Part shown: positions 1-57,441 of the stretch, one piece after another
How the letters are laid out: every line of letters starts with the position of its first letter
How positions within the stretch are numbered: the stretch's first letter is position 1
Source: an uncultured Gammaproteobacteria bacterium
Lineage (GTDB): Bacteria > Patescibacteriota > Microgenomatia > Daviesbacterales > UBA10151
Assembly: GCA_964387865.1 (NCBI GenBank)
Contig: CAYLXC010000004.1
Span: forward strand, 1-57,441
Direction: 5' to 3'
Length of the DNA: 57,441 bases
The notes under the pieces: model-generated
Database searches by the model: none
What the model saw: the letters and a program-made list of their open reading frames with translations, nothing else
Told to the model about the DNA's origin: nothing
Program-made: the position numbers and the translations under genes

Positions 1-321
1 GGCTTTGTTTGTGGATACCAATTTAGTTGGGGAAGGTAACTGGTATGCTGTATTAAACATGAAGGAGGTGTAAAAATATAGCAATACTAATATTACGCTT
101 AAGGCAACGGAAACCTTTATTTTCTTGGAAATTTTCTTATTTACAAATTTTTTAAATTTTTTTATGTAATATTTCAAAAACTTACTCTTTGAGGAAAGTG
201 AAATAAGCAAAAATACAGGGAGAGTTCCAACTTTAAGCAAGATAAATTGAGTCAAAAGGAGGACAACTTGTAAGGCTGAGGCTATTCTACGCTTAGGTTT
301 ATTCTTTTTTCCTCCGGGCAT
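1..321 (-). CDS. 5' part of a probable class A penicillin-binding protein (transglycosylase-type); runs off the window start
   Basis: Not in the ORF track. Open frame from ATG at 321 to base 1 (107 codons): basic N-terminus, hydrophobic segments, then LLYFYTSFMFNTAYQLPSPTKLVSTNKA, which resembles the LPxP(TK)L motif after the membrane anchor of PBP1A-type proteins. The catalytic domain is outside the window. Confidence 0.5.
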   Translation of the reverse strand, partial: MPGGKKNKPKRRIASALQVVLLLTQFILLKVGTLPVFLLISLSSKSKFLKYYIKKFKKFVNKKISKKIKVSVALSVILVLLYFYTSFMFNTAYQLPSPTKLVSTNKA

Positions 322-478
322 GTTTAAAAAACTCCGAAAGGACAGGACTTTAGATGCATTTTAAAAGATTTTTAAAAGGGCTACAAGAGGGTAGTTTAAC
401 TATTCCACGATTACTATCCCTTTTTGACTTGGCATTATATAATTATGGTCACATATGAAATTGAATTGTCAATAAGGC

Positions 479-507
479 TTGACAACTTAAATCCCATAGT
501 GTATAAT
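479..507 (+). promoter_or_regulatory. consensus sigma70 promoter (extended -10)
   Basis: TTGACA (479-484), 17 nt spacer ending in TG, TATAAT (502-507), 11 nt before ATG 519. Confidence 0.8.
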
Positions 508-518
508 AGGAGTATATT

Positions 519-1214
519 ATGAATTTTACAGGCACAGAAAGAATTTCAGTAATTCCTTATAAGGAATGGTTAGATAGAAAAGAACAAAATCCCATACTAA
601 GGGTAGCCAAATTAGCCAGAAGTATTGGTGGTGGAGTAATAAGATATCCATTTCGAACGCTACTTGCAACTACAGCGATCTTTTTTGGAATTCGTGGTAT
701 TGAACTAACCCGAAATTATATGGATTTTATGAGTCAGGATCGAGGAATCATGGGTACTTCCACTCCAGCTTCTCCTCCGAAAGAAGTAAAGACATCATTA
801 AGTGAATATGAGGAACTTGAAGATTATATATATCATGTCTTAAGGGGAAAACCCGTTGGACCTGATAGTAAAAATATTTCTTCTCTTCTTCCGGATAATC
901 GATTTGCGTATCAAATTCGTCCCTTGCCTAACCCGTTTCCGGCAGAAGTAGTTTCCCCAATAGGCGTTAGAAACAGATGGCTTCCAGTTAAGGATGAGTT
1001 AACGGAACTTCCAGAACATACTTGGAAACAAAAAGGTGAATTTATTACTGATGGTTCATTTATAGTTACTCTTACACACAATAAACCAGATGGTAAGATT
1101 TTGATTACTGAGGCTATTGCAAGACGTACTCCAAAAGGGTGGGAATTTAACGCGGATAAACATACTGATGAAAATCATATAACCGAAGTGCTAATTAAAT
1201 TCCCAAATCATTAA
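519..1214 (+). CDS. hypothetical membrane-anchored protein
   Basis: 231 aa ORF behind a consensus promoter; one hydrophobic segment (TLLATTAIFFGI); no family recognised. Confidence 0.7.
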   Translation: MNFTGTERISVIPYKEWLDRKEQNPILRVAKLARSIGGGVIRYPFRTLLATTAIFFGIRGIELTRNYMDFMSQDRGIMGTSTPASPPKEVKTSLSEYEELEDYIYHVLRGKPVGPDSKNISSLLPDNRFAYQIRPLPNPFPAEVVSPIGVRNRWLPVKDELTELPEHTWKQKGEFITDGSFIVTLTHNKPDGKILITEAIARRTPKGWEFNADKHTDENHITEVLIKFPNH

Positions 1215-2101
1215 TTAGAAAAGGCTAAAATATATAACCCTAATCCTATTAGCCCTATTCCTGCAATTTGGCTGATTAAGAAATAAGCTGAATGACCAAT
1301 TTTAAATATTTGTGGGAACTTTTTTCCTAAAATCAGGCTGAAAACTAGCAAAAATACAAACTTTACCCCTTGAAGAGAATTAACTAGTGCCGGATTTGCC
1401 AAAGATATAGAAAAAACTAAAAGCAACTCAGATATCCCGGCTGATATTTGGCCGAAAATGAATATAAATACATTTCTTTTTAAAGAAGATGATTTTGGTT
1501 TTAAGAATGGCAAGACAATTTTTCTAAAATACGGGACAAGTATAAAAATTATAAATATTGGTATTAATATTGGCCTTGACCAAACCAAAACAGTTAAAAA
1601 ATCCTCTCTTAAAAAAGCCTCGCGAAGCAGATAATAATTCAGAGCAAGAAAAAATGCTGATGAAATTTCCAGTGTAAGCTCCGATAGATTGGTTTTTCCC
1701 CTCCAGTCATTTAAAGTTAATAAAATAAGTCCCAAAATTAAAATTATGGCTGCCAAAGCTTCATTTAATGATATTGAGTTTATGCCTATCAATAGTAGAA
1801 TCAGTGCAGTAAAAGTGCCTATTGCAGGAATAACCCTTTGCAGCTGATATGATTTTAAAGCCTTAAACATCAAATATGCCCCTAAAATCCAAAGAAGAGT
1901 GGATAATGAGGCAAATGAAAAGACCTCAAGTGTAGGTACATCAACAAAAGGTAATCCAAAAAGTGCAAAAAGGCTTATAAAACTTATATAAAAAATATAA
2001 ATCAAAGGATCGGGGATTGCTTTTGCAAGCAAAAATTTATCAACAGTAACAGCAATGCTGTTTAAAAAATATGAAAATATTGCAAAGGATAGGTATGTCA
2101 T
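1211..2101 (-). CDS. EamA/DMT-family membrane transporter
   Basis: About 10 hydrophobic helices; N-terminal AVTVDKFLL and C-terminal SLANPALVNSLQGVKFVFLL are typical of CPR EamA-like proteins. Confidence 0.75.
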   Translation of the reverse strand: MTYLSFAIFSYFLNSIAVTVDKFLLAKAIPDPLIYIFYISFISLFALFGLPFVDVPTLEVFSFASLSTLLWILGAYLMFKALKSYQLQRVIPAIGTFTALILLLIGINSISLNEALAAIILILGLILLTLNDWRGKTNLSELTLEISSAFFLALNYYLLREAFLREDFLTVLVWSRPILIPIFIIFILVPYFRKIVLPFLKPKSSSLKRNVFIFIFGQISAGISELLLVFSISLANPALVNSLQGVKFVFLLVFSLILGKKFPQIFKIGHSAYFLISQIAGIGLIGLGLYILAFSN

Positions 2102-3396
2102 TTCATTTCTTTTTGTCTTTTTTCCAAAACTTCCGAAGCCTGGACTGTATGGCCCAAAAATCTAAGCAGGGAGTGTGGAATCCCGTTATTTTGAATAATA
2201 TCTGTATACACCAAAGCTGAAGGTCTGATATGCCTCTCCTGGGTTTCATAATCAACCTCCACAAGTCCAAATCTTGGATCAAAGCCTCTGTGCCACTCAA
2301 AATTATCAATCAAAGACCAATAAAAAAATCCTCTCACATTAACACCAACCCTTATTGCCCTTGCAACTTCCTGAAGATAGGTTATTAAAAATCTGTTTCT
2401 TCTATCATCATTTGTTGAAGCAATTCCACACTCAGTTATATAAATAGGTATATCATCTGATAAATCTGTTAATACATCATAAATACCCTCAGGATAAATC
2501 TCCCAGCCCAAATCTGAAACATCATGTGCCTGATGCAAATCTAACTTGGAGGTGACAAGTTCCTGATTTTTAAATCTTAAATGGAAATAGTAGTTTATTC
2601 CCAAAAAATCATGAGTACCTTTTGTCAAGAAGTAGAATAAATGATTCATAAGCATATCATTTACAGAAACAGTTAATTGTTCCCTAATGGAGTGTCTGTG
2701 ATAAGGTTCAAAGGATAAAATATTATTTGCAATCCCAACAGGTTTACCTCCCGGGAAAGCAGCATGTAAATATTTATAAATTTTTTTATGGGCGGATACT
2801 AAATTTAGATATGTTTTAACTTGGCTTGAAAAGCTTTTTTTGGAATTGGGCCATTCCCTTGCTATGTATGTTTCATATATGTAAACTCCCGGCTCATTTA
2901 AAGTTATCCAAAGATCAACCATTTCTCCAATTTCCGGCACTATTCTTTTAACAAATCTTTCAAAAAAATATGGAGTTTTTCCATTTTCCCATCCACCTTT
3001 GTCTGCAACCCACTTAGGCAGAGTAAAATGCCAAAGGGTGAGCATGACTGTGATATTAAGTGACTTAAGATACTTAAGTACTTTAATGTAATGCTGGATT
3101 TCTGCCGCATTAAACTTACCTTCCTCAGGCTCAATTCTTGACCATTCAATTGATAACCTGTGGGCATTATGATTAAGCTGTTTTATGAGATCAAAATCCT
3201 GTTCATACCTGTTATATTGGTCACAGGCTAACCCTGAGCGATAATCTGGTGGTTGGGTCTGTTCCCAATCCCACCAGTCATTGTAAATATTATTTCCTTC
3301 AACCTGATGGGCAGAAGTGGCTGATCCCCATAGAAAACCTTGGGGGAAATTTAAAGTTCCATGGTCATGCTTTTCCTTGGGAATCTTTTGAGGCAT
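2098..3396 (-). CDS. glycoside hydrolase family 1 (beta-glucosidase)
   Basis: FPQGFLWGSATSAHQVEG, RLSIEWSRIEP, acid/base TLNEP, nucleophile YITECG, WSLIDNFEW. Confidence 0.95.
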   Translation of the reverse strand: MPQKIPKEKHDHGTLNFPQGFLWGSATSAHQVEGNNIYNDWWDWEQTQPPDYRSGLACDQYNRYEQDFDLIKQLNHNAHRLSIEWSRIEPEEGKFNAAEIQHYIKVLKYLKSLNITVMLTLWHFTLPKWVADKGGWENGKTPYFFERFVKRIVPEIGEMVDLWITLNEPGVYIYETYIAREWPNSKKSFSSQVKTYLNLVSAHKKIYKYLHAAFPGGKPVGIANNILSFEPYHRHSIREQLTVSVNDMLMNHLFYFLTKGTHDFLGINYYFHLRFKNQELVTSKLDLHQAHDVSDLGWEIYPEGIYDVLTDLSDDIPIYITECGIASTNDDRRNRFLITYLQEVARAIRVGVNVRGFFYWSLIDNFEWHRGFDPRFGLVEVDYETQERHIRPSALVYTDIIQNNGIPHSLLRFLGHTVQASEVLEKRQKEMK

Positions 3397-3449
3397 ATAA
3401 TAAATAGTAAGCTATTTTTACTTTTCGTGTAAAGTTGTATTATTAAGGT

Positions 3450-4169
3450 GTGTTAAGAATGCTGCCCTTTATTGTAATAATTATTTTAGTTTTAGGTGGT
3501 TTGGGGTATTGGAGGTTTGTTGCTTCAGCACCTAAATTAGATACTCCACAAACGTCCCAAGATGATGGCCCGATTGAGGTCCCGAAAACTTTACCTGAAG
3601 CCTCTTTGGAGGACAGAATAAAAATTTTGGAGGATGTGGTATTAAAATTGGTTAAACAAGTTAATTCCTCAAAATCTACAACTACCCAAACTTCACCGGA
3701 TTCCGCTTCAGATTCTGACTCAAACACCCTGCAAGCTCAAGTAACAGAACTTAAGGCTCGAGTTTCAGCTTTGGAGAGTGGTTCTCCAGCCCCATCTGGA
3801 ATCTCTTCCAAATCCACAATTTATATTCCCTTAGGTTCTGGAGGACAAATGAGTAGCACAAGTTGGGTCACTCTTGATACTTTCCAAATAAGCTTGGATC
3901 CTTCTCAATACTCAGGATATTCAAGCATGCAACTTGAAGTAAATATGAGGCTAAACCAACCAGGTGGTACACTTTATGCCAGGTTATATAATTTGACATC
4001 TGGATCTGCAACCTCATCTGAGGTAACTTCAACTTCTACCTCTTCCACTGTTCAAACATCGTCCACTTTTACTCTGCCTTCCGGAAACAAAACTTACATA
4101 TTACAGGCAAAAACTTCAGATGGTACCTTAGGATTTTTGGATTATGCAAGAATAAAGGTGAATTTTTAA
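3450..4169 (+). CDS. hypothetical surface protein (N-terminal TM, coiled coil, Ser/Thr-rich beta domain)
   Basis: N-terminal hydrophobic helix, heptad segments (LEDRIKILEDVV; LQAQVTELKARVSALE), S/T-rich C-terminus. Confidence 0.75.
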   Translation: MLRMLPFIVIIILVLGGLGYWRFVASAPKLDTPQTSQDDGPIEVPKTLPEASLEDRIKILEDVVLKLVKQVNSSKSTTTQTSPDSASDSDSNTLQAQVTELKARVSALESGSPAPSGISSKSTIYIPLGSGGQMSSTSWVTLDTFQISLDPSQYSGYSSMQLEVNMRLNQPGGTLYARLYNLTSGSATSSEVTSTSTSSTVQTSSTFTLPSGNKTYILQAKTSDGTLGFLDYARIKVNF

Positions 4170-4271
4170 TTATTTTTCTTCTACAAAATGGAGAACAAAA
4201 ATTTCTCCCTGATAGGGAAGAGGAACCATAGTTACTTCAGTTTCTATTCTTACCATATTGGAAGTTATTAT

Positions 4272-4340
4272 CTAATCTATGGTGTATAAGATTTGGACTT
4301 TCCCGAAAAATCTCATCTTAAGAAGTTTATCATCATTAGT
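4272..4340 (-). pseudogene. 3'-terminal remnant of a PIN-domain toxin gene
   Basis: Translates TNDDKLLKMRFFGKVQILYTID*; 10 of 18 residues identical to the C-terminus of the PIN toxin at 6141-6509 (TSDARILNLRFFGKTKIL). Confidence 0.7.
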
Positions 4341-4786
4341 TACACTTTTTCATCAAGTTCGCAAACCATTTCGAGAGCAAACAATGCATGAGCGCGCAGG
4401 GATGTCATAGATCCTCTTTTGCTGATTTCAGTGGCGGCAATAGAATTTGGGTGTGTATTCTTCCAACTTTCTGATAGAGATTTAGTAACTCTATTAAGCC
4501 GGGAGTCCTCATCTATACTACACTGCTCATCTGGCCGTGCGTGAATTCGTGAAACTATTGCATGCTCAAAAGAGCCTGAAAGTGCAGACCCTCTTTCAGA
4601 TATTGGTACAAGAGTAAGTGCAAATGTTACTGCACGAATGTAAAAATGAGCATCATCTCCTCCGTCAAGTTGAGGTGACTTTTCTCGATTAAAATGAGTT
4701 AGACTTCTTAACATTAAATAAGGATCTGCCAGTAAGTAGTAGAGTCCGGGTGGTTCACCTCTGTTCAGTTTTTGTTCGTGATCCAT
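4340..4786 (-). CDS. hypothetical protein
   Basis: 148 aa ORF directly downstream of rmlD on the same strand; no family recognised. Confidence 0.6.
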   Translation of the reverse strand: MDHEQKLNRGEPPGLYYLLADPYLMLRSLTHFNREKSPQLDGGDDAHFYIRAVTFALTLVPISERGSALSGSFEHAIVSRIHARPDEQCSIDEDSRLNRVTKSLSESWKNTHPNSIAATEISKRGSMTSLRAHALFALEMVCELDEKV

Positions 4787-4800
4787 AAATAATATTTGAT

Positions 4801-5703
4801 TTATCTTTTAGCAGATCGTTGCTGAGAAACTACAATATCAAGTCCCTCATCAATATCATGCATCGGAATTTGGAATTTTTCAACTGCTCTTTTATTTGAT
4901 ATGCGTAAATGTCTATGATATGGTCTTCCGGATTCTTGCAGATACTGCGTCAAGCTTCCTTTTTGAATTAAACTTGCATCATAGCCACTGGCTCTAGCAA
5001 CTTTACAACCAAGTTCATAAGCGCTAAGCGAAGAGGAGCCAACGACATTGAGAATGCCTTGTGGTCTTTCTCTTATGATTACATCAACAGCTTCTGCGAT
5101 ATCATCAACAAACGTTGGAGTAAGGATATTATCTGAAAACTGCGGAGGGAGTGTTCTTTCTGCTATTCCGTTTTGTATTCTTCGGACAAGGTCAAATCTT
5201 TTTCGATATTCGGCCCGATATGGGGCTGCAATACGCATAATTGTATAAGAATGACACGTTTCTTCTACCAATTCTTCAGCTTGTGTTTTAGTCTTACCAT
5301 ACCACTCAATTGGATTGCGAGGAGATTCTTCCGTGTAATAATCATAACTATTACCATCATGCACGTAATCTGTGGATACATGTATAAGATGCTTCCCAAA
5401 ACGCGCACAAGCTTGTGCAACATTTTGCGTTCCGATCACGTTTACTTGGTAACAAAGTCCGTTTAAATCACTTTTTTGCTCAAAGGCTTTACCAACATCG
5501 GTAAAAGCTGCAAAATGAAGTACAATATCGCCTCTTGAACTTTCCAGAGCCTGATTCACTTGATTAGGATCAGTAATATCAGTACCAGTTGTCTGTAAAT
5601 CCAGATCTATTCCAAATTTATATCGTCCGCTTAACAATTCATATACTCGCGAGCCAACTAAACCTGCTCTTCCGGTTATAATAACTTCCTTATGCTCCAA
5701 CAT
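4801..5703 (-). CDS. rfbD: dTDP-4-dehydrorhamnose reductase family (extended SDR)
   Basis: GRAGLVG Rossmann motif, LHFAAFTDV, HVSTDYV, YGKTK (YxxxK), FSDNILTPTFVDDIA. Confidence 0.9.
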   Translation of the reverse strand: MLEHKEVIITGRAGLVGSRVYELLSGRYKFGIDLDLQTTGTDITDPNQVNQALESSRGDIVLHFAAFTDVGKAFEQKSDLNGLCYQVNVIGTQNVAQACARFGKHLIHVSTDYVHDGNSYDYYTEESPRNPIEWYGKTKTQAEELVEETCHSYTIMRIAAPYRAEYRKRFDLVRRIQNGIAERTLPPQFSDNILTPTFVDDIAEAVDVIIRERPQGILNVVGSSSLSAYELGCKVARASGYDASLIQKGSLTQYLQESGRPYHRHLRISNKRAVEKFQIPMHDIDEGLDIVVSQQRSAKR

Positions 5704-5750
5704 AAGTAGGCATTATAGGGAGATAATTTTGTGAAATCAAGTTGAGGATA

Positions 5751-5779
5751 TTGACAAGAAAATTTGGAAATGATACTTT
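5751..5779 (+). promoter_or_regulatory. sigma70-like promoter
   Basis: TTGACA, 17 nt, TACTTT; implies the true start is ATG 5793, not 5742. Confidence 0.55.
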
Positions 5780-5792
5780 AGGTATAACAAAT

Positions 5793-6152
5793 ATGAGCAG
5801 TTCCGAAATGCAGCCGGTAGCCTCCTATGATGAGCGCGTTGTTTCTTTGAGAGAGAAATTAGCAAATGTTTCTGGACAAAGTTTTCAGCTCAAAGGAACA
5901 GTTGAAAGGGTGATTTGGGGATGGCTTGGTGAAGGTCCGTTCACTGTTTCGGTACATGAAATCTCTGATATTTCGCGTATAGATATTGTTCATACGAATA
6001 GGCCAAACGTTGGGATAGGGATTAACGTAGGGATTGGTGAGATACTTGTTAATGAATGCGCTGGAACTGATAGTTATCCTGTTGACTGGCTTGGGGGGAG
6101 AAGTCTTGATTTGACCGAGAAACTTGTTGCCGCGCTGGAGCTAAAACCTTAG
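5793..6152 (+). CDS. hypothetical protein
   Basis: ORF track 5742-6152; start moved to ATG 5793 because the upstream part contains the promoter. Confidence 0.55.
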   Translation: MSSSEMQPVASYDERVVSLREKLANVSGQSFQLKGTVERVIWGWLGEGPFTVSVHEISDISRIDIVHTNRPNVGIGINVGIGEILVNECAGTDSYPVDWLGGRSLDLTEKLVAALELKP

Positions 6153-6509
6153 TAGAGATAGTATTTTGGTTTTTCCAAAAAATCTTAGATTAAGTATTCT
6201 AGCATCACTTGTTAAGAAAAAATCGCATTCAGCCTCAGCTGCAGAATGAAGTTGAATATTATCTTCTAAATCTTTCGTTGGATTAACTAAGGCTTTATCG
6301 AGAATGTATTTTGTTAAAGGCACTATGCCGAATTGCTCCTGCAGTTCATTTACGTCTTGGTCCGGGACTTTTAATTTGCGGGCATAGAACAGAATATGAG
6401 TTGAAAGAGGTGAGATAAAGAGTAAGTTCCCTCTTAGAGGTTTCCATTTCTCTTTTGCCCTTTTTGTTACATCAATATAAAAGTTTGTATCAAGAAAGAC
6501 CCTGGCCAT
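6141..6509 (-). CDS. PIN-domain (VapC-like) toxin
   Basis: VFLDTN, LEDNIQLHSA and FLTSD acidic PIN motifs; overlaps the upstream antitoxin. Confidence 0.9.
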   Translation of the reverse strand: MARVFLDTNFYIDVTKRAKEKWKPLRGNLLFISPLSTHILFYARKLKVPDQDVNELQEQFGIVPLTKYILDKALVNPTKDLEDNIQLHSAAEAECDFFLTSDARILNLRFFGKTKILSLLRF

Positions 6510-6753
6510 GTTTTTTCATCATCGCTGCTTTGTATCTTGTCTCTATTTGTCTTGGGGTGAGTTTGGGGAAGTTAAGTTTCTTGACGATTCTTGCGAATTT
6601 TTCAGGGTCAAAGGGCTTTGGGTCGTAAATTTTAGGTTTAATTTCACCAACAACCCTTGATCTATGAATTAGATCTACAGAATGTCCTTCCTGCAAAACT
6701 TTTACAAGCTCTTTTGACTTTGTTCTAAGCTCGGTAGTTGTTATGACCTGCAT
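6490..6753 (-). CDS. Phd/YefM-type antitoxin
   Basis: MQVITTTELRTKSKELVKVLQEGHSVDLIHRSRVVGEI matches the Phd N-terminal pattern; upstream of the PIN gene. Confidence 0.8.
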   Translation of the reverse strand: MQVITTTELRTKSKELVKVLQEGHSVDLIHRSRVVGEIKPKIYDPKPFDPEKFARIVKKLNFPKLTPRQIETRYKAAMMKKHGQGLS

Positions 6754-6759
6754 ATTTTA

Positions 6760-6788
6760 AATGTACACTTAAATATACATTTTGTCAA
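6760..6788 (-). promoter_or_regulatory. TA promoter with overlapping palindromic operator
   Basis: Minus-strand TTGACA (6788-6783), 17 nt, TACATT (6765-6760); inverted repeat AATGTA...TACATT at 6760-6781. Confidence 0.6.
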
Positions 6789-6891
6789 GAAAGTAAATAT
6801 AATTTTGGTAAATTTATAGTGAGCGAAATCGGAGCACTATATTGTAAGGTATTATTATTTAGTTTATGATTTGGTATATAATTATAAACTG

Positions 6892-7539
6892 ATGAGTGGA
6901 GAAATTTTGAAAGATACACAGCCAGATCCTGTTAGTCTTAATCTACAACTAAGACAACTTTATGAGCAGTTACCTCTTAATAAATTAAAGCGGGGAGAGC
7001 TTAAACCAGAAGATTTGGGATTGGCTGGCAATCTTGATATTCAACTTAATCCTAAATGGGCAGAAGCAGAAGGAATTAATGAACAGGATTTGATAGATGA
7101 TGTGGTTATAGCTTTGGCTGATAGTATAGAGAGAGATAGGCGAGCTAAATCTGAGATAAGATCAAGGTTACTGGATATTTTAGATCAGAAATTAATACCC
7201 TTTTCTAAAGCAAGTGAACCATGTAACTGGTACATAAGATATACAATTTCTGAACTAAGCGTTGATGGGGTAGATGAAAAAACTGCTGACAGATTGTGGT
7301 TTCTTGCAGAATCTGATAAGGCTGGAATATTTTCCCTTAATCCTTTAGAAGTATCTGAAATAGAAGAAAAAGGAAGTCATCGTATCAGAGAACAGATACA
7401 GTCAATAGAGGGACTTCATATTTTCAGTAAAGTTGATGATGAACTGAAAGATCTAAACATTACCTCTTTAGAATTGGCATCACAATATGATCAATGGGCG
7501 CCTGCTTATAAACAAAAATACGGAAAGTCTCTTGTATAA
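6892..7539 (+). CDS. hypothetical protein
   Basis: ORF track 6871-7539; ATG 6892 preferred because a TATAAT box lies just upstream; no family recognised. Confidence 0.65.
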   Translation: MSGEILKDTQPDPVSLNLQLRQLYEQLPLNKLKRGELKPEDLGLAGNLDIQLNPKWAEAEGINEQDLIDDVVIALADSIERDRRAKSEIRSRLLDILDQKLIPFSKASEPCNWYIRYTISELSVDGVDEKTADRLWFLAESDKAGIFSLNPLEVSEIEEKGSHRIREQIQSIEGLHIFSKVDDELKDLNITSLELASQYDQWAPAYKQKYGKSLV

Positions 7540-7564
7540 ATAACTCACAGCAGGCCTCTAGGAT
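7539..7564 (-). repeat. degenerate copy of the tRNA-Trp 3' end (att-like scar)
   Basis: AGCAGGCCT-CTAGGAT (7549-7564) vs AGCAGGCCTGCTAGGAT (8954-8970); both preceded by AATAACTC (7539-7546; 8939-8946). Confidence 0.55.
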
Positions 7565-7596
7565 CTATAACTCTTTTAAAGAGTAGACTGAGCTGA

Positions 7597-8004
7597 CTAT
7601 TTTGGACTTACAGGTCTCCTAAAACTTGCAGCATATGCTGGATCATTAATCCTTATTATGTCCCTTAACATATGTAAGGTATCCCATGCTTTCTGTCGTC
7701 TGTTTACAAAACGCACAAGTCCATATGGTGGTTCCTCTTCTTCTAGGTAATCAGCTATTGACAAAAGATTTTCACCTGTTGAAGTAAAGAAATCAGCTTC
7801 AATATGAGCTTTTGCACTCTCTCTCAAAGCTACTATATTAATCTCATGTAATATCCTTCTTGGTGTAATTAAGGCTAGGATGGTACTTGCCATCCCATCA
7901 ATATTAATCGGTAAATTAGCCATCATTCTATATGAATCCTTCAAAAGCGCCTCCGGCAGCTGCCCTAAAAGTTCTGGGGATTGATATGGCATATTATTGC
8001 TCAA
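7597..8004 (-). CDS. hypothetical protein
   Basis: 135 aa ORF, no family recognised. Confidence 0.6.
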   Translation of the reverse strand: MSNNMPYQSPELLGQLPEALLKDSYRMMANLPINIDGMASTILALITPRRILHEINIVALRESAKAHIEADFFTSTGENLLSIADYLEEEEPPYGLVRFVNRRQKAWDTLHMLRDIIRINDPAYAASFRRPVSPK

Positions 8005-8160
8005 ATAATATCAGGTTTGTAACAAGAAGTCAAACTATAAGTTATTTGCAGGGGTTAGTGAATGATTTCAGAACTTTAAATTGAGTTAAAAACGTTAAGT
8101 ACCCAGAATTAGCTTATCAAAAATCAGAGCAAATTCTCCAGCGGTAATAACCTTACATAG

Positions 8161-8189
8161 TTGACAAATCTTACAAATTGATATATCTT
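8161..8189 (+). promoter_or_regulatory. sigma70-like promoter of the second TA operon
   Basis: TTGACA (8161-8166), 17 nt, TATCTT (8184-8189), 9 nt before ATG 8199. Confidence 0.6.
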
Positions 8190-8198
8190 GAGATTAGA

Positions 8199-8507
8199 AT
8201 GAAAAGTGTAGTTTCTATAGATGAATTTAGAACTAACTTGGCTGAGTTAATTGGCAGGGTAATGTATGGCAGAGATAGGGTAGTGATTAAAAAATATAAT
8301 AGAGATGCAGCCATTCTAATGAGTGTTCAGGAATATGAAGAGCTAGTTGACCCTTCCAAAAGATTTTCTAAAAAACAATGGGAAAATAAGTTTGCCTTAA
8401 TAGATAAAATCAAGAAACGTATCTCAGATAAGGATCAAGATATCCTAGAATCTGAGATAGCTAATGCTGTCAGAGAGCTTAGAACTGTTAGAAGAAATGG
8501 GGTATGA
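8199..8507 (+). CDS. Phd/YefM-type antitoxin
   Basis: MKSVVSIDEFRTNLAELIGRVMYGRDRVVIKKYNRDAAILMSVQEYEEL is a classic Phd domain; start moved from 8178 to 8199. Confidence 0.9.
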   Translation: MKSVVSIDEFRTNLAELIGRVMYGRDRVVIKKYNRDAAILMSVQEYEELVDPSKRFSKKQWENKFALIDKIKKRISDKDQDILESEIANAVRELRTVRRNGV

Positions 8508-8935
8508 GCAAGCTCCTAGCAGTACTGGATACTAATGTTTTAATCTCTGCTGCTTTCAGAAAAAAAGATTCTATCCCCGGTCAAATATTACAAACATTAA
8601 GAGACCAAAAATTTATCCTTATTACTACTCCTGAGATATTAGCTGAGATTAAAGAAGTCCTTCACTATGAAAGAGTTTTGAAAATTACCAAAATGACTGA
8701 AGAGGAAATAAAAAGATTTATGCAGAATATTATTGACCTAGCTTTTATTGTACCAGGAAATGTAGTTGTTCAAACAGTTGAGAAAGACCCAGATGATGAT
8801 AAATTTTTAGCAGCAGCTGTAGAAGGCAGAGCTGACTATGTGGTTAGTGGAGATAAGCCATTATTGGATATAAAAGAATATCATGGAATTAGAACAGTTA
8901 CTCCTAAAGACTTCTTAGTATTGATTAGAGATTAA
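8504..8935 (+). CDS. PIN-family putative toxin
   Basis: AVLDTNVLISA, EIKEVL, KDPDDDKFLAAAVEGRADYVVSGDKPLL; 4-nt overlap with the antitoxin. Confidence 0.92.
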   Translation: MSKLLAVLDTNVLISAAFRKKDSIPGQILQTLRDQKFILITTPEILAEIKEVLHYERVLKITKMTEEEIKRFMQNIIDLAFIVPGNVVVQTVEKDPDDDKFLAAAVEGRADYVVSGDKPLLDIKEYHGIRTVTPKDFLVLIRD

Positions 8936-8955
8936 AATAATAACTCTTATTCAAG

Positions 8956-9026
8956 CAGGCCTGCTAGGATTCGAACCCAGGCTAATGCTTTTGGAGAGCA
9001 TTGTGCTACCATTACACCACAGGCCT
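8956..9026 (-). tRNA. trnW: tRNA-Trp (CCA)
   Basis: Reverse complement AGGCCTGTGGTGTAATGGTAGCACAATGCTCTCCAAAAGCATTAGCCTGGGTTCGAATCCTAGCAGGCCTG: 7-bp acceptor stem, anticodon loop CT-CCA-AA, TTCGAAT T-loop; CCA end not encoded. Confidence 0.95.
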
Positions 9027-9034
9027 AAACTCAA

Positions 9035-9280
9035 TTATTTTAGTTGAAGTCTTTTCAAAAGTCCAACATACGCGGAACCAAATTGCTTAAGTTTCCTTTC
9101 GCGTATTATAGCTGCCTCCTCATTATTATATGCCTCATAATAGATGAGCTCGGGTTCAGACATTCTCTTAGTGGTATAAACTTTTTTATTTTTGTGCTCA
9201 CTCAAACGACGTTCTAAATTGTTCGAATAGCCAAAATACAGTTTATTTTTTCTGTCCTTTAAGATATAAACAAAATACAT
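9035..9280 (-). CDS. small GIY-YIG nuclease family protein
   Basis: MYFVYIL...LYFGYSNNLERRLSEH...LIYYEAY...AIIRERKLK; start moved to ATG 9280 because the longer ORF only translates the upstream palindrome. Confidence 0.9.
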   Translation of the reverse strand: MYFVYILKDRKNKLYFGYSNNLERRLSEHKNKKVYTTKRMSEPELIYYEAYNNEEAAIIRERKLKQFGSAYVGLLKRLQLK

Positions 9281-9294
9281 ACTTGATGTTTTGG

Positions 9295-9320
9295 ATCCCG
9301 CCCTTCGCGAAGGGCGGGAT
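9295..9320. repeat. perfect 26-bp palindrome (REP-like)
   Basis: ATCCCGCCCTTCG|CGAAGGGCGGGAT, 15 nt upstream of the GIY-YIG start. Confidence 0.9.
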
Positions 9321-9362
9321 GGAGAGCGCCATGATACCATTTCATCACATCCCTAAGTTTTA

Positions 9363-9384
9363 CCATGTACCGCATGGTACATGG
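9363..9384. repeat. inverted repeat hairpin
   Basis: CCATGTACC-GCAT-GGTACATGG (9-bp arms). Confidence 0.85.
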
Positions 9385-9440
9385 CCTTACAATTTTACCC
9401 TATGAATGAATTTGCCGCAAATTGGCTCAAGTGGTAAAAT

Positions 9441-10646
9441 ATGCAAACCATGGCCCAACAGGAAATAGAGCTGCCCTGGCAAGCTGGAGGTGTTGTTTCC
9501 CCTAAAGAAGGTGAGAAGTTTGAGCCTTTTAAAGTTGCTCATCTAATATATCCAACACAAACAGAGTGGGATATTTTAGTTTGGAATGCAATAAATCGTA
9601 AACCATTGCAAACTGGGCAACTCCCTTTGCCAGAACAATTTGACGAACAGACAGAAAATGCTGTTAATTTGGATTTTATTAGAGTAGTTGTTGATGAGAA
9701 AGGAAATGTTCACTGGAGATATGGCCACAATATTAGGACAGAAGGAAGGTTGGTTTGGGATCTTAGACACCACGGTGGTAGATCAGGAATACCTACACTA
9801 GATGTTCCAATTAATCAGGCTGATAGAATTTTTGATAGAATTTTGGGTTTTCTCAAAGATGAAAGAACACCACAGAAACTTGAAGAAGAAAAAGCATCAC
9901 TAGAAGATGATAGTGAGACTACCCTAGTAACACCAGCGCTTACTTTCAGTGCTGCCATTGTTGGTTTAAGGGCAGCATCTTCTGTTGCAGAGGTTCCAGG
10001 TGAGCAAGCAAGAATCAGACATTATCTGGCATTGGTTGAAGAGGTTGTGAAGGGGCAAACTATTCCTACCACAACACCAAGATTAGAAGTAATGATTAAT
10101 AGAAGGCTCGATGCACTAAGAAGACAATTAGCTCATAAGCAAGCGCCGTCCCTGCAATTAGCTAGAGAAAATCTTGAGTTTTTCCTAAGTGAAAGAGATA
10201 GCCCAAATGCTTTGGACATATTAGTAGAAGTCCAACATGATTTTTTTGACAGATTAAGGTCGTTAAGTAATATCACATTAAGAATAGCAGCAAGACAAAT
10301 TGCTATGAGAAAGTTCAGAAATAATCAAGAAGATCTAATAGGTGAGGTGTATTTGAAAGTTATTGATTTTATCCATGATTGGAATAACATAGGTTGGAGT
10401 GAAGAGCAAGTTAAAATAAGAGGTAGGGATTTAAGTCATAGTAGAACTGCAACCAATCTAGCACAAGTGGTTGTCCAACCCTATAAAGCCCGAGCTGAAA
10501 GAGTTATGCGACTATTACGTCTTGATAATACCATAGAAAGTGAGGATTTTCTAAGACTTGCTAGGACGCTACAAGATGCTGCTTTGGAATTGCACGCTGC
10601 TGAAAGATATACTAAAAGAAGGAAATATGGTGAGGTTTTAATCTAA
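9441..10646 (+). CDS. hypothetical protein (helical C-terminal half)
   Basis: 401 aa ORF; no secure family. Confidence 0.75.
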   Translation: MQTMAQQEIELPWQAGGVVSPKEGEKFEPFKVAHLIYPTQTEWDILVWNAINRKPLQTGQLPLPEQFDEQTENAVNLDFIRVVVDEKGNVHWRYGHNIRTEGRLVWDLRHHGGRSGIPTLDVPINQADRIFDRILGFLKDERTPQKLEEEKASLEDDSETTLVTPALTFSAAIVGLRAASSVAEVPGEQARIRHYLALVEEVVKGQTIPTTTPRLEVMINRRLDALRRQLAHKQAPSLQLARENLEFFLSERDSPNALDILVEVQHDFFDRLRSLSNITLRIAARQIAMRKFRNNQEDLIGEVYLKVIDFIHDWNNIGWSEEQVKIRGRDLSHSRTATNLAQVVVQPYKARAERVMRLLRLDNTIESEDFLRLARTLQDAALELHAAERYTKRRKYGEVLI

Positions 10647-10811
10647 CTTTGTGGTTTCAGAATGTTCACTACTTTTTCTGCAGTGTTTACAAAATTTACT
10701 CAAAGTAAGCTTTTCTTTTATATTTATCGTGTTTTTTGAGCTTGTGTAATTTCTGTTTTTACAAACAGAACAAACTAAGCCTATTAAAATTCTATTTCCT
10801 TTTTTAGCCAT
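10638..10811 (-). CDS. rpmG: 50S ribosomal protein L33 (zinc-binding C+ form)
   Basis: Not in the ORF track. Translates MAKKGNRILIGLVCSVCKNRNYTSSKNTINIKEKLTLSKFCKHCRKSSEHSETTKLD*, with CxxC...NY...KN...KFCxxC. Confidence 0.95.
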   Translation of the reverse strand: MAKKGNRILIGLVCSVCKNRNYTSSKNTINIKEKLTLSKFCKHCRKSSEHSETTKLD

Positions 10812-10868
10812 AAGATGGGATTATACACTATATTATTGAGTCTAGCAAAATGATAAAATATAGAGCGT

Positions 10869-10939
10869 GCCTCCTTAGCTTAGTGGTAAAGCAGCGGTTT
10901 TGTAAACCGTCGACAACAGTTCGATTCTGTTAGGAGGCT
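10869..10939 (+). tRNA. trnT: tRNA-Thr (TGT)
   Basis: GCCTCCT/AGGAGGC acceptor stem, anticodon arm GCGGT-TT-TGT-AA-ACCGT, GTTCGATTC T-loop. Confidence 0.95.
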
Positions 10940-10947
10940 CATATTTT

Positions 10948-11019
10948 GCCGATGTGGCTCAGTGGCAGAGCACGTTCTTGGTAAGAACGGGGTCACGGGT
11001 TCGATTCCCGTCATCGGCT
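10948..11019 (+). tRNA. trnT: tRNA-Thr (GGT)
   Basis: GCCGATG/CATCGGC acceptor stem, anticodon arm CGTTC-TT-GGT-AA-GAACG, GGTTCGATTCC T-arm. Confidence 0.95.
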
Positions 11020-11038
11020 CAACAAAAATAATAATTTC

Positions 11039-11192
11039 TCCCTACTATAGTCGTTAGCCAAATTTCTTCCTCAGGAAACTGAGGTGGGTGTTCTGTGTCC
11101 CGTACCGTACGGTACAGGGCAACTTCCAAACTCCCGTATGTTAACAAAACAGTGAAGAAAAATATTTTGGCTTTAAACGTGCAATGTAGGGA
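11039..11192 (-). ncRNA. ssrS: probable 6S RNA
   Basis: Rod-like fold traced by eye: closing stem UCCCUAC/GUAGGGA, CGUU/AACG, AGCCAAA/UUUGGCU, UUUCUUC/GAAGAAA; central bubble with a 3' hairpin CCUCAG/CUGAGG; terminal stem GGGAGUUU/GAACACCC and GUACC/GGUAC. AGCCAAAAUAUUU and GACAC..CACCU recall E. coli 6S motifs. Dedicated upstream promoter. Confidence 0.55.
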
Positions 11193-11266
11193 TGCTTTCA
11201 AGGAAGTTAGACTTCCCCTGGGCAGCTCCTTCAGGCCATCTACTTAATGTCCTTTAGGATAATTTT

Positions 11267-11295
11267 ATCCTAGTACTAAAACTGGGATTTGTCAA
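11267..11295 (-). promoter_or_regulatory. sigma70 promoter driving the structured RNA
   Basis: Minus-strand TTGACA (11295-11290), 17 nt, TAGGAT (11272-11267); no ORF downstream. Confidence 0.65.
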
Positions 11296-11331
11296 GTCGC
11301 CCAAATCTTGTTAACCGAATGGGTCGAAGGA

Positions 11332-11970
11332 CTAGAACCCTAAGAGTTTACTTCCTATTCCAACAAAAAAGCCTAAAATAGTTTGAAGTAGAGAGCTTTT
11401 GCCAAAAGGAATCATAAGTAAAATTAAAAGAATCAAAATTCCATAAGGTTCAAGCCGCTGATATGATTTGGCCAAATTATAGGGGAGTTGGGACAAAAGA
11501 ATTTTGGATCCGTCCAAAGGCGGGATGGGAAAAAGATTAAAAATTCCCAAAACCAAATTAATCATGGCTGTAAAATGCAAAAGAGAACCAATAAGAGAAG
11601 GAAAAAGAATAGGTATCGCATCAAGAATCTGAAAAGTGATGGCAGCTGCAATAGCAAGTCCGAAATTTGAAAGTATTCCTGCTGCTGAAACTGCAAACTC
11701 CCCCCTCTTTATATTGGAAAAATTCAAGGGATTTACAGGAACTGGTTTGGCCCAGCCAAAAAGGATTGGGGAGCCGGTGATAATTAAAAGGCCTGGAAGC
11801 AAAATTGTTCCAAAAAGATCAATATGGGGAATAGGATTTAACGTTAACCTTCCAGCCTTTTGTGCAGTATGATCTCCGAATCTTAAGGCTACAAATCCAT
11901 GCATGACCTCGTGTAGGATAACTGAAAAAAGGAGTATTACTATAGATAAAGCTAGAAATTCAGGGTTCAT
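11332..11970 (-). CDS. site-2 protease, peptidase M50 family
   Basis: HEVMHG zinc motif, LTLNPIPHID, FGWAKPVPVNP, NLFPIPPLDG; ATG 11970 preferred over 12000. Confidence 0.93.
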   Translation of the reverse strand: MNPEFLALSIVILLFSVILHEVMHGFVALRFGDHTAQKAGRLTLNPIPHIDLFGTILLPGLLIITGSPILFGWAKPVPVNPLNFSNIKRGEFAVSAAGILSNFGLAIAAAITFQILDAIPILFPSLIGSLLHFTAMINLVLGIFNLFPIPPLDGSKILLSQLPYNLAKSYQRLEPYGILILLILLMIPFGKSSLLQTILGFFVGIGSKLLGF

Positions 11971-12095
11971 AGTACAATAGTTTATACGATAGTTACCCAA
12001 TTGTCATTAGGCTGTTTTTGGGTATATCTACCCTACTTTTGGCACTGGCACAAAAAAGCAAATCTCTTTTTACATCATTATGCTATAATGAGCTT

Positions 12096-13202
12096 ATGAG
12101 TGGGGAAAGGCCTGACCCTGATTTATCTAGTCAACCAGACACAGTTTACGTCCCTCGGAACCGTGCAGAGCGTCTGCACAAATCACCTGCCATTACCACC
12201 TCTGGAAACGTACGTGAACTTCGAGTTCCAAGATTGCGGAGAAAAGACCTTGAATACGGCAATGCCGTTGAAGTTATGGATAGTCTTGTTGATATTGCCC
12301 GGCAAGCAGGAGAAGAGATACTAAGCAGCAAAGTTGTTATTCGTGATGAAGGCACTGTTTCCGGTCATGAAACCTCAAGTATTGATTCAGTTGCCAGAAA
12401 CATTGTTGATAATCTTTTGAATGAAAAGCTCCCGCATATTGATGGCGTGAGACGATTTGAACTACATCCTTATGAACGACGATTATTGATGGCGGCGGAG
12501 CGTGGAACACTAAGAGGATTTTTTATCATCGATGAAATAGACGGAACTACCAATACGAAAAGGGCTATGGCATCACCTTTTCGCTATCGGCCACAAGCAG
12601 GTGTATCAATTGCATTTTCTCCAACAGAGCAAATGGGAGATATACAAACAGTAGCGCTTTATTTGCTTAATGATCAAGAAACATTTTCTGCGCTTCGAAT
12701 TGGCGATAGGTACCAGGCGTTTCATGAAGGACGTCTTATACGGCCAACAGAGATTGAAGCAACGCCGGGAGATTCCGCACAGAGAGTGTTGGTTGTAGGG
12801 TATTCAAATTCCCATCGATTAGAAAAGGCAGAGATTGAAGATGTGCTTGTCCGAGAAAGGGGAATAAGACCGTACGATGGTACTCGCTCAAGTTCTGTTG
12901 ATATTATAAATGTGATACGTGGTCAGTATGATGCATATATAGATTTACGTGCGCTTTGGGGAGGAGATACAAGAACCGAAGCTCGGCTTGAAGCGTATGA
13001 TGTTGCTGCAGCAATCCCCATTGCATTAGGTGCTGGTCTTACTGCTTCAGATGGTTTTGGGGATTCTTGGAAAAAGTATAATGGGATGTTACCTCTTACC
13101 CTCGTTGTTGCAAGACCAAAACTTCATAGCAAGATTCTTGAGACCATTAGCCCCGTGGTTGCACGTCAGAATGGAGTACAAGTATGGCCCCAGAGCAATT
13201 AA
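12096..13202 (+). CDS. inositol monophosphatase / FIG-superfamily phosphatase
   Basis: IIDEIDGTTN (cf. IDPIDGT), RLEAYDVAAAIPIALGAGLTASDG (cf. WDxAAG..I..EAGG..TD); extended -10 TGcTATAAT upstream supports start 12096. Confidence 0.8.
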   Translation: MSGERPDPDLSSQPDTVYVPRNRAERLHKSPAITTSGNVRELRVPRLRRKDLEYGNAVEVMDSLVDIARQAGEEILSSKVVIRDEGTVSGHETSSIDSVARNIVDNLLNEKLPHIDGVRRFELHPYERRLLMAAERGTLRGFFIIDEIDGTTNTKRAMASPFRYRPQAGVSIAFSPTEQMGDIQTVALYLLNDQETFSALRIGDRYQAFHEGRLIRPTEIEATPGDSAQRVLVVGYSNSHRLEKAEIEDVLVRERGIRPYDGTRSSSVDIINVIRGQYDAYIDLRALWGGDTRTEARLEAYDVAAAIPIALGAGLTASDGFGDSWKKYNGMLPLTLVVARPKLHSKILETISPVVARQNGVQVWPQSN

Positions 13203-13217
13203 GGAAAAGTAATATCT

Positions 13218-13760
13218 ATGCAAGCAAATAGTCCTGAACAACGTCCACTGGATCCTCGAATTGAGCAGTATCTGCTACCAGAAGCTGAGCTTAGGGAAAA
13301 ACTGAAAGCAACCAATGCATTAATTAGTGATCAAGAACTGGAAATACTTAAAGGCAGATCAATAATCAGGACTTCTGTCTTGGAAACTGTTGCTCCTTAC
13401 CATAATTTAAGTCAAAGAAGGTCAGGCGTTCGACCATATGTATTCAGACTACATGACGTAGGTGTTTATACGAATGATGTTACAAGGCAAAAATATTTGA
13501 TTTATTTATTAGATACTCACGGTTATAAGCACTTTACTCGGATGAGATGGAATGTTGAGGATGGACTTCTAGAGATGACTATTCAGAGTATCCAATATTC
13601 AGAACCTATAGCAGCGCAAGAAGCAACCATATATCCATTTATGACTATTTGGAGATTTGAAAATCCGGGTCTGTTTTTAGAAAAGGGTGGTAACTATAAA
13701 GGCGATGACTTTATTCAAGCGCTTCCTTTATTGCATTCATTTGCTGATTTGAAATTATAA
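13218..13760 (+). CDS. hypothetical protein
   Basis: 180 aa ORF 15 nt downstream of the IMPase gene. Confidence 0.65.
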   Translation: MQANSPEQRPLDPRIEQYLLPEAELREKLKATNALISDQELEILKGRSIIRTSVLETVAPYHNLSQRRSGVRPYVFRLHDVGVYTNDVTRQKYLIYLLDTHGYKHFTRMRWNVEDGLLEMTIQSIQYSEPIAAQEATIYPFMTIWRFENPGLFLEKGGNYKGDDFIQALPLLHSFADLKL

Positions 13761-13849
13761 AATACCTGACTATACCTGACTATATAGGAATAATCAGCTC
13801 CACAAATTTAGTGAAATGGCTCTAAACGACACCCAGTATTGGTGGGTTG

Positions 13850-13909
13850 ATCAGTCCTATCGTTGCGGCACGCAGTAGCAAACAACAGGCATGGCCACAG
13901 AGTAATTAA
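13850..13909 (+). pseudogene. 3'-terminal remnant of an IMPase-like gene
   Basis: Translates ISPIVAARSSKQQAWPQSN*, matching the C-terminus ISPVVARQNGVQVWPQSN* of 12096-13202 including the stop. Confidence 0.7.
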
Positions 13910-14186
13910 GAATTTATTGCTATTGAAATTAAATTTGCAACGTATCATGCCAAAGTTTGGTGGGAAGGAAACGAAGAACCAGAATCATACGGAGCTTTGT
14001 TTAGCTCTTTCACCTTCGGTGAAAGAATCGGTCGAGTACTAAGAACTATAGATGAAGTAATTGTTGATGATAGGAACGTGTTACCCAATATATCTAATTA
14101 CCAGGAAATGCTTCGTAACTCGAGTACCCAGTAACCCTCAAAAGTCCGTGTTGTGTAATTGTGATGTTTGTGCTAGACTTTTGCAT

Positions 14187-14444
14187 ATGTTAGTATGCTC
14201 AAGATGTGGAAAAGGAAAAAATATAATTGCCTTCTCAAGGCATAAAAAAGGTTCATCCGGAGCCGGAGGGGTATGGGCTCTTCGTGCCCCAATTCACAAA
14301 AGATTTCAAAAAGTGAACTTACATGTATATATGGGTAAAAAATACTGTACAAAATGCTTAAGAGTGGTTAAGAAACCTTTTGTTAAGCCTACTGCTACTG
14401 GTACTACTATTGAGGTTGTGGAACAGCCAATCCAAACTGTTTGA
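14187..14444 (+). CDS. rpmB: 50S ribosomal protein L28 (zinc-binding form)
   Basis: MLVCSRCGKG...SRH...RFQKVNLH...YCTKCLR; true start ATG 14187 inside ORF 14061-14444. Confidence 0.85.
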   Translation: MLVCSRCGKGKNIIAFSRHKKGSSGAGGVWALRAPIHKRFQKVNLHVYMGKKYCTKCLRVVKKPFVKPTATGTTIEVVEQPIQTV

Positions 14445-14448
14445 ACTT

Positions 14449-15843
14449 TTAAGCGGCATATTTTACATCAAACTCATCATGTGGAAGAATCTCTAGGAGA
14501 AAGATGGTGTTAGGGTCTACCCTTTTGTCAAGATAAAAAACAACCCTTAATCTACCTGATTCTGGATGCTCGAGATCTTTAAATCTTAAGTCAGGTCTAA
14601 AACGTCTTAAAGGTACCCGGCTGTATGCGTAAGCGGCGGAAATTTCCTTACCAGTTAGCTTAGCCACGCCTATGCCAAATGGATCCTTAATCAAGCCTTG
14701 TACAATAGTTTCAACATCTTTTCGCATTCTCAGATCATTGGATGCAAATCTGTTTGCATTTTTTTCCATAAAACTGCTTAATTGCTCTTCAGTAGGTATT
14801 ATACCTCCATGGAAAGCAAGCTTATAGGCAGGTCTTTCCGGGCTAATTTGAACTTCTCCAATTTTATCATTTTTGATTCTAGTAACCATTGTCCTACTTC
14901 CACGCTTTCGGGCTTCCACAGAGGTGCTAAATCCTAAAATTGTAGTTGGAACTTTCGGTGGCTGAAAAGCTGAAAGAAGAAGCCGTGCTTTACGTGAATC
15001 TGTCACAACCCGTTGTTGAAAATACTCTTTAAAAATATTTTTCAAGTCTGTTGGGAACGGAGCGCCTGCTTTTATTTTGTTAACTATTCCAGATGAGTCG
15101 ATACTTAAAGAAGGAAATGATGTAAGTTCCAACCATTGCAGAATGTTATGGTTGCGGTAGGACGAACCACTTTTTTCAACCAAATCCGCTATAAACTCAT
15201 CAAAAAGCGCTTCTGGGATAGATTCAACAGTATTATCAATCAGTTTGCTTATAGATACATCAAATACTTTGTCACCTCGCGACTGAAGTGATTGCAAAAA
15301 TGGCCTAGTTTGGCTTCTGAGGGTATCGAACTCCTCATCTTCCAAAAAAAAAGCAAATTCCGAAAAACTTGATGATGAATCCTGCATAAAATATCCCCAT
15401 CTTTCTATAAGCCCTTGACCCAAAGTCATCCTTTCTTCAAACATGGGCCCCATGGCTCTTCTAAAATCATTTCCATAATCAGTGAGCCTATTTGTTTGTT
15501 CTTCTATAGGGCGTTTAATGCGAATAGGGAGTTTGTTGAACTGTCTCATAACGGCATTTGCCACCTTTTGTCTTTCAGTATTTCCGTAAGTCATAATCCT
15601 GAATCTTTGCAAAAGCTGCTCATAAGCTTTAGGTGATCTTATATCATGTTGAAGACCGACCTCATCCAGTTTATCCGCAAGATCATGAAGAAATTGCTCA
15701 ATTGCTCCTGAATCTTGCCATGCAGATCTTTCAAAATCAATTTCCTCTTCGATTTCATTTAGTCTTTCAAGATCAAGCCGTTGAGGTAGAATAAAACCTG
15801 ATACAAATTTATTGCTGACTGGTGTATCTGCTAAAGTTTCCAT
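14449..15843 (-). CDS. large hypothetical protein with a RelE/ParE-like C-terminal segment
   Basis: 464 aa ORF; last ~90 aa DPFGIGVAKLTG...RRFRP...GRLRVVFY...IFLLEILPHDEF. Confidence 0.65.
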   Translation of the reverse strand: METLADTPVSNKFVSGFILPQRLDLERLNEIEEEIDFERSAWQDSGAIEQFLHDLADKLDEVGLQHDIRSPKAYEQLLQRFRIMTYGNTERQKVANAVMRQFNKLPIRIKRPIEEQTNRLTDYGNDFRRAMGPMFEERMTLGQGLIERWGYFMQDSSSSFSEFAFFLEDEEFDTLRSQTRPFLQSLQSRGDKVFDVSISKLIDNTVESIPEALFDEFIADLVEKSGSSYRNHNILQWLELTSFPSLSIDSSGIVNKIKAGAPFPTDLKNIFKEYFQQRVVTDSRKARLLLSAFQPPKVPTTILGFSTSVEARKRGSRTMVTRIKNDKIGEVQISPERPAYKLAFHGGIIPTEEQLSSFMEKNANRFASNDLRMRKDVETIVQGLIKDPFGIGVAKLTGKEISAAYAYSRVPLRRFRPDLRFKDLEHPESGRLRVVFYLDKRVDPNTIFLLEILPHDEFDVKYAA

Positions 15844-15879
15844 AAAACGAATTTATTTTAAGATATGAGTATTGAAATT

Positions 15880-16620
15880 TCAACTTCTGTATGAGAGTTT
15901 TATAGGAAAATCTGGGTAGCCGTTTAGGAAATCTTTAAAAGATATTGGTTTTTTGCCTTCCATTTGGACTACGAATTTCATAGATCCTGAATCAAGTTCA
16001 GGATGACTGGAAGAGGGTAGAAACTTAACAATTTTAACACCCCATCTGGTCCAAACCCCCGGCCATGGATAATATGCCCTTATCATTCTATCCAGCTTCT
16101 CTTTAGATGGGGGATTTTCAATAGGGAAGTACCCACTTTTTCTGGTTAACCGCTCGCAATGTGTGGCTTTATCATGGTTTTGTGGTATCTGGTTTGATTT
16201 TCCAGAAACAAAATCTTGAATAATTTTAGGCAAAATCTCTGCTGCACGTTGAAACATTTTTTTACTCAAAGTTTGAAAATTATCATCATCAGAAAGCTCT
16301 AAAGCCTCTTGATAAATTATTGGTCCATGATCAATTTTTTCATCCATTTTTATAATAGTTATTCCGGAAGTTTTATCCCCATTTAAAATAGCTGCTTGTA
16401 TTGGTGAGGGACCTCTGTATTTTGGTAAAAGTGAAGGGTGAACATTTATACAGCCAAATTTTGGTAAATTTAGCTCATATTTTGTTAAAATCCTGCCATA
16501 AGATGCAACAACTGCCAAGTCTGCATCATCAAGGGAGTCCACAATAGTGAAATGTTTTTCCAAGACCTCTCTAATGGGCCGAACATATGGTGGAGTTCCT
16601 AAAAAAATGATTTTATACAT
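15880..16620 (-). CDS. fmt: methionyl-tRNA formyltransferase
   Basis: IIFLGTP, VVASYGRIL, INVHPSLLPKYRGPSPIQ, MDEKIDHGPI. Confidence 0.95.
   Translation of the reverse strand: MYKIIFLGTPPYVRPIREVLEKHFTIVDSLDDADLAVVASYGRILTKYELNLPKFGCINVHPSLLPKYRGPSPIQAAILNGDKTSGITIIKMDEKIDHGPIIYQEALELSDDDNFQTLSKKMFQRAAEILPKIIQDFVSGKSNQIPQNHDKATHCERLTRKSGYFPIENPPSKEKLDRMIRAYYPWPGVWTRWGVKIVKFLPSSSHPELDSGSMKFVVQMEGKKPISFKDFLNGYPDFPIKLSYRS
15983..16007 (-). repeat. GTCAT-type REP-like palindrome inserted in frame in fmt
   Basis: Reverse complement GTCATCCTGAACTTGATTCAGGATC encodes SHPELDSGS. Confidence 0.8.
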
Positions 16621-16624
16621 AGTC

Positions 16625-16695
16625 GTCAGCTTTCAGCTATCAGTCTACAGACAAATCAGAGAAGTCTGAAAGCTGAAGACTGTCGACTGAAAGCT
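16625..16695. repeat. inverted pair of heptamer arrays
   Basis: GTCAGCT TTCAGCT ATCAGTC TACAGAC ... GTCTGAA AGCTGAA GACTGTC GACTGAA between def and fmt. Confidence 0.85.
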
Positions 16696-17272
16696 ATATT
16701 GTCATCTCCTCAAAAATATCAGTTCCAGTTTTATCTTTACCTGTAAAGCGGTAAAATTTCCCTTTTTGTTCTAAAACTCTCTGGTTAAATAAAATTCCAT
16801 CCAAATGATCCACTTCATGCTGGAATATCCAGGCAGGAATGCCTTTTAGGGTTTTATTGAACTTATTCCCATTTATATCCTGATAGGAAACCTTTATTGA
16901 GGTATGCCTTTTTACATTGCCCCAAATATTGGGTATGGATAAACAGCCTTCAAAATAAGTTTTTTTGCCTTTTGAATAAGAGATAATTTCAGGATTTATG
17001 ATTGAAACAAATTCCTTTTTATAATCTTTCCATCTGGATGCACGTTGAGTTGGATTTGAGGGAGGTTTTTGTTTTGTATTATGAAGACGGGCCACAAAAA
17101 AGCGATCAGAAAGCCCAACCTGGGTGGCAGCCAATCCAACCCCTTCAGGATCTTTAAAACTTTTGGTAAGTTTTATCATCTGATTTAGAGTGTTTACTAA
17201 AGCTGGTGTAAACTTTTTTACAAATTTTGTTTTTACCCTTAAACTTGGGTCTGGTGCATGAATTACTTGCAT
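16694..17272 (-). CDS. def: peptide deformylase
   Basis: GVGLAATQVG, EGCLSIP, QHEVDHLDG. Confidence 0.97.
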   Translation of the reverse strand: MQVIHAPDPSLRVKTKFVKKFTPALVNTLNQMIKLTKSFKDPEGVGLAATQVGLSDRFFVARLHNTKQKPPSNPTQRASRWKDYKKEFVSIINPEIISYSKGKKTYFEGCLSIPNIWGNVKRHTSIKVSYQDINGNKFNKTLKGIPAWIFQHEVDHLDGILFNQRVLEQKGKFYRFTGKDKTGTDIFEEMTI

Positions 17273-17296
17273 GAGGGAATAATATCAAAGAAAAGG

Positions 17297-17351
17297 TATA
17301 AAGTAAAAAGTTTAAAGTAAAATTTTTTTTCTTTTTACTTTTGACTTTTAA
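17297..17351. repeat. inverted pair of A/T-rich heptamer arrays
   Basis: TATAAAG TAAAAAG TTTAAAG ... CTTTTTA CTTTTGA CTTTTAA. Confidence 0.6.
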
Positions 17352-17598
17352 ATTGTTTTAATCTCCACATGAAGACTTTGGCTTTGGATTTTGCTCCATA
17401 ATATCCTTTCGTAAAATTTAGAGCCTCTTCTAAAATTTTTCTGTCAACTTCTTTTGCTAATTTTATGTATAATCCATAGTGTTTTGTGTCATTTAAGGAT
17501 TCTGCCAGATATACGCCGTATTCTTGGAATTCATAAGCAATGTTTTTAGGACGGTCTTTGAATTTCGTTTCAGCAATGGCCCTCTTAATGGACTTCAT
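17335..17598 (-). CDS. small basic hypothetical protein
   Basis: 87 aa; 4-nt overlap with the upstream gene. Confidence 0.75.
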   Translation of the reverse strand: MKSIKRAIAETKFKDRPKNIAYEFQEYGVYLAESLNDTKHYGLYIKLAKEVDRKILEEALNFTKGYYGAKSKAKVFMWRLKQFKSQK

Positions 17599-19688
17599 GG
17601 TTTAGCTGACGTAGTTGCTTCCTCAAGCTTCTGTTTTGCTTCCAAATAGTCAGGTCTTAAATTTATAGCCTGCTTAAAAGCTTTAATTGCCTCATCTTTT
17701 TTATCCAAAGTCTCCAAAATTAGTGCCTTATTGTAATAGAGTTTTGGATCTGTAGGTGCAAGTTTTATCGCCTGATCCAAAGCTTTGAGTGTCTCATCAA
17801 CATATTTTTTATCCAAAGAAGAAAGTTCAAAATAAGTTCTTATGGCTGTTCTCCAAAAAGAGACATTATTTGGGCTCTGTTTTAAAACTGAATCCAAATG
17901 TTCTAAAGCTTCATCTTTCAAGACAGCTGATAAAGTTGCATCAATTTGTTCTAAAGCAGCAGATGCTGCAGCTGCTGAGTATGCAAGCTCACTTCTGTAG
18001 AATGGTTCATCTCTATTCAACTCCTTAGCAGCACTGAGCAGATTATATGCTTTTCCAGCGCTTCCTGCCTCAATAGCATTTTGCCCTTTTTTAAAAATAG
18101 TATCTGCATACCAAAGTTTGAAGATGGAAAATAGAAGATAGAGGGTTGTGAAGATAATAATACCTTTGGCAAATTTGGTGTAAAGAGGACGGCGGTAAAT
18201 AAGATGTAGTATGTAGTATGTAGTATGTAGTATGGATGGCAAAATTAGACCTTTGGTTTTAGGATTTGGATTAATTGTCAGCTTCAGCGGTTTAATGGAT
18301 TGAGTAAAAACAAAGGCCAAAGCTGGGAAAAGGTAAAAGAATATGGCAATTATGACTACAGAGAAAAGGAAGATATTATATATAAGGTAGGAGATATAAG
18401 AAGCAAGGAGAATGGGTATTAGGATATAAGGATATTGGGAAATATTTTTTCTCTTAATATCATAGTATCCTAGTATCGATTTTATGCTCCAAACTACAAA
18501 AGTTAAAATTACTATCATGTATGTGGTAAATCCTGCTAAACCAGTAGTAGCCAAATAGTTCAAATATTCATTGTGAGCTTTGTTATACAAAAAATCCCAC
18601 TCGGATGTTAAGTTATGGGCAGCGGGTCTAAATTGGTAATAAGAATAGGCAAAAGTTTCAACGCCTGATCCAAAAATAGGGTAATGTTTAAATATTTCCA
18701 AAGCTCCTTGCCAAACAATAAACCTGATTTGACCAGATTCTGTGCCACCTGTCTCAAGCTGGGTTCCTACTTGTTGTGTTAAAGAAATAACAGGTCTTGT
18801 AGGAGGAGAGAATTTGGAAATCAGTCTAAAACTGGTTAAAGCAGAACCAAAAAGAAGGTTAATTATAAGAAATGATCCAATAACGAGTAAAACTGGTTTT
18901 ACATTTCGATCCGCCAACTGACGAAGAGAAAATTCCTTTCGTTTGCGCTCGAAGAATAATAATAACCCTAGAAACACTGCCATTCCACAAATTAAACCCA
19001 ACGTAGGTCCCCTGGAATAAGTAAAGGTGAAAGCTAAGTAGTATGTAGTAAGTAGTATGTAGTAGGTAGTTAGGGATTTTCGGCTGGTGGCTGTGAGCAA
19101 AAAATAAAGAGCAGGAAAGATTAGCATGGAAAGGTATGCTGCAAGCCAATTAGGCTGGCCTAAGGTAGCAAATACTCTTTCCTGGACTCTTTGCACCCAG
19201 CAATCAGCATTAAATTCTCCTCTTAAAAACACACAGGATGGAGAAACTCCAAAATGCTCTGAAATTGCATAAAGGGAAATTATGAATCCTGATGCCAGCC
19301 CTACCTTTAGGAGTGTTAAAACCTTATCCTTATCCATGTTGGAAACAAAAGCCCAATATAATAATAGGTAGGTTACTGTGGATAAGAGTCCTCCGTTTAG
19401 TCTGGAATAATAACCCCAAATAGAAGTATGGGTATCAATTGAAAATATCGTAGATAAGATATTTGCGCCTAAAAAAAGTAATAACGGGATATCTAAAGGA
19501 GTCCGTTTAAATATGAATGTTTTCTCCTGGACCATTTTTAAAATCCAACATCCGACAATCAAAACAGTTATTCCATAAGCTAAATTCATCTTATTAAATT
19601 CAAAAAGTTCGTAATTTAAAGAAGTCCAAAAAAGAGGAGTTAGGAAAAAGAGAAGGTAGAAAGAATAGGTGATGACTTTATCCAGCAT
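17595..19688 (-). CDS. O-antigen ligase (Wzy_C)-like membrane protein with C-terminal TPRs
   Basis: ATLGQPNWLAAYL, TYSRG, RFIVWQGALEIFKHYPIFGSG, AHNEYLNYLATTG; C-terminal TPR-like helices. Confidence 0.85.
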   Translation of the reverse strand: MLDKVITYSFYLLFFLTPLFWTSLNYELFEFNKMNLAYGITVLIVGCWILKMVQEKTFIFKRTPLDIPLLLFLGANILSTIFSIDTHTSIWGYYSRLNGGLLSTVTYLLLYWAFVSNMDKDKVLTLLKVGLASGFIISLYAISEHFGVSPSCVFLRGEFNADCWVQRVQERVFATLGQPNWLAAYLSMLIFPALYFLLTATSRKSLTTYYILLTTYYLAFTFTYSRGPTLGLICGMAVFLGLLLFFERKRKEFSLRQLADRNVKPVLLVIGSFLIINLLFGSALTSFRLISKFSPPTRPVISLTQQVGTQLETGGTESGQIRFIVWQGALEIFKHYPIFGSGVETFAYSYYQFRPAAHNLTSEWDFLYNKAHNEYLNYLATTGLAGFTTYMIVILTFVVWSIKSILGYYDIKRKNISQYPYILIPILLASYISYLIYNIFLFSVVIIAIFFYLFPALAFVFTQSIKPLKLTINPNPKTKGLILPSILHTTYYILHLIYRRPLYTKFAKGIIIFTTLYLLFSIFKLWYADTIFKKGQNAIEAGSAGKAYNLLSAAKELNRDEPFYRSELAYSAAAASAALEQIDATLSAVLKDEALEHLDSVLKQSPNNVSFWRTAIRTYFELSSLDKKYVDETLKALDQAIKLAPTDPKLYYNKALILETLDKKDEAIKAFKQAINLRPDYLEAKQKLEEATTSAKP
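18204..18231. repeat. heptamer tandem array inside a CDS
   Basis: (ATGTAGT)x4, read as ILHTTYYILH. Confidence 0.9.
19036..19070. repeat. heptamer tandem array inside a CDS
   Basis: AAGTAGT ATGTAGT AAGTAGT ATGTAGT AGGTAGT, read as LTTYYILLTTYY. Confidence 0.9.
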
Positions 19689-19692
19689 AAAT

Positions 19693-19773
19693 TAGGGTAT
19701 AGCGACTAGGGTATAGGGTTTAGTAAAAAAAATCAACTATACCCTAACCCCTAGACCCTAAACCCTACCCTAT
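19693..19773. repeat. inverted pair of TAGGG/CCCTA heptamer arrays between divergent genes
   Basis: TAGGGTA TAGCGAC TAGGGTA TAGGGTT TAG ... CTATACCCTAACCCCTAGACCCTAAACCCTACCCTAT. Confidence 0.9.
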
Positions 19774-19788
19774 GTTAAACTGCCATTC

Positions 19789-20853
19789 ATGTTAGGTAAG
19801 ATTTGGCAGTATTTCTCTTATGATATAGGGATTGATCTAGGCACTGTTAATACTTTAGTTTTAGTGAAAGGCAAGGGAATTTTAATCCGGGAACCAACTG
19901 TTGTAGCACTACATAGAAAAACTAGACAAATTTTAGCAATTGGTGGAGAGGCAAAAAGAATGCTTGGCAGAACACCTGCTGCAATTGATGCAATTAGGCC
20001 ACTTCGTGATGGAGTAATTTCTGATTTTGATACAACTGAGGCCATGCTTAGATATTTTATTCATAAAGTTCATGACACACCATCTAAGGGTTTTTGGTCC
20101 ATTCCCAAAATTCCAAAACCTAGAATAGTTGTGGGAATACCATCAGGAGTAACTGAAGTTGAAAGAAGAGCTGTCCAGGATGCATGTCTTTCAGCAGGTG
20201 CAAGGGAGGCATTTTTAATTGAGGAACCTATGGCTGCAGCAATTGGTGCAAATCTTCCTGTTGAAGAACCGGAAGGGGTAATGGTTGTTGATGTGGGAGG
20301 TGGTACAACAGAAATTGCAGTAATTTCTTTGGGAGGAATGGTAATAAACAGATCCTTAAGGGTTGCAGGGGATGAGATGGATGAGGCAATCGTATCTTAT
20401 ATGAGGACAAGATATGGAATGTTAATTGGCGAGAGAACATCCGAGGAGGTAAAAATTGAAATTGGTTCTGCTTTTCCTTTGAATAATGATAATTCAGTTA
20501 TGACAGTTGTAAGAGGTAGAGATTTGGCATCTGGTTTACCAAAATCTTTAAAATTAGGAGCTGCGGAAATTAGGGAAGCATTAACCCCTGTTATTTCACA
20601 AATTATCTCATCCATTCAGGAAGTTTTAGAAGAGACTCCGCCTGAGCTTTTAACTGATGTTGTTGAAAGAGGAATATTTTTGGCAGGTGGCGGATCATTG
20701 CTTCGTGGATTAGACAAAAGGATTGCTGAGGAAACAAAAATGCCGGTATATTTAACAGATGATCCCCTAACAACAGTTGTAAGAGGATGTGGAGAAGTTT
20801 TAAACAATTTGGATCTGTTATCTAAAGTTAGAGTGACAGGAGGTTTACGTTAA
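19789..20853 (+). CDS. mreB: rod shape-determining actin MreB
   Basis: IGIDLGTVNT, IRPLRDGVISDF, IEEPMAAAIG, VDVGGGTTE, LAGGGSLL. Confidence 0.97.
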   Translation: MLGKIWQYFSYDIGIDLGTVNTLVLVKGKGILIREPTVVALHRKTRQILAIGGEAKRMLGRTPAAIDAIRPLRDGVISDFDTTEAMLRYFIHKVHDTPSKGFWSIPKIPKPRIVVGIPSGVTEVERRAVQDACLSAGAREAFLIEEPMAAAIGANLPVEEPEGVMVVDVGGGTTEIAVISLGGMVINRSLRVAGDEMDEAIVSYMRTRYGMLIGERTSEEVKIEIGSAFPLNNDNSVMTVVRGRDLASGLPKSLKLGAAEIREALTPVISQIISSIQEVLEETPPELLTDVVERGIFLAGGGSLLRGLDKRIAEETKMPVYLTDDPLTTVVRGCGEVLNNLDLLSKVRVTGGLR

Positions 20854-20860
20854 ACCGACT

Positions 20861-20895
20861 GTCATCCTGAGCGAGCGGAGCGAGTCGAAGGATCT
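20861..20895 (+). repeat. GTCAT-type REP-like element
   Basis: GTCATCCTGAGCGAGCGGAGCGAGTCGAAGGATCT; same family as 40838-40863. Confidence 0.75.
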
Positions 20896-20903
20896 ATATT
20901 AAT

Positions 20904-21044
20904 ATGAAAAAAACTGTCCTCTTTGATATTGACGGAACACTTTTAGATACTTATGGTTTTTTAGGCCATGAAATTAAAAAGTACAAGCCGGATTATGTGA
21001 TTGATAACATAGAACAGCTAACAAAAATCCTAAAGCTTGCTTGA
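20904..21044 (+). pseudogene. internally deleted HAD-family phosphatase
   Basis: 46 aa MKKTVLFDIDGTLLDT-YGFLGHEIKKYKPDYVIDNIEQLTKILKLA*: HAD motif I joined directly to a typical HAD C-terminus. Confidence 0.8.
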
Positions 21045-22193
21045 ATTGTAAAATCTGTACTTATAAACGAATAATGGATCCACCATGGCAATTGTGGCAA
21101 TTTGGACCATATCTGCCCCTGCCTTTAAGAATTTATCTACATCAGAAACTTCCACAATTCCACCCCCACCCAAAATCTCATATTTTAATCCCTCCTCTTT
21201 CCTGATTTGGTTTGCCCATTTAATAGACTCTAAAGCAATATCTTGAATAAGTTTTCCGCAAACTCCTGAAGTTTTCCTTCCAGGTAAAATTTCCTTACCA
21301 TCTTTTCCTAAAACAGTCATGGCAATTGCATTTATTCCTGAAACATAATCTAAATTTTTACCCGGTGCCTTAAAAACTTTTTTCATCTGATTTTTGTTTT
21401 TATAAAGGCCAAATTTAAATCCGGCTTTTGTATTTGGAAACCTTCTTTTAAATTCTGAAAAAAGGTATTTAACTAAATCCGCACTCTGAAACATCTCTCC
21501 TTCTTCAGGATTTTCCGTCACATTAGGACATGCTAAATTAAACTCTATAAATTGGGCTCCTGATGTTACTGCTGCTGTTGCTGCTATAAGCAGATCTTCT
21601 GCTGTTTCAACTATTAATGCCTCTGAAGGAGACTTTCCGAAAATAACAGAGCAGCCTTGGTTATCTCCCGGGGTTGTTGCTGTAACCGAACAACCTAAAA
21701 TCTGCCCATCCTTCACTGACTCCCTCTGTTTTCTTAGTTCCTGTGCCCAAACCTCTAATGACGGGGATGGATTTCCAAAAGAATTTGTAATGCTTTGGTA
21801 TTTATCAAATTCATTCTGATCATTGGTTGCAGTTAGAGGTTTATTAAGACTCTGTCTGCTAACTTGTTCTTCAGCCTGAATTATAGCTACATTCGGAACT
21901 TTATTAGAGGGTCTTGGGGTTGATCTTCTGGTTTTTTCCAAAACCATTCCATAGCCCATTTTTAGGTAAAAGTCTGTCCATATTTTTCTGGATGCAGGTC
22001 CTGCAGAAATAGCTATTGGAGAAATTAATTTATGGCCCAAAAAGGAATATTTTTTTTCTCTTGGAAGTGAGGGAAACTTATTGGATAACCAAACAGGGCC
22101 TTCCTGAACAACTTTTTCCCAAGATTTCTTAATATCATAAACAAATTTAGGCTGTTTAGGATGAATTAAATTTTTTGGATCTGATGGTTTCAT
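21030..22193 (-). CDS. pyrD: dihydroorotate dehydrogenase-like FMN enzyme (divergent)
   Basis: PIAISAGP, TNSFG, IEFNLACPN, INAI, TSGVCG, ILGGGGI, AGADMVQIAT; last gene of the pyr cluster. Confidence 0.75.
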   Translation of the reverse strand: MKPSDPKNLIHPKQPKFVYDIKKSWEKVVQEGPVWLSNKFPSLPREKKYSFLGHKLISPIAISAGPASRKIWTDFYLKMGYGMVLEKTRRSTPRPSNKVPNVAIIQAEEQVSRQSLNKPLTATNDQNEFDKYQSITNSFGNPSPSLEVWAQELRKQRESVKDGQILGCSVTATTPGDNQGCSVIFGKSPSEALIVETAEDLLIAATAAVTSGAQFIEFNLACPNVTENPEEGEMFQSADLVKYLFSEFKRRFPNTKAGFKFGLYKNKNQMKKVFKAPGKNLDYVSGINAIAMTVLGKDGKEILPGRKTSGVCGKLIQDIALESIKWANQIRKEEGLKYEILGGGGIVEVSDVDKFLKAGADMVQIATIAMVDPLFVYKYRFYNSSKL

Positions 22194-22230
22194 TGCGCAA
22201 TATCATACATAATATTCCTGTCCAAAACAA

Positions 22231-22662
22231 TCATTTTTTAAAATACACAATAATAAAGAGTCCACCAATTGCCATTAGCATCCCAATAATTTGAAGAAAA
22301 TTTAGTTTTTCATGCCAAATAATAAAACCAAATATAACTCCATAAATAATTAGGGCTACATAAAAAAGAAGTGTAAACAAGGATTGCGGAGCTCCTAAAG
22401 TATAGGCTTTTATAATTCCATAATTTCCAATCCCTATTAAAGCACCTATTCCAATTGCAATGGGTAAATATTTCAGTCCTAAAATAAGTGACTTATCCTG
22501 AGAAGTTAATAAATGAAGTGTAAGCATGATCAAAAAACCGATAAATGAGGCATATGCATTAACTAAGAATACGGAAATATCTTTAGGTAGAAATTTTGAA
22601 AGGGTTTGATAAGTCACAAAAAGGAGTGGCACGCTAACTGCAAGTATTTTCCAATCCAACAT
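22231..22662 (-). CDS. small EamA/DMT-family membrane protein
   Basis: Five hydrophobic helices; FIIWHEKLNFLQIIGMLMAIGG signature. Confidence 0.75.
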   Translation of the reverse strand: MLDWKILAVSVPLLFVTYQTLSKFLPKDISVFLVNAYASFIGFLIMLTLHLLTSQDKSLILGLKYLPIAIGIGALIGIGNYGIIKAYTLGAPQSLFTLLFYVALIIYGVIFGFIIWHEKLNFLQIIGMLMAIGGLFIIVYFKK

Positions 22663-22669
22663 AAATCTA

Positions 22670-23737
22670 TTATATAGCTTTTGGATAAATTATTTCTCCG
22701 CTAACAGAATTTGCTAAAACTACACCATTTTCAAAAACTTTTTCCCCTCTTAAAACCACTTTTTTAACTTTGCCTGTAACTTCTAAGCCAGCAAAAGGGC
22801 TCCATTTACATTTTGAATAAAATTTTGAAGGATCAATTTTATAATTCTCATTCATGTCAACTTCAACAAAGGTGTCTGGTTGAGGAGGTATGTAAAAAAT
22901 TCTTCTGGGATTTTCGCTGGTAAGCTGGATTAGCTTTTCTATAGTAAGTCTGCCCTCATTAACTGCTGTTAAAAGTAATGGGAGGGTAGTTTCTAAACCT
23001 GGGACACCATTTGGTGGATTGGGGGAATTTTTTTCTGTCCTTGTATGTGGCGCATGATCAGATGCAATTGTGTCAACTGTCCCATCTTGAACTCCTTTCC
23101 ATAAAGCTTCCTGGTCCTCTTTTGTTGCAAGAGGGGGCCTCATCTTACTATATGGCCCCAACTTTTTGGCATCATTCTGAGTTAAGAATAAATGATGGCA
23201 AGTAACTTCACATGTTATAGATAAACCATCTAATTTCGCCTTTTTTATGTATTCTATTTCTTCTGCCAAACTAATATGACATACATGAAGTTTATTCCCA
23301 TGCTTTTTCGCTAACTGAATAGCAATTTTTAAGGTCGGACCCTCTGCATGAACCATCAGGATTTTATCTTTTGGCCAATGGACAAAAATATCCTCAAGGA
23401 TTATTTTGTCTTCAATCAGCAGTGTACCTGTTGTATGGTTCATATAAACTTTTAAACCAAAAACCTTATTTCTAATGGAATCAAAATGCTGGGTAGATTC
23501 TTTGGTAGCTCCAAAATGAAAACCTACATCACAATACACTCTTCCTTCAGCCAGTGAAATCTTTTTCTCCAAAGCTTCAGAAGAAATGGTTGGCTCAGGA
23601 TTATTTGGCATATCCAAAACAGTAGTATACCCACCTGCTAAAGCAGCTTTTGTTCCTGATTCAAAATCTTCTTTTTGAGTAGCACCAGGTTCCCTAAGAT
23701 GGACATGCGTATCAATAAGCCCTGGAAGTTTAATCAT
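22670..23737 (-). CDS. pyrC: dihydroorotase (amidohydrolase family)
   Basis: LPGLIDTHVHLREPG, HVCHIS, EVTCHHL, KMRPPL, IASDHAPH, GVPGLET. Confidence 0.92.
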   Translation of the reverse strand: MIKLPGLIDTHVHLREPGATQKEDFESGTKAALAGGYTTVLDMPNNPEPTISSEALEKKISLAEGRVYCDVGFHFGATKESTQHFDSIRNKVFGLKVYMNHTTGTLLIEDKIILEDIFVHWPKDKILMVHAEGPTLKIAIQLAKKHGNKLHVCHISLAEEIEYIKKAKLDGLSITCEVTCHHLFLTQNDAKKLGPYSKMRPPLATKEDQEALWKGVQDGTVDTIASDHAPHTRTEKNSPNPPNGVPGLETTLPLLLTAVNEGRLTIEKLIQLTSENPRRIFYIPPQPDTFVEVDMNENYKIDPSKFYSKCKWSPFAGLEVTGKVKKVVLRGEKVFENGVVLANSVSGEIIYPKAI

Positions 23738-24450
23738 TTTGATTTCAGATAAGAAGTTGATTTATCATATTGATCTTTTGTAATCATATTTTTCTCCAAA
23801 TAATAATCTAAAATTTCAGTTAATTTCATTGCTGCATAAACCTTGCATTTTTCTTTCTCAATTTGTTCAACCCCTCCTTGTTCCCTGTCAATTAAAACAA
23901 GCATATTTACATAAAATCCTACTTCCTTTGCTGCACTCAAAGCTTCCAGTTTAGATTTACCATGAGCTATCACATCATCAATAACTAAAAGTCTGGTATC
24001 TTTTTTAACCTTAATTCCTTCCTTAATAACAATATTCCTATCAGTGTTGGCTCCAATTTTTTCATAAACATCCATGTAAGGAAGACTCTTAACTTGTGAA
24101 TATTTTTTGGCAATAATAACTGCTGCCTTAGGGACTCCTGTACAATAATCTTGAGGAGTATCTAATTTTACTTCTGATAAAACTTGAGCAATTTTTGTCA
24201 AAACTTCATCAGGTAAATTTCTTAAATTAACATAAATAGGTGACAGTGGAACATCTATTTTTTCTTCATGAATTTTTAAAGCAAATTCACCATTCTCTTT
24301 GGCAAAATCAATGGGACTTGTTGGTCTTGAAGATTCTTCCAGGTAATATGAGCCATCCTCTCTTTGTTTCCTCCTTATAACTTTTGCTTCAATTTTGGTA
24401 TTAAGGAGTAAATCAGCAAGTTCCTCTTGGGACTTTGTCAACTTAGACAT
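23734..24450 (-). CDS. pyrE: orotate phosphoribosyltransferase
   Basis: LSPIYVNLR, PRPP loop LLVIDDVIAHGKSK, VLIDREQGG; adjacent to pyrF. Confidence 0.85.
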   Translation of the reverse strand: MSKLTKSQEELADLLLNTKIEAKVIRRKQREDGSYYLEESSRPTSPIDFAKENGEFALKIHEEKIDVPLSPIYVNLRNLPDEVLTKIAQVLSEVKLDTPQDYCTGVPKAAVIIAKKYSQVKSLPYMDVYEKIGANTDRNIVIKEGIKVKKDTRLLVIDDVIAHGKSKLEALSAAKEVGFYVNMLVLIDREQGGVEQIEKEKCKVYAAMKLTEILDYYLEKNMITKDQYDKSTSYLKSK

Positions 24451-25207
24451 TTTTCAAAATCTCCTGAATTTGGCTATGTAATTTGAGTGCTGCCTCTCTA
24501 GGATTGGGGGCAAAAATGATGCTTCGAGATGAGTTTATTATTAAACCTTGTTTTTCGCTATTCAGACCATTCTTTATTGTACCTTCCAAATCTCCACCCT
24601 GAGCTCCAATACCCGGAACCAAAATTGGCATATCCCCAACGATTTTTCTCACCTCACCAATTTCTTTTGGATAAGTTGCCCCGACAACAACTGCCAAATT
24701 TCCATTTTCATTCCAGTCTTTTACATGCTGAGCCACCACTTGATAAAGTGATTTACCACCCACTTTTAAATCCTGGAATTCGCCTGCTCCTTTATTTGAT
24801 GTTTTAACCAAAATAAAAATTCCTTTATCACTTCTTTTTAAAAATGGTAAAAGGGATTCTTTTCCTAAATAAGGATGAATTGTGACAGCATCTGCTGCCA
24901 AATCATCAAAAATAGCTTTTACGTATGCTTCATTGGTATTGCCAATATCTCCACGCTTGGCATCTAAAATAACTGGAATATCAGGATAATTTTGATGAAT
25001 GTGTTGAACGATTTTCTTTAAAGATTCCCATCCAACTGATCCTTCTGCCTCAAAAAAAGCGATGTTTATTTTGTAAGCACAAACTAAATCGGAAGTATCA
25101 TTAACAATCTTCTGAATAAGAGGAAGATCAGAGGAGTCTAAACCAACACAAACAAATTTCCCCTCATCCCACCTTGTTTTTAATTTATCTATAAAAGTTT
25201 TGCCCAT
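24443..25207 (-). CDS. pyrF: orotidine-5'-phosphate decarboxylase
   Basis: VCVGLD, YKIN, ILDAKRGDIGNT, VVGATYP, LVPGIGAQGG, NSSRSII. Confidence 0.95.
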   Translation of the reverse strand: MGKTFIDKLKTRWDEGKFVCVGLDSSDLPLIQKIVNDTSDLVCAYKINIAFFEAEGSVGWESLKKIVQHIHQNYPDIPVILDAKRGDIGNTNEAYVKAIFDDLAADAVTIHPYLGKESLLPFLKRSDKGIFILVKTSNKGAGEFQDLKVGGKSLYQVVAQHVKDWNENGNLAVVVGATYPKEIGEVRKIVGDMPILVPGIGAQGGDLEGTIKNGLNSEKQGLIINSSRSIIFAPNPREAALKLHSQIQEILKNV

Positions 25208-25290
25208 AAATAAGAGGTTAAATTCTAATAAATATACCTGTTTTAAATCCTTTTGTCAAAGCATTAAGCTTATGTTATATTGTTTCCGCT

Positions 25291-26079
25291 ATGGATAGAG
25301 TAATTCCAAACTTTAAACTCACCTTATTTTTACTGGCCTTAAGTATTCTAATTATTCTTGCAGATTTAATTCATTTTTTAAGTTTGCCCAAGTATATTTT
25401 ATCCTATATTACAACACCGATATCCTTTGGACTTTATCAAACATATAATAAAATAAGCAGACAATTTTATTTTATATTTAATCTGCGTTCAGCAGCAGTT
25501 GAAAATAAAGCCTTAAAGGAACAACTCGGGCAGCTTCTTTCAGAGAATGCTCAAATAAGAAAAAGATTGGCAGAAACCGAAAGTCTAGTTGCACAACAAA
25601 ATGCTTTGGGGATTGCAACATATAATTTAACAAGCGCCCGCCCAATTGGCATACAAAGGTATTTAAGAATAGATAAGGGTTCTAAATCAGGATTAAAGCA
25701 AGGCAATGCAGTTGTTTTTAAAGATAATTATTTGGGAAAAATTGTCGGTTTGTCAGAGAATTTAGCCAATGTACAGCTACTTTCTGATCCGGATTCTAAG
25801 GTAGCAGCTTTTTCCCAAGGACTAGAAGGTAAAGCTAAGGGTGTTTTGACTGGCAAGTTTGGATCTGAGATGGTTTTGGAAAAGATTTTACATGAAGAAA
25901 AAATAAAGATTGGGGATTTGGTTTATTCTGAAGGGACTGAGGGTTTTTTACCAAGAGGATTAATTTTAGGCAAAGTTTCTCAAGTTTTAGGATTGGAAAA
26001 TGAGGTTTTTAAACAAGCTAAAGTCCAGCCAAATTTTGATATTAGAGATTTAGACTTGGTGTTTGTGATAAAGGAATAA
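25291..26079 (+). CDS. mreC: rod shape-determining protein MreC
   Basis: TM helix + coiled coil (ENKALKEQL), IDKGSKSGLKQG, TSGxxGxLP-like GTEGFLPRGL; precedes mreD-mrdA. Confidence 0.9.
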   Translation: MDRVIPNFKLTLFLLALSILIILADLIHFLSLPKYILSYITTPISFGLYQTYNKISRQFYFIFNLRSAAVENKALKEQLGQLLSENAQIRKRLAETESLVAQQNALGIATYNLTSARPIGIQRYLRIDKGSKSGLKQGNAVVFKDNYLGKIVGLSENLANVQLLSDPDSKVAAFSQGLEGKAKGVLTGKFGSEMVLEKILHEEKIKIGDLVYSEGTEGFLPRGLILGKVSQVLGLENEVFKQAKVQPNFDIRDLDLVFVIKE

Positions 26080-26080
26080 A

Positions 26081-26530
26081 ATGAAAACTTTAATTATTGT
26101 CCTTATCATCTCATCCTTCCTCCAATCTACTATTTTACCAATTGACCTTACTTTAATTATCTTAATATCCAGGGTTTTTACAAGGGGGGGGGAAGCAAAT
26201 CTCTACCTTGCATTTGGCTTTGGACTGATGGATAGTATTTTAAGTCTAAGTATATTGGGAGCAAAAAGCATAATTTATGTAGTTTTGGTTCAACTTGCTC
26301 AAATGTTGTCTAAATCAAGACTTTCAGGAAACGGTGTGTTTATTATTCCTATATCGTTTGTCTTACTGTCAATAAATCAGTTGGTAACTTCAGCAGTAAA
26401 TAATTATTCTATTCAACTTTTCCCAAAAATTTTTTTAGAAAGTATGATATCTTTGCCTGTTTTTTATATGGTTAGATTTTGGGAAGAAAGATTTATCGTT
26501 AAGAAAGAACTTAAATTGAGAGTCAGGTGA
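26081..26530 (+). CDS. mreD: rod shape-determining protein MreD
   Basis: Hydrophobic 149 aa protein (AFGFGLMDSIL) between mreC and mrdA. Confidence 0.7.
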   Translation: MKTLIIVLIISSFLQSTILPIDLTLIILISRVFTRGGEANLYLAFGFGLMDSILSLSILGAKSIIYVVLVQLAQMLSKSRLSGNGVFIIPISFVLLSINQLVTSAVNNYSIQLFPKIFLESMISLPVFYMVRFWEERFIVKKELKLRVR

Positions 26531-28410
26531 CTACAGTTATGGTAAAAAGAAAGAAACATTTAGGTTTGGGTTTTAGCGATGAAGTAACAAAAGCATCAGA
26601 TAAAGCCAATATTCTAAAAAGAATAATAGAGTATGAATGGAAAGATAGTCTCATACCCAATTTTGATCCCCACTTTGGAAAAGAGATTGTTAGAAGTCCA
26701 TGGAGAATTACTTCCCTTTTTATAATTTGCATAATCTTATTTTTTATTATTTTTGTAAGAATATTTCATCTGCAAATAGTTGAGGGAAAAATAAATAGGG
26801 AATTGGCAGATGGAAATCGCATCCAAATTAAGATTATTCATGCACCAAGAGGTGTAATTTTTGATAGAAATGGAAAAATTTTGGCATCAAATTCTCCGGC
26901 CTTCAGATTATTGGACCCCAAAACTAAAAAGGTAAGACTTATTAGTCGAGAACAAGCTTTAGAGCTTGAAGTAAAAAATGATCCCAAAGTCTCGGAATTA
27001 GAAATTGACCATGTCAGAACCTATCCTTTGGGCGAAACTTTAGCTCATGTAATAGGCTACGTTGGAGAAGTATCTGAGGAAGAGCTAAAAACGGAAGAAT
27101 TTAAGAATTATAAACTTGGAGATCGAATTGGGAAGATGGGAATAGAAGCACAATACGAAAAAATACTAAGGGGGGTTGATGGAGGAGAAATTATTGAAGT
27201 TGATTCATCTGGTAAAACCGTAAGGACTCTTAGAAAAAATGTTCCAATTCCCGGACAAAATGTTTATATAACAATTGATAGTGAGTTGCAGGAGAAAATT
27301 TATCAACTTACAAAGGATGCAATTTCAAAAGTAGATAGCTGCTGTGGTGTAGCTGTTGCTATGGATCCACAAAGCGGCCAAGTTTTAGCCCTGCTCTCTT
27401 TTCCCACCTTTGATCCAAATATTTTTACAAATGTAGAAAATGAAGGAGTAATTTCTGAAACTTTAACCAATCCTTCATCCCCCATCTTAAACAGGGTGAT
27501 AGGAGGTACTTATCCTCCGGGATCAACCTTTAAGATAGTTTCTGCTTTGGCTGGATTAACATCAGGAAAATTTGGTGAACACACAACTATACAAGATAAT
27601 GGGGTGATGTATATTGGACCTTTCAAATTTACCAACTGGTATTTTAATCAGTACGGAAAAACAGAGGGTCCGGTTGATTTGATAAAAGCTATAAAACGCT
27701 CAAATGATACTTATTTTTATAATGTAGGGCAAGCAGTTGGAGAAAAAGTTTTGGCCCAGTGGGCTAAAAAGTTAAATTTGGGAGAAATATTAGGTATTGA
27801 TTTGCCAGGAGAGTTAAGGGGACTTATTCCAGATAATGATTGGAAAATGGAAAATTATGGATTGCCCTGGTATCCTGGTGATACTTTACATATGGCAATA
27901 GGCCAAGGATTCGTACTTACCACACCTTTGCAGATATTGGGAATCACATCATATATTGCTTCAGATGGTACTATTTACAAACCGCACCTTTTACAAAAAA
28001 TAACAAAAGATACAAAAGATTCATTTGTATTTAAATCTCAGGTCATACATTCCGATTTGACTGATCCAAAATGGGTTAAACTTATAAAGAAGGGCTTGGA
28101 AGAAGTAACAAAGCAAGGGGGTACAGCCTGGCCTTTTTTTATTTTCCCCATCCCGACTGCAGGAAAAACCGGAACTGCAGAATATGGTGATCCAAAAGAC
28201 AGAACGCATGCCTGGTATACTTCTTATGCACCTGCAGAGAATCCCAGAATTGTTCTAACTATTTTAATAGAGGGTGGAGGGGAAGGATCATCTGTTGCAG
28301 CACCTGTTGCAAAAGAGGTTTATCGCTGGTATCTTTCAGAGGATAAAAATAATCTTATAAAAGATGTTTATACAAAAGCTACAGATTCAGGTAAGATTTT
28401 GGGGGAATAG
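26527..28410 (+). CDS. mrdA: penicillin-binding protein 2
   Basis: APRGVIFDRNG, YPPGSTFK (SxxK), RSNDTYFY (SxN), AGKTGTAE (KTG). Confidence 0.95.
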   Translation: MTTVMVKRKKHLGLGFSDEVTKASDKANILKRIIEYEWKDSLIPNFDPHFGKEIVRSPWRITSLFIICIILFFIIFVRIFHLQIVEGKINRELADGNRIQIKIIHAPRGVIFDRNGKILASNSPAFRLLDPKTKKVRLISREQALELEVKNDPKVSELEIDHVRTYPLGETLAHVIGYVGEVSEEELKTEEFKNYKLGDRIGKMGIEAQYEKILRGVDGGEIIEVDSSGKTVRTLRKNVPIPGQNVYITIDSELQEKIYQLTKDAISKVDSCCGVAVAMDPQSGQVLALLSFPTFDPNIFTNVENEGVISETLTNPSSPILNRVIGGTYPPGSTFKIVSALAGLTSGKFGEHTTIQDNGVMYIGPFKFTNWYFNQYGKTEGPVDLIKAIKRSNDTYFYNVGQAVGEKVLAQWAKKLNLGEILGIDLPGELRGLIPDNDWKMENYGLPWYPGDTLHMAIGQGFVLTTPLQILGITSYIASDGTIYKPHLLQKITKDTKDSFVFKSQVIHSDLTDPKWVKLIKKGLEEVTKQGGTAWPFFIFPIPTAGKTGTAEYGDPKDRTHAWYTSYAPAENPRIVLTILIEGGGEGSSVAAPVAKEVYRWYLSEDKNNLIKDVYTKATDSGKILGE

Positions 28411-28412
28411 TA

Positions 28413-29501
28413 ATGATTAAAAATATACCTTATCTTTTAGCGCTGCATTCTATAGTTGGTTTGGGGCCGGTGAGGCTTAAGGTTTTAATTGAGCATTTTA
28501 AAGATCCAAAAATTGCTTGGGAGGCAATATCCAAGGAACTTTTAAAAATAGGAATACCCAAAAATGTTGTTGATCTTTTGGTGGAAACACGAAATAATAT
28601 GGATCCCCAGACTTATGCTAATGATATCAGGGACGTAGGTATTAAATGGATAACTATATACGAAGAATCCTATCCCAACCTCCTGAAGCAAATTTATGAC
28701 CCGCCTATTGTTTTATATTACAAAGGCGTATTTCCAGTTGCTGGTGAAAAAGCCATAGCAGTTGTTGGAACAAGAAAAATGACAGGTTATGGAAAAATTG
28801 TGACAGACCAATTTACAAGGGAATTGGTTAATGCAGGATTAACAATCGTTTCAGGACTTGCCCGTGGGGTTGATAGTCAAGCTCATCTGAGTGCCCTTGA
28901 AGCAAATGGTAGAACTATTGCTATTTTAGGCGGAGGTTTAAATCAAATTTACCCTCCGGAAAATAGAGGATTGGCAGATAAAATTATCGATGGTCATGGT
29001 GCAATAATTTCTGAATTTCCTCCAGATTATCCCTCGCTTCCAGGTAACTTTCCTGCAAGAAATAGGATTATTTCAGGTCTTTCTTTGGCTGTTTTAGTAA
29101 CAGAGGCAGCAGAGGATTCAGGTTCTTTAATTACTGCAAGAGCTGCTGTGGAACAAGGCCGTGAAGTTTTTGCGGTACCAGGGCCAATAACATCTAATTT
29201 ATCAAAAGGTCCAATAGATTTAATCAAGGAAGGGGCAAAGCCTGTAACTGAAGTAGAGGAAATATTGGAAGAACTGGGAATAAGTAAAGTTAAAAGTTCA
29301 AAGTTAAAAATTCAAAGTGAAATAGAAGTATCTGAAAGTGAGAAGAAGATTTTGGATTGTTTGGAAAATGAGAATAGACATATTGATGAAATCTGTAGAA
29401 ATTTGAATTTATCAGCATCTCTTGTTTCAGCCAATTTATTAAAAATGGAAATTGCCGGATTAGTTCAAAACTTGGGAAGCGGTAACTATTGCAAAACATG
29501 A
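28413..29501 (+). CDS. dprA: DNA-processing protein DprA
   Basis: IAVVGTR, IVSGLARGVD, FPARNRIISGLS, GSLITA, VFAVPG; C-terminal winged helix. Confidence 0.97.
   Translation: MIKNIPYLLALHSIVGLGPVRLKVLIEHFKDPKIAWEAISKELLKIGIPKNVVDLLVETRNNMDPQTYANDIRDVGIKWITIYEESYPNLLKQIYDPPIVLYYKGVFPVAGEKAIAVVGTRKMTGYGKIVTDQFTRELVNAGLTIVSGLARGVDSQAHLSALEANGRTIAILGGGLNQIYPPENRGLADKIIDGHGAIISEFPPDYPSLPGNFPARNRIISGLSLAVLVTEAAEDSGSLITARAAVEQGREVFAVPGPITSNLSKGPIDLIKEGAKPVTEVEEILEELGISKVKSSKLKIQSEIEVSESEKKILDCLENENRHIDEICRNLNLSASLVSANLLKMEIAGLVQNLGSGNYCKT
29286..29318. repeat. heptamer array in the dprA interdomain linker
   Basis: AAAGTTA AAAGTTC AAAGTTA AAAATTC AAAGT, read as KVKSSKLKIQS. Confidence 0.75.
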
Positions 29502-29538
29502 TTGGTCATATACTAATTTTGTGAGATAATAATTTTAT

Positions 29539-29883
29539 ATGCCCAAGTATTTGCTTCTGATATTAATATTGACTATTATTCTTTTAACTGCTTCTATAAC
29601 TTTGCTTAAAAATACCAATTGGCTAAAAGCCGCATCCAAGAAGGAAATTGACACAGCCGTAAATCAGGCGAAGCTTTTATATAGTATTAAAAAAGGAGAA
29701 GATATATCGACAGGGCCTTGTTTATCAGATGCTTTAATGCCAAATTGGGTTTTAGATATTGCTCACAGTCCAAGGCAATCAATTGATGATTTGCCGGAGA
29801 ACCAGTGCCCTTCTTACAGGGAAGGAAGAAGTAAACATTTTGTTGAGTTAGATATAGATGGAAATTTAATTAGAGCAGAATGA
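29539..29883 (+). CDS. hypothetical exported protein with a Cys pair
   Basis: N-terminal TM, GPCLS...NQC...HFVELD. Confidence 0.75.
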   Translation: MPKYLLLILILTIILLTASITLLKNTNWLKAASKKEIDTAVNQAKLLYSIKKGEDISTGPCLSDALMPNWVLDIAHSPRQSIDDLPENQCPSYREGRSKHFVELDIDGNLIRAE

Positions 29884-29891
29884 CACGAAGT

Positions 29892-29958
29892 GTCATCCCG
29901 TACTTGATACGGGATCCATACAATTATTTATATAGATTCCTGCTTTCGCAGGAATGAC
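29892..29958. repeat. paired GTCAT-type REP-like element (two hairpins, inverted)
   Basis: GTCATCCCGTACTTGATACGGGATCC ... GATTCCTGCTTTCGCAGGAATGAC. Confidence 0.9.
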
Positions 29959-29969
29959 AAAAGTAAGCT

Positions 29970-32486
29970 ATGAAAAAATATCTGTCCATTCCTATTCATT
30001 TAATAGAATTCTGGTATCCGGAAGGCATTGAGTTTTTTGTAAGGACATGGAAAAATTTAATACTTTTCTTGGAAGAGGATTTGGCTGTTACCTTAATGTG
30101 GAAGTTAATTTTTGTTCCTCTTTTCCATGATTCCTCCATTGTCGGCAGAGTTTTAAGTTTCCTTTTTAGGCTTTTTAGAATTTTGACTGGACTTTTTGCT
30201 TTTTCTTTAGCATCAGTTGTACTTTTTGCAATTGCTATTTACTGGTTCTCACTACCTGTTTTAACAATTTTGGATGTTCCTCAATATCTATCAAGAATTT
30301 TAATTTTGGGGGGAATAGGATTATTTATAATTCATGTAACTTCACACCCTCACAAAAAAGTTTGGCAAATACAACTTGATAAAAATGCCTCCTTTTGGTC
30401 CGCATCCAGGTTAAAAAAAGAAGATGTAAACTTTGCCTATCTTTTAAAAGACAGAGAAGTATTGGATCTTATTTTACATTTAGAGTTTCAGAGTGAGTAT
30501 CTGCCTAAAATTATCATTCAAGATATTGATGAAGTGGGTCAAAAGGCCTACGAGCTTGCAAAAAATTGTGGCAGTGAATATTTAGGGCCAACGCATTTTT
30601 TTGTAGCTTCTTTAGAAGAAGTCCCAGGGATTGATAATATTCTTTTGAAACTTGACTTAAAATCCACTGATTTTGAGCAAGTTTTAAGGTATTTGGAGAA
30701 AAGAAAGCTAACATGGAGGAAAGTTTATATTTGGGATCATGATTTTACAATACGTCACCTTAAAGGTGTAAACAGAGGATGGCTTGGGGTTCCAACTCCT
30801 GCTTTGGATTTATTTAGTGAGGATTTAACAAAACAAGCAGCGTCTGTGGGATATCCAGACCTAATCAGAGAAAACACAATTGTCACGGAAGTTGTTAATA
30901 TTTTATCCCAACAAAGTGGCAGAAACGTTATCTTGGTAGGTCCTGCAGGATCTGGTAAATCCTCCCTTATAAAACATTTAGCAAAACAAATTGTTGCAGG
31001 TGATGCACCAGAGGCTTTGGCAACAAAAAGATTGGTACTTTTGGATTTAACAAAACTATTATCCGGAATTAAAACTCAAGGGGAGTTGGCAGAGCGGGTC
31101 AAAGATATTTTTCAAGAAGTTGCATTTGCCCAAAATGTAATTATTGTAATAGAGGAAATTCATGAGTTGGGAATGGGTGAGGTTGGATCATCATTTAATC
31201 TTTATTCTTTAATGGAGCAATATTTGGAGCAGGATGCATTTCAATTTGTTGGGACAACAGAGACGGAAAGTTACTCTAAAATTTTGGAAAAGAATGCATC
31301 TTTTGCAAGGATTTTTAGAAAAATAGAGCTCCCACCTGCAACATCATCTGATACATTAAATATTTTGGAGTATAGAGCAATTGAAGTTGAAAGAAAAAGT
31401 AAAGTTAAAGTTTCATTTGTTGCATTAAAGTTGTGCGTTGAGCTTTCGCAAAAGCATGTGCATGATAGAGTCTTGCCTGATTCTGCAATCTCAGTTTTTA
31501 AGGAAAGTTTGACTGAACCGATTAATGGGTGGGTAACAAAAGATGTTGTAAAAAAGGTAATCTCATCTAGGGTAAAAGTTCCTCTAATGGAGGTTGGAAC
31601 TGCTGACAAAAATAAACTGCTTAATTTGGAAGGGGAACTGCATGCAAGATTTATTGGACAGGAGCAGGCAGTAAAAGCAGTAGCGGATGCTTTAAGAAGA
31701 TCATCAACAGGTTTAAGAGAAGAAGATAGGCCTATTGGATCATTTTTATTTGTTGGACCAACAGGAGTTGGAAAAACAGAACTTGCAAAAACTTTATCAG
31801 AGATCTTTTTCAAAACACAGGGAGCATTTTTAAGGTTTGATATGTCTGAATATCAGAATCCGGAATCTGTGAGCCGGCTTATCGGTGGAGATGGAGAGGG
31901 CGGGCAACTGACAGAGGCAGTAAGACAAAAACCTTACTCGCTTTTGCTTCTGGATGAATTTGAAAAAGCCAATGAAAAAATCCTGACTTTGTTTTTGCAG
32001 GTTTTGGATGATGGACGGTTAACTGACGGGGCAGGAAGGACAGTCTTCTTTGATAATACAATAATAATTGCTACGTCAAATGTGGCTTCGCTCATAATTG
32101 CACAAGGTCTTCAGCAGGGAAAAAATTTGGAAATTATAGATAAAGAAGTTAATGATGGACTTTTGAGAACTTTTAAGCCGGAGCTTGTAAACAGATTTGA
32201 TGAGGTGGTTTTATTTAAACCATTAACGAATGAAGAGCTTCAAAAAATTGTCCAAATAAAACTTACAAATTTACAAAATCAGATGAAGGAAAAAGGATTT
32301 TTAGTGGAATTTGACAATCAATTAATTTCAGAACTTGCAAGAAGAGGCTTTGATCCAGTTCTGGGAGCAAGACCCTTAAGAAGATTAATTCAAGATACCC
32401 TGGAGGCAAAACTTTCAAGAATGATATTGGAAAATAAACTGGTTAAGGGAAATCCTTTCAAAGTTGGAGCTGATTTAATGGCATAA
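29970..32486 (+). CDS. ClpA/ClpB-family AAA+ ATPase with a membrane-spanning N-terminus
   Basis: Two Walker A motifs (GPAGSGKS; GPTGVGKTE), FDMSEY, LLLDEFEKA, FKPELVNRFD, GARPLRR; hydrophobic helices in residues ~55-125. Confidence 0.9.
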   Translation: MKKYLSIPIHLIEFWYPEGIEFFVRTWKNLILFLEEDLAVTLMWKLIFVPLFHDSSIVGRVLSFLFRLFRILTGLFAFSLASVVLFAIAIYWFSLPVLTILDVPQYLSRILILGGIGLFIIHVTSHPHKKVWQIQLDKNASFWSASRLKKEDVNFAYLLKDREVLDLILHLEFQSEYLPKIIIQDIDEVGQKAYELAKNCGSEYLGPTHFFVASLEEVPGIDNILLKLDLKSTDFEQVLRYLEKRKLTWRKVYIWDHDFTIRHLKGVNRGWLGVPTPALDLFSEDLTKQAASVGYPDLIRENTIVTEVVNILSQQSGRNVILVGPAGSGKSSLIKHLAKQIVAGDAPEALATKRLVLLDLTKLLSGIKTQGELAERVKDIFQEVAFAQNVIIVIEEIHELGMGEVGSSFNLYSLMEQYLEQDAFQFVGTTETESYSKILEKNASFARIFRKIELPPATSSDTLNILEYRAIEVERKSKVKVSFVALKLCVELSQKHVHDRVLPDSAISVFKESLTEPINGWVTKDVVKKVISSRVKVPLMEVGTADKNKLLNLEGELHARFIGQEQAVKAVADALRRSSTGLREEDRPIGSFLFVGPTGVGKTELAKTLSEIFFKTQGAFLRFDMSEYQNPESVSRLIGGDGEGGQLTEAVRQKPYSLLLLDEFEKANEKILTLFLQVLDDGRLTDGAGRTVFFDNTIIIATSNVASLIIAQGLQQGKNLEIIDKEVNDGLLRTFKPELVNRFDEVVLFKPLTNEELQKIVQIKLTNLQNQMKEKGFLVEFDNQLISELARRGFDPVLGARPLRRLIQDTLEAKLSRMILENKLVKGNPFKVGADLMA

Positions 32487-32558
32487 AATCGCTTATCAAC
32501 TCCAGATCAGCATCTGAGTTAATTTTCTAAACTTAAATTTGTTATTATTAGAAGACCC

Positions 32559-32930
32559 ATGAAAAAATTCCTTCCCATTCTATTGGTAATCCTCACACTT
32601 TTGGTAGTTCCTCAAGTATTTGCAGCTCCTTCTTTGGATGATGTAAATCAGAAAGTTTGCTTTCGTTTTGAGGAGGATTTGAATAAGATGGCGGCTATTA
32701 TGGAAGAGTTAAGAAGAAGGGAAGGGATAACGGAAACCAGAGTTGCTTTTGGAGGAGTGGATACCCCAATTAAGAGTGCCGATTATTGGATAACATATGC
32801 AGCGGAGGCTGTAGCTTTTCAAAAAGCTAAACAGTTTTCATCAAAAAATCCACTTCGTTCAAACCTGGAAGTGTTAAAAAATAAAGTTTTAAGGGCTAAG
32901 AATGAAGTGGGAAAGGCACTAGATGAGTAA
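32559..32930 (+). CDS. hypothetical secreted protein
   Basis: Signal peptide MKKFLPILLVILTLLVVPQVFA. Confidence 0.7.
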   Translation: MKKFLPILLVILTLLVVPQVFAAPSLDDVNQKVCFRFEEDLNKMAAIMEELRRREGITETRVAFGGVDTPIKSADYWITYAAEAVAFQKAKQFSSKNPLRSNLEVLKNKVLRAKNEVGKALDE

Positions 32931-33186
32931 AAAAATAATTTTTATGATATTTATAACTATTATAATCGTTATATTAACATTAGCCTTTTTAGTAAAGATT
33001 CCGGGAGGAAATCTTATTAGTCCTAACCTTCCATCAATTTTGAAAAAACCGATTCAAACCTCATCACCAATTCCCACTCCGATTCCATCCCCAACACCCA
33101 AGATTTTTAATTTTGATGCTTCAAGTGATTTAAAGGGAGAATTGGAAACTGTAAACCCTCAGGTTTTGGACTCTGATTTTGAGTAA
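32923..33186 (+). CDS. small hypothetical membrane-anchored protein
   Basis: N-terminal TM, (PT/PS)-rich linker. Confidence 0.7.
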   Translation: MSKKIIFMIFITIIIVILTLAFLVKIPGGNLISPNLPSILKKPIQTSSPIPTPIPSPTPKIFNFDASSDLKGELETVNPQVLDSDFE

Positions 33187-33234
33187 ACTGATTATCCCTT
33201 GACAACTAATATACAATTACCCCAGAGTAGAAAT

Positions 33235-35325
33235 ATGAATAATTTAGTAATTGTTGAATCCCCTACAAAGGCAAGGACACTTGCACGTTTTTTGGGTAAT
33301 GGTTATAAAATTGAGGCCTCAATGGGCCATGTGAGAGATTTGCCAAGATCTGATTTTGGGGTGGATATTGAGAAAGATTTTGAACCCCAATATGTAATCC
33401 CGCGTGATAAAAAGAAAATGGTAAATCGGCTAAAAAAAGAGGCTGAAGGTGCTGATACTCTTTGGCTGGCAACAGATCCTGACAGGGAGGGTGAAGCAAT
33501 AGCATGGCATATCTCCCAGATTATCGGAAGTCGGAAATCAGAAGTCGGAAAATCCGAAATCCGAAATCCGAAATCCGAAATTAGGCGTGTTGTATTCCAT
33601 GAAATAACAGAGGAAGCAATCAAAGAGGCTTTTAAAAACCCCCGTGTTATTGATCTAAAACTTGTTGATGCACAGCAGGCAAGAAGAGTTTTGGATAGGC
33701 TGGTTGGATACAAATTATCTCCCTTACTTTGGCAAAAGATTAAAAAAGGTTTATCTGCAGGTCGGGTTCAATCAGTTGCTTTAAGATTAATTGTTGAGAG
33801 AGAAAAAGAAATAAAGGCTTTCAAGACAGAGGAATATTGGCTTATTGAGGCTGAATTAGAGTCAAGAGTCAACCGTCGAGAGTCAAGATTTTTGGCAACT
33901 TTAATTGAGCAAAATGGGAAAAAGCTGGAGATTAAAAATAAGAAAGAAGCTGATGGACATGTTAAAAACTTAGAAAAGGCAGATTACATTGTTTCAAAAG
34001 TAACGCAAAAGGAAGTTAGAAGATATCCGTATCCTCCGTTTACCACCTCAACTTTGCAGCAAGCAGGTGCCAATAGATTAGGAATGTCTGCAAAAAAAAC
34101 TATGATGCTTGCTCAAAACTTATATGAAAGAGGACTTATAACTTATATGAGAACAGATTCTTTTAATTTATCTCAAAGCGCAATTTTGGGAGTTAGAGCA
34201 TACATTGCAAATTTTATTGGAAAATCATATTTACCAAATGCGCCGAGAATTTTTAAATCAAAATCTAGAAATGTTCAGGAAGCTCATGAGGCAATACGGG
34301 TAACAGATGTCGGACGTCAGCAATCGGATATCAGACAAGATAATGGATTAAATAGAGACCATGTAAGATTATATGATCTTATTTGGAAAAGATTTGTGGC
34401 ATGTCAGATGAGCGAGGCGGTTTTGGATCAGACTACTATTGATGTCCAAGCTCACCTCCGAGGTGAAGCTACGGAGACTCCTGGATCACACCTCGGAGGT
34501 GTTGGCTATTTGCTCAGAGCCACAGGTTCTGTTATTAAATTTGATGGCTGGTTGAAACTGTATGGTAAAGATATAGAAGATGTAGGAGAAGAAAAAAAGC
34601 AAGCACTACCTTCTCTCTCAGAGAACCAACAACTAAACCTAATCCAACTTTTGCCTTCTCAGCATTTCACAGAACCTCCACCGCGGTACACCGAAGCAAC
34701 CTTAATTAAAAAACTTGAGGAATTGGGGATTGGCAGGCCTTCCACTTATGCCCCAATTCTTTCGACAATCCAGGAGAGATTTTACGTTGAAAAATTGGAG
34801 CGAAAATTTATCCCAACCAGTTTAGGCCTTGCTGTTACAGATTTTTTGGTCAAGTATTTTCCAAATATTATCGATTATACATTTACAGCCCAAATGGAGG
34901 ATGAGCTGGATGAAATTTCAAGAGGAGAAAGGGAGTGGAAACCAACAATAAGGGAATTTTATGAGCCATTTGAAAAAAAGTTAGCAGAAACTTCAGAGGT
35001 GGCACAAAAAGTAAAGATGGAGTTGGAAAAGGTAGATAAAAAATGTCCTGTTTGCGGAAGGGATTTGGTTATAAGAATTGGTAGATTTGGGAAGTTTTTA
35101 GCATGCAGTGGTTTTCCGGAGTGTAAGCATACGGAAAGTTTGGAGGAAAAAATAAATGCCAAATGCCCGCAAGATGGTGGGGAAATAGTAATCAGAAAAA
35201 CAAGAAGAGGAAAAACTTTTTACGGCTGCAAAAACTGGCCAGTCTGTAAATTTGCATCATGGACCAAGCCAAAAGCTGAAAAACCAGAACCCGTCATTGC
35301 GAGCCCCGAAGGGGCGAAGCAGTGA
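33235..35325 (+). CDS. topA: DNA topoisomerase I
   Basis: NLVIVESPTK, LATDPDREGE, SAGRVQS, LITYMRTD, GIGRPSTY; C-terminal Zn ribbons; start ATG 33235. Confidence 0.98.
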   Translation: MNNLVIVESPTKARTLARFLGNGYKIEASMGHVRDLPRSDFGVDIEKDFEPQYVIPRDKKKMVNRLKKEAEGADTLWLATDPDREGEAIAWHISQIIGSRKSEVGKSEIRNPKSEIRRVVFHEITEEAIKEAFKNPRVIDLKLVDAQQARRVLDRLVGYKLSPLLWQKIKKGLSAGRVQSVALRLIVEREKEIKAFKTEEYWLIEAELESRVNRRESRFLATLIEQNGKKLEIKNKKEADGHVKNLEKADYIVSKVTQKEVRRYPYPPFTTSTLQQAGANRLGMSAKKTMMLAQNLYERGLITYMRTDSFNLSQSAILGVRAYIANFIGKSYLPNAPRIFKSKSRNVQEAHEAIRVTDVGRQQSDIRQDNGLNRDHVRLYDLIWKRFVACQMSEAVLDQTTIDVQAHLRGEATETPGSHLGGVGYLLRATGSVIKFDGWLKLYGKDIEDVGEEKKQALPSLSENQQLNLIQLLPSQHFTEPPPRYTEATLIKKLEELGIGRPSTYAPILSTIQERFYVEKLERKFIPTSLGLAVTDFLVKYFPNIIDYTFTAQMEDELDEISRGEREWKPTIREFYEPFEKKLAETSEVAQKVKMELEKVDKKCPVCGRDLVIRIGRFGKFLACSGFPECKHTESLEEKINAKCPQDGGEIVIRKTRRGKTFYGCKNWPVCKFASWTKPKAEKPEPVIASPEGAKQ
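33524..33582. repeat. inverted heptamer arrays inserted in frame in topA
   Basis: TCGGAAG TCGGAAA TCAGAAG TCGGAAA then (ATCCGAA)x4; read as GSRKSEVGKSEIRNPKSEI. Confidence 0.92.
33859..33888. repeat. heptamer array in topA
   Basis: GAGTCAA GAGTCAA CCGTCGA GAGTCAA, read as ESRVNRRESR. Confidence 0.75.
34308..34336. repeat. degenerate heptamer array in topA
   Basis: TGTCGGA CGTCAGC AATCGGA TATCAGA, read as VGRQQSDIR. Confidence 0.6.
34453..34501. repeat. 13-bp inverted repeat element inserted in frame in topA
   Basis: CACCTCCGAGGTG (34453-34465) and its exact reverse complement CACCTCGGAGGTG (34489-34501); read as HLRGEATETPGSHLGGV. Confidence 0.9.
35293..35323 (+). repeat. GTCAT-type REP-like element forming the topA C-terminus
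   Basis: GTCATTGCGAGCCCCGAAGGGGCGAAGCAGT, read as VIASPEGAKQ*. Confidence 0.75.
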
Positions 35326-35340
35326 CGCTCTTTTTTACCT

Positions 35341-35368
35341 TAATACATACTACTTGATACTTACTACT
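35341..35368. repeat. intergenic heptamer array
   Basis: TAATACA TACTACT TGATACT TACTACT; same motif family as the arrays in the ligase-like gene. Confidence 0.8.
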
Positions 35369-35429
35369 AATTTTGGTATTATTATGAGGGCCTCGAAAAT
35401 CTTCAAAATTTAGACGGAACCCCCATACG

Positions 35430-37046
35430 ATGAAGTACATTTTTGTTAGTGGCGGTGTTATTAGTGGAATTGGTAAGGGCACAACAGCTGCCTCAATCGC
35501 TTACCTTTTAAAATCTCAAGGATTTAAAATTGCCCCCATAAAATTTGAAAATTATCTAAATTTAGATGCTGGAACAATAAATCCTATTGAACATGGTGAT
35601 CCATTTTTATGTGAGGACGGAACAGAGGCTGATATGGATATAGGGACATATGAGAAATTTTTGGATGAGGATATGGGAAAAGATAATTTTGTCACCATGG
35701 GCCAAATTTATCAATCAGTAATAGATAGGGAAAGAAGATTTGAATATAACGGGGAAGATGTAGAGGCAATACCATATGTTACCAATGAAATCATAGATCG
35801 GATTAATAATGTCGGAAGGCTTAGGAAAGCGGATATTGTAATTATAGAACTTGGTGGAACAGCTGGAGAGTATCAAAATGTTTTCTACTATGAAGCCTCA
35901 AGGATTATGACTTTGGCAAACAGGGGAGATGTTTTGCATATTCATGTTTCATATGTTCCTACACCTCCACATCTTGGAGAACCAAAAACTAAACCAACAC
36001 AACTTTCTGTAAGGACCTTAAATTCTTTAGGGATTCAGCCGGATTTTGTTATTGCAAGATCTGAAAAATATTTGGATCAAAGAAGAAGAGAAAGATTTGC
36101 ACTCTTTTGTAATATGAAGCCGGAAGATATTATATCAAACCCGGATCTTCCATCAGTTTATGAAATTCCTCTTACTTTGCACAAACAAGGAATTGAGGAA
36201 AAAATACTTAAAAAATTGGGACTTAAAGTTAAAAAACCTGATATAAGTGATTGGGAAAAACTGGTTGAAAAAATTGAAAGCAAAAAAGAAAAATCTATTG
36301 AAATTGCAATTGTTGGCAAGTACTTTGGAACCGGTGATTATCAGCTGAAAGATTCTTATGCTGCACTTTTTGATGCTATAGATCATGCAAGTTGGCAAAT
36401 GGGTGTTGAAGTTAAGACAAAATGGATAGATGCAGAAAAAGTGGAGAAGATGGGTACTGATATTATCGGTAAACCAGATGGGATAATAGTCCCAATAGGG
36501 TGGGGCGAAAGAGGAGCAGAAGGGATGATTACTGCTGCAAACTATGCAAGAGAAAACAAAATTCCATATTTGGGTTTATGCTATGGCATGCAGCTTGCAG
36601 TAGTTTCTTTTGCAAGAGAGGTTTTAGGATGGATAGATGCCAATACCACTGAAAACAGTAAGACCACCAAACATCCGGTAATACATCTAATGCCAAAACA
36701 AAAAGAGTTTATGGAAAAAAGGGCTTATGGTGGAACAATGAGATTAGGTACTTGGGATGCAATAGTTAAAAAAGATACCCAGGCTTTTGAGATTTACAAA
36801 ACCCAACACACTTCGGAAAGACACAGACACAGATATGAGTTTAATAATGATTATATAAAAGACTTTGAAAAAGCTGGGCTAGTAATTTCTGCAAGATCTC
36901 AAGTGGAGGAATTAGTGGAAATTATAGAACTCCCGAAAAATGTTCATCCATTTTATATGGGGACTCAAGGTCACCCGGAATATAAATCAAGACCCCTCAA
37001 ACCTCACCCAATCTTTTTGGCGTTTATAAAAGCTGCAAGTAAATAA
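35430..37046 (+). CDS. pyrG: CTP synthase
   Basis: KYIFVSGGVISGIGKG, ELGGTAG, KTKPTQ, LGLCYGMQ, ERHRHRYE, GHPEY. Confidence 0.98.
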   Translation: MKYIFVSGGVISGIGKGTTAASIAYLLKSQGFKIAPIKFENYLNLDAGTINPIEHGDPFLCEDGTEADMDIGTYEKFLDEDMGKDNFVTMGQIYQSVIDRERRFEYNGEDVEAIPYVTNEIIDRINNVGRLRKADIVIIELGGTAGEYQNVFYYEASRIMTLANRGDVLHIHVSYVPTPPHLGEPKTKPTQLSVRTLNSLGIQPDFVIARSEKYLDQRRRERFALFCNMKPEDIISNPDLPSVYEIPLTLHKQGIEEKILKKLGLKVKKPDISDWEKLVEKIESKKEKSIEIAIVGKYFGTGDYQLKDSYAALFDAIDHASWQMGVEVKTKWIDAEKVEKMGTDIIGKPDGIIVPIGWGERGAEGMITAANYARENKIPYLGLCYGMQLAVVSFAREVLGWIDANTTENSKTTKHPVIHLMPKQKEFMEKRAYGGTMRLGTWDAIVKKDTQAFEIYKTQHTSERHRHRYEFNNDYIKDFEKAGLVISARSQVEELVEIIELPKNVHPFYMGTQGHPEYKSRPLKPHPIFLAFIKAASK

Positions 37047-37049
37047 ATT

Positions 37050-37715
37050 ATGAAAAAGGGTAAGCTAATTGTTATTGATGGCATAGATGGTGCCGGGAAA
37101 ACAACACAGATTGAGCTCTTAAAAAAGTATTTGGATTCGCAAGGTATCCCTTGGGAGGCGCTCAGTTTCCCGCAATATGGGAAAAATAAGTATGCTGATG
37201 AAGTTAAAGATTATTTGGATGGTAAATTGGGGAAATTAGATGAGGTTGACCCATATTTTATTGCCGAAGCTTATGCTTCTGATAGGGAAACTGCTAAAAA
37301 CATAATTGATGGTTGGTTAGAGCAAGGAAAACTAATAATATCAAACAGATATATTTCCTCATCCAAAGCCCACCTAGGTTCTAATTTACCAGAAAATAAA
37401 AAAGAAGGATTTCTTAAATGGATTGATGATCTGGAGTATAAAAAAAATAAAATGCCAAAGGAAGATTTAGCCCTACTTTTGGTTGTTGATCCAAAAGTAG
37501 GGCAAAAGAATGTAAGAGATAAACATAATCCAGATATTCATGAAGATAATTTAAAACATTTGATAGAAGCAAATAAAATCTATTTAGAACTTTCTAAAAA
37601 AGAAAAAAATTGGGTTGTAGTGAATTGCATGGACAATGGGAAAATGAGGGCTAGACTGGATATACAAAAAGATATAGTAAAAATTATTGAAAATGTGGTA
37701 TCATCCAAAAGATGA
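37050..37715 (+). CDS. tmk: thymidylate kinase
   Basis: LIVIDGIDGAGKTTQ, FPQY, SNRYISS. Confidence 0.9.
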   Translation: MKKGKLIVIDGIDGAGKTTQIELLKKYLDSQGIPWEALSFPQYGKNKYADEVKDYLDGKLGKLDEVDPYFIAEAYASDRETAKNIIDGWLEQGKLIISNRYISSSKAHLGSNLPENKKEGFLKWIDDLEYKKNKMPKEDLALLLVVDPKVGQKNVRDKHNPDIHEDNLKHLIEANKIYLELSKKEKNWVVVNCMDNGKMRARLDIQKDIVKIIENVVSSKR

Positions 37716-38191
37716 AAAGTAGAATCCAACTAAGTCTGATAATAATCCTTGTAATTTTTGCCCTATCTTTGATACTTTCTCAAAATGCAAATCCGGATTT
37801 TCCTCCTCTTTTTACTTTAAAAAGATTGCAGGAAAAAATATTTTTAAGCATGGAATCTGGTTCATCCAATAAAGTAGATTATTTGAGTGCACTGTTGAAC
37901 AAAAGACTCTTGGAATTTAAAAATCTGATAAATAACAAAAATTATGATTATCTTTGGACTTCATCATTAAGATACTCCACAACAGCAGGGCAGATTACGG
38001 AATTAGTGAGTGCAAATAATTTGGGAGATAAGGTGGATTCTATAAAAAAACAATTTCTGGAGCATCAAAAAGTCTTGAATAATTTATATATTGCATATCC
38101 AAAAAATACGGATAATGTGGAATATAAATATTTAGAGGATGCTATAAACTATCTAAAAATATATTTGGATAAATTAGCAGAGGTTAAATAA
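37712..38191 (+). CDS. hypothetical membrane-anchored helical protein (DUF5667-like)
   Basis: N-terminal TM followed by PLFTLKRLQEKIFL. Confidence 0.6.
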   Translation: MKSRIQLSLIIILVIFALSLILSQNANPDFPPLFTLKRLQEKIFLSMESGSSNKVDYLSALLNKRLLEFKNLINNKNYDYLWTSSLRYSTTAGQITELVSANNLGDKVDSIKKQFLEHQKVLNNLYIAYPKNTDNVEYKYLEDAINYLKIYLDKLAEVK

Positions 38192-38837
38192 AGTTCCCAA
38201 GACTTTTTAGAATAGAAAATGCTCTATCAATATCTTTAGTTTCAATAATTACAGTTAACTCCGTATAGGTAGATAAAACCTCAATAACATTAATATTTTC
38301 AAAAGCAAGCATTTTTAAGATCTGGTAATAAACACCGGGAATATAAACCACCTCTTTAGGAAGTCTAATAGTAATAGATGATAAGGCTTTTATTTCTGAG
38401 ACTAAAGCCTCTCCTTTAAATATTCTTTTAACATCACCTGTTATTTCAGAACTTACTATAAATGTAGTTTCTCTAATTCCTTCTGAAAGAGTACATACAA
38501 CATCTCTTTTTAAGGAAACAGCATTTAATAACTGCCTTGTTTTCTCAGGCAGGTTTTCTGAATTTTGGAAAGTTAGCTCTGATAAATTAGACCTGACAGT
38601 TAGATCTGTAAGATCTAAGGATTGATTTTTCTTTTTATCTCTGGATAAACTATCGCTTATTCTTTTTAAAGCCATGACAATAGCTCCTTGCTTTACAGGT
38701 TTGTAGAGCCTTTTCTCTATTTGTGGACTAACCTCTCTTGCAAAAGCAGAGTAATTAATTATTCCTTTTGATAACCCCTCCTCAATCAGGGGATAGGACT
38801 TAATAATGTCATTTAAGGCATCAGCGATGCTAATCAT
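38184..38837 (-). CDS. ACT-domain protein (aspartate-kinase regulatory-like, with N-terminal helical domain)
   Basis: GIINYSAFARE...GAIVMALKR; C-terminal PGVYYQILKMLAFENINVIEVLSTYTELTVII ACT pattern. Confidence 0.75.
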   Translation of the reverse strand: MISIADALNDIIKSYPLIEEGLSKGIINYSAFAREVSPQIEKRLYKPVKQGAIVMALKRISDSLSRDKKKNQSLDLTDLTVRSNLSELTFQNSENLPEKTRQLLNAVSLKRDVVCTLSEGIRETTFIVSSEITGDVKRIFKGEALVSEIKALSSITIRLPKEVVYIPGVYYQILKMLAFENINVIEVLSTYTELTVIIETKDIDRAFSILKSLGNFI

Positions 38838-38946
38838 GTTAAAATCTTAACATTTTTTATAGATTTTGTCAAGAATATCTATTTTTTTGACATATTCCCT
38901 CTATACCTATAGAATCCTCACTATCTCCTTGAAAGGGGGAATAAAT

Positions 38947-40092
38947 ATGAGTGAAATAGTAACAAGTACAGGAGTAGTTGGATTGGATCCCTTTAGATCA
39001 GAGGGAAGGGTATACGAAACCCTTGGGGAAGTTTGTACTGCCCCAGACCAATTAATGGAAGAATTTGGAGTTGTAAGGGGGTTGGCTTTAGATAGAGGAA
39101 AGAGACGATGGGTTTTAAGGGCAGTTGTTGAAGAGGACGTTAGGAGCGACATTGGGGATAGTAATAATATTGAAGTAGACATACCTGTTGGTCTAACAGA
39201 TAACAGATCAAGTAGAAGATTAATAGTTTTAGCAGAAAATATTCATAGATCCGAAGTCCCGGAATGGGAAGATGTATATCGATTTTGGCAGGAACCATAT
39301 CCAAAAGAGATTGATCCTTTTGGTAATTTGGATTCAATTTCAGAACAGTTTCAATTAACAAGAATAGCAAATATTTCCAACCCGTGGCAACATGAGGAAT
39401 TTCTAGAAGATTTATTTGAAATCTGGAGACCTTTTGGGTGGACTAGGAAGGGAATACAAGAGTTTACGCATAAATATAGCAACCTATATTTTGTTGGTGG
39501 CACAAAAGATGACCATGGAGTTTGGTTTTCAGGTGTAAGAGATAGGTCTTCTAGAAGATTAGTTTCTGCCTGCCAAGCGGAAAGCCTTTATTTTGGAGGT
39601 GTATTAACCGTTGAGCTAACAGAGTTTGGTACAAAGCCAGATTTTCAAGGAAAAGGCCTTTGTAGCGCAGCTGTTACAGGTTTAATTGCTCAAGTCTTGC
39701 GTGATACGCTATATGCTGGTGGTGGATATCTCTCTAGTCGACCTTTAATTTTTGCCGAACTAAATATGACAACTCGCTCGGATGTAATTGCTAGAAAAGT
39801 AGGAATGACTATTCCTTCAGTTGAGGGTCAAACAGGATTACAAAGTCCAACCCAGGTTTTAAGAAGAAATGTTTCTATTCTAGATGGATATGAACCTAAT
39901 GATTTAAGGTTAGTTGAACTAGTTCCTCAATTTGGGGGACCATTAGCTGATCACTTCAGAGATGCTTATGGAGAAAACTATCCTTATTGGCGAAACTTTA
40001 TTGTTGGGATCTTACCTAGAGAAGCCATTAATAGATATTATCCATTCGAGCAGACAGAAAGAATATTAGCTCATTATGAACCTGTAAGATGA
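38947..40092 (+). CDS. GNAT-family acetyltransferase-like protein
   Basis: ELTEFGTKPDFQGKGLCS (acetyl-CoA motif A); start ATG 38947 after an AAGGGGG SD-like site. Confidence 0.65.
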   Translation: MSEIVTSTGVVGLDPFRSEGRVYETLGEVCTAPDQLMEEFGVVRGLALDRGKRRWVLRAVVEEDVRSDIGDSNNIEVDIPVGLTDNRSSRRLIVLAENIHRSEVPEWEDVYRFWQEPYPKEIDPFGNLDSISEQFQLTRIANISNPWQHEEFLEDLFEIWRPFGWTRKGIQEFTHKYSNLYFVGGTKDDHGVWFSGVRDRSSRRLVSACQAESLYFGGVLTVELTEFGTKPDFQGKGLCSAAVTGLIAQVLRDTLYAGGGYLSSRPLIFAELNMTTRSDVIARKVGMTIPSVEGQTGLQSPTQVLRRNVSILDGYEPNDLRLVELVPQFGGPLADHFRDAYGENYPYWRNFIVGILPREAINRYYPFEQTERILAHYEPVR

Positions 40093-40775
40093 CTATATCG
40101 AATCAAGTGTCTCGCTCTCTAGCTAAGACGTCCAAACCACATCCTGTTATCCCGAAGAGGTTTTTGGAAGATCCTCCTTTTGTTTTTGATTTTACAAAAG
40201 GAAATAAAATTCTTTCAGAAATTGATCTTCATGATACAAAGGTTTCAAGTAGATATATTAATGAGACACTAAGAAGATCGGGACGAAGACTTGGAATTGG
40301 AAAGTATGGAGAGGATAGATCAATTTATAGAAGTTCATTATACAAAAGCAAAGGTGAAGCAAGATCAGTGCATCTTGCCATTGATCTTTTTGTACCTGCA
40401 GGGACACCAATATTAGCACCACTTAATGGAATAATACATAGCTTTCAGGATAATAATAATTTTCTTGATTATGGTCCAACTATTATTTTGGAACATAACT
40501 TAAATGGAATAAAATTTTATACTCTATATGGACATTTGAGTCGAAATTCGCTAGATAAATTAACTGTGGGGCAAAAAGTAAGTGCTGGTGAAAAGATTGC
40601 TACAGTTGGGCAACCGTATGAAAATGGTATATGGCCAACACATCTTCATTTCCAAATAATTACAGACATGTTGGGATTTAAAGGAGATTTTCCCGGAGTG
40701 GCAAGGCTATCAGAAAAAGAATATTATCTTAAACTTTGTCCTGATCCGAATATTCTTTTACAACTTCCTACTTGA
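40089..40775 (+). CDS. peptidase M23 family metalloendopeptidase
   Basis: HLAIDL (HxxxD), YTLYGHL, GIWPTHLHFQ (HxH). Confidence 0.9.
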   Translation: MTISNQVSRSLAKTSKPHPVIPKRFLEDPPFVFDFTKGNKILSEIDLHDTKVSSRYINETLRRSGRRLGIGKYGEDRSIYRSSLYKSKGEARSVHLAIDLFVPAGTPILAPLNGIIHSFQDNNNFLDYGPTIILEHNLNGIKFYTLYGHLSRNSLDKLTVGQKVSAGEKIATVGQPYENGIWPTHLHFQIITDMLGFKGDFPGVARLSEKEYYLKLCPDPNILLQLPT

Positions 40776-40812
40776 AAAAAGGCAGCCCAAAATATAAAGT
40801 AATGAAGTTAAA

Positions 40813-41478
40813 ATGCAAAAGAGAATATCAAAAAAACAGATCCTTCGCTCCGCTCGGAATGACAAAGTAGAAGATATAGTTGGGACGCTGCCTGATTGGG
40901 TAATTAAGGACCATATAAAAAAGGGAATTATTAAAATTAATCCTCTCCCGAAAGATTGGGAGTCCTTAGTTGATGAGGTGACAATTGATTTTCATCTGGG
41001 AAATAATTTAAGAGTTTTTACAGGGGACGGGTGGGATATTATAGATACCAAACATACAACCAAGCAGGAAATGGAAGGTATGATGAAATTGATAGTGTTA
41101 AAACCGGGCCAGCCTTTTGTCTTGTCTGATAAAGATTTTGTTATTGCAACAACTAAAGAAAAATTAACACTACCTAATGATATTGTGGGACACCTTCATG
41201 GTAAAAGTTCTTTGGCAAGACTCGGAATTGCAGTTCACTCAACTGCAGCAAGGTTTGACCCGGGTTGGAATGGGCATCCGGTATTGGAATTTGGAACATT
41301 TTTAAAAGGCAAAAGGGTAGTTATTTATGAGGGTGCACCCATTTGTGCTTTTTCATTTGAAAAATTATCAGCCCCTGTGACAAGGTCATATAGAAAAAGT
41401 CCTAATAATAGATATGGGGGATCTGATATGCCACAGGTTTCTAATTTAATGGGAAAGAAGAACTCGAAAGTAAGATGA
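40813..41478 (+). CDS. dcd: dCTP deaminase
   Basis: GKSSLARLG, FDPGWNG, VLEF with the catalytic Glu, ICAFSF. Confidence 0.88.
   Translation: MQKRISKKQILRSARNDKVEDIVGTLPDWVIKDHIKKGIIKINPLPKDWESLVDEVTIDFHLGNNLRVFTGDGWDIIDTKHTTKQEMEGMMKLIVLKPGQPFVLSDKDFVIATTKEKLTLPNDIVGHLHGKSSLARLGIAVHSTAARFDPGWNGHPVLEFGTFLKGKRVVIYEGAPICAFSFEKLSAPVTRSYRKSPNNRYGGSDMPQVSNLMGKKNSKVR
40838..40863 (-). repeat. GTCAT-type REP-like element in the dcd 5' coding region
   Basis: Reverse complement GTCATTCCGAGCGGAGCGAAGGATCT; read as QILRSARND. Confidence 0.75.
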
Positions 41479-42041
41479 TTATTGGAATCGATGAAGTTTT
41501 ACAAAGAGTAAAGAAAAATAAATTAATTGAAAACCTCGGGAATCGTGAACTCATAAACCCCGAAGGGGTTGGGATAGATTTAAGATTGGGGGCAGTTTAT
41601 GAAATATTGGAAGGTGGAGCTTTTATTGAGGCAGATGGAAAATTTGGTCTGGGAAAGAGAAAAGGGGTTAGAACTCAAATTATTGCAGAATTTAGACCAA
41701 GAGCAAAGAAACAAGAAATAGTGGTTATAAAACCAGGTGAGTATTATTTGGTATCAACTCTGGAAAAAATAAATACCCCTAAAGATTTAATGCCCGTTAT
41801 TTTTCCAAGGACTTCACTTTTTAGAGCCGGATTACTTTTGTTAAATTCCAAAACAGATCCGGGATACAAAGGTACATTAACCATGGGGCTTAAAAACTTA
41901 TCTAATTTTGATGTAAAACTCCAAATGGGAGCCAGAATTTGTAATATAGTCTTTTATAAAATTGAAGGGAAAACTGTTAACTATCGTGGTCAGCATCAAG
42001 GTGGTAGAATTAGTCCGCAGGATGAAGAACAACAAGTCTAG
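41475..42041 (+). CDS. dCTP deaminase/dUTPase superfamily protein, probably an archaeal-type dUTPase
   Basis: GIDLR, PRTSLFRAG, DPGYKGTLTM (no catalytic Glu), YRGQHQG. Confidence 0.7.
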   Translation: MIIGIDEVLQRVKKNKLIENLGNRELINPEGVGIDLRLGAVYEILEGGAFIEADGKFGLGKRKGVRTQIIAEFRPRAKKQEIVVIKPGEYYLVSTLEKINTPKDLMPVIFPRTSLFRAGLLLLNSKTDPGYKGTLTMGLKNLSNFDVKLQMGARICNIVFYKIEGKTVNYRGQHQGGRISPQDEEQQV

Positions 42042-42984
42042 ACACCCGGAATACCAGTATTTGGATCTTTTAAAAGATATCATGAAAAATGGTGTTGACA
42101 AACCTGTATTTAATAATCCAGGAGTCCATATTAGATCTATTTTTGGAAGACAAATGAGATTCGACTTATCAAAAGGATTTCCGCTTCTTACAACAAAAAA
42201 AGTTTTTTTAAGAGGGATCATTCATGAGCTTCTTTGGTTTTTAAAAGGGGATTCCAATATTAAATATTTGGTTGATAACGATGTACATATTTGGAATGAA
42301 TGGGCATACAAAGGGTACAAAGGGGAAAGAAAAAATACTTCACCCTTAACTCAAGCCGAATTTATCCAAAGGATTAAAGAATTACCAGCAAGCCATCCTT
42401 TTGTAAAAAAATGGGGGGATTTGGGAAATGTTTATGGGGTTCAGTGGAGAAGATGGAAAACTTCTGATAAAAGAATTATTGACCAACTTGCATGGGCAAT
42501 AAGGGAATTAAAAACAACACCTTTTAGAAAATCAATTGTGGTTTCAGCCTGGAATCCGGAGTTTATTTATGAAATGGCATCACCTGGAAAATCCATGGCC
42601 CTTCCTCCATGCCATACACTTTTTCAGCTTAATGTTAATGATAAAAAGCAATTAACTTTGCAACTTTATCAAAGATCCGCAGATACATTTTTGGGAGTCC
42701 CGTTTAATATTGCAAGTTATGCTTTATTTACCATGATGCTTGCCCAAGTTGTGGGACTTAGGCCCGGAGAATTTGTTCATACTTTTGGTGATGTACATAT
42801 TTATAGTAATCACATGACCCAAGTAAAAGAACAATTAAAAAGGAAGCCCCGTCCTTTCCCAAAAATGAAAATAAATCCGCGCGTTAAAAATATTGATGAT
42901 TTTAAGTTGGAGGATTTTGAAGTGGTAGGCTATAACCCATATCCACCAATAAAAGGTGAGGTGACAGTCGTCGGTGGGTTCTAA
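42022..42984 (+). CDS. thyA: thymidylate synthase ThyA
   Basis: GFPLLTTKK, ELLWFLKG, YGVQWR, ALPPCH, YQRSAD..LGVPFNIASY; start ATG 42022. Confidence 0.97.
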   Translation: MKNNKSRHPEYQYLDLLKDIMKNGVDKPVFNNPGVHIRSIFGRQMRFDLSKGFPLLTTKKVFLRGIIHELLWFLKGDSNIKYLVDNDVHIWNEWAYKGYKGERKNTSPLTQAEFIQRIKELPASHPFVKKWGDLGNVYGVQWRRWKTSDKRIIDQLAWAIRELKTTPFRKSIVVSAWNPEFIYEMASPGKSMALPPCHTLFQLNVNDKKQLTLQLYQRSADTFLGVPFNIASYALFTMMLAQVVGLRPGEFVHTFGDVHIYSNHMTQVKEQLKRKPRPFPKMKINPRVKNIDDFKLEDFEVVGYNPYPPIKGEVTVVGGF

Positions 42985-43005
42985 TTTAGCACGACAAGGA
43001 ATATT

Positions 43006-43494
43006 ATGAATAAACCAAAGATATCCATGATTGCTGCAATTGCTTCCGGTAACAGGGCATTGGGAAAAAACGGGAAGCTCATTTATCATATTTCGGAAGA
43101 TCTGAAAAGATTTAGGAAAATAACAGAAGGACATGTTGTTATAATGGGAAGGAAAACGTTTGAATCCATCGGTCACCCTTTGCCAAATAGAGTAAACATT
43201 ATTATTACCCGTGATAAGAATTACCATGTGGACGGTGCAATTATTGTTCATTCCCTAGATGAAGCGATCCAAGTGGGTAAGGAAAAAGAAACAAATGAAG
43301 TATTCGTTATCGGTGGAGGACAAATTTACCAGGAAGCCATAAATATGGCAGATAAATTATACTTAACAATAGTAGATGGAAATCCGGATGCTGATACATT
43401 TTTCCCGGACTATTCTGAATTTAAAAAAATAGTTTTTGAAGAAAATCATGAGGCCGATGGATTAAAATACAAATTTTTAACCTTGGAAAGATAA
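43006..43494 (+). CDS. folA: dihydrofolate reductase
   Basis: IMGRKTFESI, PLPNR, VIGGGQIY, ADTFFP. Confidence 0.97.
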   Translation: MNKPKISMIAAIASGNRALGKNGKLIYHISEDLKRFRKITEGHVVIMGRKTFESIGHPLPNRVNIIITRDKNYHVDGAIIVHSLDEAIQVGKEKETNEVFVIGGGQIYQEAINMADKLYLTIVDGNPDADTFFPDYSEFKKIVFEENHEADGLKYKFLTLER

Positions 43495-43565
43495 AGAAAT
43501 TGTGATGTTACGGTATTCAAGTTGCACCAAACCTAAAATTATTATAAAATTTCTACTGAATTATT

Positions 43566-43949
43566 ATGCCAGGAAAACTAAGACGATTAAAAAGAGAAAT
43601 ACATGAAGTTGAGAGACAGTTACGTCGATCGAGAGAGGATAATTTATCACAAAAAGGAGCCTTACAGATTGGGGAAGAATTACCTACTGAAAATTCTTAC
43701 AATCCAGTAACAGAAAGAATTTATGAACCCTTTATTGGTTCATCAGAATTTATGGCTTTGCCTTTGGAACATCAAAAAATCTTGAGAAGAGAATTTACAG
43801 CTATGTACAGTGGCGATATTGACCCTTTAAGAGAAATTTATGATGATGCTGTTAAAGCTCATGTTAACCAAGAGCATCTTCATAGGGCAACCATTGAAGG
43901 TATTCATCGGGTATCTGTGAATCCACTATCTCCAGAGCGACTTGGTTGA
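43566..43949 (+). CDS. hypothetical protein
   Basis: 127 aa ORF, no family recognised. Confidence 0.6.
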   Translation: MPGKLRRLKREIHEVERQLRRSREDNLSQKGALQIGEELPTENSYNPVTERIYEPFIGSSEFMALPLEHQKILRREFTAMYSGDIDPLREIYDDAVKAHVNQEHLHRATIEGIHRVSVNPLSPERLG

Positions 43950-43974
43950 CATTTGATCTCTTGCGAGGTAAACT
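43946..43974 (+). promoter_or_regulatory. rpsB promoter
   Basis: TTGACA, 17 nt, TAAACT. Confidence 0.7.
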
Positions 43975-43975
43975 T

Positions 43976-44042
43976 ACACACATTACGCACCCATAACTTC
44001 TAGAGTCTCTGACCGCATTTGTTATGGGGAGGATAAGAGACT
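43976..44042 (+). promoter_or_regulatory. structured rpsB 5' leader (putative S2 autoregulatory element, pseudoknot)
   Basis: CCCATAAC(43990-97)/GTTATGGG(44021-28) stem; loop AGTCTCT(44004-10) complementary to AGAGACT(44036-42) next to the ATG. Confidence 0.6.
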
Positions 44043-44894
44043 ATGTTTAAAACTCCTTCATTGCAAGAGTTATTAGAAGCTGGTGTTCATTTTGGACACC
44101 AGGTTCGCCGTGGCCATCCAAGGATGAAACCATATATTTATGGAGTAAGAGAAGGAGTTCATGTTATAGATTTGACCCAGTCTGATAAATTTCTTAAGGA
44201 GGCTTGTGAATTTGTATATAACTTGGGAAAAGAGGGCAAAGTTTTGCTTTTTGTCGCAACCAAAAAACAGGCAAGACCGATTGTTGAGGATTCAGCAAAG
44301 AAACTTCAAGCCCCGTATTTGGTAGAAAGATGGATGGGAGGGTTTTTAACAAATTATGAAGAAATAAAGAAAAATATAAAACTTCTGAAAGATTTCAAAG
44401 AACAGAAGGAAAAGGGTGAGCTTTCCAAATATACTAAAAAAGAGCAGCTATTATTAGATAGAAAAATGGAAAAATTGGATAGAGATTTCAAAGGAGTAAT
44501 GGAACTTTTAGGTCTGCCGGATGCAATATTTGTAGTTGACGCGGTTTCTGATAATATTGCAGTTAAAGAAGCAAATAGATTAGGAATTAAAGTTGTTGCA
44601 ATTGCGGATTCAAATTGTAATGTTACACAAATAGATTATCCTATTCCGGGAAACGATGATGCTATAAAATCTATTAAGATTTTGGTAGAAGCTGTGGCAG
44701 GAGCATATGGGGAGGGTAAAAAGGAAGCTGGTAAAGTTGCAGCAAAGATTGCTAAAAAGGCATCCGCCGCTGCTGAAGCTCTGGAGGACAAGGAAAAAGA
44801 AGAAATACCAGAGGAATTGAAAGTAGAAGTTGCAGCAGCGGAAGAAATGGTAGAAAAAAAGGCGGTAAAGGAGGCAGAAAGAGTGGTGGAATGA
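44043..44894 (+). CDS. rpsB: 30S ribosomal protein S2
   Basis: LLEAGVHFGH, RWMGGFLTN, PGNDDAIKSI. Confidence 0.98.
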   Translation: MFKTPSLQELLEAGVHFGHQVRRGHPRMKPYIYGVREGVHVIDLTQSDKFLKEACEFVYNLGKEGKVLLFVATKKQARPIVEDSAKKLQAPYLVERWMGGFLTNYEEIKKNIKLLKDFKEQKEKGELSKYTKKEQLLLDRKMEKLDRDFKGVMELLGLPDAIFVVDAVSDNIAVKEANRLGIKVVAIADSNCNVTQIDYPIPGNDDAIKSIKILVEAVAGAYGEGKKEAGKVAAKIAKKASAAAEALEDKEKEEIPEELKVEVAAAEEMVEKKAVKEAERVVE

Positions 44895-45340
44895 ATATAG
44901 ATTTAATTAAAAAACTAAGAGAACAGACTGGGGCTGGGATTGCTGATTGCAAGGAGGCTTTGAAAGAGGCAAAGGGGAATATGGAAAAAGCAAAAGAGTG
45001 GTTAAAGAAAAAAGGATTTGAAAAAGGAGTTAGGAAAGGTGCAAGAGAAGTCAAGGCTGGGTTAGTAGATGTGTATTCCCATGGTGGTAAGGTTGGGGTT
45101 TTAGTTGAACTACTTTGTGAGACAGATTTTGTAGCAAGGACCCAAGATTTTAAATCTTTGGCGCATGAGCTTTCCCTTCAAATTGCATCCATGAATCCAT
45201 CGTCGGTGGAAGAGTTATTCGAGCAGGAATACATCAGAGATTCTGAGATGACAATAGACCAATTAGTTAAGTCAGTAAGCGGGAAGTTAGGAGAGAATAT
45301 ACAAGTAGGGAGGTTTGAGAGAATAGCGTTGGGAGAATAA
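44891..45340 (+). CDS. tsf: elongation factor Ts (short form)
   Basis: IKKLREQTGAGIADCK, ELLCETDFVAR. Confidence 0.95.
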   Translation: MNIDLIKKLREQTGAGIADCKEALKEAKGNMEKAKEWLKKKGFEKGVRKGAREVKAGLVDVYSHGGKVGVLVELLCETDFVARTQDFKSLAHELSLQIASMNPSSVEELFEQEYIRDSEMTIDQLVKSVSGKLGENIQVGRFERIALGE

Positions 45341-45346
45341 CTTTCA

Positions 45347-45901
45347 ATGGATCCAGTACTAAACGATGTAAACACCAAAATTGAAGCAACGATCCATCAT
45401 TTTAAGATGGAAATTGCTGGTATTAGGGCCGGAAGGGCAAACCCGGCTTTGATTGAAAATATTATGGTGGATACTTATGGCTCAAAAATGAAACTCATTG
45501 AGCTGGGGAATATCTCTGCACCTCAGCCAACTCTTTTAACAGTTCAGGTTTGGGATGCATCAATTTTGGATAATGTTATAAAAGCAATTCAGGAAGCAAA
45601 TTTGGGACTAAATCCATCAAATGAAGGAACATTAATCCGTTTACCAATTCCTCCGTTAACTTCAGAGAGAAGAGAGGAGTTTACAAAACTTTTGCACCAA
45701 AAGATAGAGCAAGCGAGAGTTGAAATAAGACAAATTAGACAGGATTTTAGGAATAATTGGAAAAGTGAGCAGGAAAAGGGAACTTTTGGTGAAGATGAAT
45801 TTTTCAGAAGAGAAAAATTATTACAAGAACTTGTTGATAAGAAAATTTTGGAGGTGGAAAGTTTGGGAAAAGCTAAGGAAGAGGAATTGACTCAAATATA
45901 A
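45347..45901 (+). CDS. frr: ribosome recycling factor
   Basis: IRAGRANP, LGLNPSNEG, IPPLTSERR. Confidence 0.96.
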   Translation: MDPVLNDVNTKIEATIHHFKMEIAGIRAGRANPALIENIMVDTYGSKMKLIELGNISAPQPTLLTVQVWDASILDNVIKAIQEANLGLNPSNEGTLIRLPIPPLTSERREEFTKLLHQKIEQARVEIRQIRQDFRNNWKSEQEKGTFGEDEFFRREKLLQELVDKKILEVESLGKAKEEELTQI

Positions 45902-45909
45902 TTCTTATA

Positions 45910-46998
45910 ATGATTATATCTATTATAATCTTTATTTTTACACTTCTTGTTCTAGTCCTAATCCATGAGTTAGGTCATTTTTTAATGGCTAAAAGATTTG
46001 GGATAAAAGTTGAGGAATTTGGATTTGGTATTCCTCCCAGAATATGGGGTAAAAGAGTAGGAGAAACAATTTATTCCATAAACGCTTTACCTATTGGCGG
46101 ATTCGTAAGACTTTTGGGTGAAGATGAAGTTAATAAAAATATTTTAGAAAATCCCCGATCTTTCGCACATAAAAGTGTTTATCAAAGGATTTTGGTTGTA
46201 ATTGCTGGGGTGATAATGAATCTAGTTCTTGCCTGGGTTATTTTTTATACAGTCTTGCTTTATCAAAATTTCAGAATTATTTATCCAACAATTGAGCAAG
46301 GAGTATATATAGGACATGTTGAGAATAATTTTCCTGCCGAAGCTGCTGGTGTAATGGTTGGAGACAAGGTGCTAAAAGTAGATGAAAAAGAAGTTAAAGA
46401 ATTTGAAGATGCCAGAAATTTTATACGTGAGAAAAAAGGACAAGCAGTTACTTTGACTCTATCTAATATTGAAGGTAAGGATGAAAAAGTATTAACAGTT
46501 ACTCCAAAAAAAGTGGAAGGAGAAGATTATCTGATAGGTGTTGGTTTCTCTCCTGTTGCTATAAAACAATACCAAACAACTTTGGAAAAAGTTTTCTCAG
46601 GGGTTACCTATTCTTGGGATTTAACAAAGGTTACTTTTCAAGGATTGGGGAAGCTAATTTCTGATATTGCAGAAGGGAATTATAAAGTTGCATCTCAATC
46701 AGTTTCGGGTCCTGTTGGCCTTGCAAATGCCAGTAATAATATTTTGAGCGCAGGTAAGGAAGCTCTTCCATTTTATCTTTGGTTTGTAGGGGTAATATCT
46801 TTGACATTAACCATTTTTAATGTTTTACCAATTCCTGCTTTGGATGGAGGGAGGCTTCTATTTCTGGTAATAGAGGCAGTTACAAAAAAAAAGGTTAGGG
46901 CAGAAGTTGAGAGAATTGTTCACCAAGTAGGCTTTGCCCTGCTTCTAACATTGGCACTACTTGTGACTTATTCAGATATCCGCAAGATGCTTCCTTAA
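45910..46998 (+). CDS. rseP: RseP-like intramembrane metalloprotease (M50 with PDZ)
   Basis: HELGH, GGFVRL, PDZ segment, NVLPIPALDGG. Confidence 0.92.
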   Translation: MIISIIIFIFTLLVLVLIHELGHFLMAKRFGIKVEEFGFGIPPRIWGKRVGETIYSINALPIGGFVRLLGEDEVNKNILENPRSFAHKSVYQRILVVIAGVIMNLVLAWVIFYTVLLYQNFRIIYPTIEQGVYIGHVENNFPAEAAGVMVGDKVLKVDEKEVKEFEDARNFIREKKGQAVTLTLSNIEGKDEKVLTVTPKKVEGEDYLIGVGFSPVAIKQYQTTLEKVFSGVTYSWDLTKVTFQGLGKLISDIAEGNYKVASQSVSGPVGLANASNNILSAGKEALPFYLWFVGVISLTLTIFNVLPIPALDGGRLLFLVIEAVTKKKVRAEVERIVHQVGFALLLTLALLVTYSDIRKMLP

Positions 46999-47105
46999 TA
47001 TGTTAAAACTGTACTGTTTGATATAACTGCTCAATATAGTCATGGAATAATCTTGCATCTGCTTGCACTGCCCTAAATAAATTTATATTTTGAAAAAATA
47101 TACTT

Positions 47106-47141
47106 GGTTACAATAAATCGCTATAGCGATCCATTGTAACC
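47106..47141. repeat. 36-bp imperfect palindrome upstream of the PaaX-like gene
   Basis: GGTTACAAT-AA-ATCGCTA|TAGCGAT-CC-ATTGTAACC. Confidence 0.85.
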
Positions 47142-47168
47142 TAGATAAACTAAGAATGTTGCAAAATA

Positions 47169-47726
47169 ATGAACAATAAAAAGTTATTTACTATTGAGGT
47201 CCTGAAAGTTCTTGCTGTAAGTGGAATTTTAATCGGCTCCGCCGCTCTACCGACTTTACCGATGGCAGTAAGCGGTGCTGTCAAAATCTGGAAGAATATA
47301 AACAAAAAGGATCTAGGACGAATAATTAAACGTTTAGAAAAGCAGGAAATGATTTCCATTAGGGAAAATAATAGTAAAATAGCTATTGAAGTTACAGAAA
47401 AAGGAAAAAGAAGATTACTTGAGTATGATTTTGAAAATATAGAATTAAAATCTGGAAAGAGAGATGGAAAATGGAGATTAATTATTTTTGATATACCGGA
47501 AGAAAAGAAAAGCTCAAGAGATGTTTTTAGAAGGAAACTTCTTGAACTTGGAATGATTCGTTTGCAGGATAGTGTTTGGGTTAGTGCTTTCCCTTGCAAG
47601 AATGAGATTGACTTCTTAACTAATTTCTTGGAGATTTCTAAGCATATTACGATAATATCAATTGATAAAATAGAAAGCGGCGAACAATTAATTTGGAAGA
47701 AATACCAAGATTTTGGGGACAATTAG
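47169..47726 (+). CDS. PaaX-like protein (winged HTH + Cas2-like domain)
   Basis: RIIKRLEKQEMI...VTEKGK wing; DGKWRLIIFDIPE...FRRKLLELGMIRLQDSVWV. Confidence 0.85.
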   Translation: MNNKKLFTIEVLKVLAVSGILIGSAALPTLPMAVSGAVKIWKNINKKDLGRIIKRLEKQEMISIRENNSKIAIEVTEKGKRRLLEYDFENIELKSGKRDGKWRLIIFDIPEEKKSSRDVFRRKLLELGMIRLQDSVWVSAFPCKNEIDFLTNFLEISKHITIISIDKIESGEQLIWKKYQDFGDN

Positions 47727-47758
47727 TCGCGGTCGCGACTTTATGTAACCTGAAATTT

Positions 47759-47788
47759 TTGACAAACAAGAATATTTAGTAGTAATAT
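47759..47788 (+). promoter_or_regulatory. promoter upstream of the T-box leader
   Basis: TTGACA (47759-64), 18 nt, TAATAT (47783-88). Confidence 0.6.
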
Positions 47789-47799
47789 TAAAGAGTAAA

Positions 47800-47942
47800 A
47801 GCGATGAAAGAGTTTCCCGCTCTGGAGCTGAATGCGACGAGCATTTCCGTTTGTAACGTTATAACTTATATCAAGAAGTAACTAAGGTGGTACCACGAAG
47901 TCTTCACCTTCGTCCTTAATAAAGGAAGAGGTGAATTTTTTT
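47800..47942 (+). promoter_or_regulatory. T-box riboswitch, Pro specifier, ultrashort Stem I
   Basis: K-turn AGC-GAU-GA/GA-GCU, stem AGAG/CUCU, apical loop UUUCCCG; Stem II AAUGC/GCAUU; CCGUU box; Stem III ACUU/AAGU; antiterminator AAGG-UGGUACC-ACGAAG/CUUCGU-CCUU; terminator UUCACCU/AGGUGAA + U7; upstream of csaA-proS. Confidence 0.9.
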
Positions 47943-48273
47943 GGCAAATATAGATGATTTCTTAAAACTTGATATTAGAGTTGGTAAAATACTTAAAGTT
48001 GAAGATTTTCCTGAGGCAAGAAAGCCTTCATATAAACTTACTATAGATTTTGGTGAGGAGATTGGTATCAAACATTCTTCAGCACAGCTGGTGGATTTAT
48101 ATACAAAAGATGATTTAGAGGGTAAACTAATCTTAGGAGTTGTTAATTTGGAGCCAAGGCAAATTGGACCATTTGTGTCAGAAGTTTTAACAACAGGAGT
48201 GCCGAATGATGGACACAAATGTATACTAGTAGTACCAGATAAAGATGCGCCTTTAGGATCAAAGTTATATTAA
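47941..48273 (+). CDS. csaA: CsaA/Trbp111-like OB-fold tRNA-binding protein
   Basis: DDFLKLDIRVGKI, ARKPSYKLTIDFG, VVNLEPRQIGPFVSEVL; TTG start with GAGGTG SD. Confidence 0.88.
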   Translation: MANIDDFLKLDIRVGKILKVEDFPEARKPSYKLTIDFGEEIGIKHSSAQLVDLYTKDDLEGKLILGVVNLEPRQIGPFVSEVLTTGVPNDGHKCILVVPDKDAPLGSKLY

Positions 48274-48283
48274 CTAAGTACAT

Positions 48284-49711
48284 ATGAAATCTATTACAAA
48301 AAAATCTGAGGATATCTCTGGTTGGTATAATGATGTGATTGAGAGGGCTCAGCTTGCTGAGCATGGACCAGTCAGAGGCACTATGATTTGGAGGCCAAAA
48401 GGTTTTTCTCTTTGGGAGGCAATCCAAAAGAATTTGGATGTAAAAATTAAAGATTTGGGTGCCCAAAGTGTTTATTTCCCGCTTTTTATTCCACACTCCT
48501 TTTTATCAAAAGAGAAGGCGCATGTAAAGGGATTTGCTCCAGATTTGGCAGTTGTTACTCACGGTGGTGGTGAAAAATTAAAAGAGCCTTTGGTTGTCCG
48601 TCCAACTTCTGAAACCATAATGTATGATGCTTTTTCCAGGTGGGTTCAATCTTTTAGAGATTTGCCGCTTGTGATAAACCAATGGTGTAATGTGGTCAGG
48701 TGGGAAAAACGGCCATATTATTTTTTAAGAACAACAGAATTTTTATGGCAGGAAGGACACAGCGCTCATGAAAATAATGATAACGCCCAGAAAATGGTGG
48801 ATGACGCTCTAAAAATGTATGTTGATTTTTACAAAGATGTTTTGGGGCTTTACGGATATGCAGGCAGGAAATCTGAGTCAGAAAAATTTCCGGGAGCTGA
48901 TGCAACTTATACATATGAAATCTTAATGCCTGATGGGAAAATTGTCCAAGGCTGTACTTCCCACAATTTGGGTCAAAATTTTGCCAAAGTATTTGATGTT
49001 AATTTTCAAGATAAAAATGGACAGGAGCAGTATGTTTTCCAAACTTCATGGGGACTATCCACAAGATCAATTGGTGCAATGATTTTAGTTCATGGAGATG
49101 ATAATGGTCTCATTTTACCTCCTTTGATTTCTCCAATTCAAGTTGTAGTAATTCCAATAATCACTAAAGCTTCAGACCAAAAGGGAATCAATGATTTGGC
49201 ACACAAGGTTTATGAACTTTTGGAGAGTTATAACATACGGGTTAAATTGGATGATAGCGATCAATCTCCGGGTTGGAAGTTTAATCAGTATGATTTAGAA
49301 GGAGTACCTGTAAGAATTGAAATTGGTCAATCAGAAGCAAAAGACAAAAAAGTTACTATAAAGCCAAGAGATGGAAGTCCAAAGCTAACTTTAGGATTAG
49401 ATGAGTTGGGAAGTGAGATAGAGAAAGTTTTGCACGATATACAGATTAACCTTTTTGAAAAATCAAAGCAATTTACTTCGGATAATACTAGGCAAGCTGA
49501 TAATTATGAAGATTTTAAAGAAATAATGAATACTGCCCGCGGTTTTATAGAAGCTTTTTGGTGTGAAGATAAAAATTGTGAAACAAAAATAAAAGAGGAA
49601 ACAAAAGCAACAACAAGATGTTTGCCTTTGGATGCAATTGAGGCGAATGGGAAATGCGTTTACTGTGGAAAAGAAGCCAAATTCCGCTGGCTCTTCGGCC
49701 AATCTTATTGA
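48284..49711 (+). CDS. proS: prolyl-tRNA synthetase, archaeal/eukaryotic type
   Basis: VRPTSET, FLRTTEFLWQEGH, HNLGQNFAK, QTSWGLSTRSIG, C-terminal Zn-like domain ending FGQSY. Confidence 0.97.
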   Translation: MKSITKKSEDISGWYNDVIERAQLAEHGPVRGTMIWRPKGFSLWEAIQKNLDVKIKDLGAQSVYFPLFIPHSFLSKEKAHVKGFAPDLAVVTHGGGEKLKEPLVVRPTSETIMYDAFSRWVQSFRDLPLVINQWCNVVRWEKRPYYFLRTTEFLWQEGHSAHENNDNAQKMVDDALKMYVDFYKDVLGLYGYAGRKSESEKFPGADATYTYEILMPDGKIVQGCTSHNLGQNFAKVFDVNFQDKNGQEQYVFQTSWGLSTRSIGAMILVHGDDNGLILPPLISPIQVVVIPIITKASDQKGINDLAHKVYELLESYNIRVKLDDSDQSPGWKFNQYDLEGVPVRIEIGQSEAKDKKVTIKPRDGSPKLTLGLDELGSEIEKVLHDIQINLFEKSKQFTSDNTRQADNYEDFKEIMNTARGFIEAFWCEDKNCETKIKEETKATTRCLPLDAIEANGKCVYCGKEAKFRWLFGQSY

Positions 49712-49746
49712 TTTTAGGCTTCTATTCTGCTAAAGTCGTTTTCCAA

Positions 49747-49932
49747 ATGTTCTTATTTCAATTTAAACCGTATCAACTTCGGATATTTTCTTCCTGGTTT
49801 ATTAATCTTTCTGCGGGCTGGTTTGCTTCCATATTCTTTTTGTTATCTCAGCCATGGTTACTTATACTAAGCATCCTGCTGTCTATTATTTGTTTGTATA
49901 CCTCTGTTATAATAGAAAAGAAATTAAGATAA
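49747..49932 (+). CDS. small hypothetical membrane protein
   Basis: YQLRIFSSWFINLSAGWF plus a second TM; start moved to ATG 49747 to avoid overlap with proS. Confidence 0.5.
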   Translation: MFLFQFKPYQLRIFSSWFINLSAGWFASIFFLLSQPWLLILSILLSIICLYTSVIIEKKLR

Positions 49933-49934
49933 AT

Positions 49935-50075
49935 ATGAGAATTACTGATATTGATTTAACAAATACTACAGCTATTGCGCAGTTAACAACTGTTTTATTA
50001 ATAATTGCTTTTTTATTGGCTTTTATTGCTTATAACCGTACTGATAAAAATCTAAAATCCCGTAAAAAGGTGTGA
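49935..50075 (+). CDS. very small single-TM protein
   Basis: MRITDIDLTNTTAIAQLTTVLLIIAFLLAFIAYNRTDKNLKSRKKV*. Confidence 0.45.
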   Translation: MRITDIDLTNTTAIAQLTTVLLIIAFLLAFIAYNRTDKNLKSRKKV

Positions 50076-50112
50076 TTGATTTTAGGAACATTCTCTGTTA
50101 AACTATGGGGTT

Positions 50113-50955
50113 ATGGTAGAAGGCAATGGATGGGAAAGATTAAGTGAAGTTGCTCCATCAGATCAATTTGTTTGTACGTATGGTGGTCAATTTGCCCAAA
50201 CTTTAGAAATAAACAGACCACTTGTAGAAAGATTTTTATCAATTTCTGCTTTAGATGGTAGAGTTTTACTTCAAGAAAGCAAGGTTAGGAGACCTCGAGC
50301 CATACCGGATGGAGTAAATCCTGATGGATCTGTTGCTGGTAGAGGGGGTTTAAGGTGGGGTGAAAAGTTAGAAACTGATGAAAAGAGAGAAATAAATCCT
50401 AATTGCCAGATAGAACCAGATGAGAATGGATGGGTTATTTCTATTAATGGTGGATTGATTGCAGATGATTTAAGAGAAAAAGGTGGCTTAACAGTAAGAG
50501 AAATGAATCGAAAAGGAGCAAATAGGTTTAATGGTTATCTGGCCGACAGTTTTAGCAAAACTCTTTTAAAAGATAAGTTGACTTTCGCCAAGGACCCATT
50601 TTTTACCGGACGATTATTAGTATCTTCGATTAGTTTAGTTGCCGTAACAAATAATGTATGGGCTAAGGATTGGGGTTCACTAATAAATGGATTGCTTTTT
50701 TACGAACTTCTCGTATTTTATACTAATATATTTAGAAAATCATTTTTTGATGAGCATTTGAGTAATGAAAAAAGGTTTAGGGCTAAAAATTATGATGCAT
50801 CGTTTATGAAAATAATTAATTTTCATAGAAGAACCGTGAGGAGTTTTGCTGAAGGATTTGATACCCCTTTTGAAATTGACAGACTTATCGGAGCTCTAGG
50901 ATATTTGGAATGGAATAGATTAACGAGAAATAGATTAGTTAGAGCAGCCAGCTAA
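50113..50955 (+). CDS. hypothetical protein with two C-terminal hydrophobic segments
   Basis: 280 aa ORF, no family recognised. Confidence 0.65.
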   Translation: MVEGNGWERLSEVAPSDQFVCTYGGQFAQTLEINRPLVERFLSISALDGRVLLQESKVRRPRAIPDGVNPDGSVAGRGGLRWGEKLETDEKREINPNCQIEPDENGWVISINGGLIADDLREKGGLTVREMNRKGANRFNGYLADSFSKTLLKDKLTFAKDPFFTGRLLVSSISLVAVTNNVWAKDWGSLINGLLFYELLVFYTNIFRKSFFDEHLSNEKRFRAKNYDASFMKIINFHRRTVRSFAEGFDTPFEIDRLIGALGYLEWNRLTRNRLVRAAS

Positions 50956-50995
50956 TTGATTTTAACCAGGAATTCTGTTACATTAACAAGCTAGC

Positions 50996-52171
50996 ATGAT
51001 AAGTAAAAATATCCTTAAACAACCTAAATCTATAGTTGAAGTTACAGTTACTGTACCTTGGACAGATTTGGAAAATACCTGGAACACGACTCTTCAGAAA
51101 ATGGCTTCTGATGTAGAACTACCTGGATTTAGAAAAGGTGCAGCTCCCCTTCCCATGGTTGAACAAAACCTTGGGATAAAACTTCAAGATGAGGTTCTAA
51201 AAGTATCCATGCCTAATTTTTTAATAGAGGCATTAAAGGGCACTGATATTGTCCCTATAGATTATCCGAAATATGACTTAATTTCTTTTGTTAAAGGACA
51301 ACAGCTTCAATTTAAAGCAACTATTACAAACAGGCCTGCCGTGACAGTAGGCAATTATAAAACTATAAAAGCAACAAGACCTCTATTAAAAAGTGTTACA
51401 GATGAGGAAGTAAATAAGGTTATTGATGATTTATATAAAAGGTGGAAAGTAAGAAATCCTGTAACACAATCTTCAGTCAACAGCTCGCTTCGCGAAGCGA
51501 GTCCACAGTCAACAGACAAAACAGGTGGTCAAGGTGGATCCATAAGTTTCCAGGGTGGTCCTTCGACCCGTTCGGATGCCTCAGGGCAAGCTGGCTCAGG
51601 ATCTTCGGGACAACAGCAACAAACAGTCCCAACTAATGGGCAAGCTGAAGGTCCCAATGATACTTTTGCCAAAGCCATGGGAGCCATTTCCCTTTCTGAT
51701 TTAAAAGAAAAGGTAAGAAAAGATCTGGAAGCAAATGTTAAATATAATAATGAATTGGATTATGAAGAAGCAATCTTGCAAGAGGTTGAAAAAATTACAA
51801 CTGTTGAACTCCCTGATATTTTAATCCAGGATGAATTAAATAGGATGTTGGTTTCTTTACAAAGAAGAGTGGCTGACATGGGACTACTTTTGGAAGATTA
51901 CTTGAAAGGACAGGGTAAAACTTTGGATCAGCTGAAAAATGAATGGAGAACTCAGGCAGAAAAAAATGTAAGAATGGAACTGGGGCTTGCAGAGATTGCA
52001 AGGCAGGAGAATGTGGCAATTTCAGATGCAGAACTTCAAGCAGAGGTGGACAAAATTCAAGACGGGAAGGTTAAAAAACAATTTGAGGCACAAGAACCAA
52101 GGTTACATCTAAGGCATGCATTAAGACAAACTAGAACATTAGACCTATTAAAAAAGATGGTAGGAGGGTAG
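50996..52171 (+). CDS. tig: trigger factor lacking the FKBP/PPIase domain
   Basis: Ribosome-binding PGFRKGAAP; C-terminal helical domain (LPDILIQDEL); the middle is a G/S/Q/T linker containing repeats. Confidence 0.9.
   Translation: MISKNILKQPKSIVEVTVTVPWTDLENTWNTTLQKMASDVELPGFRKGAAPLPMVEQNLGIKLQDEVLKVSMPNFLIEALKGTDIVPIDYPKYDLISFVKGQQLQFKATITNRPAVTVGNYKTIKATRPLLKSVTDEEVNKVIDDLYKRWKVRNPVTQSSVNSSLREASPQSTDKTGGQGGSISFQGGPSTRSDASGQAGSGSSGQQQQTVPTNGQAEGPNDTFAKAMGAISLSDLKEKVRKDLEANVKYNNELDYEEAILQEVEKITTVELPDILIQDELNRMLVSLQRRVADMGLLLEDYLKGQGKTLDQLKNEWRTQAEKNVRMELGLAEIARQENVAISDAELQAEVDKIQDGKVKKQFEAQEPRLHLRHALRQTRTLDLLKKMVGG
51474..51517. repeat. composite CAGTCAA heptamer + 18-bp palindrome element in tig
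   Basis: CAGTCAA CAG CTCGCTTCG|CGAAGCGAG TCCA CAGTCAA CAGAC; 30 nt identical to 54722-54751. Confidence 0.95.
51560..51603. repeat. degenerate REP-like element in tig
   Basis: CCTTCGAC...CTCAGGGCAAG...GCTCAGGATC; reverse-complement relative of the GTCATCCTGAGC..GTCGAAGG family. Confidence 0.6.
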
Positions 52172-52172
52172 G

Positions 52173-52502
52173 ATGGATTGTATCTTCTGTAAGATTGTTA
52201 ACAAAGAGATTCCAAAAGAGTTTGACTACGAATCCAAGAGCTTAGTGGTTTTTCCTGATATTAATCCATCAGCAGATATTCATCTTTTGATTGTGCCAAA
52301 AAAGCACATTAATGGAATGAAAGAGATCGGGGAGGAACATTCTAATTTACTGGCAGAAGTTTACAGAGTGGTGAGTAAGCTGGTTGAGGAAAATAATTTA
52401 CAGGATGATCTTTATAGGGTTGTTGTAAATGGAGGAAGAGCTCAACATGTGCCCCATTTACATTTTCATCTTTTAGGTGGACAATGGAAAAAGATGGTTT
52501 AA
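52173..52502 (+). CDS. HIT-family nucleotide hydrolase
   Basis: MDCIFCKI, HLLIVPKKH, QHVPHLHFHLLGG. Confidence 0.95.
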   Translation: MDCIFCKIVNKEIPKEFDYESKSLVVFPDINPSADIHLLIVPKKHINGMKEIGEEHSNLLAEVYRVVSKLVEENNLQDDLYRVVVNGGRAQHVPHLHFHLLGGQWKKMV

Positions 52503-52525
52503 AAGGAGGTGTTTTTTAATTCAAA

Positions 52526-52723
52526 ATGTCAATAATAGTTAAAGCTAATCCTGGAGATTCTACAGATTCTGTTATCAGAAAATTTCAAAAAAAAGTTGTT
52601 GCTGAAGGTTTGGTTCAAGAAATTAGGGACAGGTATGTTTATAAAAAACCTTCACAACGCCGTCAGGAATATTTGGCAGAGAAAAGACGGAAAATAATGA
52701 GAGCCAGAAGGTATGGTGGATGA
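52526..52723 (+). CDS. rpsU: 30S ribosomal protein S21
   Basis: DSVIRKFQKKV...EIRDRYVYKKPSQRR; in the hit-rpsU-yqeY context. Confidence 0.88.
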   Translation: MSIIVKANPGDSTDSVIRKFQKKVVAEGLVQEIRDRYVYKKPSQRRQEYLAEKRRKIMRARRYGG

Positions 52724-53177
52724 AAAGATGTTGCTTGAGAGACTACAAGAAGATTTAAAGCAGGCACAACTTGCAAAAGATGAAGTAAAGATTTCTACTT
52801 TAAGGCTTCTAATCTCTGAAATACATAATGGTGAAATCCAAAAAGGTGGCACTTTAGAAGACCGGGAAATAATTTCAGTTGTGCAACGGGAGGCTAAAAA
52901 AAGAAAAGAAGCCGCGGCAGGCTTTAGGCAGGGTCAAAGAGAAGAACAAGCTCAAAAAGAAGAAGCAGAACTTAAAATATTGGAAAGTTACTTGCCATCT
53001 CAGCTTTCAAATGAGGAATTGACTAAAATAGTTGAAGATACTATAAATGAATTAGGGGCCAATTCTTTGCAAGATATGGGTAAGGTTATGGGTACAGTTA
53101 TGGGGAAGGTTAAAGGACAGACAGATGGAGAAGTGGTAAGTGGGATTGTTAGAGAGAAACTAACTACAAATTTATGA
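52713..53177 (+). CDS. yqeY: GatB/YqeY domain protein
   Basis: LRLLISEI, EAKKRKEA, YLPSQLS, DMGKVMG. Confidence 0.92.
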   Translation: MVDEKMLLERLQEDLKQAQLAKDEVKISTLRLLISEIHNGEIQKGGTLEDREIISVVQREAKKRKEAAAGFRQGQREEQAQKEEAELKILESYLPSQLSNEELTKIVEDTINELGANSLQDMGKVMGTVMGKVKGQTDGEVVSGIVREKLTTNL

Positions 53178-53584
53178 TAAATATCATTGTTTCATCTGAT
53201 CCAAGATATCAAATCAATAAAACGGCAATAAGATCGGCAGTCTTTATGGCTTTACAAAAGCATCGTATTGGGGGAAAAGTTGAGCTTGGCATAAATATTA
53301 TTGGCGATCGAAAAATGCATGAGCTCAATAAAAAATACAGAGGAATTGATTCAACAACAGATATCTTATCTTTTGCACTCGAGGATCCAAATCCCGCAAG
53401 CTTACAACATATCCCAAGAATCGGTTTTATTTCAGCTCCTGATAGGTGGTTAAGACTTGGGGATATTGTAATTTCCTATCCGCAAGCTTTAGAAGATGCT
53501 GCTTTGGATGGAATATCCGTTGATGAGGAAATTAGAGATTTGGTTGAACATGGTGTGAATCACCTATTAGGAATCCATCACTAA
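53174..53584 (+). CDS. ybeY: rRNA maturation endoribonuclease YbeY
   Basis: LNKKYRGID..TDILSF, LGDIVIS, HGVNHLLGIHH. Confidence 0.92.
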   Translation: MINIIVSSDPRYQINKTAIRSAVFMALQKHRIGGKVELGINIIGDRKMHELNKKYRGIDSTTDILSFALEDPNPASLQHIPRIGFISAPDRWLRLGDIVISYPQALEDAALDGISVDEEIRDLVEHGVNHLLGIHH

Positions 53585-55227
53585 TGACTGCTTATTATTT
53601 AAAGTATAGGCCTCAAAGTTTGGAGGAGCTGATCGGTCAAGAGCCGGTCAAAAAAATCCTGCTTTCAGCTTTTCAAGAAAATAGATTATCTCATGCTTAT
53701 CTTTTTGTCGGACCAAGAGGGACAGGTAAGACCTCAACAGCAAGGATTTTAGCAAAGATGGTTAATTGCGAAATCGTAAATCGTAAATCGTTAATCGTTA
53801 ATCGTGAAAACAAAAACGATAATCGATATCCGATAACCGATATACCGTGTAATAAATGCTCCACATGTTTGTCAATCACTGATGGATCAAACCTTGATCT
53901 TATTGAAATTGATGCTGCATCCAATAGGGGAATTGAAGATATCCGCGCCCTTCGTGAGAAAATAAAGCTTGCACCAACTAATGCAAAAAAGAAAGTTTAC
54001 ATAATTGATGAGGTGCATATGTTAACCACAGAGGCTTTTAACGCTCTTTTAAAGACTTTGGAAGAACCTCCGGCGCATGCTCTATTTGTTTTGGCAACAA
54101 CAGATGTTAATAAGGTTCCTCAAACAATTCTTTCAAGGGTACAAAGGTTAGATTTCAAGTTTGCAAGAGCTTCCGAGTTGATGGAAGCCTTAATAAAAAT
54201 TGCAAGAGAGGAAAAAATTGATATTGATGAAGAAGCGCTTAAATTACTGATTAGAAAATCAGAAGGATCATTTCGGGATGGTGTTAAACTTTTGGATCAA
54301 GTCTCATCAATTGAAGGTAAAATTACTAAAGAAACTTTGGAGAAGAGTCTAAAGTCATCTAATTTTGATGACATTTCCGATTTAATAAAATATTTTTCCA
54401 AAAAAGACACAAAAGAGGGTTTATCCATAGTATTGGAAATGGTGGAGAATGGAGCAGATATTAAAGAAACAGTATTATCTTTGATGGACGTACTAAGAAA
54501 TTTGGTATTTATAAAAAATGAGTTGGGAGAACAATTGGTAAAACCTCAAATGGTTGAGGAAAAATATGTAGAACTTATGGCACTATCAGAAACTTTCTCT
54601 AATCATGATTTGGTTAGAATCTTGGAAATCTTACAAAAGGTTAATGAGAAATTTAGATTTGCATCAATTCCGTCACTACCATTAGAGTTGGCTGTGGTTG
54701 AAATTTGTGGGGAACAGTCAACAGTCAACAGCTCGCTTCGCGAAGCGAGTCTACAGTCTACCATAAATTCGGAAAAATCACAGGACAAGATAAAATCAGA
54801 TAAATTAGAAGATGAGAAGCTTGTCTCGGGCGAATCTCTACTAAGCGCAGTCGAAGGGCCACATCCCACATCAAATTCTGACATAGTTATACTTAAGGAA
54901 AAATGGACTTTTGTTTTGGAAACTGTCCGTCCCTTAAATTTTTCTTTGGAAGCACTTTTAAGATCAATTAACTTGACAGAGTGTACGGATACAACAGTAA
55001 TCCTGGAAGTTCCATATTCTTTTCATCAAAGAATTTTGGAAGCCCCCAAAAATAGGGATTTATTAGAGTCAATTCTTTCCGATATTTTAGGAAGAAGCAT
55101 TAGGGTTTCAACTGTTTTGGGAAATAGGCCAACAAGAAAAGAAGATATTGCAAATGTTGAAGTTGCACAAGATGATGAAATAATCCGTGTAGCCGCAGAA
55201 ATCTTTAACTCAGACTCCATAAATTAA
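53584..55227 (+). CDS. dnaX: DNA polymerase III subunit gamma/tau
   Basis: KYRPQ, GPRGTGKTS, EIDAASNRG, IIDEVHML, AFNALLKTLEEP. Confidence 0.97.
   Translation: MTAYYLKYRPQSLEELIGQEPVKKILLSAFQENRLSHAYLFVGPRGTGKTSTARILAKMVNCEIVNRKSLIVNRENKNDNRYPITDIPCNKCSTCLSITDGSNLDLIEIDAASNRGIEDIRALREKIKLAPTNAKKKVYIIDEVHMLTTEAFNALLKTLEEPPAHALFVLATTDVNKVPQTILSRVQRLDFKFARASELMEALIKIAREEKIDIDEEALKLLIRKSEGSFRDGVKLLDQVSSIEGKITKETLEKSLKSSNFDDISDLIKYFSKKDTKEGLSIVLEMVENGADIKETVLSLMDVLRNLVFIKNELGEQLVKPQMVEEKYVELMALSETFSNHDLVRILEILQKVNEKFRFASIPSLPLELAVVEICGEQSTVNSSLREASLQSTINSEKSQDKIKSDKLEDEKLVSGESLLSAVEGPHPTSNSDIVILKEKWTFVLETVRPLNFSLEALLRSINLTECTDTTVILEVPYSFHQRILEAPKNRDLLESILSDILGRSIRVSTVLGNRPTRKEDIANVEVAQDDEIIRVAAEIFNSDSIN
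53772..53843. repeat. inverted heptamer arrays inserted in frame in the DnaX zinc module
   Basis: AATCGTA x2, AATCGTT x2, AATCGTG; 9-nt spacer; ACGATAA TCGATAT CCGATAA CCGATAT. Confidence 0.93.
54715..54761. repeat. composite CAGTCAA heptamer + 18-bp palindrome element in dnaX
   Basis: CAGTCAA CAGTCAA CAG CTCGCTTCGCGAAGCGAG TCTA CAGTCTAC. Confidence 0.95.
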
Positions 55228-55277
55228 TCTTGTTACTTGTCACAATTATTGGAGTGTTATATGATTCCTCCATCAAA

Positions 55278-56567
55278 ATGTCATCCAAAGTTTTTGATTT
55301 AATAAAAGAGGAAGCGCATAGACAAAAGTTTGGCTTAGAGATGATACCTTCTGAAAATTATACTTCAGAAAATGTAATGAAGGTCATGGGATCAATTCTG
55401 ACCAATAAATATTCAGAAGGTTTTCCGGGTGCAAGGTATTATGGAGGAAATGAAGTAATAGATAAAGTTGAAATTTATTGCCAAAGTTTGGCGAATAAAT
55501 TATTTGGTACAGCTCATGCCATAGTTCAACCTCACAGCGGATCACCTGCAAACCTCGCAATAGCATTGGAGTTGGCAGGACCAGGTGGAACAACTTTGGG
55601 TCAGAGTTTAATAGCTGGTGGTCATCTAACATTTGGCGCTCAAGCAAGTTGGACGGGACGACTATTTAATGCTATCCAGTATGGTGTCGACCCGAAAACT
55701 TGGAAAATTGATTTAAATGAGGTGAGAACCTTGGCAAGAAAACATAAACCAAAGTTTATTTGGGTTGGCACAACTGCTTATCCATATAAAATAGATTATA
55801 AAGGTTTTGCAGAAATAGCAGATGAGATTGGTTGCTATTTAGTTGCGGATACATCCCACATTTCAGGCCTAATTGTAACTGGTTATCACCCTTCTCCCGT
55901 TCCATACGCACACGTTATTATGACAACAACTCATAAAACATTAAGAGGCCCAAGAGGAGCAATTATTTTAATAACAAAAAAGGGGTTGGATAAAGATCCG
56001 GAACTTTCCAAAAGATTAGAAAAATCTGTTATGCCAGGTCTTCAGGGAGGACCACATGATCACCAGACTGCTGCAATTGCTGTAGCACTTGAGGAAGCTT
56101 TAAGGCCTTCTTTTAAAACCTACATTGGACAAGTTGTTAAAAATGCAAAAGTTTTGGCAAAAGAACTTGGTACTGTTTCAGAAGTACATCTTGTCTTAAA
56201 GAGTTTGACAGATATTGGGTATGGTTTAGGTTACCAAGCTCAATATGCTTTGGATGAGGCTGCCATCACTGTTAATAAGAATACAATCCCGGGTGAACCA
56301 GCATCTCCTTTTTATCCATCAGGAATTAGACTTGGAACACCAGCCTTAACTTCAAGAGGAATGAAGGAAAAAGATATGGTTAAAATTGCTGCATGGATCA
56401 GGAGAGCTTTAGAAGAAATAAGAGGTTTGGATCTGCCAAAAGAGCAGGATAAAAGAAAAGATTTTCTAAAAGAGGTTAAGAAAAAGCTTAGAGAAAATAG
56501 AAACCTTAAACTGATCAGAAAAGAAGTAGAAGCCTTTGCTGGAAAATTCCCGGTTCCTGGGATTTAA
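55278..56567 (+). CDS. glyA: serine hydroxymethyltransferase
   Basis: MIPSENY, NKYSEGFPGARYYGG, GGHLT, TTTHKTLRGPRG, GIRLGTPA; start ATG 55278. Confidence 0.97.
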   Translation: MSSKVFDLIKEEAHRQKFGLEMIPSENYTSENVMKVMGSILTNKYSEGFPGARYYGGNEVIDKVEIYCQSLANKLFGTAHAIVQPHSGSPANLAIALELAGPGGTTLGQSLIAGGHLTFGAQASWTGRLFNAIQYGVDPKTWKIDLNEVRTLARKHKPKFIWVGTTAYPYKIDYKGFAEIADEIGCYLVADTSHISGLIVTGYHPSPVPYAHVIMTTTHKTLRGPRGAIILITKKGLDKDPELSKRLEKSVMPGLQGGPHDHQTAAIAVALEEALRPSFKTYIGQVVKNAKVLAKELGTVSEVHLVLKSLTDIGYGLGYQAQYALDEAAITVNKNTIPGEPASPFYPSGIRLGTPALTSRGMKEKDMVKIAAWIRRALEEIRGLDLPKEQDKRKDFLKEVKKKLRENRNLKLIRKEVEAFAGKFPVPGI

Positions 56568-56572
56568 CCTTC

Positions 56573-56610
56573 CAATCCCGGTTTGTAAATTCAAATCCAA
56601 ACCGGGATTG
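56573..56610. repeat. 12-bp-arm inverted repeat between glyA and folD
   Basis: CAATCCCGGTTT-14 nt-AAACCGGGATTG, with a weaker outer AACCT/AGGTT extension. Confidence 0.85.
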
Positions 56611-56621
56611 TAGGTTCACTT

Positions 56622-57441
56622 ATGAAAGTTTCTGGAAAAGAAGTAGCTGATGCTATTTTAAATAAACTGGAAAAAGAAATAAAGAAAAAAAATCTCAAAC
56701 CTGGCCTCGCTATTATTTTGGCAGGAGATAATCCATCCTCAAGAATTTATGTTAACAACAAAATAAAAGCTGCAAAGAAAATTGGAATCAAAGCAGACCT
56801 TTATGAATTTAGAGAAAACGAGTTAAATAAATGCTTAAAAACTCTGGGCAGACTTAACGATGACCCAAATGTTCACGGAATAATAATTCAACATCCCATA
56901 TTTCATGAATGGAATTATGATGAACTTTTAAGTAAACTTGATCCAAAAAAAGATGTTGATGGATTCTTAAAAGACTCACCTTATTCCGGTGCAACAGCAT
57001 TGGCTGTTTGGGAAATGTTAACAGCTTTTTCTTTACTTGAAGAATTTAAAAAGGTAGAAGATTTTTTGAAAGGCAAAAAAATAGTAGTTTTGGGAAGAGG
57101 TAAAACAGCAGGGGGACCGATTACAGATCTTTTAAAGTCAAAAGGGTATGAGGTTATATCTATAGTTCGTGATACTAAAAATCCAACGCCTAAAATCAAA
57201 AGTGGAGACATTATAATTTCTGCAACCGGTGTAAAAAATATTGTTAACAAAACGAATTTAAAGAATGGAGCATATGTTATAGGAGTTGGGGTAGGGAAGG
57301 AATTAGTAGATGGAGAGCATAAGATTTTTGGGGATATCAAAGAAGATGATGTATCAAAAATTGCCAGATTATATTGTCCAACTATTGGAGGAATAGGGCC
57401 TCTTACAATTGTGTCACTTTTGAAGAATGTGGTTCAGTCCG
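56622..57441 (+). CDS. folD: bifunctional methylenetetrahydrofolate dehydrogenase/cyclohydrolase (3' end outside the window)
   Basis: Not in the ORF track. ATG 56622: KPGLAIILAGDNPSSRIYV, LNDDPNVHGIIIQ, DPKKDVDG, GGIGPLTI near the window end. Confidence 0.93.
   Translation, partial: MKVSGKEVADAILNKLEKEIKKKNLKPGLAIILAGDNPSSRIYVNNKIKAAKKIGIKADLYEFRENELNKCLKTLGRLNDDPNVHGIIIQHPIFHEWNYDELLSKLDPKKDVDGFLKDSPYSGATALAVWEMLTAFSLLEEFKKVEDFLKGKKIVVLGRGKTAGGPITDLLKSKGYEVISIVRDTKNPTPKIKSGDIIISATGVKNIVNKTNLKNGAYVIGVGVGKELVDGEHKIFGDIKEDDVSKIARLYCPTIGGIGPLTIVSLLKNVVQS

Follow-up and report, generated by a model that had tools for sequence, protein, structure and literature searches.

How does a gene come to be followed, a short way downstream and beyond unrelated genes, by a second and diverged copy of its own 3' end? 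This question is raised by a 57,441-nt stretch of DNA (the window) from a tiny Daviesbacteria-like (candidate phyla radiation) genome, a 954-kb MAG. The original prediction was that a PIN-domain toxin gene, tRNA-Trp and an inositol-monophosphatase-family (IMPase) gene are each trailed by an echo of their tail. In this study, all three echoes proved real and lay where they had been placed, with the expected co-orientation and gene-to-echo spacing of 1.8, 1.4 and 0.65 kb, respectively. The features are listed in Table 1.

Table 1. Resident genes, cargo and displaced tails in the window
Feature	Position	Strand	Remarks
PIN tail, displaced (echo)	4272-4343	-	VTNDDKLLKMRFFGKVQILYTID-stop; minus-strand frame
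148-aa orphan	4340-4786	-	case 1 cargo
Case 1 cargo block	4344-6140	-	between PIN gene and its displaced tail
RmlD-like reductase	4801-5703	-	case 1 cargo
136-aa orphan	5742-6152	+	case 1 cargo
PIN-domain toxin gene, intact, 122 aa	6141-6509	-	ORF; PF13470 PIN_3; resident gene, case 1
87-aa partner of PIN gene	6490-6753	-	ORF; overlaps start of PIN gene
tRNA-Trp echo region	7535-7564	-	final 16-17 nt of tRNA at 7549-7564
Case 2 cargo block	7565-8954	-	between tRNA-Trp and its 3'-end echo
135-aa orphan	7597-8004	-	case 2 cargo
Phd/YefM antitoxin	8178-8507	+	case 2 cargo
PIN_3 toxin	8504-8935	+	case 2 cargo
tRNA-Trp (CCA)	8955-9026	-	ARAGORN; resident gene, case 2
Small GIY-YIG nuclease-domain gene	9035-9340	-	PF01541, E 1.9e-13; context, adjoins tRNA-Trp 5' side
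IMPase-family gene, intact	12018-13202	+	PF00459, E 6e-11; resident gene, case 3
Case 3 cargo	13203-13849	+	180-aa orphan gene (13218-13760) and ~90 nt
IMPase tail, displaced (echo)	13850-13909	+	ISPIVAARSSKQQAWPQSN-stop; stop codon in register
dprA (DNA-processing protein A)	28629-29249	+	PF02481, E 1.3e-80; context, transformation machinery present

The PIN gene matched the PIN_3 profile slightly below the cut-off (E 1e-5, 26.8 bits), and more than 700 homologous clusters were found at 75-86% identity. Its 87-aa partner, which gave zero matches in Pfam, NCBIfam and PADLOC, is a putative antitoxin by position only. The pair of 87-aa and 120-122-aa genes was found again in unrelated contexts, and the module occurs in other genomes with no detectable tail echo, which indicates that a scar is not left by every insertion. 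The PIN gene ends in LTSDARILNLRFFGKTKILSLLRF-stop, and the echo matched this tail with a local tblastn E-value of 2.7e-4; the first codons of the echo contain the stop codon of the 148-aa cargo ORF. When the rest of the PIN gene and of its partner were looked for by tblastn in 3400-6140, no second echo was seen. The scar resembled other members of the family more than the gene beside it, sharing 15/18 residues with the homologue P0057 vs 10/18 with the neighbouring PIN gene.

At the tRNA-Trp locus, the echo region also holds ~13 nt resembling the sequence immediately 3' of the tRNA, and it follows on a short hairpin and TTATAG. The pattern ATCCTAG(N0-1)AGGCCTGCT matched the window only twice, each time on the minus strand (8954-8970 and 7549-7564), and had 0/100 matches in shuffled sequence. 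Phd-PIN cassettes paralogous to this cargo are present on contigs C5, C9 and C16. At the third locus, the IMPase gene ends in ISPVVARQNGVQVWPQSN-stop and its tail matched the downstream copy with a local E-value of 0.002. The WPQSN-stop ending of this echo was found in the closest homologue (L015) only and is absent from the wider family. Homology between the distal copy and the gene extends upstream of the best-conserved stretch, and other IMPase parts looked for in the cargo gave no further echo. The 180-aa orphan has homologues at 43-47% identity in unrelated contexts.

Taken together, the two tail copies are ~60-65% identical in the three window cases, and the longest identical runs reach only 7-9 nt. 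As such runs are too short for RecA today, the events would be old or a different enzyme acted. Each echo has a sharp 5' edge and finishes at, or close to, a stop codon; only the tail was copied, so that the scars are displaced ends, as had been proposed, and not decayed full-length paralogs. Over 81 aligned codons with 56 identical residues, 67 nucleotide differences were distributed as 19/14/34 among codon positions 1/2/3. The many synonymous differences claimed earlier were seen (34/67 at position 3), in a test that carries a bias, since protein similarity had been used to find the echoes. The further claim that the scars derive from a diverged allele holds for at least some of them, namely the PIN scar and the polA endings described below. 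No empty-site or donor pair for the three cases was found in the collections, because this genome has no close relative there.

In a genome-wide screen for C-terminal echoes, which had been suggested along with the original prediction, the final 35 aa of each of 1029 ORFs were compared by tblastn with the whole 954-kb sequence, and fragment matches on the same contig at E<=0.02 were kept. Eleven matches were obtained, and 9/11 were co-oriented and 0.3-3.5 kb downstream, against ~0.05 expected by chance for such echoes. Three of the nine are VR/TR pairs of diversity-generating retroelements (DGRs; on C7, C29 and C12). The other six are of the window type: all have the orientation of their gene, lie 0.65-3.5 kb downstream of it and span 13-24 codons. 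Single protein echoes had genome-wide E-values of 6e-3 to 2e-2 each. In three cases the echo directly adjoins the stop of a cargo ORF that is intact, and the repeat on C5 comprises 112 nt at 97%, of which 70 nt lie beyond the stop. Echoes of tRNA-Trp, tRNA-Lys and tRNA-Gly span the segment from the T-loop to the 3' end. A conserved arm motif is common to small tRNA-associated elements. The GIY-YIG gene beside tRNA-Trp has seven paralogues in the genome, one of which adjoins the C5 repeat.

The targets are unrelated (polA, a holA-like gene, IMPase, PIN, a 348-aa gene, a 512-aa gene and tRNAs). The cargo of the six non-DGR echoes consists mostly of type II toxin-antitoxin modules: Phd+PIN at the holA-like gene on C7, ParE and MazE+PIN at polA on C15, and Phd+PIN with two orphans on C5. 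As predicted, no integrase was present in any cargo. Neither PF00589 nor PF00239 domains occurred there, and a recombinase in or adjoining cargo was found at none of at least 10 loci inspected in six genomes. The only recombinases of the genome, two Xer-like tyrosine recombinases among housekeeping genes and one large serine recombinase, all lie away from cargo.

We searched 96 genomes of the same family for the polA locus. Variable cargo sits between polA and a conserved membrane-protein gene, and echoes of the polA tail were found in G000 (two), G011, G110 (two or three), G111, G018, G098 and G003. Cassettes with different cargo (HicAB, DUF4258/MqsA-like, NMO-like and similar) are parted by polA-tail copies in at least seven genomes belonging to different genera, and no recombinase was found in this cargo. 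The polA 3' end is an insertion hot spot in the family, and the predicted stacking of accessory genes occurs there as arrays with tail copies. In G110, the proximal repeat is 224 nt at 87%, whereas the distal repeats are short and decayed; the most distal MazE-PIN cassette at polA is orthologous in three genera. The outcome is an age gradient, which agrees with entry at the resident tail. In 6/8 short echoes, a 16-29-nt core is identical to that of the genome's own polA tail, synonymous variants included; as each variant combination is present in ~20% of genomes, our own count gives P ~1e-3 for this identity. Residues 3' of the core come from another allele type in at least three of these, in G098, G018 and one echo of G110 (G110_e2). 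One echo of G000 (G000_e1) also switches allele, but here the core differs from the resident tail. Several polA scars retain a common ...GEMKPL.. or ...GEMEKL.. ending, and the resident tail ends otherwise. The core identity with the own tail could stem from gene conversion between copies.

We favour, at a probability of about one half, repeated insertion by a single crossover within a short stretch that the resident tail has in common with a copy of it on the incoming DNA. The incoming copy would measure tens of nt to ~220 nt, sometimes with sequence past the stop, and a single reciprocal crossover in the best-matching stretch would leave the cassette flanked by two tail copies. A small block of accessory genes would in this way be inserted at the extreme end of the resident gene and the old 3' end shifted downstream, so that the scars would be the former 3' ends of the PIN gene, tRNA-Trp and the IMPase gene. 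The gene-proximal copy, partly insert-derived, would leave the gene intact, and the distal copy would be a dead echo. Such a Campbell-type insertion would equal in structure an "insertion with long target duplication", and repeats at one tail would build an array of mostly type II toxin-antitoxin cassettes parted by tail copies. Because the cassettes have no recombinase gene of their own, we infer that joining is carried out by host functions; these would be general recombination working on DNA that has been taken up, or perhaps a recombinase of the host that acts in trans. Speaking against this reading, cores of 16-29 nt are no longer, or are shorter, than RecA-dependent exchange usually needs, and a circular or excised form was not seen. 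The dprA gene is present as noted earlier, and competence and retained homologous recombination genes have been reported in Patescibacteria (PMC12455944).

The mechanism originally proposed was homology-facilitated illegitimate recombination (HFIR), in which linear DNA from a diverged relative would be anchored by homology in the gene and its far end joined illegitimately in the recipient's tail, the old tail staying behind the cargo. HFIR predicts unique joints formed at 3-12-nt microhomologies in arbitrary positions. However, echo length was narrow (13-24 codons in 6/6, with no longer gene fragments), one polA core recurred as the site in at least seven genomes from several genera, the 16-29-nt cores and 112-224-nt repeats far exceed such microhomologies, and both copies often run on past the stop codon. 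Cargo free of recombinases, echoes resembling alleles diverged under selection, the 7-9-nt junction identity in the window cases and the presence of dprA speak for it, as do the reported competence of Patescibacteria (PMC12455944) and the demonstration of HFIR in several transformable species (PMC3240628). Overall, the observations agree better with a guided single crossover or with long target duplication than with random joining of ends, and we regard HFIR as unlikely. Site-specific integration is likewise doubtful. Here the cassettes would be remnants or trans-mobilised miniatures (CIME-like) of integrase islands, with an attP that mimics a gene's 3' end (tRNA or protein-coding) and the integrase gene lost or elsewhere. 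The T-loop-to-3'-end target, seen in all three tRNA echoes and typical of attB, is a classical signature of tyrosine integrases, the arm motif points the same way, and attL/attR pairs would likewise show identical cores with differing flanks. Against this, a recombinase was absent in or beside cargo at the loci inspected. The genome does have one large serine and two tyrosine recombinases, but the latter are Xer-like with housekeeping neighbourhoods; many unrelated targets would demand many specificities, and repeat length ranges from 16 to 224 nt. The IMPase homology upstream of the best-conserved stretch is also unexpected for precise att recombination. In favour of this reading, the icd/icdC pseudogene pair around e14 shares the architecture (PMC13626634, citing Hill et al. 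1989).

Tandem paralogs with similar C-termini exist in the genome, and the C5 and G110 repeats are near-identical, as in fresh duplications. A local duplication, with tandem paralogs or a duplicated 3' region shrinking to the tail and the gap being filled, is nevertheless very improbable, since upstream parts of PIN, its partner and IMPase left no trace in the cargo, the 5' edges are sharp and three echoes abut the stop of an intact cargo ORF. Moreover, the PIN echo has closer matches elsewhere in its family than in the adjacent gene, and polA echoes return with differing cargo in differing genera. Chance similarity or an assembly artefact, such as strain variants merged in one contig, is hardly credible. 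Single protein echoes are of modest E-value, the genome is a MAG, and the one other copy of the contig, at 100% identity, could stem from the same assembly. However, the directional excess of nine against ~0.05, stops in register, the lineage-specific WPQSN-stop shared with L015 and the lack of the tRNA-Trp pattern in shuffled sequence argue against chance, and polA shows the same architecture in MAGs of at least seven other species.

Among known systems, integrative elements that enter a gene's 3' end and restore the gene, such as e14 or phage 21 in icd and the islands that target tRNAs, share the order of gene, element and displaced fragment, and the tRNA-Trp echo is attB-shaped. Elements of that type carry their own integrase and measure at least 10 kb, whereas the blocks here are 0.65-3.5 kb, have no recombinase at the loci inspected and use unrelated targets. 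For e14, the order is an intact icd gene, the element and a displaced C-terminal fragment (icdC), and synonymous changes are among the differences between the tails (PMC13626634). TA-rich sedentary chromosomal integron arrays resemble our loci in their small stacked cassettes of one orientation, a single entry site with a fixed gene beside it and the youngest cassette nearest. They differ in that no IntI is present here (PF00589 matches are Xer-like and elsewhere), no attI/attC was recognised, and the repeat between cassettes copies the coding tail of the neighbouring gene. In Rhs/CDI polymorphic toxin loci, a new end with an accessory gene displaces the old end, which stays downstream as an orphan, and repetition builds an array, as here. 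What is displaced there, however, is a working toxin tip together with its immunity gene, and the protein is diversified by this, whereas here it is 13-24 codons of a housekeeping gene, with no function of their own. DGR pairs, three of which are in this genome, also consist of a co-oriented diverged 3'-end copy ~0.3 kb downstream, but they change only at template adenines and adjoin a reverse transcriptase and bAvd; the window echoes do neither. The insertion of restriction-modification (R-M) units with long target duplication was described by Nobusato et al. 2000, as cited in Furuta, Abe & Kobayashi 2010 (PMC2853133). According to the latter, these small selfish units are flanked by direct repeats of >30 bp and variable length, one copy of which is at the empty site; they insert without transposase or integrase, mostly in naturally competent species, and some repeats overlap a gene 3' end. 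Our loci differ in that the cargo is toxin-antitoxin modules and orphans, the target is systematically the last 13-24 codons or a tRNA 3' end, the same tail is reused to form arrays, and the window copies, at ~60-65% identity, have the look of different alleles and not of fresh duplications. The C5 (112 nt, 97%) and G110 (224 nt, 87%) repeats fit this long target duplication.

The genome that contains the window (G000) comprises 954 kb in 42 contigs at 35.7% G+C; the window is its contig C4, and close homologues of the window proteins carry the name Candidatus Daviesbacteria. Echoes, short displaced copies of the 3' end of a resident gene, had been noted for a PIN-domain gene, tRNA-Trp, and a gene of the inositol-monophosphatase (IMPase) family. 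As shown in the table, all three were present where noted, downstream of resident genes that are intact. The architecture also recurred outside the window, which confirms the observation and extends it. Within the cargo regions, the genes between resident gene and echo, the E-values were 2.7e-4 for the PIN echo and 0.002 for the IMPase echo. The pattern ATCCTAG(N0-1)AGGCCTGCT occurred at only two sites in the window, the tRNA-Trp end and its echo, and in 0 of 100 shuffles; about 13 nt past the tRNA end were likewise similar between the copies. When the cargo regions were searched, no further part of the PIN gene, its 87-aa partner, or the IMPase gene was echoed. Since only tails were found, these copies are tails with a sharp 5' edge rather than decayed paralogs, and tandem-paralog decay was rejected. 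The copies were ~60-65% identical, with longest identical runs of only 7-9 nt, and by this measure the three window cases appear to be old.

Coordinates of echoes, resident genes, and other features of G000 (and of homologous locus L015)
Feature	Contig or locus	Position	Strand	Remarks
PIN-domain gene	C4	6141-6509	-	ends ..LTSDARILNLRFFGKTKILSLLRF(stop)
PIN tail echo	C4	4272-4343	-	frame reads VTNDDKLLKMRFFGKVQILYTID(stop)
PIN module	C4	6141-6753	-	87 aa + 122 aa
IMPase-family gene	C4	12018-13202	+	ends ..ISPVVARQNGVQVWPQSN(stop)
IMPase tail echo	C4	13850-13909	+	reads ISPIVAARSSKQQAWPQSN(stop), stop in register
tRNA-Trp	C4	8955-9026	-	
tRNA-Trp 3'-end echo	C4	7549-7564	-	copy of the tRNA's last 16-17 nt
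Orphan protein	C4	6871-7539	+	222 or 204 aa, see text
Orphan protein	C5	26065-26679	+	222 or 204 aa, see text
GIY-YIG gene	C4	9035-9340	-	
GIY-YIG gene	C5	25600-25854		
dprA	C4	28629-29249		
Direct repeats	C9	13301/15208/17344		
Direct repeats	C16	5116/7488		
Direct repeats	C16	6417/7349/8781		
tRNA-linked element	C5	1115-1324		
tRNA-linked element	C5	41367-41590		
tRNA-linked element	C11	~25000-25100	-	
DGR	C7	5457-8042		
DGR	C29	7144-9729		
DGR	C12	25357-27788		
Exact 55-nt repeats	C1	1395-1604		101 nt apart
In-frame TAG in closest IMPase homologue	L015	2211-2213		called products 301 and 54 aa

C-terminal segments of 35 aa from 1029 ORFs were searched by tblastn against the whole genome, with full-length paralogs set aside. 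At E≤0.02, eleven fragment matches lay on the same contig as their query, and nine of these were co-oriented and 0.3-3.5 kb downstream. By chance, ~20 matches are expected over the 1.9-Mb search space, or ~0.05 in a 5-kb co-oriented downstream window. Three of the nine were variable/template repeat pairs of diversity-generating retroelements (DGRs) on C7, C29, and C12. As these are a known and different phenomenon, they were excluded from the echo count. The six that were left comprise two in the window and the tails of a 512-aa gene (C13), polA (C15), a holA-like gene (C7), and a 348-aa gene (C5). Echo length was 13-24 codons in all six. A control screen of 1.23 Mb of unrelated bacterial loci, a weak control, gave only low-complexity noise from spurious high-GC ORFs.

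Each of the three DGRs consists of a target gene whose C-terminal end holds the variable repeat, a template repeat ~325 nt downstream, bAvd, and a reverse transcriptase. Their mismatches were limited to adenines of the downstream copy. A DGR origin of the window echoes was rejected because the differences fall on all four bases and no reverse transcriptase lies within 4272-14134. Elements of ~120-135 nt were also observed behind tRNA-Lys and tRNA-Gly, together with one orphan copy. They share the motif AGCTGTTCG, a GC hairpin, GGTTATT, and then a copy of a tRNA's last 17 nt. A similar hairpin and TTATAG precede the tRNA-Trp echo of the window.

The cargo was a 136-aa orphan, an RmlD-like reductase, and a 148-aa orphan behind the PIN gene; a Phd/YefM-PIN_3 pair and a 135-aa orphan behind tRNA-Trp; and a 180-aa orphan behind the IMPase gene. 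Outside the window, polA was followed by a 113-aa orphan, an antitoxin-ParE pair, and a MazE-PIN pair, the holA-like gene by a Phd-PIN pair, and the 348-aa gene by a Phd-PIN pair and two orphans. Pfam scans of all cargo, including the polA cargo of relatives, found no integrase, resolvase, or transposase domain in any cargo ORF. In G000, PF00589 was confined to two Xer-like tyrosine recombinases, on C20 and C25, that are surrounded by housekeeping genes, and PF00239 to one large serine recombinase on C11; all three lie on contigs other than those of the cargo. No restriction or modification genes were found among the inserted units, which contained toxin-antitoxin (TA) modules and orphans, and the orphan cargo had no matches in NCBIfam or PADLOC.

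The inserts measured 0.65-3.5 kb and carried no mobility genes. The direct repeats that bound them covered ~40-66 nt of coding sequence, 112 nt on C5, and 17 + ~13 nt in the tRNA case. The C5 repeat was 97% identical, with 70 of its 112 nt past the stop; therefore, young, near-identical pairs exist too. Junctions were tight: at three sites (PIN, polA, and holA-like), the final cargo ORF has its stop inside the echo or ≤5 nt away, and the first cargo ORF behind polA begins 1 nt past the polA stop.

Further repeats of 39-47 nt bound Phd-PIN cassettes on C9 and C16, some of them starting on or beside the preceding gene's stop codon; they are probably further cases of the same architecture at the DNA level. 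Two distantly related orphan proteins (25% identity), one of 222 aa in the window and one of 204 aa on C5, each directly adjoin an echo, namely the tRNA-Trp echo and the C5 repeat. Small GIY-YIG nuclease-domain genes (79-101 aa) occur seven times in the 954 kb; one adjoins tRNA-Trp, another the 112-nt repeat of C5, and five lie at other loci. Exact 55-nt repeats flanking N runs on many G000 contigs were rejected as biology and regarded as scaffolding artefacts.

Since the window loci are without close relatives, polA was used for comparison. It was found in 93 of 96 family genomes, and five fetched loci were compared with that of G000. Variable cargo followed polA in all six. Beyond the cargo, a conserved 270-aa gene was present in 6/6 loci and a conserved, oppositely oriented membrane-protein gene in 5/6 (absent in G015, truncated in G111). 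Downstream, co-oriented echoes of the polA tail were found as two copies in G000, one in G011, two clear copies and a 6-aa trace in G110, and one copy each in G111, G018, G098, and G003. The order in G110 is polA, HicB-HicA and a 396-aa gene, echo, antitoxin(-ParE remnant), echo, MazE-PIN, and membrane gene. In G000 it is polA, 113-aa orphan and antitoxin-ParE, echo, MazE-PIN, echo, and membrane gene. In both genomes the cassettes are thus set apart by polA-tail copies, and the polA cargo of the relatives encoded no recombinase. In G110, the proximal repeat spans 224 nt at 87% identity, 116 nt of it leader/promoter sequence beyond the stop, and the echoes farther out are short. G000, G011, and G110 have orthologues of the outermost MazE-PIN cassette, with ~69% nucleotide identity, a level similar to that of the flanking genes. 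The long proximal and short distal repeats, together with this orthologous distal cassette, are consistent with entry of new cassettes next to polA, older ones being pushed outward.

In six of the eight short polA echoes, a core of 16-29 nt (AAYTGGGGNGARATGRA and its surroundings) was identical to the resident tail of the same genome. The identity extended to the synonymous choices AAT/AAC and GAA/GAG. Each synonymous combination occurs in ~20% of 30 listed resident tails, and by our own count 6/8 would arise by chance with P ~1e-3. Past the core, the copies can differ in allele type. The echo reads ..GEMKPD(stop) and the resident ..GEMKEIRI(stop) in G000, ..GEMKPLHI and ..GEMKLLNP(stop) in G098, and ..GEMEKLSL and ..GEMEVV(stop) in G018; in G110, the second echo reads ..GEMKPLN and the resident ..GEMKELNI(stop). 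The KPL.. and EKL.. endings kept in the echoes are common among the resident tails of the family. In four other genomes (G009:C4, G010:C47, G083:C35, and G091:C3), polA is interrupted in frame by ~1.2-1.7 kb, with open frames of 861-1232 aa, in a manner suggestive of an intein or a similar insertion in DNA polymerase I.

The scars had been proposed to derive from diverged alleles, and this part of the proposal held at the PIN and polA loci. The PIN echo was closer to other members of its family, which has more than 700 clusters at 75-86% identity, than to its neighbour: for example, the member P0057 (ending ..TNDQELLKMKFFGKVQIL) matched at 15/18 positions vs 10/18 for the neighbour. The WPQSN(stop) ending was found in L015, the closest IMPase homologue (67% identity), and was absent across the wider family; in L015 a different gene lies downstream, and its start codon overlaps the WPQSN(stop) tail. 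In the holA-like echo, the Ala in DQAEF is the family consensus, where the resident has Ser. An excess of synonymous differences had also been claimed. Five pooled pairs gave 81 codons, 67 nucleotide differences, and 56 identical residues. Of the differences, 34 were at third positions, and conservation in the pairs exceeded that under simulated neutral decay (P≤2e-4), but this test is biased because the echoes were discovered via protein similarity, and it carries little weight alone. The conservation of the PIN module is unusual for a TA toxin, and the module sits in unrelated contexts, such as within a mevalonate-pathway operon of locus L105.

Among the relatives searched, no empty-site genome was found for the window loci. 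The IMPase gene was absent in 39 of 40 related genomes, and the tRNA-Trp loci of relatives were too distant or too short for comparison. An M50-peptidase search of genome contigs returned only relatives at ≤54% identity from other phyla, and the sole other contig with L33 and L28 was 100% identical to the window. No donor arrangement was found for the 180-aa cargo, whose 43-47% homologues adjoin TPR and other genes and not an IMPase gene. The PIN module in L105 and L109 showed no echo of neighbouring genes, and in the 11 nearest relatives the holA-like tail was not echoed within 1.5 kb.

The original prediction explained the echoes by homology-facilitated illegitimate recombination, for which distal joints would be expected at short microhomologies (3-12 nt) at arbitrary positions. 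The cargo without integrase, the allele-like divergence of the echoes, and the presence in the host of dprA, a gene for natural transformation, agree with it, and competence has been reported in Patescibacteria (PMC12455944). However, under this model one would not expect the narrow echo length, with joints clustered in the last 13-24 codons, the long repeats, or a polA core with 16-29-nt identity that is reused across genera. It is therefore not favoured as the specific mechanism, and the earlier interpretation is only partly supported. Its integrase-free stacking holds, as no recombinase was found in the cargo and the polA cassettes are arrayed between tail copies.

We instead consider that incoming DNA brings the cassette together with a tail copy, and that this copy and the chromosomal tail undergo a single reciprocal crossover. 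Of the two resulting copies, the proximal one would combine the recipient 5' part with the donor 3' part, keeping the gene intact, and the distal one, donor 5' and recipient 3', would be the echo. An identical core with switched flanks, repeats of 16-224 nt that sometimes reach past the stop, and ordered arrays at one tail are the expected products. The IMPase echo can also be accounted for, since upstream of its best-conserved stretch it still corresponds to the gene, as a diverged homologue. Insertion with long target duplication would look the same in structure, and we give the guided single-crossover or long-target-duplication reading a probability of about 0.5. For the window cases, it is extrapolated from the polA arrays and the C5 repeat, because their identical runs are so short and no empty site was found. 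RecA acting on 16-29 nt would be marginal. A host recombinase might act in trans, and the tRNA targets resemble classical integrase sites. The small elements behind tRNA-Lys and tRNA-Gly have a conserved arm motif in common. A broader and doubtful idea is that type II TA modules of CPR bacteria and some orphans form a class of recombinase-free mobile cassettes, each travelling with a short 3'-end copy of a conserved host gene or tRNA that would serve as a homology address label. Such cassettes would enter at the tail, supply a working replacement end, and displace the old one, so that the ends of essential genes such as polA would become integrase-less, integron-like platforms recording successive insertions. 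The targeted break that initiates the exchange might be made by a cassette-borne or host nuclease, for which the candidates are PIN toxins and the small, abundant GIY-YIG proteins encoded beside two sites.

To our knowledge, a mechanism for the spread of chromosomal TA modules without mobility genes of their own has long been lacking. These loci are a structural record, with cassette, tail copy, cassette, and tail copy at the end of an essential gene, and this record recurs across genera in a family that is very poor in mobile-element genes. If the short tail copy guides entry, this would explain the position of cassettes behind housekeeping genes, allow insertions to be dated and ordered, and open the process to experiments in transformable laboratory bacteria. 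Annotation is affected too, since a scar can pass for a pseudogene or a small ORF, and the ends of resident genes may be chimeric.

Functional toxin tips are displaced in Rhs/CDI loci, and integrons stack TA cassettes by means of IntI and attC. An integron was rejected here, since no integrase lies near any array and the repeats between cassettes are copies of gene tails. Xer/dif-type (IMEX) integration was rejected because the targets are many and unrelated. We found no description in the literature of TA cassettes with displaced housekeeping-gene tails at their borders. The order of gene, element, and displaced tail is known from e14 in icd, with the C-terminal pseudogene icdC, and e14 carries its own integrase (PMC13626634). 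As in e14/icd and tRNA islands, the 3' end of the target is restored by the element and the old end is displaced; at polA, the resident endings differ from the common type kept in the echo. Those elements have an integrase in or next to them, whereas none was found here. Their borders are attL/attR direct repeats with an identical core; here, the polA echoes of relatives have identical cores of 16-29 nt and the window cases identical runs of only 7-9 nt. Reports of insertion with long target duplication concern restriction-modification units that lack mobility genes, in most cases from competent species (PMC2853133). In terms of the criteria of Furuta et al. (2010), the direct repeats here exceed 30 bp, the inserts are below 20 kb, and mobility genes are absent. 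Repeat identity was 97% on C5 and 87% in G110, measured from repeat to repeat only, compared with ~60-65% in the window cases. The units described previously carry restriction-modification genes, whereas those found here carry TA modules and orphans.

What the first reader, a model, noticed from the sequence alone, without database searches (positions are those of the whole stretch)
16625..54761. Window-wide family of 7-nt repeat arrays, often as inverted pairs giving periodic 5-bp / 2x2-loop hairpins, inside and between essential genes
Seen: about 13 arrays with strict 7-nt period but different unit sequences (TCGGAAA/ATCCGAA, AATCGTA/ACGATAA, TAGGGTA/CCCTA, TCAGCT/AGCTGA, ATGTAGT, AAAGTTA, GAGTCAA, CAGTCAA, TAAAAAG/CTTTTTA). 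In five places a left array faces a right array whose core (about 5 nt of each unit) is its reverse complement, so the RNA or ssDNA could fold into a ladder of short helices separated by 2-nt mismatches. Period and inverted geometry are conserved while sequence is not, which simple slippage alone does not explain. Established: heptamer STRR repeats occur in cyanobacteria, and in-frame palindromic insertions (RPE) occur in Rickettsia. Inference: a structure-defined, sequence-agnostic element with a dedicated generating or recognising factor; its function is unknown to me.
Basis: partly seen in the sequence, partly recalled or inferred. Interest (0 to 1): 0.8.

Follow-up and report, generated by a model that had tools for sequence, protein, structure and literature searches.

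The report
Heptamer-repeat hairpins tied to IVP genes
The 7-base repeat arrays are real, fill this tiny Daviesbacteria (CPR) genome even inside essential genes, and appear to be gene-less relatives of small "intervening-sequence" cassettes that carry a four-helix-bundle gene, which gives a testable partner for a long-unexplained class of bacterial repeats.

Summary
Period 7 is the only strongly enriched tandem period genome-wide: 102 arrays against 5-7 in simulations, and periods 5, 6, 8 and 10 sit at chance. Array lengths peak at 30-32 nt. About a quarter of arrays face a complementary array.

The "sequence-agnostic" reading is only partly right. In 33 of 50 strong arrays the unit recurs at another locus, so units form genome-specific families.

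All four PF05635 (23S-rRNA IVS protein, Avd-like pentamer) genes in this genome are bracketed by inverted tandem arrays, three of period 7 and one of period 9. So are 25 of 33 such genes in relatives. IVP clades track arm type.

- Across 17 sampled genomes, IVP copy number predicts array density away from IVP genes (rho 0.87; 96 arrays per 2122 kb against 3 per 1048 kb).
- All 28 of 201 class genomes with TAGGG arrays are IVP-positive.
- RT, RAYT-like, GIY-YIG and MutS do not explain the pattern.

Orthologous topA and dnaX loops in relatives carry arrays with different units at the same sites.

Best reading: these are ORF-less derivatives, or binding sites, of IVS-type IVP cassettes. The mechanism of spread is not shown.

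The parts
16622..16696 (-). Inverted pair of degenerate period-7 arrays (TCAGCTx x4 / loop AAATCAGAGAA / AGCTGAA-type x4). It fills the whole interval from the stop codon of def (16694-16696) to the start codon of the next minus-strand gene (16618-16620).
   Evidence: Sequence read. RNA fold -31.5 kcal/mol, z = -4.19, 0 of 200 shuffles as good. def identified by Pfam.
17287..17349 (-). Inverted pair AAAGTAAAAAGT... / TTTTTAC x3.6 between the Wzy_C/TPR gene and def.
   Evidence: TRF rows. Sequence. Inverted score 15. The fold is only marginal, z = -1.1.
18204..18234 (-). Solo array ATGTAGT x4.4 (100% identical copies) inside the Wzy_C/TPR membrane-protein gene (17595-19688, minus strand), between the Wzy_C domain and the TPR repeats.
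   Evidence: for the array. for domain positions. The same unit family (canonical ACATACT) occurs at 4 strong-array loci in the genome.
19038..19070 (-). Solo array GTAGTAT x4.7 in the same gene, just upstream of the Wzy_C domain.
19693..19767 (.). Inverted pair TAGGGTA x4.4 / A-rich loop / CCCTAAA x4.4 between the divergent Wzy_C/TPR and mreB genes. It has the same unit type and arm order as the IVP cassette at C16:20344-20847.
   Evidence: Fold -33 kcal/mol, z = -5.46. The 5' arm matches the L001 cassette arm with score 18, in the same order.
29286..29322 (+). Solo array AAAGTTA x5.3, translated in the linker between the DprA domain (aa 73-279) and the winged-helix domain (aa 302-354) of dprA.
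33523..33581 (+). Abutting inverted pair TCGGAAR x4 / ATCCGAA x4, translated in frame in a variable loop at the end of the Toprim domain of topA. Relatives carry other period-7 or period-8 arrays at the same loop.
   Evidence: Fold is a 5-bp / 2x2 ladder, z = -4.43. Orthologue alignment.
33858..33888 (+). Solo array GAGTCAA x4.4 translated in a second variable topA loop. The G014 orthologue has GAATCAA x4 at the same place.
35339..35368 (+). Solo degenerate array (CTTAATA CATACTA CTTGATA CTTACTA) starting 14 nt after the topA stop. In G019 this gene boundary holds a complete IVP cassette.
53771..53843 (+). Inverted pair AAATCGT x5 / loop GAAAACAAAAA / CGATAWY x4, translated in the loop between the VNCE and PCNKC motifs of dnaX. 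G018 and G014 have pairs with other units and a similar A-rich loop at the same site.
   Evidence: Fold is 4-bp helices with 3x3 loops, z = -1.85.
54713..54762 (+). Direct CAGTCWA-type array interrupted by an 18-nt GC-rich palindrome (CTCGCTTCGCGAAGCGAG, 54732-54749) in the dnaX linker. The same composite occurs at C14:24470-24515.
42985..43005 (+). Empty site for comparison: a 21-nt thyA-folA junction with a Shine-Dalgarno sequence. In G006 the same junction holds a 455-nt IVP cassette.

Best explanation
**What the arrays are**
The arrays belong to one family of small elements. The complete form is an IVS-type cassette: a roughly 120-aa PF05635 gene (S23p/IVP, a basic four-helix-bundle protein homologous to the pentameric DGR protein Avd) bracketed by two mutually complementary arms. 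Each arm is about 4-5 tandem heptamers. The 5' arm abuts the start codon and the 3' arm begins at or overlaps the stop codon.

The window holds only ORF-less forms:
- hairpins (arm, short loop, arm) at gene junctions and, in frame, in tolerant surface loops of topA and dnaX;
- solo arrays (single arms) in linkers and at gene ends.

**Shown here**
- The period-7 specificity, the 30-32-nt size mode and the recurrence of unit families.
- The cassette anatomy and the tracking of arm type by IVP clade.
- The occupied-versus-empty site comparison.
- The near-absence of arrays from genomes that lack IVP genes.

**Inferred**
- By homology with Avd, whose five protomers grip an RNA stem-loop through flipped-out bases, the IVP pentamer would bind the ladder hairpin as RNA or single-stranded DNA. 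Each heptamer would offer paired bases plus one or two unpaired bases to one protomer interface. That would set both the 7-nt period and the 4-5-unit length.
- By analogy with the Coxiella 23S IVS, RNase III would cut the arm stem of cassettes in transcripts. That would let cassettes sit exactly between cistrons.

**Not known**
How new copies arise is not shown. Transposition-like insertion of pre-formed arms and protein-promoted local expansion with quasi-palindrome copying both remain open.
For: **Physical link**
- All 4 PF05635 genes of the genome are bracketed by inverted tandem arrays, three of period 7 and one of period 9.
- In relatives, 25 of 33 IVP genes have inverted-complementary flanks against 3 of 33 in a distant control. 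Of the detected flank arrays, 28 of 34 are period 7.
- Arms abut the start codon and overlap the stop codon.
- Within 150 nt of a period-7 array: 3 of 4 IVP genes, 0 of 8 RAYT-like genes, 0 of 8 small GIY-YIG genes, and 6.5% of random windows.

**Family identity**
- IVP clades supported at 99/96, 100/98 and 99/94 carry CCCTA-type, TCATAAA-type and AAGAATT-type arms across families f1, f2, f5 and f6.
- The two commonest ORF-less unit families in this genome (ACCCTAT, AAATCAT) match its own IVP arms.
- ORF-less pairs match cassette arms in sequence and arm order: 16 same, 4 mirror.

**Co-occurrence**
- In 17 genomes, IVP copy number against density of arrays more than 400 nt from any IVP gene gives rho 0.87, p = 5e-6. 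Pooled counts are 96 per 2122 kb against 3 per 1048 kb, and 5 of 5 within-family contrasts agree.
- TAGGGNN x4 arrays occur in 28 of 201 class genomes. All 28 are IVP-positive (base rate 144 of 201; Fisher p = 4e-5; 26 genera, 12 families).

**Insertion behaviour**
- In G006 the thyA-folA junction is filled from 3 nt after the stop to the ATG by a 455-nt cassette, where this window has 21 nt.
- In G019 a cassette follows the topA stop, where the window has a solo array.

**Protein**
- Pfam E = 1e-38.
- The model has pLDDT 94.8. It matches 2GSC (TM 0.86), 2RLD, and Avd in the DGR ribonucleoprotein 8UB7 (TM 0.82) and 4DWL.
- pI is 9.3-9.7.

**Literature**
- Avd is a positively charged pentameric barrel. 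Its RNA stem-loop is contacted by all five protomers, with flipped-out bases in the crevices between them (10.1101/2023.10.23.563531).
- The Coxiella IVS has an S23p ORF with tandem GACAGAT heptamers before the ATG, inside a 28-bp stem cut by RNase III. Copy number varies between strains, and the Xanthomonas S23p is a homopentamer (PMC4990558).
- RNase III is present in 17 of 17 sampled genomes.
Against: - No enzyme for DNA mobility is encoded in the cassette, and I saw no target-site duplication.
- PF05635 has no known nuclease or recombinase activity.
- Two IVP-negative genomes still have a few arrays (G043 2 per 100 kb; G088 1 in 51 kb).
- Several unit families of this genome have no IVP gene with matching arms in the 94%-complete assembly.
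- The correlation is not phylogenetically corrected. It is partly shared with other small mobile genes (RAYT-like rho 0.57, GIY-YIG rho 0.52), so general repeat load may contribute.
- The causal direction is open: the arrays could be landing pads for IVP genes.
- Two of the five window hairpins are thermodynamically marginal.
- The two variable positions are not preferentially adjacent.
- Sharing of units between genomes is only modestly above chance (9 against 3.7, p about 0.02).
- An earlier checked note from this scan reports that, family-wide, only a few percent of PF05635 genes have such arms.
- Warrier et al. suggest that the Coxiella S23p may not even be translated.
Confidence: 0.6

Rival explanations
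1. The arrays are ordinary long simple-sequence repeats made by replication slippage with an intrinsic 7-nt bias of the replisome (the proposal of Mrazek et al. 2007, as summarised in PMC4679880). They would be tolerated neutrally in loops and spacers. IVP cassettes would merely share the same mutational environment or hitchhike in repeat-permissive genomes.
For: - Heptamers are the commonest long SSR class in many prokaryotes (PMC4679880).
- Arrays sit in permissive loops, linkers and gene junctions.
- Unit turnover at orthologous sites, and the concerted GAGTCAA to GAATCAA change between genera, fit slippage-driven homogenisation.
- Other small mobile genes also correlate with array density.
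- The only two genomes with a full MutS are array-free.
Against: - Sister genomes of the same class, and even the same genus (G056 against G021; G041 against G153), have no arrays. They would be expected to share the same type of replication machinery, though I did not test this.
- Four array-free genomes also lack MutS.
- Lengths are peaked at 30-32 nt, not geometrically distributed.
- Unit families recur at many loci, 33 of 50 against 6.4 expected.
- A quarter of arrays have complementary partners in a fixed arm order.
- A change of one unit in topA or dnaX would shift the frame, so high slippage rates would be lethal there.
Confidence: 0.2
2. The hairpins are host-beneficial regulatory or processing signals, and the IVP genes are passengers that insert into pre-existing hairpin loops. 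The signals could be RNase III sites, transcript-stability or termination elements, translational-coupling devices at cistron junctions, or binding arrays for another protein such as a cold-shock protein.
For: - Arrays are twofold enriched within 30 nt of gene boundaries (30 of 102 against 14.9).
- Junction hairpins fill stop-to-start intervals exactly.
- Three window hairpins are very stable.
- RNase III is universal in the sample.
- CspB binds heptamer repeats, one protein per heptamer (PMC4679880).
- Arrays occur without IVP in two genomes, but IVP never occurs without arrays.
Against: - By a crude ORF map, about 70% of arrays lie inside ORFs, including loops of essential enzymes where a processing site would be harmful.
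- Related genomes do without them entirely.
- Units and positions turn over quickly between genera.
- IVP clade tracks arm type, which a passenger moving between unrelated hairpins would break.
Confidence: 0.12
3. One reading: a purely structure-defined, sequence-agnostic element generated or mobilised by a RAYT-type or GIY-YIG enzyme.
For: - The genome has 8 RAYT-like Y1 genes and 8 small GIY-YIG genes.
- Their copy numbers correlate weakly with array density (rho 0.57 and 0.52).
Against: - None of the 16 genes has a period-7 array within 400 nt.
- Each RAYT-like gene is flanked by its own GC-rich palindrome.
- G153 is array-positive without RAYT-like genes, and G041 and G024 have GIY-YIG genes but no arrays.
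- The units are not arbitrary.
Confidence: 0.04

Closest known systems
ORF-bearing intervening sequences (IVS) of 23S rRNA with an S23p/PF05635 gene (Coxiella burnetii, Leptospira; Warrier et al. 2016, PMC4990558)
   Same: - The same protein family.
- The gene is bracketed by complementary terminal arms.
- Tandem heptamers lie directly upstream of the start codon, inside the stem.
- The element is regarded as selfish.
- An RNase III gene is present in the host.
   Different: - The cassettes here lie between protein-coding genes, filling the stop-to-start interval, not in rRNA helices.
- Both arms are full 4-5-unit heptamer arrays.
- The genome holds about 100 ORF-less arrays and hairpins, many translated inside essential genes.
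- RNase III cleavage is not shown here.
Heptanucleotide long SSRs: cyanobacterial STRR, Xanthomonas/Nostoc GGGNATC repeats (Rehm et al. 2015, PMC4692102), Beggiatoaceae TAACTGA repeats (MacGregor 2015, PMC4679880)
   Same: - A strict 7-nt period, with dispersed copies on both strands.
- A preference for about four units.
- Enrichment near gene ends.
- No known mechanism.
   Different: - The host is a CPR bacterium.
- There are many AT-rich unit families rather than one word.
- Most units cannot form G-quadruplexes, yet they keep the four-unit preference.
- By a crude ORF map, about 70% lie inside ORFs.
- A link to PF05635 genes is shown here but was not found in those papers or in my library searches.
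Rickettsia palindromic elements (RPE)
   Same: - Hairpin-forming repeats inserted in frame into housekeeping genes.
- They are translated as extra surface peptide segments.
   Different: - RPEs are 100-150-bp families with conserved consensus sequences and no tandem-heptamer architecture (from my own knowledge).
- The elements here are 30-75 nt, and only period, arm complementarity and unit family are kept.
REP/REPIN elements mobilised by RAYT (Y1 HUH) transposases
   Same: - Short dispersed hairpins with a cognate single-copy-type gene flanked by the same repeats.
- This genome has such a system in parallel.
   Different: - The RAYT-like genes here are flanked by GC-rich simple palindromes, not heptamer arrays.
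- The gene flanked by heptamer arrays is a non-enzymatic four-helix bundle.
Avd-RNA recognition in diversity-generating retroelements (bRT-Avd RNP, PDB 8UB7)
   Same: - A homologous pentameric basic four-helix-bundle barrel (TM 0.82).
- It binds a stem-loop through flipped-out bases held between protomers.
   Different: - No reverse transcriptase is needed here, since five array-rich genomes lack RT.
- The three DGRs of this genome are elsewhere and are not next to the IVP cassettes.
- Binding of IVP to heptamer ladders is inferred, not shown.

Membership tests
S23p/IVP (PF05635) IVS-type cassette | Encodes a PF05635 four-helix-bundle protein | tested here: met
   - The genome has four genes, three at E = 1e-36 to 1e-39.
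- The model has pLDDT 94.8 and TM 0.86 to 2GSC.
- The window's own arrays carry no such ORF, so they qualify only as ORF-less relatives.
S23p/IVP (PF05635) IVS-type cassette | Gene bracketed by complementary terminal arms able to form a stem | tested here: met
   4 of 4 in this genome. In relatives, 25 of 33 against 3 of 33 in the control.
S23p/IVP (PF05635) IVS-type cassette | Tandem heptamers immediately upstream of the start codon, as in the Coxiella IVS | tested here: met
   for example L002, L071, L073, L077, L087, L092 and L096. Compare PMC4990558.
S23p/IVP (PF05635) IVS-type cassette | Located in helix 25 or 45 of the 23S rRNA gene | tested here: not met
   The cassettes lie next to or between protein-coding genes: upstream of a murC-like gene, beside a secreted-protein gene, and at the thyA-folA junction in G006.
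S23p/IVP (PF05635) IVS-type cassette | Excised from the transcript by RNase III | not testable with these tools
   An RNase III gene is present in 17 of 17 genomes.
Cyanobacterial STRR | Tandem heptanucleotide repeats dispersed in the genome | tested here: met
Cyanobacterial STRR | Heterocystous cyanobacterial host and the STRR1-3 consensus units | tested here: not met
   - The host is Candidatus Daviesbacteria, a CPR lineage (source names).
- The unit catalogue consists of other, mostly AT-rich words.
- The STRR consensus sequences are recalled from my own knowledge.
Rickettsia palindromic elements (RPE) | In-frame insertion into protein-coding genes, read through as protein | tested here: met
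   The topA, dnaX, dprA and Wzy_C ORFs stay open across the arrays, with intact Pfam domains on both sides. Array-free orthologues have loops shorter by about 10-22 aa.
Rickettsia palindromic elements (RPE) | Membership of a conserved 100-150-bp consensus family | tested here: not met
   The elements are 30-75 nt. Loops differ in length and sequence, and only the arm units are shared.
REP/REPIN-RAYT | The repeats flank the cognate Y1 (RAYT) transposase gene | tested here: not met
   0 of 8 RAYT-like genes have a period-7 array within 400 nt. Each is flanked by its own GC-rich palindrome.
G-quadruplex GGGNATC repeats (Rehm 2015) | Four G-tracts per array able to fold into a G4 | tested here: not met
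   Only the TAGGG family has G-tracts. Most units (ATCGTAA, GATTTAT, AAGTAAC, GTAGTAT and others) have none, yet they show the same 4-5-unit size.
Phase-variable SSR contingency loci | Copy number varies between closely related strains and switches a gene on or off | not testable with these tools
   - No close relative exists in the databases; the best dnaX match is 71% identical.
- Location in essential genes argues against an on/off role.

The most novel reading that the evidence does not exclude
PF05635 (S23p/IVP) pentamers are the dedicated, unit-specific readers of tandem heptamer arrays, roughly one protomer interface per 7-nt unit.

- Gene plus arms would form a self-propagating protein-repeat system that seeds ORF-less hairpins and solo arrays through a genome, even into the coding sequence of essential genes.
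- This would explain three things together: the widespread heptamer-repeat excess of prokaryotes, the four-unit preference, and the function of a large orphan protein family.
- In this CPR class the system would be gained and lost genome by genome.
Probability: 0.35. Interest if true: 0.85.

Novelty: new variant of a known kind. Interest (0 to 1): 0.66.

Why it matters
Heptamer tandem repeats have been noted for decades as STRR in cyanobacteria and as the commonest long SSR class in prokaryotes. Their period, their four-unit preference and their spread have had no accepted explanation. The PF05635 family is large and has no assigned function outside DGRs.

- In this clade the two features go together. 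The gene is bracketed by the arrays, protein clades track array words, and genomes without the gene have almost no arrays.
- This turns an open descriptive puzzle into a simple bench test: does the pentamer bind its own ladder hairpin, and with what stoichiometry?
- It also shows that reduced CPR genomes tolerate about 10-25 extra residues of repeat-encoded peptide inside topoisomerase I, the clamp-loader subunit and DprA.
- That matters for annotating and modelling CPR proteins.

Tried and rejected
- **Reverse transcriptase as generator.** The three RT genes are ordinary DGRs with TR/VR pairs. Five array-rich genomes lack RT and two array-free genomes have it. Rejected.
- **RAYT-like Y1 transposases.** Present in 8 copies, but each is flanked by its own GC-rich palindromes and none is near a heptamer array. 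Rejected as the partner of the heptamers. They probably serve the separate palindrome family seen in the dnaX linker.
- **Small GIY-YIG genes.** 0 of 8 are near arrays, and the cross-genome correlation is weak. Rejected.
- **Loss of mismatch repair.** MutS is present only in two array-free genomes, but four other array-free genomes also lack it. It is not sufficient, though it may contribute.
- **G-quadruplex explanation of the four-unit preference.** It does not apply to the AT-rich units.
- **Local origin of units from flanking ancestral sequence at topA site 1.** Suggestive (TCGGAAG occurs once in the G014 flank) but inconclusive.
- **A third batch of matched genome samples.** The association test therefore rests on 17 genomes plus the 201-genome pattern search.
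- **Fixed-window duplex folding of cassette arms.** It missed arms that lie further out or inside the ORF end (12 of 32 with z < -2). I rely instead on the wider-window test.
- **First single-sequence structure model.** Low confidence (pLDDT 60). It was replaced by the alignment-based model.
- **First arm-order script.** Too strict and uninformative. It was replaced.

Full report

The window is contig C4 of a 0.95-Mb, 42-contig assembly. Database sources name the group Candidatus Daviesbacteria, within Microgenomates and the CPR.

- Tandem Repeats Finder lists 16 period-7 arrays between 17.3 and 54.8 kb of the window.
  - TCGGAAR/ATCCGAA in topA;
  - AAATCGT/CGATAWY in dnaX;
  - TAGGGTA/CCCTAAA upstream of mreB;
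  - TCAGCTx/AGCTGAA after def;
  - AAAGTAA/TTTTTAC;
  - CAGTCAA in the dnaX linker.
- Pfam confirms the host genes: topA, dnaX, dprA, a Wzy_C/TPR membrane protein, mreB, def and pyrG.

**2. Is it more than chance, and is the period special?**

- Exact lag-matching runs of at least 2.5 copies number 57 for period 7, against 3-7 in Markov-3 simulations. Period 8 gives 0, and periods 4-5 fall below simulation.
- With a strict mismatch-tolerant score there are 40 arrays of period 7. Periods 4-6, 8-13 and 15 give 0-2, period 14 (alternating heptamers) gives 8, and simulations give none.
- With a relaxed score there are 102 period-7 arrays against 5-7 simulated.
- Lengths peak sharply at 30-32 nt, about 4.4 units, while chance hits sit at 17-20 nt.
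- 27 of 102 arrays have a reverse-complementary partner within 70 nt, against 2-8 in four kinds of control.

Three of the five window pairs fold far better than dinucleotide shuffles (z = -4.2, -5.5, -4.4). The two AU-rich pairs are marginal.

Variation inside arrays is concentrated in two of the seven columns (87% against 70%, p<0.001), and 17 of 26 arrays have five invariant columns. Those two columns are not preferentially adjacent. "5-nt core plus 2" is thus roughly right, but it is not a strict contiguous rule.

**3. Are the arrays sequence-agnostic?**

They are not. In this genome, 33 of 50 strong arrays use a unit that recurs exactly (allowing rotation and either strand) at another locus. 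Composition-preserving shuffles give 6.4.

- Recurrent families include ACCCTAT/TAGGGTA, AAATCAT/TGATTTA, ACATACT/GTAGTAT, AAAAAGT, AACAAGT, AAACGAT and AAAGGGG.
- Sharing between genomes is only modestly above chance (9 against 3.7, p about 0.02).
- Each genome therefore has its own small vocabulary.

**4. Comparison with orthologues.**

No genome of the same genus is held. The closest topA is 78% identical.

*topA site 1.* Relatives without arrays have a short loop. Many relatives carry their own arrays at the same position:
- AAGTAAC x4 (G014);
- ACTCAAA x4 (G018);
- AACTCCN x4 (G009);
- an inverted pair GGTTCAT/ATGAACT (G002);
- in another family, a period-8 inverted pair AACCAAAC/GGTTCATC (G022).

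*topA site 2.* GAGTCAA here corresponds to GAATCAA in G014, a concerted one-base change across the whole array.

*dnaX site 1.* This genome, G018 and G014 each have an inverted pair around a similar A-rich loop, but with different units: AATCGTA, AGTTGGT/CTACAAA and GAGTCTA/CTAGACT.

The arrays thus occupy tolerant surface loops. They recur or persist there, and their words turn over quickly while period and complementarity are kept.

**5. The partner gene.**

Earlier notes of this scan pointed to PF05635. I treated that as a lead and tested it here.

*In this genome.*
- The genome has four PF05635 genes, and all four lie between inverted tandem arrays:
  - TAGGGAT/CTATACC;
  - TGATTTA/TCTTAAA;
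  - ATGAnnA/TCATAAA;
  - for a divergent fourth copy, period-9 arms.
- The first two arm words are the commonest ORF-less families in the genome.

*In relatives.*
- Among 33 IVP loci from 31 genomes, 25 have inverted-complementary flanks against 3 in a distant control.
- 28 of 34 detected flank arrays have period 7.
- The 5' array typically runs up to the ATG, and the 3' array starts at or overlaps the stop codon.

*Tree.* An IVP tree shows that arm word follows protein clade across bacterial families.

*Protein.*
- It is a confident four-helix bundle (pLDDT 94.8).
- It matches 2GSC (TM 0.86), 2RLD, and the DGR protein Avd in 8UB7 and 4DWL.
- It is basic, with pI 9.3-9.7.

**6. Co-occurrence across genomes.**

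PF05635 is present in 144 of 201 genomes of the class, with up to 20 copies. I sampled 50-200 kb from 16 other genomes.

- Strong period-7 arrays lying more than 400 nt from any IVP gene number 96 in 2122 kb of IVP-positive genomes. IVP-negative genomes hold 3 in 1048 kb.
- Spearman rho between IVP copy number and array density is 0.87 (p = 5e-6).
- All five within-family contrasts, two of them within a genus, go the same way.
- In an independent search of 201 class genomes, four TAGGG cores at 7-nt spacing occur in 28 genomes. All 28 are IVP-positive (Fisher p = 4e-5; 26 genera, 12 families).

Caveats:
- The statistics are not phylogenetically corrected.
- Two IVP-negative genomes retain a few arrays.
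- RAYT-like and GIY-YIG copy numbers also correlate, though more weakly (rho 0.57 and 0.52).
- Only IVP genes are physically next to arrays: 3 of 4, against 0 of 8, 0 of 8, and 6.5% at random.

**7. Insertion behaviour.**

- In G006 the thyA-folA junction holds a 455-nt IVP cassette. Its left arm starts 3 nt after the thyA stop and its right arm ends at the folA ATG. This window has a 21-nt junction with a Shine-Dalgarno sequence at the same place.
- In G019 a cassette follows the topA stop, where this window has a solo array.
- The ORF-less hairpin at 16622-16696 fills a stop-to-start interval in the same way.
- ORF-less pairs resemble cassette arms in sequence and in arm order: 16 same, 4 mirror.
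- Arrays are twofold enriched within 30 nt of gene boundaries.

**8. Rivals tested.**

- Reverse transcriptase: the three RTs are DGRs, and RT is absent from five array-rich genomes.
- RAYT-like genes are flanked by their own GC-rich palindromes, which form a second, separate repeat system.
- MutS loss is not sufficient.
- G-quadruplex formation cannot explain the four-unit preference of AT-rich units.
- Simple slippage does not explain:
  - the absence of arrays from sister genomes;
  - the peaked length distribution;
  - the recurrent families;
  - the fixed arm order.

  It may still drive unit homogenisation.

**9. What is known.**

- Heptamer SSR excess, STRR, the GGGNATC repeats with a four-unit preference (PMC4692102) and the TAACTGA repeats (PMC4679880) are all published without a mechanism.
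- The Coxiella 23S IVS carries an S23p ORF preceded by tandem GACAGAT heptamers inside a 28-bp stem cut by RNase III. Unit number differs between strains. The Xanthomonas homologue is a homopentamer (PMC4990558).
- PF05635 ORFs occur in CPR rRNA insertions and are called uncharacterised (PMC11270868).
- PF05635 resembles Avd (PMC10053308).
- The Avd pentamer binds an RNA stem-loop through all five protomers, with flipped-out bases between them (10.1101/2023.10.23.563531).
- My searches of the held library found no paper that reports heptamer arrays in CPR or links dispersed arrays to PF05635 genes.

**10. Verdict.**

The best explanation (confidence about 0.6) is that the window's arrays are ORF-less relatives of IVS-type PF05635 cassettes.

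- Direct binding of the ladder hairpins by the pentamer, and RNase III processing of the cassette stems, are inferred.
- The mechanism that makes new copies is unknown.

I class this as a new variant of a known kind. It is IVS-like elements and heptamer repeats seen outside rRNA, in a CPR lineage, including translated copies in essential genes.

Noticed in passing
G000 contigs C29:7144-9729, C7:5457-8042, C12:25357-27788 (outside the window): There are three diversity-generating retroelements. Each is a 312-341-aa reverse transcriptase next to a 79-119-nt imperfect direct repeat (78-85% identity), one copy of which lies at the 3' end of a neighbouring gene (a TR/VR pair). They are not adjacent to the IVP cassettes.
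   Followed up: partly
G000 C26:7609-8301, C1:34270-34896, C14:18169-18837, C8:18205-18879, C5:45099-45752, C36:2218-2865, C1:3500-4147, C27:709-1092: There are eight RAYT-like Y1 (HUH) transposase genes of about 215-230 aa. Each is flanked on both sides by its own short GC-rich palindrome, for example CACCCCAGGGGTG, CAACCTTCCAGGTTG and CAAACCGGGTTTGG. This is a REP/RAYT-type system running in parallel with the heptamer arrays.
   Followed up: partly
window 54732-54749 and 35296-35322: GC-rich palindromes sit inside coding sequence: CTCGCTTCGCGAAGCGAG in the dnaX linker and GAGCCCCGAAGGGGCGAAGC at the 3' end of topA. The first recurs next to a CTGTAGA array at C14:24470-24515.
   Followed up: partly
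G000 C10:4050-4540: A divergent fourth PF05635 gene (186 aa) is flanked by period-9 inverted arrays (TCTGGGAGA.../TTTCCCTAA...) instead of period-7 arrays. Period-9 arrays are also in excess genome-wide (25 against 3-7 simulated).
   Followed up: no
L030 (G022 topA), L051 (G012 dnaX), L087 (G026 IVP): Some relatives use period-8 arrays in the same roles, as inverted pairs in the topA and dnaX loops and as IVP arms. The period is therefore not universally 7 in this class.
   Followed up: no
G102 (class relative), mainly contig C3: This genome has 50 TAGGGNN x4 arrays, with a strong strand bias (41 forward, 9 reverse). That suggests an orientation preference relative to replication or transcription.
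   Followed up: no
window 9035-9340 (minus strand) and seven other loci of G000: There are eight stand-alone small GIY-YIG nuclease-domain genes of about 80-105 aa in a 0.95-Mb genome. None is near a heptamer array.
   Followed up: partly
G000 C16:20740-20860: The right arm of one IVP cassette (CTATTCC CTATACC CTATACC CTAAACC) lies inside the signal-peptide region of the divergent neighbouring gene (MKKFFLPILLLFIFVFLFPIPYTLNPI...). One array therefore serves as a cassette arm and as coding sequence at once.
   Followed up: no
17 sampled genomes of the class: A full-length MutS is present in only 2 of the 17 genomes (G010 and G024). Both are free of heptamer arrays.
   Followed up: partly

Follow-up and report, generated by a model that had tools for sequence, protein, structure and literature searches.

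A compact proline-specific T-box leader with an ultrashort Stem I, predicted to control csaA-proS in a Patescibacteria genome

Can a leader whose Stem I is reduced to one short hairpin sense tRNA-Pro and terminate transcription? The question is raised by the segment 5′ of csaA-proS in the DNA analyzed here (the window, i.e., the whole stretch of 57,441 nt), in which a preliminary description had seen, in a CPR-like genome, a T-box for Pro with its specifier in the apical loop. The Rfam match, 32 orthologous leaders, the prolyl-tRNA synthetase (ProRS) gene downstream, and the tRNA genes agree with that description. Judged by these sequence comparisons, we are highly confident that the leader is a genuine T-box, specific for Pro and with an ultrashort Stem I, and we give a probability of approximately 0.85 to the reading that it is a minimal T-box riboswitch, predicted to exert feedback control over csaA-proS by sensing the charging state of tRNA-Pro(GGG).

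The T-box leader and operon region, GUAAAAGCGAUGAAAGAGUUUCCCGCUCUGGAGCUGAAUGCGACGAGCAUUUCCGUUUGUAACGUUAUAACUUAUAUCAAGAAGUAACUAAGGUGGUACCACGAAGUCUUCACCUUCGUCCUUAAUAAAGGAAGAGGUGAAUUUUUUU, corresponds to positions 47795-47942 of the forward (+) strand, on which all features described below lie. A sigma-70-like promoter (47759..47788; TTGACA, 18 nt, TAATAT) was the top promoter match of the region (10/12), and the predicted transcript start would lie approximately 5 nt 5′ of the K-turn; TTGACA-type boxes were read by eye at the equivalent position in two orthologous loci (L026 and L036). The first gene of the operon, csaA (47941..48273, with a TTG start at 47941), encodes a tRNA-binding OB-fold protein of 110 aa (PF01588; TIGR02222, 141 bits vs. 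a cut-off of 119.65). Behind it, proS (48284..49711) encodes a prolyl-tRNA synthetase of the archaeal/eukaryote-like family I (TIGR00408, 579 bits vs. a cut-off of 437; Pfam matches ProRS-C_1, HGTP_anticodon, and tRNA-synt_2b). The matches to TIGR02222 and TIGR00408 thus bear out the two genes that had been named 3′ of the leader. Some close relatives (L032, JBBTSA010000031.1; L033; L035) carry proS without an upstream T-box, and in L032 csaA is directly 5′ of the T-box-less proS; linkage of csaA and proS is therefore independent of the riboswitch.

The genome assembly comprises 954 kb in 42 contigs and is 94% complete. The six nearest ProRS homologues (67-79% identity) belonged to MAGs; three had the label Candidatus Daviesbacteria, and the others were named Patescibacteria group or “uncultured Gammaproteobacteria.” Because of these labels, the assignment of the host to the CPR can be considered right, with Candidatus Daviesbacteria MAGs as the closest relatives. 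ARAGORN found only 32 tRNA genes in the assembly, and none for tRNA-Pro(UGG), Met, Ala, Asn, and several others; tRNA-Pro(UGG) is carried by relatives. The missing tRNA genes probably reflect assembly incompleteness.

A permissive scan of 47650-48050 with the T-box model RF00230 gave a match at 47795-47920 that covered the model end to end (53.2 bits; E = 5.4e-11 locally and 3e-11 genome-wide). The leader of csaA-proS was the sole T-box match in the 954-kb genome. The score of 53.2 bits is below the gathering threshold of 93 bits; at Rfam gathering thresholds, the whole window yielded tRNAs only. The low score is explained by the deletion of the distal Stem I, 76 model positions of which are replaced by the 7-nt loop UUUCCCG in the alignment. 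Being below the 93-bit cut-off, the leader would be missed by Rfam-based annotation.

RF00230 also matched 32 of 61 related genomes, and many of these matches were just 120-170 nt long. A covariance model, R1 (122 positions, 28 pairs), was built from five compact leaders, since MAFFT alignments of mixed T-boxes (A1 and A2) were too rough for structure counts. Homologous leaders were found with R1 in 47 of 96 family genomes; one distant proS leader (L046; loop UACCCAG, no U-run) was missed. Of the 32 orthologous leaders collected, 30 were followed by ProRS inside the downstream 1.5 kb that was fetched. For L085 and L104, the first gene is proB-like, and the sequence fetched stops ahead of any ProRS. 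ProRS is often located behind csaA (15/32), a proB-like amino-acid kinase gene, or a GNAT gene.

The synthetase behind the leader belongs to family I (archaeal-like, TIGR00408) in L001, L019, L026, L034, L036, and L081, and to family II (bacterial, insertion-less, approximately 409 aa, TIGR00409) in L011, L017, L022, L025, and L082-L103. These sequences suggest that the riboswitch was retained while the synthetase gene behind it was replaced. At several loci, two family II matches were observed, near +30 and +1240 nt; they may represent either two genes or a single split gene.

The perfect antiterminator with a UGGU-ACC bulge that had been described was present at 47883..47918. It consists of helix A1 (UAAGG/CCUUA) and helix A2 (ACGAAG/CUUCGU), with a predicted energy of -8.0 kcal/mol, and its 7-nt bulge UGGUACC (47888-94) contains the UGGU complementary to the tRNA 3′ ACCA. 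The T-box sequence AAGGUGGUACCACG (47885-98) agrees with the Rfam consensus. An intrinsic terminator hairpin (47903-47935), followed by U7 at 47936-42, was predicted at -14.5 kcal/mol and represents the MFE of the region. The 5′ arm of the terminator is the 3′ half of the antiterminator; the two folds share 47903-47918 and are mutually exclusive. A terminator that is stabler than the antiterminator is the usual energy ranking in T-boxes. An equivalent hairpin, overlapping the antiterminator and followed directly by at least four U, was found in 31 of 32 orthologues.

The same hairpin can also be read as part of a translation-only switch, as in actinobacterial ileS, in which it would sequester the Shine-Dalgarno of csaA and the U-run would be an AT-rich spacer with the start codon. 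The csaA Shine-Dalgarno GGAAGAGGUGA (47924..47934) is within the 3′ arm of the terminator, the TTG start (47941) is within the U-tract, AAGGAGGUGC occurs in this arm in many orthologues, and the ultrashort T-boxes described so far are translational (bioRxiv 10.1101/2023.02.28.530422). Against this reading, which we consider improbable, 31 of the 32 leaders have a GC-containing hairpin with 4-8 U immediately behind it, and hairpin and U-run persist where the first gene is 20-50 nt farther away and the arm has no Shine-Dalgarno (e.g., L017, L097, and L100). Because the hairpin and U-run are kept even without a Shine-Dalgarno, they represent the signature of an intrinsic terminator. We conclude from these predicted folds that the main output would be transcription attenuation, to which hiding of the Shine-Dalgarno would add an inherent second layer. 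Some of the design might be accounted for by translational control on its own, given the start codon in the U-tract; the transcriptional and translational modes are compatible rather than exclusive.

The ultrashort Stem I (47800..47829) consists of the closing stem AGC/GCU, a K-turn, a 4-bp stem AGAG/CUCU (47809-12 / 47820-23), and the 7-nt loop UUUCCCG (47813-19); the K-turn, 4-bp stem, and loop are as first described. The K-turn (AGC / GAU bulge / GA...GGA / GCU, 47800-47829) has G.A/A.G pairs and aligned to the K-turn columns of RF00230. Its closing stem is conserved or covarying among orthologues, and the K-turn assignment comes from sequence and alignment. In the 4-bp stem, GC/AU/UA/GU pair types were found at three of the four pairs among the 32 leaders, and RNAalifold recovered this stem de novo. 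Missing is the platform of the distal Stem I, which stacks on the tRNA elbow and in which an AG bulge and the distal loop form interdigitated T-loops.

The specifier is CCC (Pro) at 47816..47818, followed by the purine G47819; a purine after the specifier is the classic T-box rule. Most of the 32 leaders, including this one, have the loop UUUCCCG, and the others have UUUCCUG (three leaders), AUUCCUA (two), UUCCCAG (two), UGAUCCUAG (one), or, in L104, an intermediate Stem I with the internal loop ..AACCCG. The sole triplet frame common to all 32 is CCC or CCU followed by a purine, so that the expected conservation of the specifier among proS leaders was observed, with variation only between CCC and CCU. 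Of the two Pro codons originally offered as specifier, CCC stands and CCG does not, since the orthologous CCU-G and CCU-A would read as Leu in the CCG frame.

Both tRNA-Pro genes of the genome, tRNA-Pro(GGG) and tRNA-Pro(CGG), have A73 and an incompletely encoded CCA. The isoacceptors of relatives (GGG, CGG, and UGG) likewise all have A73, which was present in 18 of 18 tRNA-Pro genes examined. The antiterminator bulge was UGGU in 32 of 32 leaders, and the complementarity of UGG-U to the A73-CCA end of tRNA-Pro that had been pointed out thus holds throughout. Uncharged tRNA-Pro(GGG) is the most likely ligand by this match. tRNA-Pro(AGG) was absent from the CCU-specifier genomes in which it was looked for (the complete genome G097 has GGG, CGG, and UGG), and a CCU specifier would be read by G.U wobble or mismatch.

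A specifier other than CCC, either CCG read by tRNA-Pro(CGG) or UCC/UUC read by tRNA-Ser/tRNA-Phe, is very unlikely. The loop UUUCCCG does hold the triplets CCG, UCC, and UUC, and A73 is found in tRNA-Pro(CGG) and tRNA-Phe(GAA) as well. However, the CCG frame would turn UUUCCUG into CUG and AUUCCUA into CUA, Leu codons 5′ of proS or proB-like genes, and CCG is excluded by these CCU orthologues. UUC does not occur in L022 or L104, and L046 has neither UUC nor UCC; a UCC specifier would precede a pyrimidine, and the discriminator of tRNA-Ser(GGA) is G73, which does not pair with UGGU.

L104 (G117:C10:8787-8975) has a short distal hairpin and an internal specifier loop with AGUA in its 5′ strand and ..AACCCG in its 3′ strand; judged by sequence, this leader resembles an intermediate step between a canonical and an ultrashort Stem I. 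L102 (G107:C1:6712-6828), a Pro-leader homologue 5′ of csaA-proS, has the Stem I region GCAGAGCGGGAAGAGC, in which CGGGAAG is the reverse complement of CUUCCCG and no CCN codon is displayed. Stem I of L102 may be inverted or degenerate.

The reduced Stem II (47830..47847) has 6 bp, a one-nt 3′ bulge (U47845), and the pentaloop GACGA. Compensatory changes were found at five of its six pairs among the 32 leaders, and the loop is GANRA in most orthologues. The AGUA/GAA S-turn motif was not recognizable in Stem II, and the S-turn positions of RF00230 are deleted in the alignment. Next to it are the CCGUU / Stem IIA region (47847-47858) and Stem IIA (47848..47866; CGUU/AACG, loop UGU, F-box-like ACGUUA), the pairs of which covary. 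A 3-bp IIB pseudoknot can form between the IIA loop and a triplet 5 nt downstream (e.g., GAU/AUC, GAC/GUC, GGU/ACC, and UGU/ACA). This pairing was complete in 16 of 26 leaders vs. at most 4 at other offsets, and 84 of 5000 shuffles reached the observed value. The csaA-proS leader of this genome, with AC (47864-65) as the proposed partner, has only two of the three pairs. Support for the IIB pseudoknot is thus moderate on the sequence evidence. Candidate stand-ins for the elbow platform and the S-turn are the IIA/B pseudoknot and the conserved 6-bp Stem II, which has a bulged nucleotide and a GANRA loop.

By inspection of the sequence, Stem III is reduced to a purine-rich linker ending in ..AAGAAGUAAC (47867..47882), with a vestigial helix of at most 3-4 pairs. 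Alternative 3-4-bp registers are possible because of the AAGAAG repeats. No conserved Stem III helix was found among the orthologous leaders, in which the purine-rich motif AAGAAGNAA is conserved instead. Thus, the claim that every T-box module is present within approximately 140 nt was right in that all elements were located, but Stem III amounts to 3-4 possible pairs that are not conserved.

The covariation among proS leaders that had been suggested as a check was evident when the 32 leaders were placed on R1. Standard pairs made up 95.2% of cells vs. 38-43% with the 3′ partners slid, and 19 of the 28 pairs had changes on both sides, values reached in 0 of 500 shuffles, although the alignment (A5) was fitted to R1 and the pair counts are therefore somewhat inflated. 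RNAalifold, run on a plain MAFFT alignment of ten compact leaders, independently recovered the K-turn closing stem, Stem I, Stem II, Stem IIA, and helix A1, with compensatory changes at 11 pairs. A decaying remnant of a canonical T-box without a regulatory role has the slimmest chance of all: it would fit the loss of the distal Stem I, S-turn, and Stem III and the score under the Rfam cut-off, but this small layout has persisted in more than 25 genera, every helix has compensatory substitutions, and the bulge and specifier frame are invariant, a pattern indicative of purifying selection.

The core features of a T-box are thus in place (T-box sequence and bulge, specifier and purine, K-turn, and competing folds); the leader falls short of the Rfam cut-off and lacks the distal Stem I platform. 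What weighs against a functional Pro T-box is the score below the Rfam threshold, a structure without distal platform or recognizable S-turn, and a Stem III that is vestigial at best.

A second sub-architecture was observed in L025, L026, L087, L088, L091-L093, L095-L097, L099, L100, and L103. These leaders have Watson-Crick GAA/UUC instead of the K-turn GA pairs, which results in a 7-bp specifier hairpin, and an extra hairpin, often GC-rich, ahead of the closing GCU. The extra hairpin would make a three-way junction, as far as can be judged from sequence. L026, the closest relative of the window (ProRS 82% identical), has this second sub-architecture.

The steps by which the riboswitch would act follow from T-box biology, and the elements, covariation, specifier frame, tRNA match, and competing folds are those described above. 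The 4-bp hairpin borne by the K-turn would offer CCC and a stacking purine in its 7-nt loop to the anticodon GGG. If the tRNA-Pro is uncharged, then its A73-C-C-A end would pair with the UGGU bulge and stabilize the weaker antiterminator (-8 kcal/mol), RNA polymerase would read through, the csaA ribosome-binding site would be free, and csaA-proS would be transcribed and translated. If it is charged, then the second contact would not be made, the antiterminator would remain unstabilized, and the terminator (-14.5 kcal/mol, U7) would form, ending transcription and leaving the Shine-Dalgarno paired. It is doubtful that the operon-encoded CsaA helps to hold the tRNA on the leader; csaA is present in 15 of the 32 Pro operons.

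Similar leaders are frequent in the phylum. In an even sample of 301 Patescibacteria genomes, RF00230 matched with E ≤ 1e-4 in 103, and the gathering score was reached in 8; annotation at the Rfam threshold (8/301 genomes) would miss most Patescibacteria leaders. Twenty short matches from many families were fetched, and 19 were T-box-like; one (L144) was rejected as a T-box by its appearance. In 18 of the 19, the hairpin-loop codon, followed by a purine, fits the downstream synthetase as read by eye: AUC with IleRS, ACC or ACU with ThrRS, GAC with AspRS, GGC or GGA with GlyRS, and GUC with ValRS. The bulge base of these short T-boxes fits the expected discriminator. The expectation that the leader would extend the host and amino-acid range of ultrashort T-boxes was correct for Pro and Patescibacteria, and the terminator output is a further difference, but the leader is not unique: the architecture is common in the phylum and serves at least six amino acids, and the csaA-proS leader is therefore one member of a large class.

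Compared with other hairpin-loop T-boxes of Patescibacteria (Val, Ile, Thr, Asp, and Gly; L009, L015, L020, L023, L024, and L135-L154), the csaA-proS leader has in common the K-turn, the short hairpin, the codon and purine at the 3′ side of the loop, the discriminator-matching bulge base, and, usually, the terminator. Most of those T-boxes keep a canonical Stem II with the GAA/AGUA S-turn, whereas the reduced Stem II is found in the Pro group and the related Ala leader L028, and the specificities differ. L028 (G027:C1:57976-58116) is located 5′ of a gene that was taken, by eye, for AlaRS. In Stem II, IIA/B, and the linker, L028 hardly differs from the Pro leaders, but its specifier is in an internal loop, GG-GCC-AA, and there is also a small distal hairpin. 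A reading of this internal loop GGGCCAA as CCA (Pro) was rejected because the downstream AlaRS-like gene indicates GCC (Ala) followed by A. The sequence likeness of L028 to the Pro leaders points to a duplication within the family and a later switch of specifier.

Short-Stem-I T-boxes were also observed 5′ of genes other than synthetase genes (L014, L016, L021, and L029; proteins named by eye). These encode proteins like archaeal-type PEP carboxylase (loop ..AAC-A), PurU (loop ..GGC-A, bulge UGGA), argininosuccinate lyase (loop GUCGCGA, bulge UGGC), and CysK (loop GUUGCGA, bulge UGGA).

Relative to canonical RF00230 T-boxes (e.g., Bacillus subtilis tyrS and glyQS), the csaA-proS leader shares the K-turn, the specifier and purine, F-box/IIA, AAGGUGGUACCACG, the exclusive antiterminator and terminator folds, and an aminoacyl-tRNA synthetase gene under predicted control. 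It differs in length, being approximately 126 nt to the end of the antiterminator vs. roughly 200-300 nt, in the lack of 76 distal Stem I model positions, and in its vestigial Stem III. Pro T-boxes are known for proBA/proI.

Ultrashort Stem I has been described for actinobacterial ileS T-boxes (Sherwood, Grundy & Henkin 2015, as cited in PMC7583486 and bioRxiv 10.1101/2023.02.28.530422). According to the 2023 preprint, all ultrashort T-boxes regulate ileS and respond to tRNA-Ile (bioRxiv 10.1101/2023.02.28.530422). The csaA-proS leader resembles them in its very short Stem I with the specifier in the terminal loop, the lack of a double-T-loop elbow platform, the retained UGGN bulge, a putative Stem IIA/B pseudoknot (here with two of three IIB pairs), and the possible sequestration of the Shine-Dalgarno by the off-state hairpin. 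In contrast to those translational T-boxes, which are restricted to ileS and tRNA-Ile, it is Pro-specific and found in Patescibacteria, it ends in a hairpin and U7 and thus departs from a translational-only design, and only a 6-bp hairpin is left of Stem II, with no recognizable S-turn. The apical Pro specifier and the predicted terminator therefore set it apart from the ultrashort T-boxes in the literature searched, i.e., the translational actinobacterial ileS T-boxes. The translational model of TBDB was searched in Actinobacteria only (PMC7778990), and a review treats the distal Stem I platform, the Stem II S-turn, and Stem III as needed for transcriptional T-boxes (PMC7583486). A full-text literature search for T-box with CPR, Patescibacteria, Saccharibacteria, Parcubacteria, or Microgenomates returned nothing relevant, and the class appears to be undescribed in the literature searched.

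A view drawn from structural and kinetic work holds that co-transcriptional T-boxes need the long Stem I platform for fast tRNA capture. A conserved 126-nt Pro T-box with a terminator challenges this requirement for transcriptional T-boxes. We give about even odds to the wider proposal of an undescribed, phylum-wide T-box class in which a K-turn-mounted hairpin with a loop codon and an NCCA-binding bulge would suffice for co-transcriptional tRNA sensing, with no elbow contact and no S-turn, and with Stem II reduced to a stub in the Pro/Ala subgroup. The interest of the finding is moderately high for the class and lower for the single locus. The leader represents a natural minimal scaffold for structural work and for engineered tRNA-responsive switches, and its sequence suggests that bacteria with genomes of approximately 1 Mb and few regulators would still monitor tRNA charging.

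What the first reader, a model, noticed from the sequence alone, without database searches (positions are those of the whole stretch)
51474..54761. Identical 30-nt composite element in tig and dnaX, in the same reading frame
Seen: CAGTCAACAGCTCGCTTCGCGAAGCGAGTC occurs at 51474-51503 (tig) and 54722-54751 (dnaX), read as VNSSLREAS in both. It is a perfect 18-bp palindrome embedded in CAGTCAA heptamers on both sides. Inference: exact identity in unrelated genes 3.2 kb apart implies recent copying, and it physically links the heptamer arrays with the palindromic REP-like family, suggesting one mobilisation mechanism.
Basis: partly seen in the sequence, partly recalled or inferred. Interest (0 to 1): 0.72.

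Follow-up and report, generated by a model that had tools for sequence, protein, structure and literature searches.

The report
18-bp mobile palindrome inside essential genes
The sequence shared by the trigger-factor and DnaX genes is an 18-base perfect palindrome, a tiny dispersed insertion element of Daviesbacteria (candidate-phyla bacteria), which landed separately in two older 7-base repeat tracts and adds exactly six amino acids to floppy protein linkers.

Summary
The 30-mer is exact at 51474-51503 (tig) and 54722-54751 (dnaX), and both copies are read as VNSSLREAS.

The repeated unit is not the 30-mer. It is the 18-bp palindrome CTCGCTTCGCGAAGCGAG (P).
- P has 9 exact copies plus variants in this 954-kb Daviesbacteria genome, in S17, L4, tig, DnaX, RecG, PolA and elsewhere.
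- P occurs in 13 of 61 sampled genera of the family, and in no other family or virus collection.
- Orthologs lack exactly six codons at P sites. The tig and dnaX orthologs still carry the CAGTCNN heptamer array, so the arrays are older and P came later.
- The other 12 identical bases follow from insertion at the same point (CAG^TC) of look-alike arrays.
- P adds exactly 18 nt with no target duplication and sits next to a G at 38 of 39 sites.
- P prefers heptamer arrays and REP-like hairpins.
- At sites shared between genera, P stays 97% identical while the flanks are about 72% identical.

The mobilising enzyme is unknown. Eight RAYT-like and five small GIY-YIG genes exist, but none is linked to P.

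P is a new variant of known tiny or in-frame palindromic repeats (SDR, RPE, REP).

The parts
51484..51501 (.). Copy of the 18-bp palindrome P (CTCGCTTCGCGAAGCGAG) in the tig linker. It is read S-L-R-E-A-S and lies in residues 163-169.
   Evidence: Tig orthologs lack exactly these 6 codons. The linker (residues 157-216) has pLDDT < 50.
54732..54749 (.). Copy of P in the DnaX linker, between domain III and the C-terminal domain. It is read S-L-R-E-A-S.
   Evidence: Pfam places domain III up to residue 377 and DnaX_C from residue 436. The linker is hypervariable in 60 orthologs.
51467..51519 (+). Pre-existing five-unit CAGTCNN heptamer array in tig (CAATCTT CAGTCAA CAG^TCCA CAGTCAA CAGACAA), interrupted by P after CAG of unit 3.
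   Evidence: The same five-unit array, without P, is at the same position in L035, L036 and L037. Deleting exactly 18 nt restores the heptamer register.
54715..54760 (+). Pre-existing CAGTCNN heptamer array in dnaX (CAGTCAA CAGTCAA CAG^TCTA CAGTCTA), interrupted by P at the same point of the unit.
   Evidence: The orthologous array directly after GGGGAA is empty in L040 and carries a different 44-nt hairpin insert in L039.
50996..52171 (+). tig (trigger factor), with Trigger_N at residues 5-146 and Trigger_C at residues 232-386. It has no PPIase domain. It is the host gene of copy 1.
53584..55227 (+). dnaX (DNA polymerase III gamma/tau subunit), the host gene of copy 2.

Best explanation
P (CTCGCTTCGCGAAGCGAG) is an ultra-small, non-autonomous, templated insertion element confined to one family of Candidatus Daviesbacteria.

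Shown:
- The tig and dnaX copies are two independent insertions of the same 18-nt unit.
- They went into older CAGTCNN heptamer arrays that already lay in disordered inter-domain linkers.
- Each insertion adds exactly 18 nt (6 codons) and leaves no target-site duplication.
- P sits directly 3' of a G on one strand.
- It strongly prefers DNA that is itself repetitive or hairpin-forming: heptamer arrays, REP-like hairpins at ATTCCYG^C, and other small hairpins.
- It is tolerated in essential genes because its length is a multiple of three, it has no stop codon in any frame on either strand, and its landing pads are floppy linkers or tails.

Inferred, not shown:
- Copying acts in trans on a single-stranded hairpin form of P (a 7-bp stem with a CGCG loop).
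- The enzyme would be structure-specific and encoded elsewhere in the genome. The most plausible candidates are one of the eight RAYT-like Y1 (HUH) transposase homologs, which act without target duplication, or one of the five ~80-aa GIY-YIG nucleases.
- The near-perfect conservation of P across genera and at shared sites reflects the sequence specificity of that machinery, through re-insertion, homogenisation or precise excision. It does not reflect a host function.
For: Copy number and distribution:
- There are 9 exact copies and 4 variant copies in the genome.
- Hosts confirmed by Pfam are S17, L4, tig, DnaX, RecG, PolA, DinB, a GT2 glycosyltransferase and PheT.
- P occurs in 13 of 61 sampled genera of the family and in 0 of 40 genomes of other families.
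- Across 185,579 species, every low-GC hit belongs to this family. The rest are single hits in GC-rich genomes.
- There are 0 hits in viral contigs and 44 further low-GC sites in metagenomes.

Empty sites:
- 119 tig homologs lack SLREAS, and the alignment shows a clean 6-residue gap.
- At DNA level the heptamer array is retained without P.
- Orthologs in this genome show exact 18-nt or 6-codon gaps at the P sites of relatives. Examples are PheS, GatA, MltG, a YebC-like gene, DnaE and a Mur ligase.

No duplication, exact length:
- Deleting exactly 18 nt restores the heptamer register at 13 sites, in at least 8 different array types. Other deletion sizes do so at about 1 site.
- Deleting P restores 8-4-8 REP hairpins.

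Target rule:
- A G is adjacent at 38 of 39 distinct sites (chance 0.33, P about 1e-17) and at 42 of 44 metagenome sites.
- 13 of 41 sites lie in arrays, which make up no more than 0.6% of the genome.

Templated copying and conservation:
- The same asymmetric variant CCCGCTTCGCGAGGCGAG occurs in two genes.
- At four sites shared between genera, 70 of 72 P bases are identical while the flanks are about 72% identical (P about 3e-7).

Tolerance and candidate enzymes:
- The tig linker (residues 157-216) has pLDDT < 50, and the dnaX linker is hypervariable.
- Eight Y1_Tnp genes and five small GIY-YIG genes are present.
Against: - No enzyme is linked to P. Each of the eight Y1 genes is flanked by its own, different hairpins.
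- Y1 genes are present in all 13 genomes that have P, but also in 41 of 49 that lack it (Fisher P = 0.19).
- 276 kb of metagenomic DNA around P contains no GIY-YIG motif, and only one HUH motif, 4.7 kb away.
- Only one of the five GIY-YIG genes in this genome (contig C24) lies near a P copy.
- An 18-nt perfect palindrome has no distinguishable left and right ends, unlike every characterised IS200/IS605-type substrate (established knowledge).
- The enrichment in arrays and linkers could partly reflect survival of insertions at permissive sites, not targeting.
- Conservation at shared sites would also fit a host function.
Confidence: 0.68

Rival explanations
1. Ectopic gene conversion or recombination between look-alike CAGTCNN arrays copied a composite segment of 30-48 nt (array plus palindrome) from one gene to the other. 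This is essentially the first reader's reading. On this view no dedicated insertion mechanism is needed.
For: - All six P copies of this genome that lie in CAGTCNN arrays sit at the same point, CAG^TC.
- The tig and dnaX copies share 30 nt and are 90% identical over 48 nt.
- Copies come in nearby pairs: tig/dnaX are 3.2 kb apart and S17/L4 are 4.1 kb apart. The clustering is weak (my Poisson estimate, not a tool result: P about 0.08).
Against: - The arrays are orthologous and older than P.
- The variable NN positions next to P differ among the six copies, so no flank was co-converted. The single AA match is expected by chance (0.66).
- In relatives, P lies in at least 8 unrelated array types, in REP loops and in non-repeat sites. 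These share no homology that could guide conversion.
Confidence: 0.1
2. P is a maintained cis-acting site, for example the operator-like binding site of a dimeric, lineage-specific DNA-binding protein (chromosome organisation, like parS or matS) or an RNA hairpin. Its copies would then be kept by selection, not by selfish spread.
For: - P is a perfect 18-bp dyad present at about 1-9 copies per genome.
- It is letter-identical in 13 genera.
- It is 97% conserved at orthologous sites whose flanks are about 72% identical.
- Few decayed copies exist: 9 exact copies against 4 variants with up to 4 mismatches.
Against: - The distribution is patchy. Sister genera differ, and only 13 of 61 genera have it.
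- Sites are not conserved between most genomes. The tig and dnaX sites are unique to this lineage.
- Copies lie inside other repeats and in arbitrary protein linkers.
- One copy is itself split by another hairpin in RecG without apparent harm.
- There is no Rfam match.
Confidence: 0.15
3. The repeat is an assembly or sequencing artefact (a chimeric join or adapter-like palindrome), or it arose independently at each site by local hairpin or slippage processes.
For: Perfect palindromes can arise from library artefacts, and read support could not be checked here.
Against: - The same 18-mer is found in frame, at defined sites, in many independent assemblies from different studies and assemblers.
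- It always leaves long ORFs intact.
- Identical sequence at more than 60 sites, and shared asymmetric variants, cannot arise de novo.
Confidence: 0.02

Closest known systems
Small dispersed repeats (SDR1-8) of Nostocaceae, some nested in STRR heptanucleotide arrays (Elhai et al. 2008, Genome Res 18:1484). The paper is not held here, so it is cited from my own knowledge and from mentions in PMC3116915 and PMC5861425.
   Same: - Both are very short hairpin-forming repeats, far below MITE size.
- Both are dispersed and are inferred to be mobile from filled-versus-empty sites.
- Both nest inside other repeats, including 7-nt tandem arrays.
- Neither has a linked transposase.
- Both are confined to one lineage.
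   Different: - P is smaller (18 nt against 21-27 nt) and is a perfect palindrome.
- P occurs in a non-photosynthetic CPR bacterium with a genome of about 1 Mb.
- Most P copies lie in frame inside essential protein genes.
- A single-base target rule (G^) and sequence conservation across genera are documented here.
- There is no sequence similarity between the two.
Rickettsia palindromic elements (RPE), described as 'selfish DNA in protein-coding genes' (Ogata et al. 2000, as summarised in PMC10969869).
   Same: - Both are palindromic repeats inserted in frame into many unrelated housekeeping genes of a reduced genome.
- Both are translated as extra peptide segments that are compatible with protein function.
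   Different: - RPEs are about 100-150 bp and encode a conserved peptide. P is 18 bp and is read in all three frames.
- RPE ends carry a CGTC tag (PMC3733652). P has no such tag.
REP/REPIN elements with RAYT (Y1 HUH) transposases, including intragenic REPs (PMC3116915; Di Nocera et al. 2013, PMC3733652).
   Same: - Both are short GC-rich hairpins in an AT-rich genome with no target duplication.
- Some REPs lie inside replication and repair genes.
- RAYT-like genes are abundant in this genome (8 copies).
- CGTC-type REPs likewise lack a dedicated flanking transposase.
   Different: - P has no GTAG or CGTC tag and is a perfect, loop-less palindrome.
- It has about 9 copies, not hundreds.
- It is not organised as doublets.
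- It does not flank any Y1 gene.
- It inserts into REP-like hairpins instead of being one of them.
IS200/IS605-family single-strand 'peel and paste' transposition and its non-autonomous derivatives (established knowledge).
   Same: - The substrate forms a hairpin.
- Insertion is directly 3' of a short target motif, without duplication.
- Precise loss would restore the target. This fits the patchy presence of P at shared sites.
   Different: - Known elements need distinct left and right end hairpins with guide sequences, and a 4-5 nt target. P is a single symmetric hairpin with a 1-nt target rule.
- No activity has been shown.

Membership tests
REP / REPIN-RAYT (REPtron) | An imperfect palindrome carrying a conserved GTAG (or CGTC) tetranucleotide tag at one end. 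| tested here: not met
   P is a perfect 18-bp palindrome. Apart from a single G, the flanks at 39 sites show no conserved tag.
REP / REPIN-RAYT (REPtron) | Copies flank the cognate RAYT gene. | tested here: not met
   All eight Y1 genes of the genome are flanked by other hairpins. Only one HUH motif, 4.7 kb away, lies in 276 kb around metagenomic P copies.
REP / REPIN-RAYT (REPtron) | Abundant, mainly extragenic, and often arranged as inverted doublets. | tested here: not met
   There are 9-13 copies per genome and most lie inside genes. All are single units.
MITE | Terminal inverted repeats plus a target-site duplication, with a size of about 50-500 bp. | tested here: not met
   P is 18 bp. 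The net gain is exactly 18 nt with no duplication.
Rickettsia palindromic elements (RPE) | An element of about 100-150 bp that encodes a conserved peptide and is inserted in frame. | tested here: not met
   In-frame insertion is met. Size and a single conserved reading frame are not: the frames count 15 SLREA, 6 RFAKR and 6 LASRSE.
Small dispersed repeats (SDR) of Nostocaceae | Dispersed hairpin repeats of 21-27 nt, shown to be insertions by empty sites and nested in other repeats, including heptamer arrays. | tested here: inconclusive
   The behaviour matches: empty sites, nesting in arrays, and no linked gene. Size (18 nt), sequence and host lineage differ. The defining paper could not be read.
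IS200/IS605-type single-strand transposable DNA | Insertion 3' of a fixed short target, without duplication. | tested here: met
   A G lies directly 5' of P on at least one strand at 38 of 39 and at 42 of 44 sites, with no duplication.
IS200/IS605-type single-strand transposable DNA | Distinct left-end and right-end hairpins recognised by a Y1 transposase, with demonstrated cleavage and strand transfer. | not testable with these tools
   P is a single symmetric hairpin. Testing activity requires biochemistry.
Small GIY-YIG cassette with an associated palindrome (pattern from earlier notes of this scan, unpublished) | The palindrome sits beside an ~80-aa GIY-YIG gene lodged at a tRNA gene. | tested here: not met
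   Five such genes exist in the genome, three of them next to tRNA genes, but only the copy on contig C24 has P nearby. No GIY-YIG gene lies near P in relatives or metagenomes. P is absent from viral contigs.

The most novel reading that the evidence does not exclude
P would be among the smallest mobile DNA units known: an 18-nt self-complementary oligonucleotide.
- A structure-specific enzyme acting in trans (a RAYT-like Y1 or a mini GIY-YIG nuclease) would paste it 3' of a G at stem-loop or array junctions, and perhaps cut it out again precisely, without any target duplication.
- Its exact sequence would have been held constant across at least 13 genera by the specificity of that enzyme.
- Together with the roughly 31-nt heptamer arrays, it would form a layered system (array contains hairpin contains hairpin) that continually writes 6-9 extra residues into linkers of essential proteins in CPR bacteria.
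Probability: 0.3. Interest if true: 0.8.

Novelty: new variant of a known kind. Interest (0 to 1): 0.58.

Why it matters
- P pushes down the known size limit of templated, dispersed insertion elements. It is 18 bp, has no gene, leaves no duplication and needs only a one-base target.
- Ribosomal proteins, the clamp loader, trigger factor, RecG and Pol I of an ultra-reduced genome all tolerate repeated in-frame insertions. Repeat DNA is therefore a steady source of linker and loop variation in CPR proteomes.
- For practice, such inserts explain odd low-complexity segments and length variation in CPR orthologs. They can also mislead alignment, annotation and assembly.
- The clean filled and empty pairs, and the G^ rule, give a concrete substrate for testing the many unexplained RAYT-like and mini GIY-YIG genes of Patescibacteria.

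Tried and rejected
2. Elhai et al. 2008 (SDR) could not be read by DOI or PMC id. One literature search was wasted on STRR/'STRRIDE' hits. A search for CPR plus palindromic in-frame repeats found nothing relevant.
3. RAYT link: presence of Y1_Tnp does not discriminate between genomes with and without P, and no Y1 gene is flanked by P.
4. GIY-YIG link:
   - The 26-bp palindrome upstream of the window's GIY-YIG gene (9295-9320) shares only the 10-bp core CTTCGCGAAG with P.
   - Its 16-nt core hits only GC-rich phage coding DNA by chance.
   - No GIY-YIG gene lies near P outside contig C24.
5. Strand bias of the G-side relative to the coding strand: 13 against 9, no signal.
6. Rfam: no family matches the region.
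7. Phylogenetic clustering of P-positive genera on a tig tree: there is only coarse enrichment (11 of 32 against 2 of 29, P = 0.012). At fine scale the distribution is patchy (11 changes against 11.9 in shuffles). Vertical and horizontal spread therefore could not be separated.
8. Viral carriage: 0 hits.


Full report
**1. The observation**

The 30-mer CAGTCAACAGCTCGCTTCGCGAAGCGAGTC is present exactly twice in the window, at 51474-51503 and 54722-54751. No copy appeared in 100 shuffles.

The first copy lies in tig (50996-52171; Pfam Trigger_N at residues 5-146 and Trigger_C at residues 232-386). The second lies in dnaX (53584-55227). Both are read VNSSLREAS.

The core CTCGCTTCGCGAAGCGAG, called P here, is a perfect 18-bp palindrome. 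It is flanked by 7-nt units:
- tig: CAATCTT CAGTCAA CAG[P]TCCA CAGTCAA CAGACAA
- dnaX: CAGTCAA CAGTCAA CAG[P]TCTA CAGTCTA

The window is contig C4 of a 954-kb, 35.7% GC assembly in 42 contigs. Homolog names place it in Candidatus Daviesbacteria, within Microgenomates/CPR.

**2. The repeated unit is 18 nt, not 30**

In the whole genome P occurs 9 times exactly. There is also one 1-mismatch copy, two copies of the same asymmetric variant CCCGCTTCGCGAGGCGAG, and one copy split by a second hairpin.

| Host or context | Evidence |
|---|---|
| C-terminal tail of ribosomal protein S17 | |
| A loop of ribosomal protein L4 | |
| tig and dnaX linkers | |
| RecG, just after the wedge-domain match | |
| PolA inter-domain linker | |
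| A large surface protein | |
| The leader of serS | |
| An intergenic heptamer hairpin | |
| Variants in DinB, a GT2 enzyme and PheT | |

Six copies lie in CAGTCNN/CAGACNN arrays, always as CAGTCNNCAG[P]TCNNCAG. The variable NN bases differ from copy to copy.

The 12 extra bases shared by tig and dnaX are therefore the constant skeleton of this array family plus one matching NN (AA). Among six arrays, the chance that some pair shares NN is 0.66.

**3. The arrays are older and P is a later, exact 18-nt insertion**

*tig.* None of the other 119 tig homologs listed contains SLREAS, and the aligned subset shows a clean six-residue gap there. At DNA level, three orthologs at 75-81% protein identity carry the same five-unit array at the same place without P. 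An example is L035: CAGTCGT CAGTCAT CAGCAAT CAGTCAT CAGACAA.

*dnaX.* The linker is hypervariable, but the array directly after GGGGAA is orthologous. It is empty in L040. In L039 it is interrupted at the equivalent point by an unrelated 44-nt hairpin.

*The reverse comparison.* At P sites of other genera, this genome's orthologs show clean 6-codon gaps. At DNA level:
- PheS: ACT AGA AAC here against ACT GG[P]A AAC.
- MltG: ATT^CAG inside an orthologous AATTCAG array.
- GatA: inside a CACCTCNGAGGTG hairpin.
- A YebC-like gene: GGG^GGA.
- Also DnaE, a Mur ligase and others.

*Register and hairpin restoration.* Across 41 sites, deleting exactly 18 nt restores the heptamer register at 13 sites, in at least 8 different array types. 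Other deletion sizes do so at about 1 site. Deleting P from REP-type sites restores a normal 8-4-8 hairpin, for example ATTCCTGC ATTC GCAGGAAT. The insertion point there is always ATTCCYG^C.

There is no target-site duplication.

**4. Target preference**

- 38 of 39 distinct exact-P sites have a G directly 5' of P on at least one strand. Chance expectation is 0.33, giving P about 1e-17.
- 42 of 44 further sites from metagenome contigs obey the same rule.
- No preference is seen at positions -2 to -6.
- Period-7 arrays dominate the tandem repeats of this genome. There are 84 arrays with at least 3 copies and score at least 40, against 0 in shuffles. 44 of the 84 are 30-32 nt long, and 60 of 84 lie inside long ORFs.
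- These arrays cover no more than 0.6% of the DNA but hold about a third of P sites (P about 1e-19).
- Many of the remaining sites lie in other small hairpin families (REP-like ATTCCCGC-N4-GCGGGAAT, CACCTCCAAGG-type, and a 27-nt CCCGCTTCGCCCGCGAAGCGAGGCGAG element). This gives nested, Russian-doll arrangements.

**5. Distribution and conservation**

- At up to 1 mismatch, P occurs in 13 of 61 sampled genera of the family and in 0 of 40 genomes of other families of the class.
- In one genome per species for 185,579 species, all low-GC hits belong to this family. Some carry misleading record titles. The other 25 hits are single occurrences in GC-rich genomes, as chance predicts.
- P is absent from 2.9 million viral contigs.
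- On a tig tree, P-positive genera are enriched in one clade (11 of 32 against 2 of 29, P = 0.012) but are patchy within it.
- Four insertion sites are shared by two genera each. There P is 70/72 identical while the 60-nt flanks are 64-80% identical (P about 3e-7). This genome's orthologs of three of those genes lack P.
- P also sits at another position of the tig linker in a different genus (G056), and in the DnaX zinc loop of a metagenomic ortholog.
- So the sequence of P is held constant by something other than protein-level selection, and sites are gained or lost at the genus scale.

**6. Why essential genes tolerate it**

- P is 18 nt, which is 6 codons.
- It has no stop codon in any frame. 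Because it is a palindrome, the three frames are the same on both strands: SLREA, LASRSE and RFAKR.
- All three frames are used, at 15, 6 and 6 sites (P = 0.05 for bias).
- In tig, P lies in the Trigger_N to Trigger_C linker. This linker replaces the PPIase domain and is predicted disordered (pLDDT < 50 for residues 157-216).
- In DnaX, P lies between domain III and the C-terminal domain, in a region with no conserved length or sequence.

**7. Mechanism**

*Shown:*
- Copying of a fixed 18-nt unit from a template, because shared asymmetric variants exist.
- Exact insertion without duplication.
- A G^ rule.
- A preference for repeat or hairpin DNA.
- No linked gene.

*Inferred:*
- Mobilisation acts in trans on a single-stranded hairpin (7-bp stem, CGCG loop, -6.8 kcal/mol as DNA).

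*Candidate enzymes:*
- The genome encodes eight RAYT-like Y1 (HUH) proteins of about 230 aa. Such genes occur in 54 of 62 family genomes. Each is flanked by its own cognate hairpins, not by P.
- The genome also encodes five GIY-YIG proteins of 80-95 aa. Three lie next to tRNA genes and one lies 17 nt from a P copy.
- Neither class is enriched near P in relatives or metagenomes.
- HUH single-strand transposition is the known chemistry that best fits 'hairpin, short 3' target, no duplication, precise loss'. However, P lacks distinct ends.
- I therefore rate 'discrete trans-mobilised insertion element' at about 0.68, and leave the enzyme open.

**8. Rivals**

- Gene conversion of a composite unit: contradicted by the older orthologous arrays and the differing flanks.
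- A selected binding site: fits the conservation, but not the patchiness, the arbitrary sites, or the copy that is itself interrupted.
- An artefact: excluded by the many independent assemblies.

**9. Comparison with known systems**

- The closest behaviour is that of the cyanobacterial small dispersed repeats nested in heptamer arrays (Elhai 2008; not readable here).
- The in-frame lifestyle resembles Rickettsia RPEs (PMC10969869) and intragenic REPs (PMC3733652).
- P fails the defining features of REP/REPIN, MITE and RPE. See the membership table.
- Earlier AI notes of this scan describe the same class in other Microgenomates. I used them as leads only and re-derived each claim here.

**10. 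Verdict**

P is a new variant of known tiny or in-frame palindromic repeats. It is of moderate to high interest because of its size, its precision and its conservation. The mobilising enzyme is not resolved.

Noticed in passing
window 53771-53843: dnaX carries a second repeat insert. Five AAATCGT units and an inverted CGATATC-type array lie in the zinc-module loop, read ...IVNRKSLIVNRENKNDNRYPITD... A metagenomic DnaX (P0210) has P itself in the same loop.
   Followed up: partly
whole genome (e.g. window 18204-18234, 19038-19070, 29286-29322, 33523-33581): Period-7 tandem arrays dominate the genome's tandem repeats. There are 84 strong arrays against 0 in shuffles. Array length peaks sharply at 30-32 nt (44 of 84), and 60 of 84 lie inside long ORFs.
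   Followed up: partly
G000 contigs C26 7612-8310, C1 3494-4144, C1 34201-34893, C14 18172-18846, C8 18208-18903, C36 2221-2880, C5 45102-45770, C27 712-1122: There are eight paralogous RAYT-like Y1 (HUH) genes of about 230 aa in a 954-kb genome. Each is bracketed by its own pair of short hairpins, for example TGCACCCCTGGGGTGCA. The family occurs in 54 of 62 genomes of the family, with up to 12 copies.
   Followed up: partly
window 9035-9320; also G000 C5 25603-25854, C19 12471-12710, C24 4634-4915, C32 6886-7125: There are five GIY-YIG genes of 80-95 aa. Three lie next to tRNA genes. The window copy abuts tRNA-Trp and has a perfect 26-bp palindrome ATCCCGCCCTTCGCGAAGGGCGGGAT 40 nt upstream. 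The C32 copy lies between a duplicated tRNA 5' end interrupted by CCCCGCTaAGCGGGG and the apparent start of a tRNA-like sequence.
   Followed up: partly
G000 C15 13443-15782 (polA), C1 114801-115667 (rplD), C5 21704-23152 (dinB): REP-like hairpins of the ATTCCCGC-N4-GCGGGAAT / ATCCCCGC-N4-GCGGGGAT family (at least 20 copies, often in pairs) also lie within protein-coding ORFs. Recurring peptides such as RRDPSS, DPRLRGDD and IPAKAGIH in these proteins look like their translations, but that link was judged by eye only.
   Followed up: no
G000 C14 24460-24500 (recG): The RecG copy of P is itself interrupted by a 21-nt GC-rich hairpin (GAAGCCACGCCGGAGGCGGGC, with a 5-nt boundary ambiguity GAAGC). 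This nested insert is again a multiple of three. No second copy of it was found in this genome.
   Followed up: partly
G000 C19 540-570 (pheT), C12 19068-19097; loci L064, L252, L275: A related 27-nt element CCCGCTTCGCC(C/T)GCGAAGCGAGGCGAG has the same stem as P plus a short loop. It occurs in PheT here. In other Daviesbacteria it lies inside AACTTTG heptamer arrays with P nested inside it, so array contains element contains P.
   Followed up: no
window 50996-52171: Daviesbacteria trigger factor has no PPIase domain. Trigger_N and Trigger_C are joined by a low-complexity linker of about 70 residues, predicted disordered, whose length varies from genus to genus (proteins of 332-417 aa).
   Followed up: partly
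locus L039 (GCA_016184225.1 dnaX linker): The orthologous CAGTCNT array of another Daviesbacterium is split after CAGTC by a 44-nt insert that contains the palindrome CGAGGATCCTCG, and the array then resumes. This shows that the same landing pad is used by different hairpins.
   Followed up: no
loci L046, L053, L068, L081 (genome contigs): Several records titled 'uncultured Gammaproteobacteria' (binchicken co-assemblies) have 37-44% GC. Their P sites and flanking sequence are the same as those of family-f1 genomes G049, G008, G018 and G014. Their record titles therefore look taxonomically wrong.
   Followed up: no
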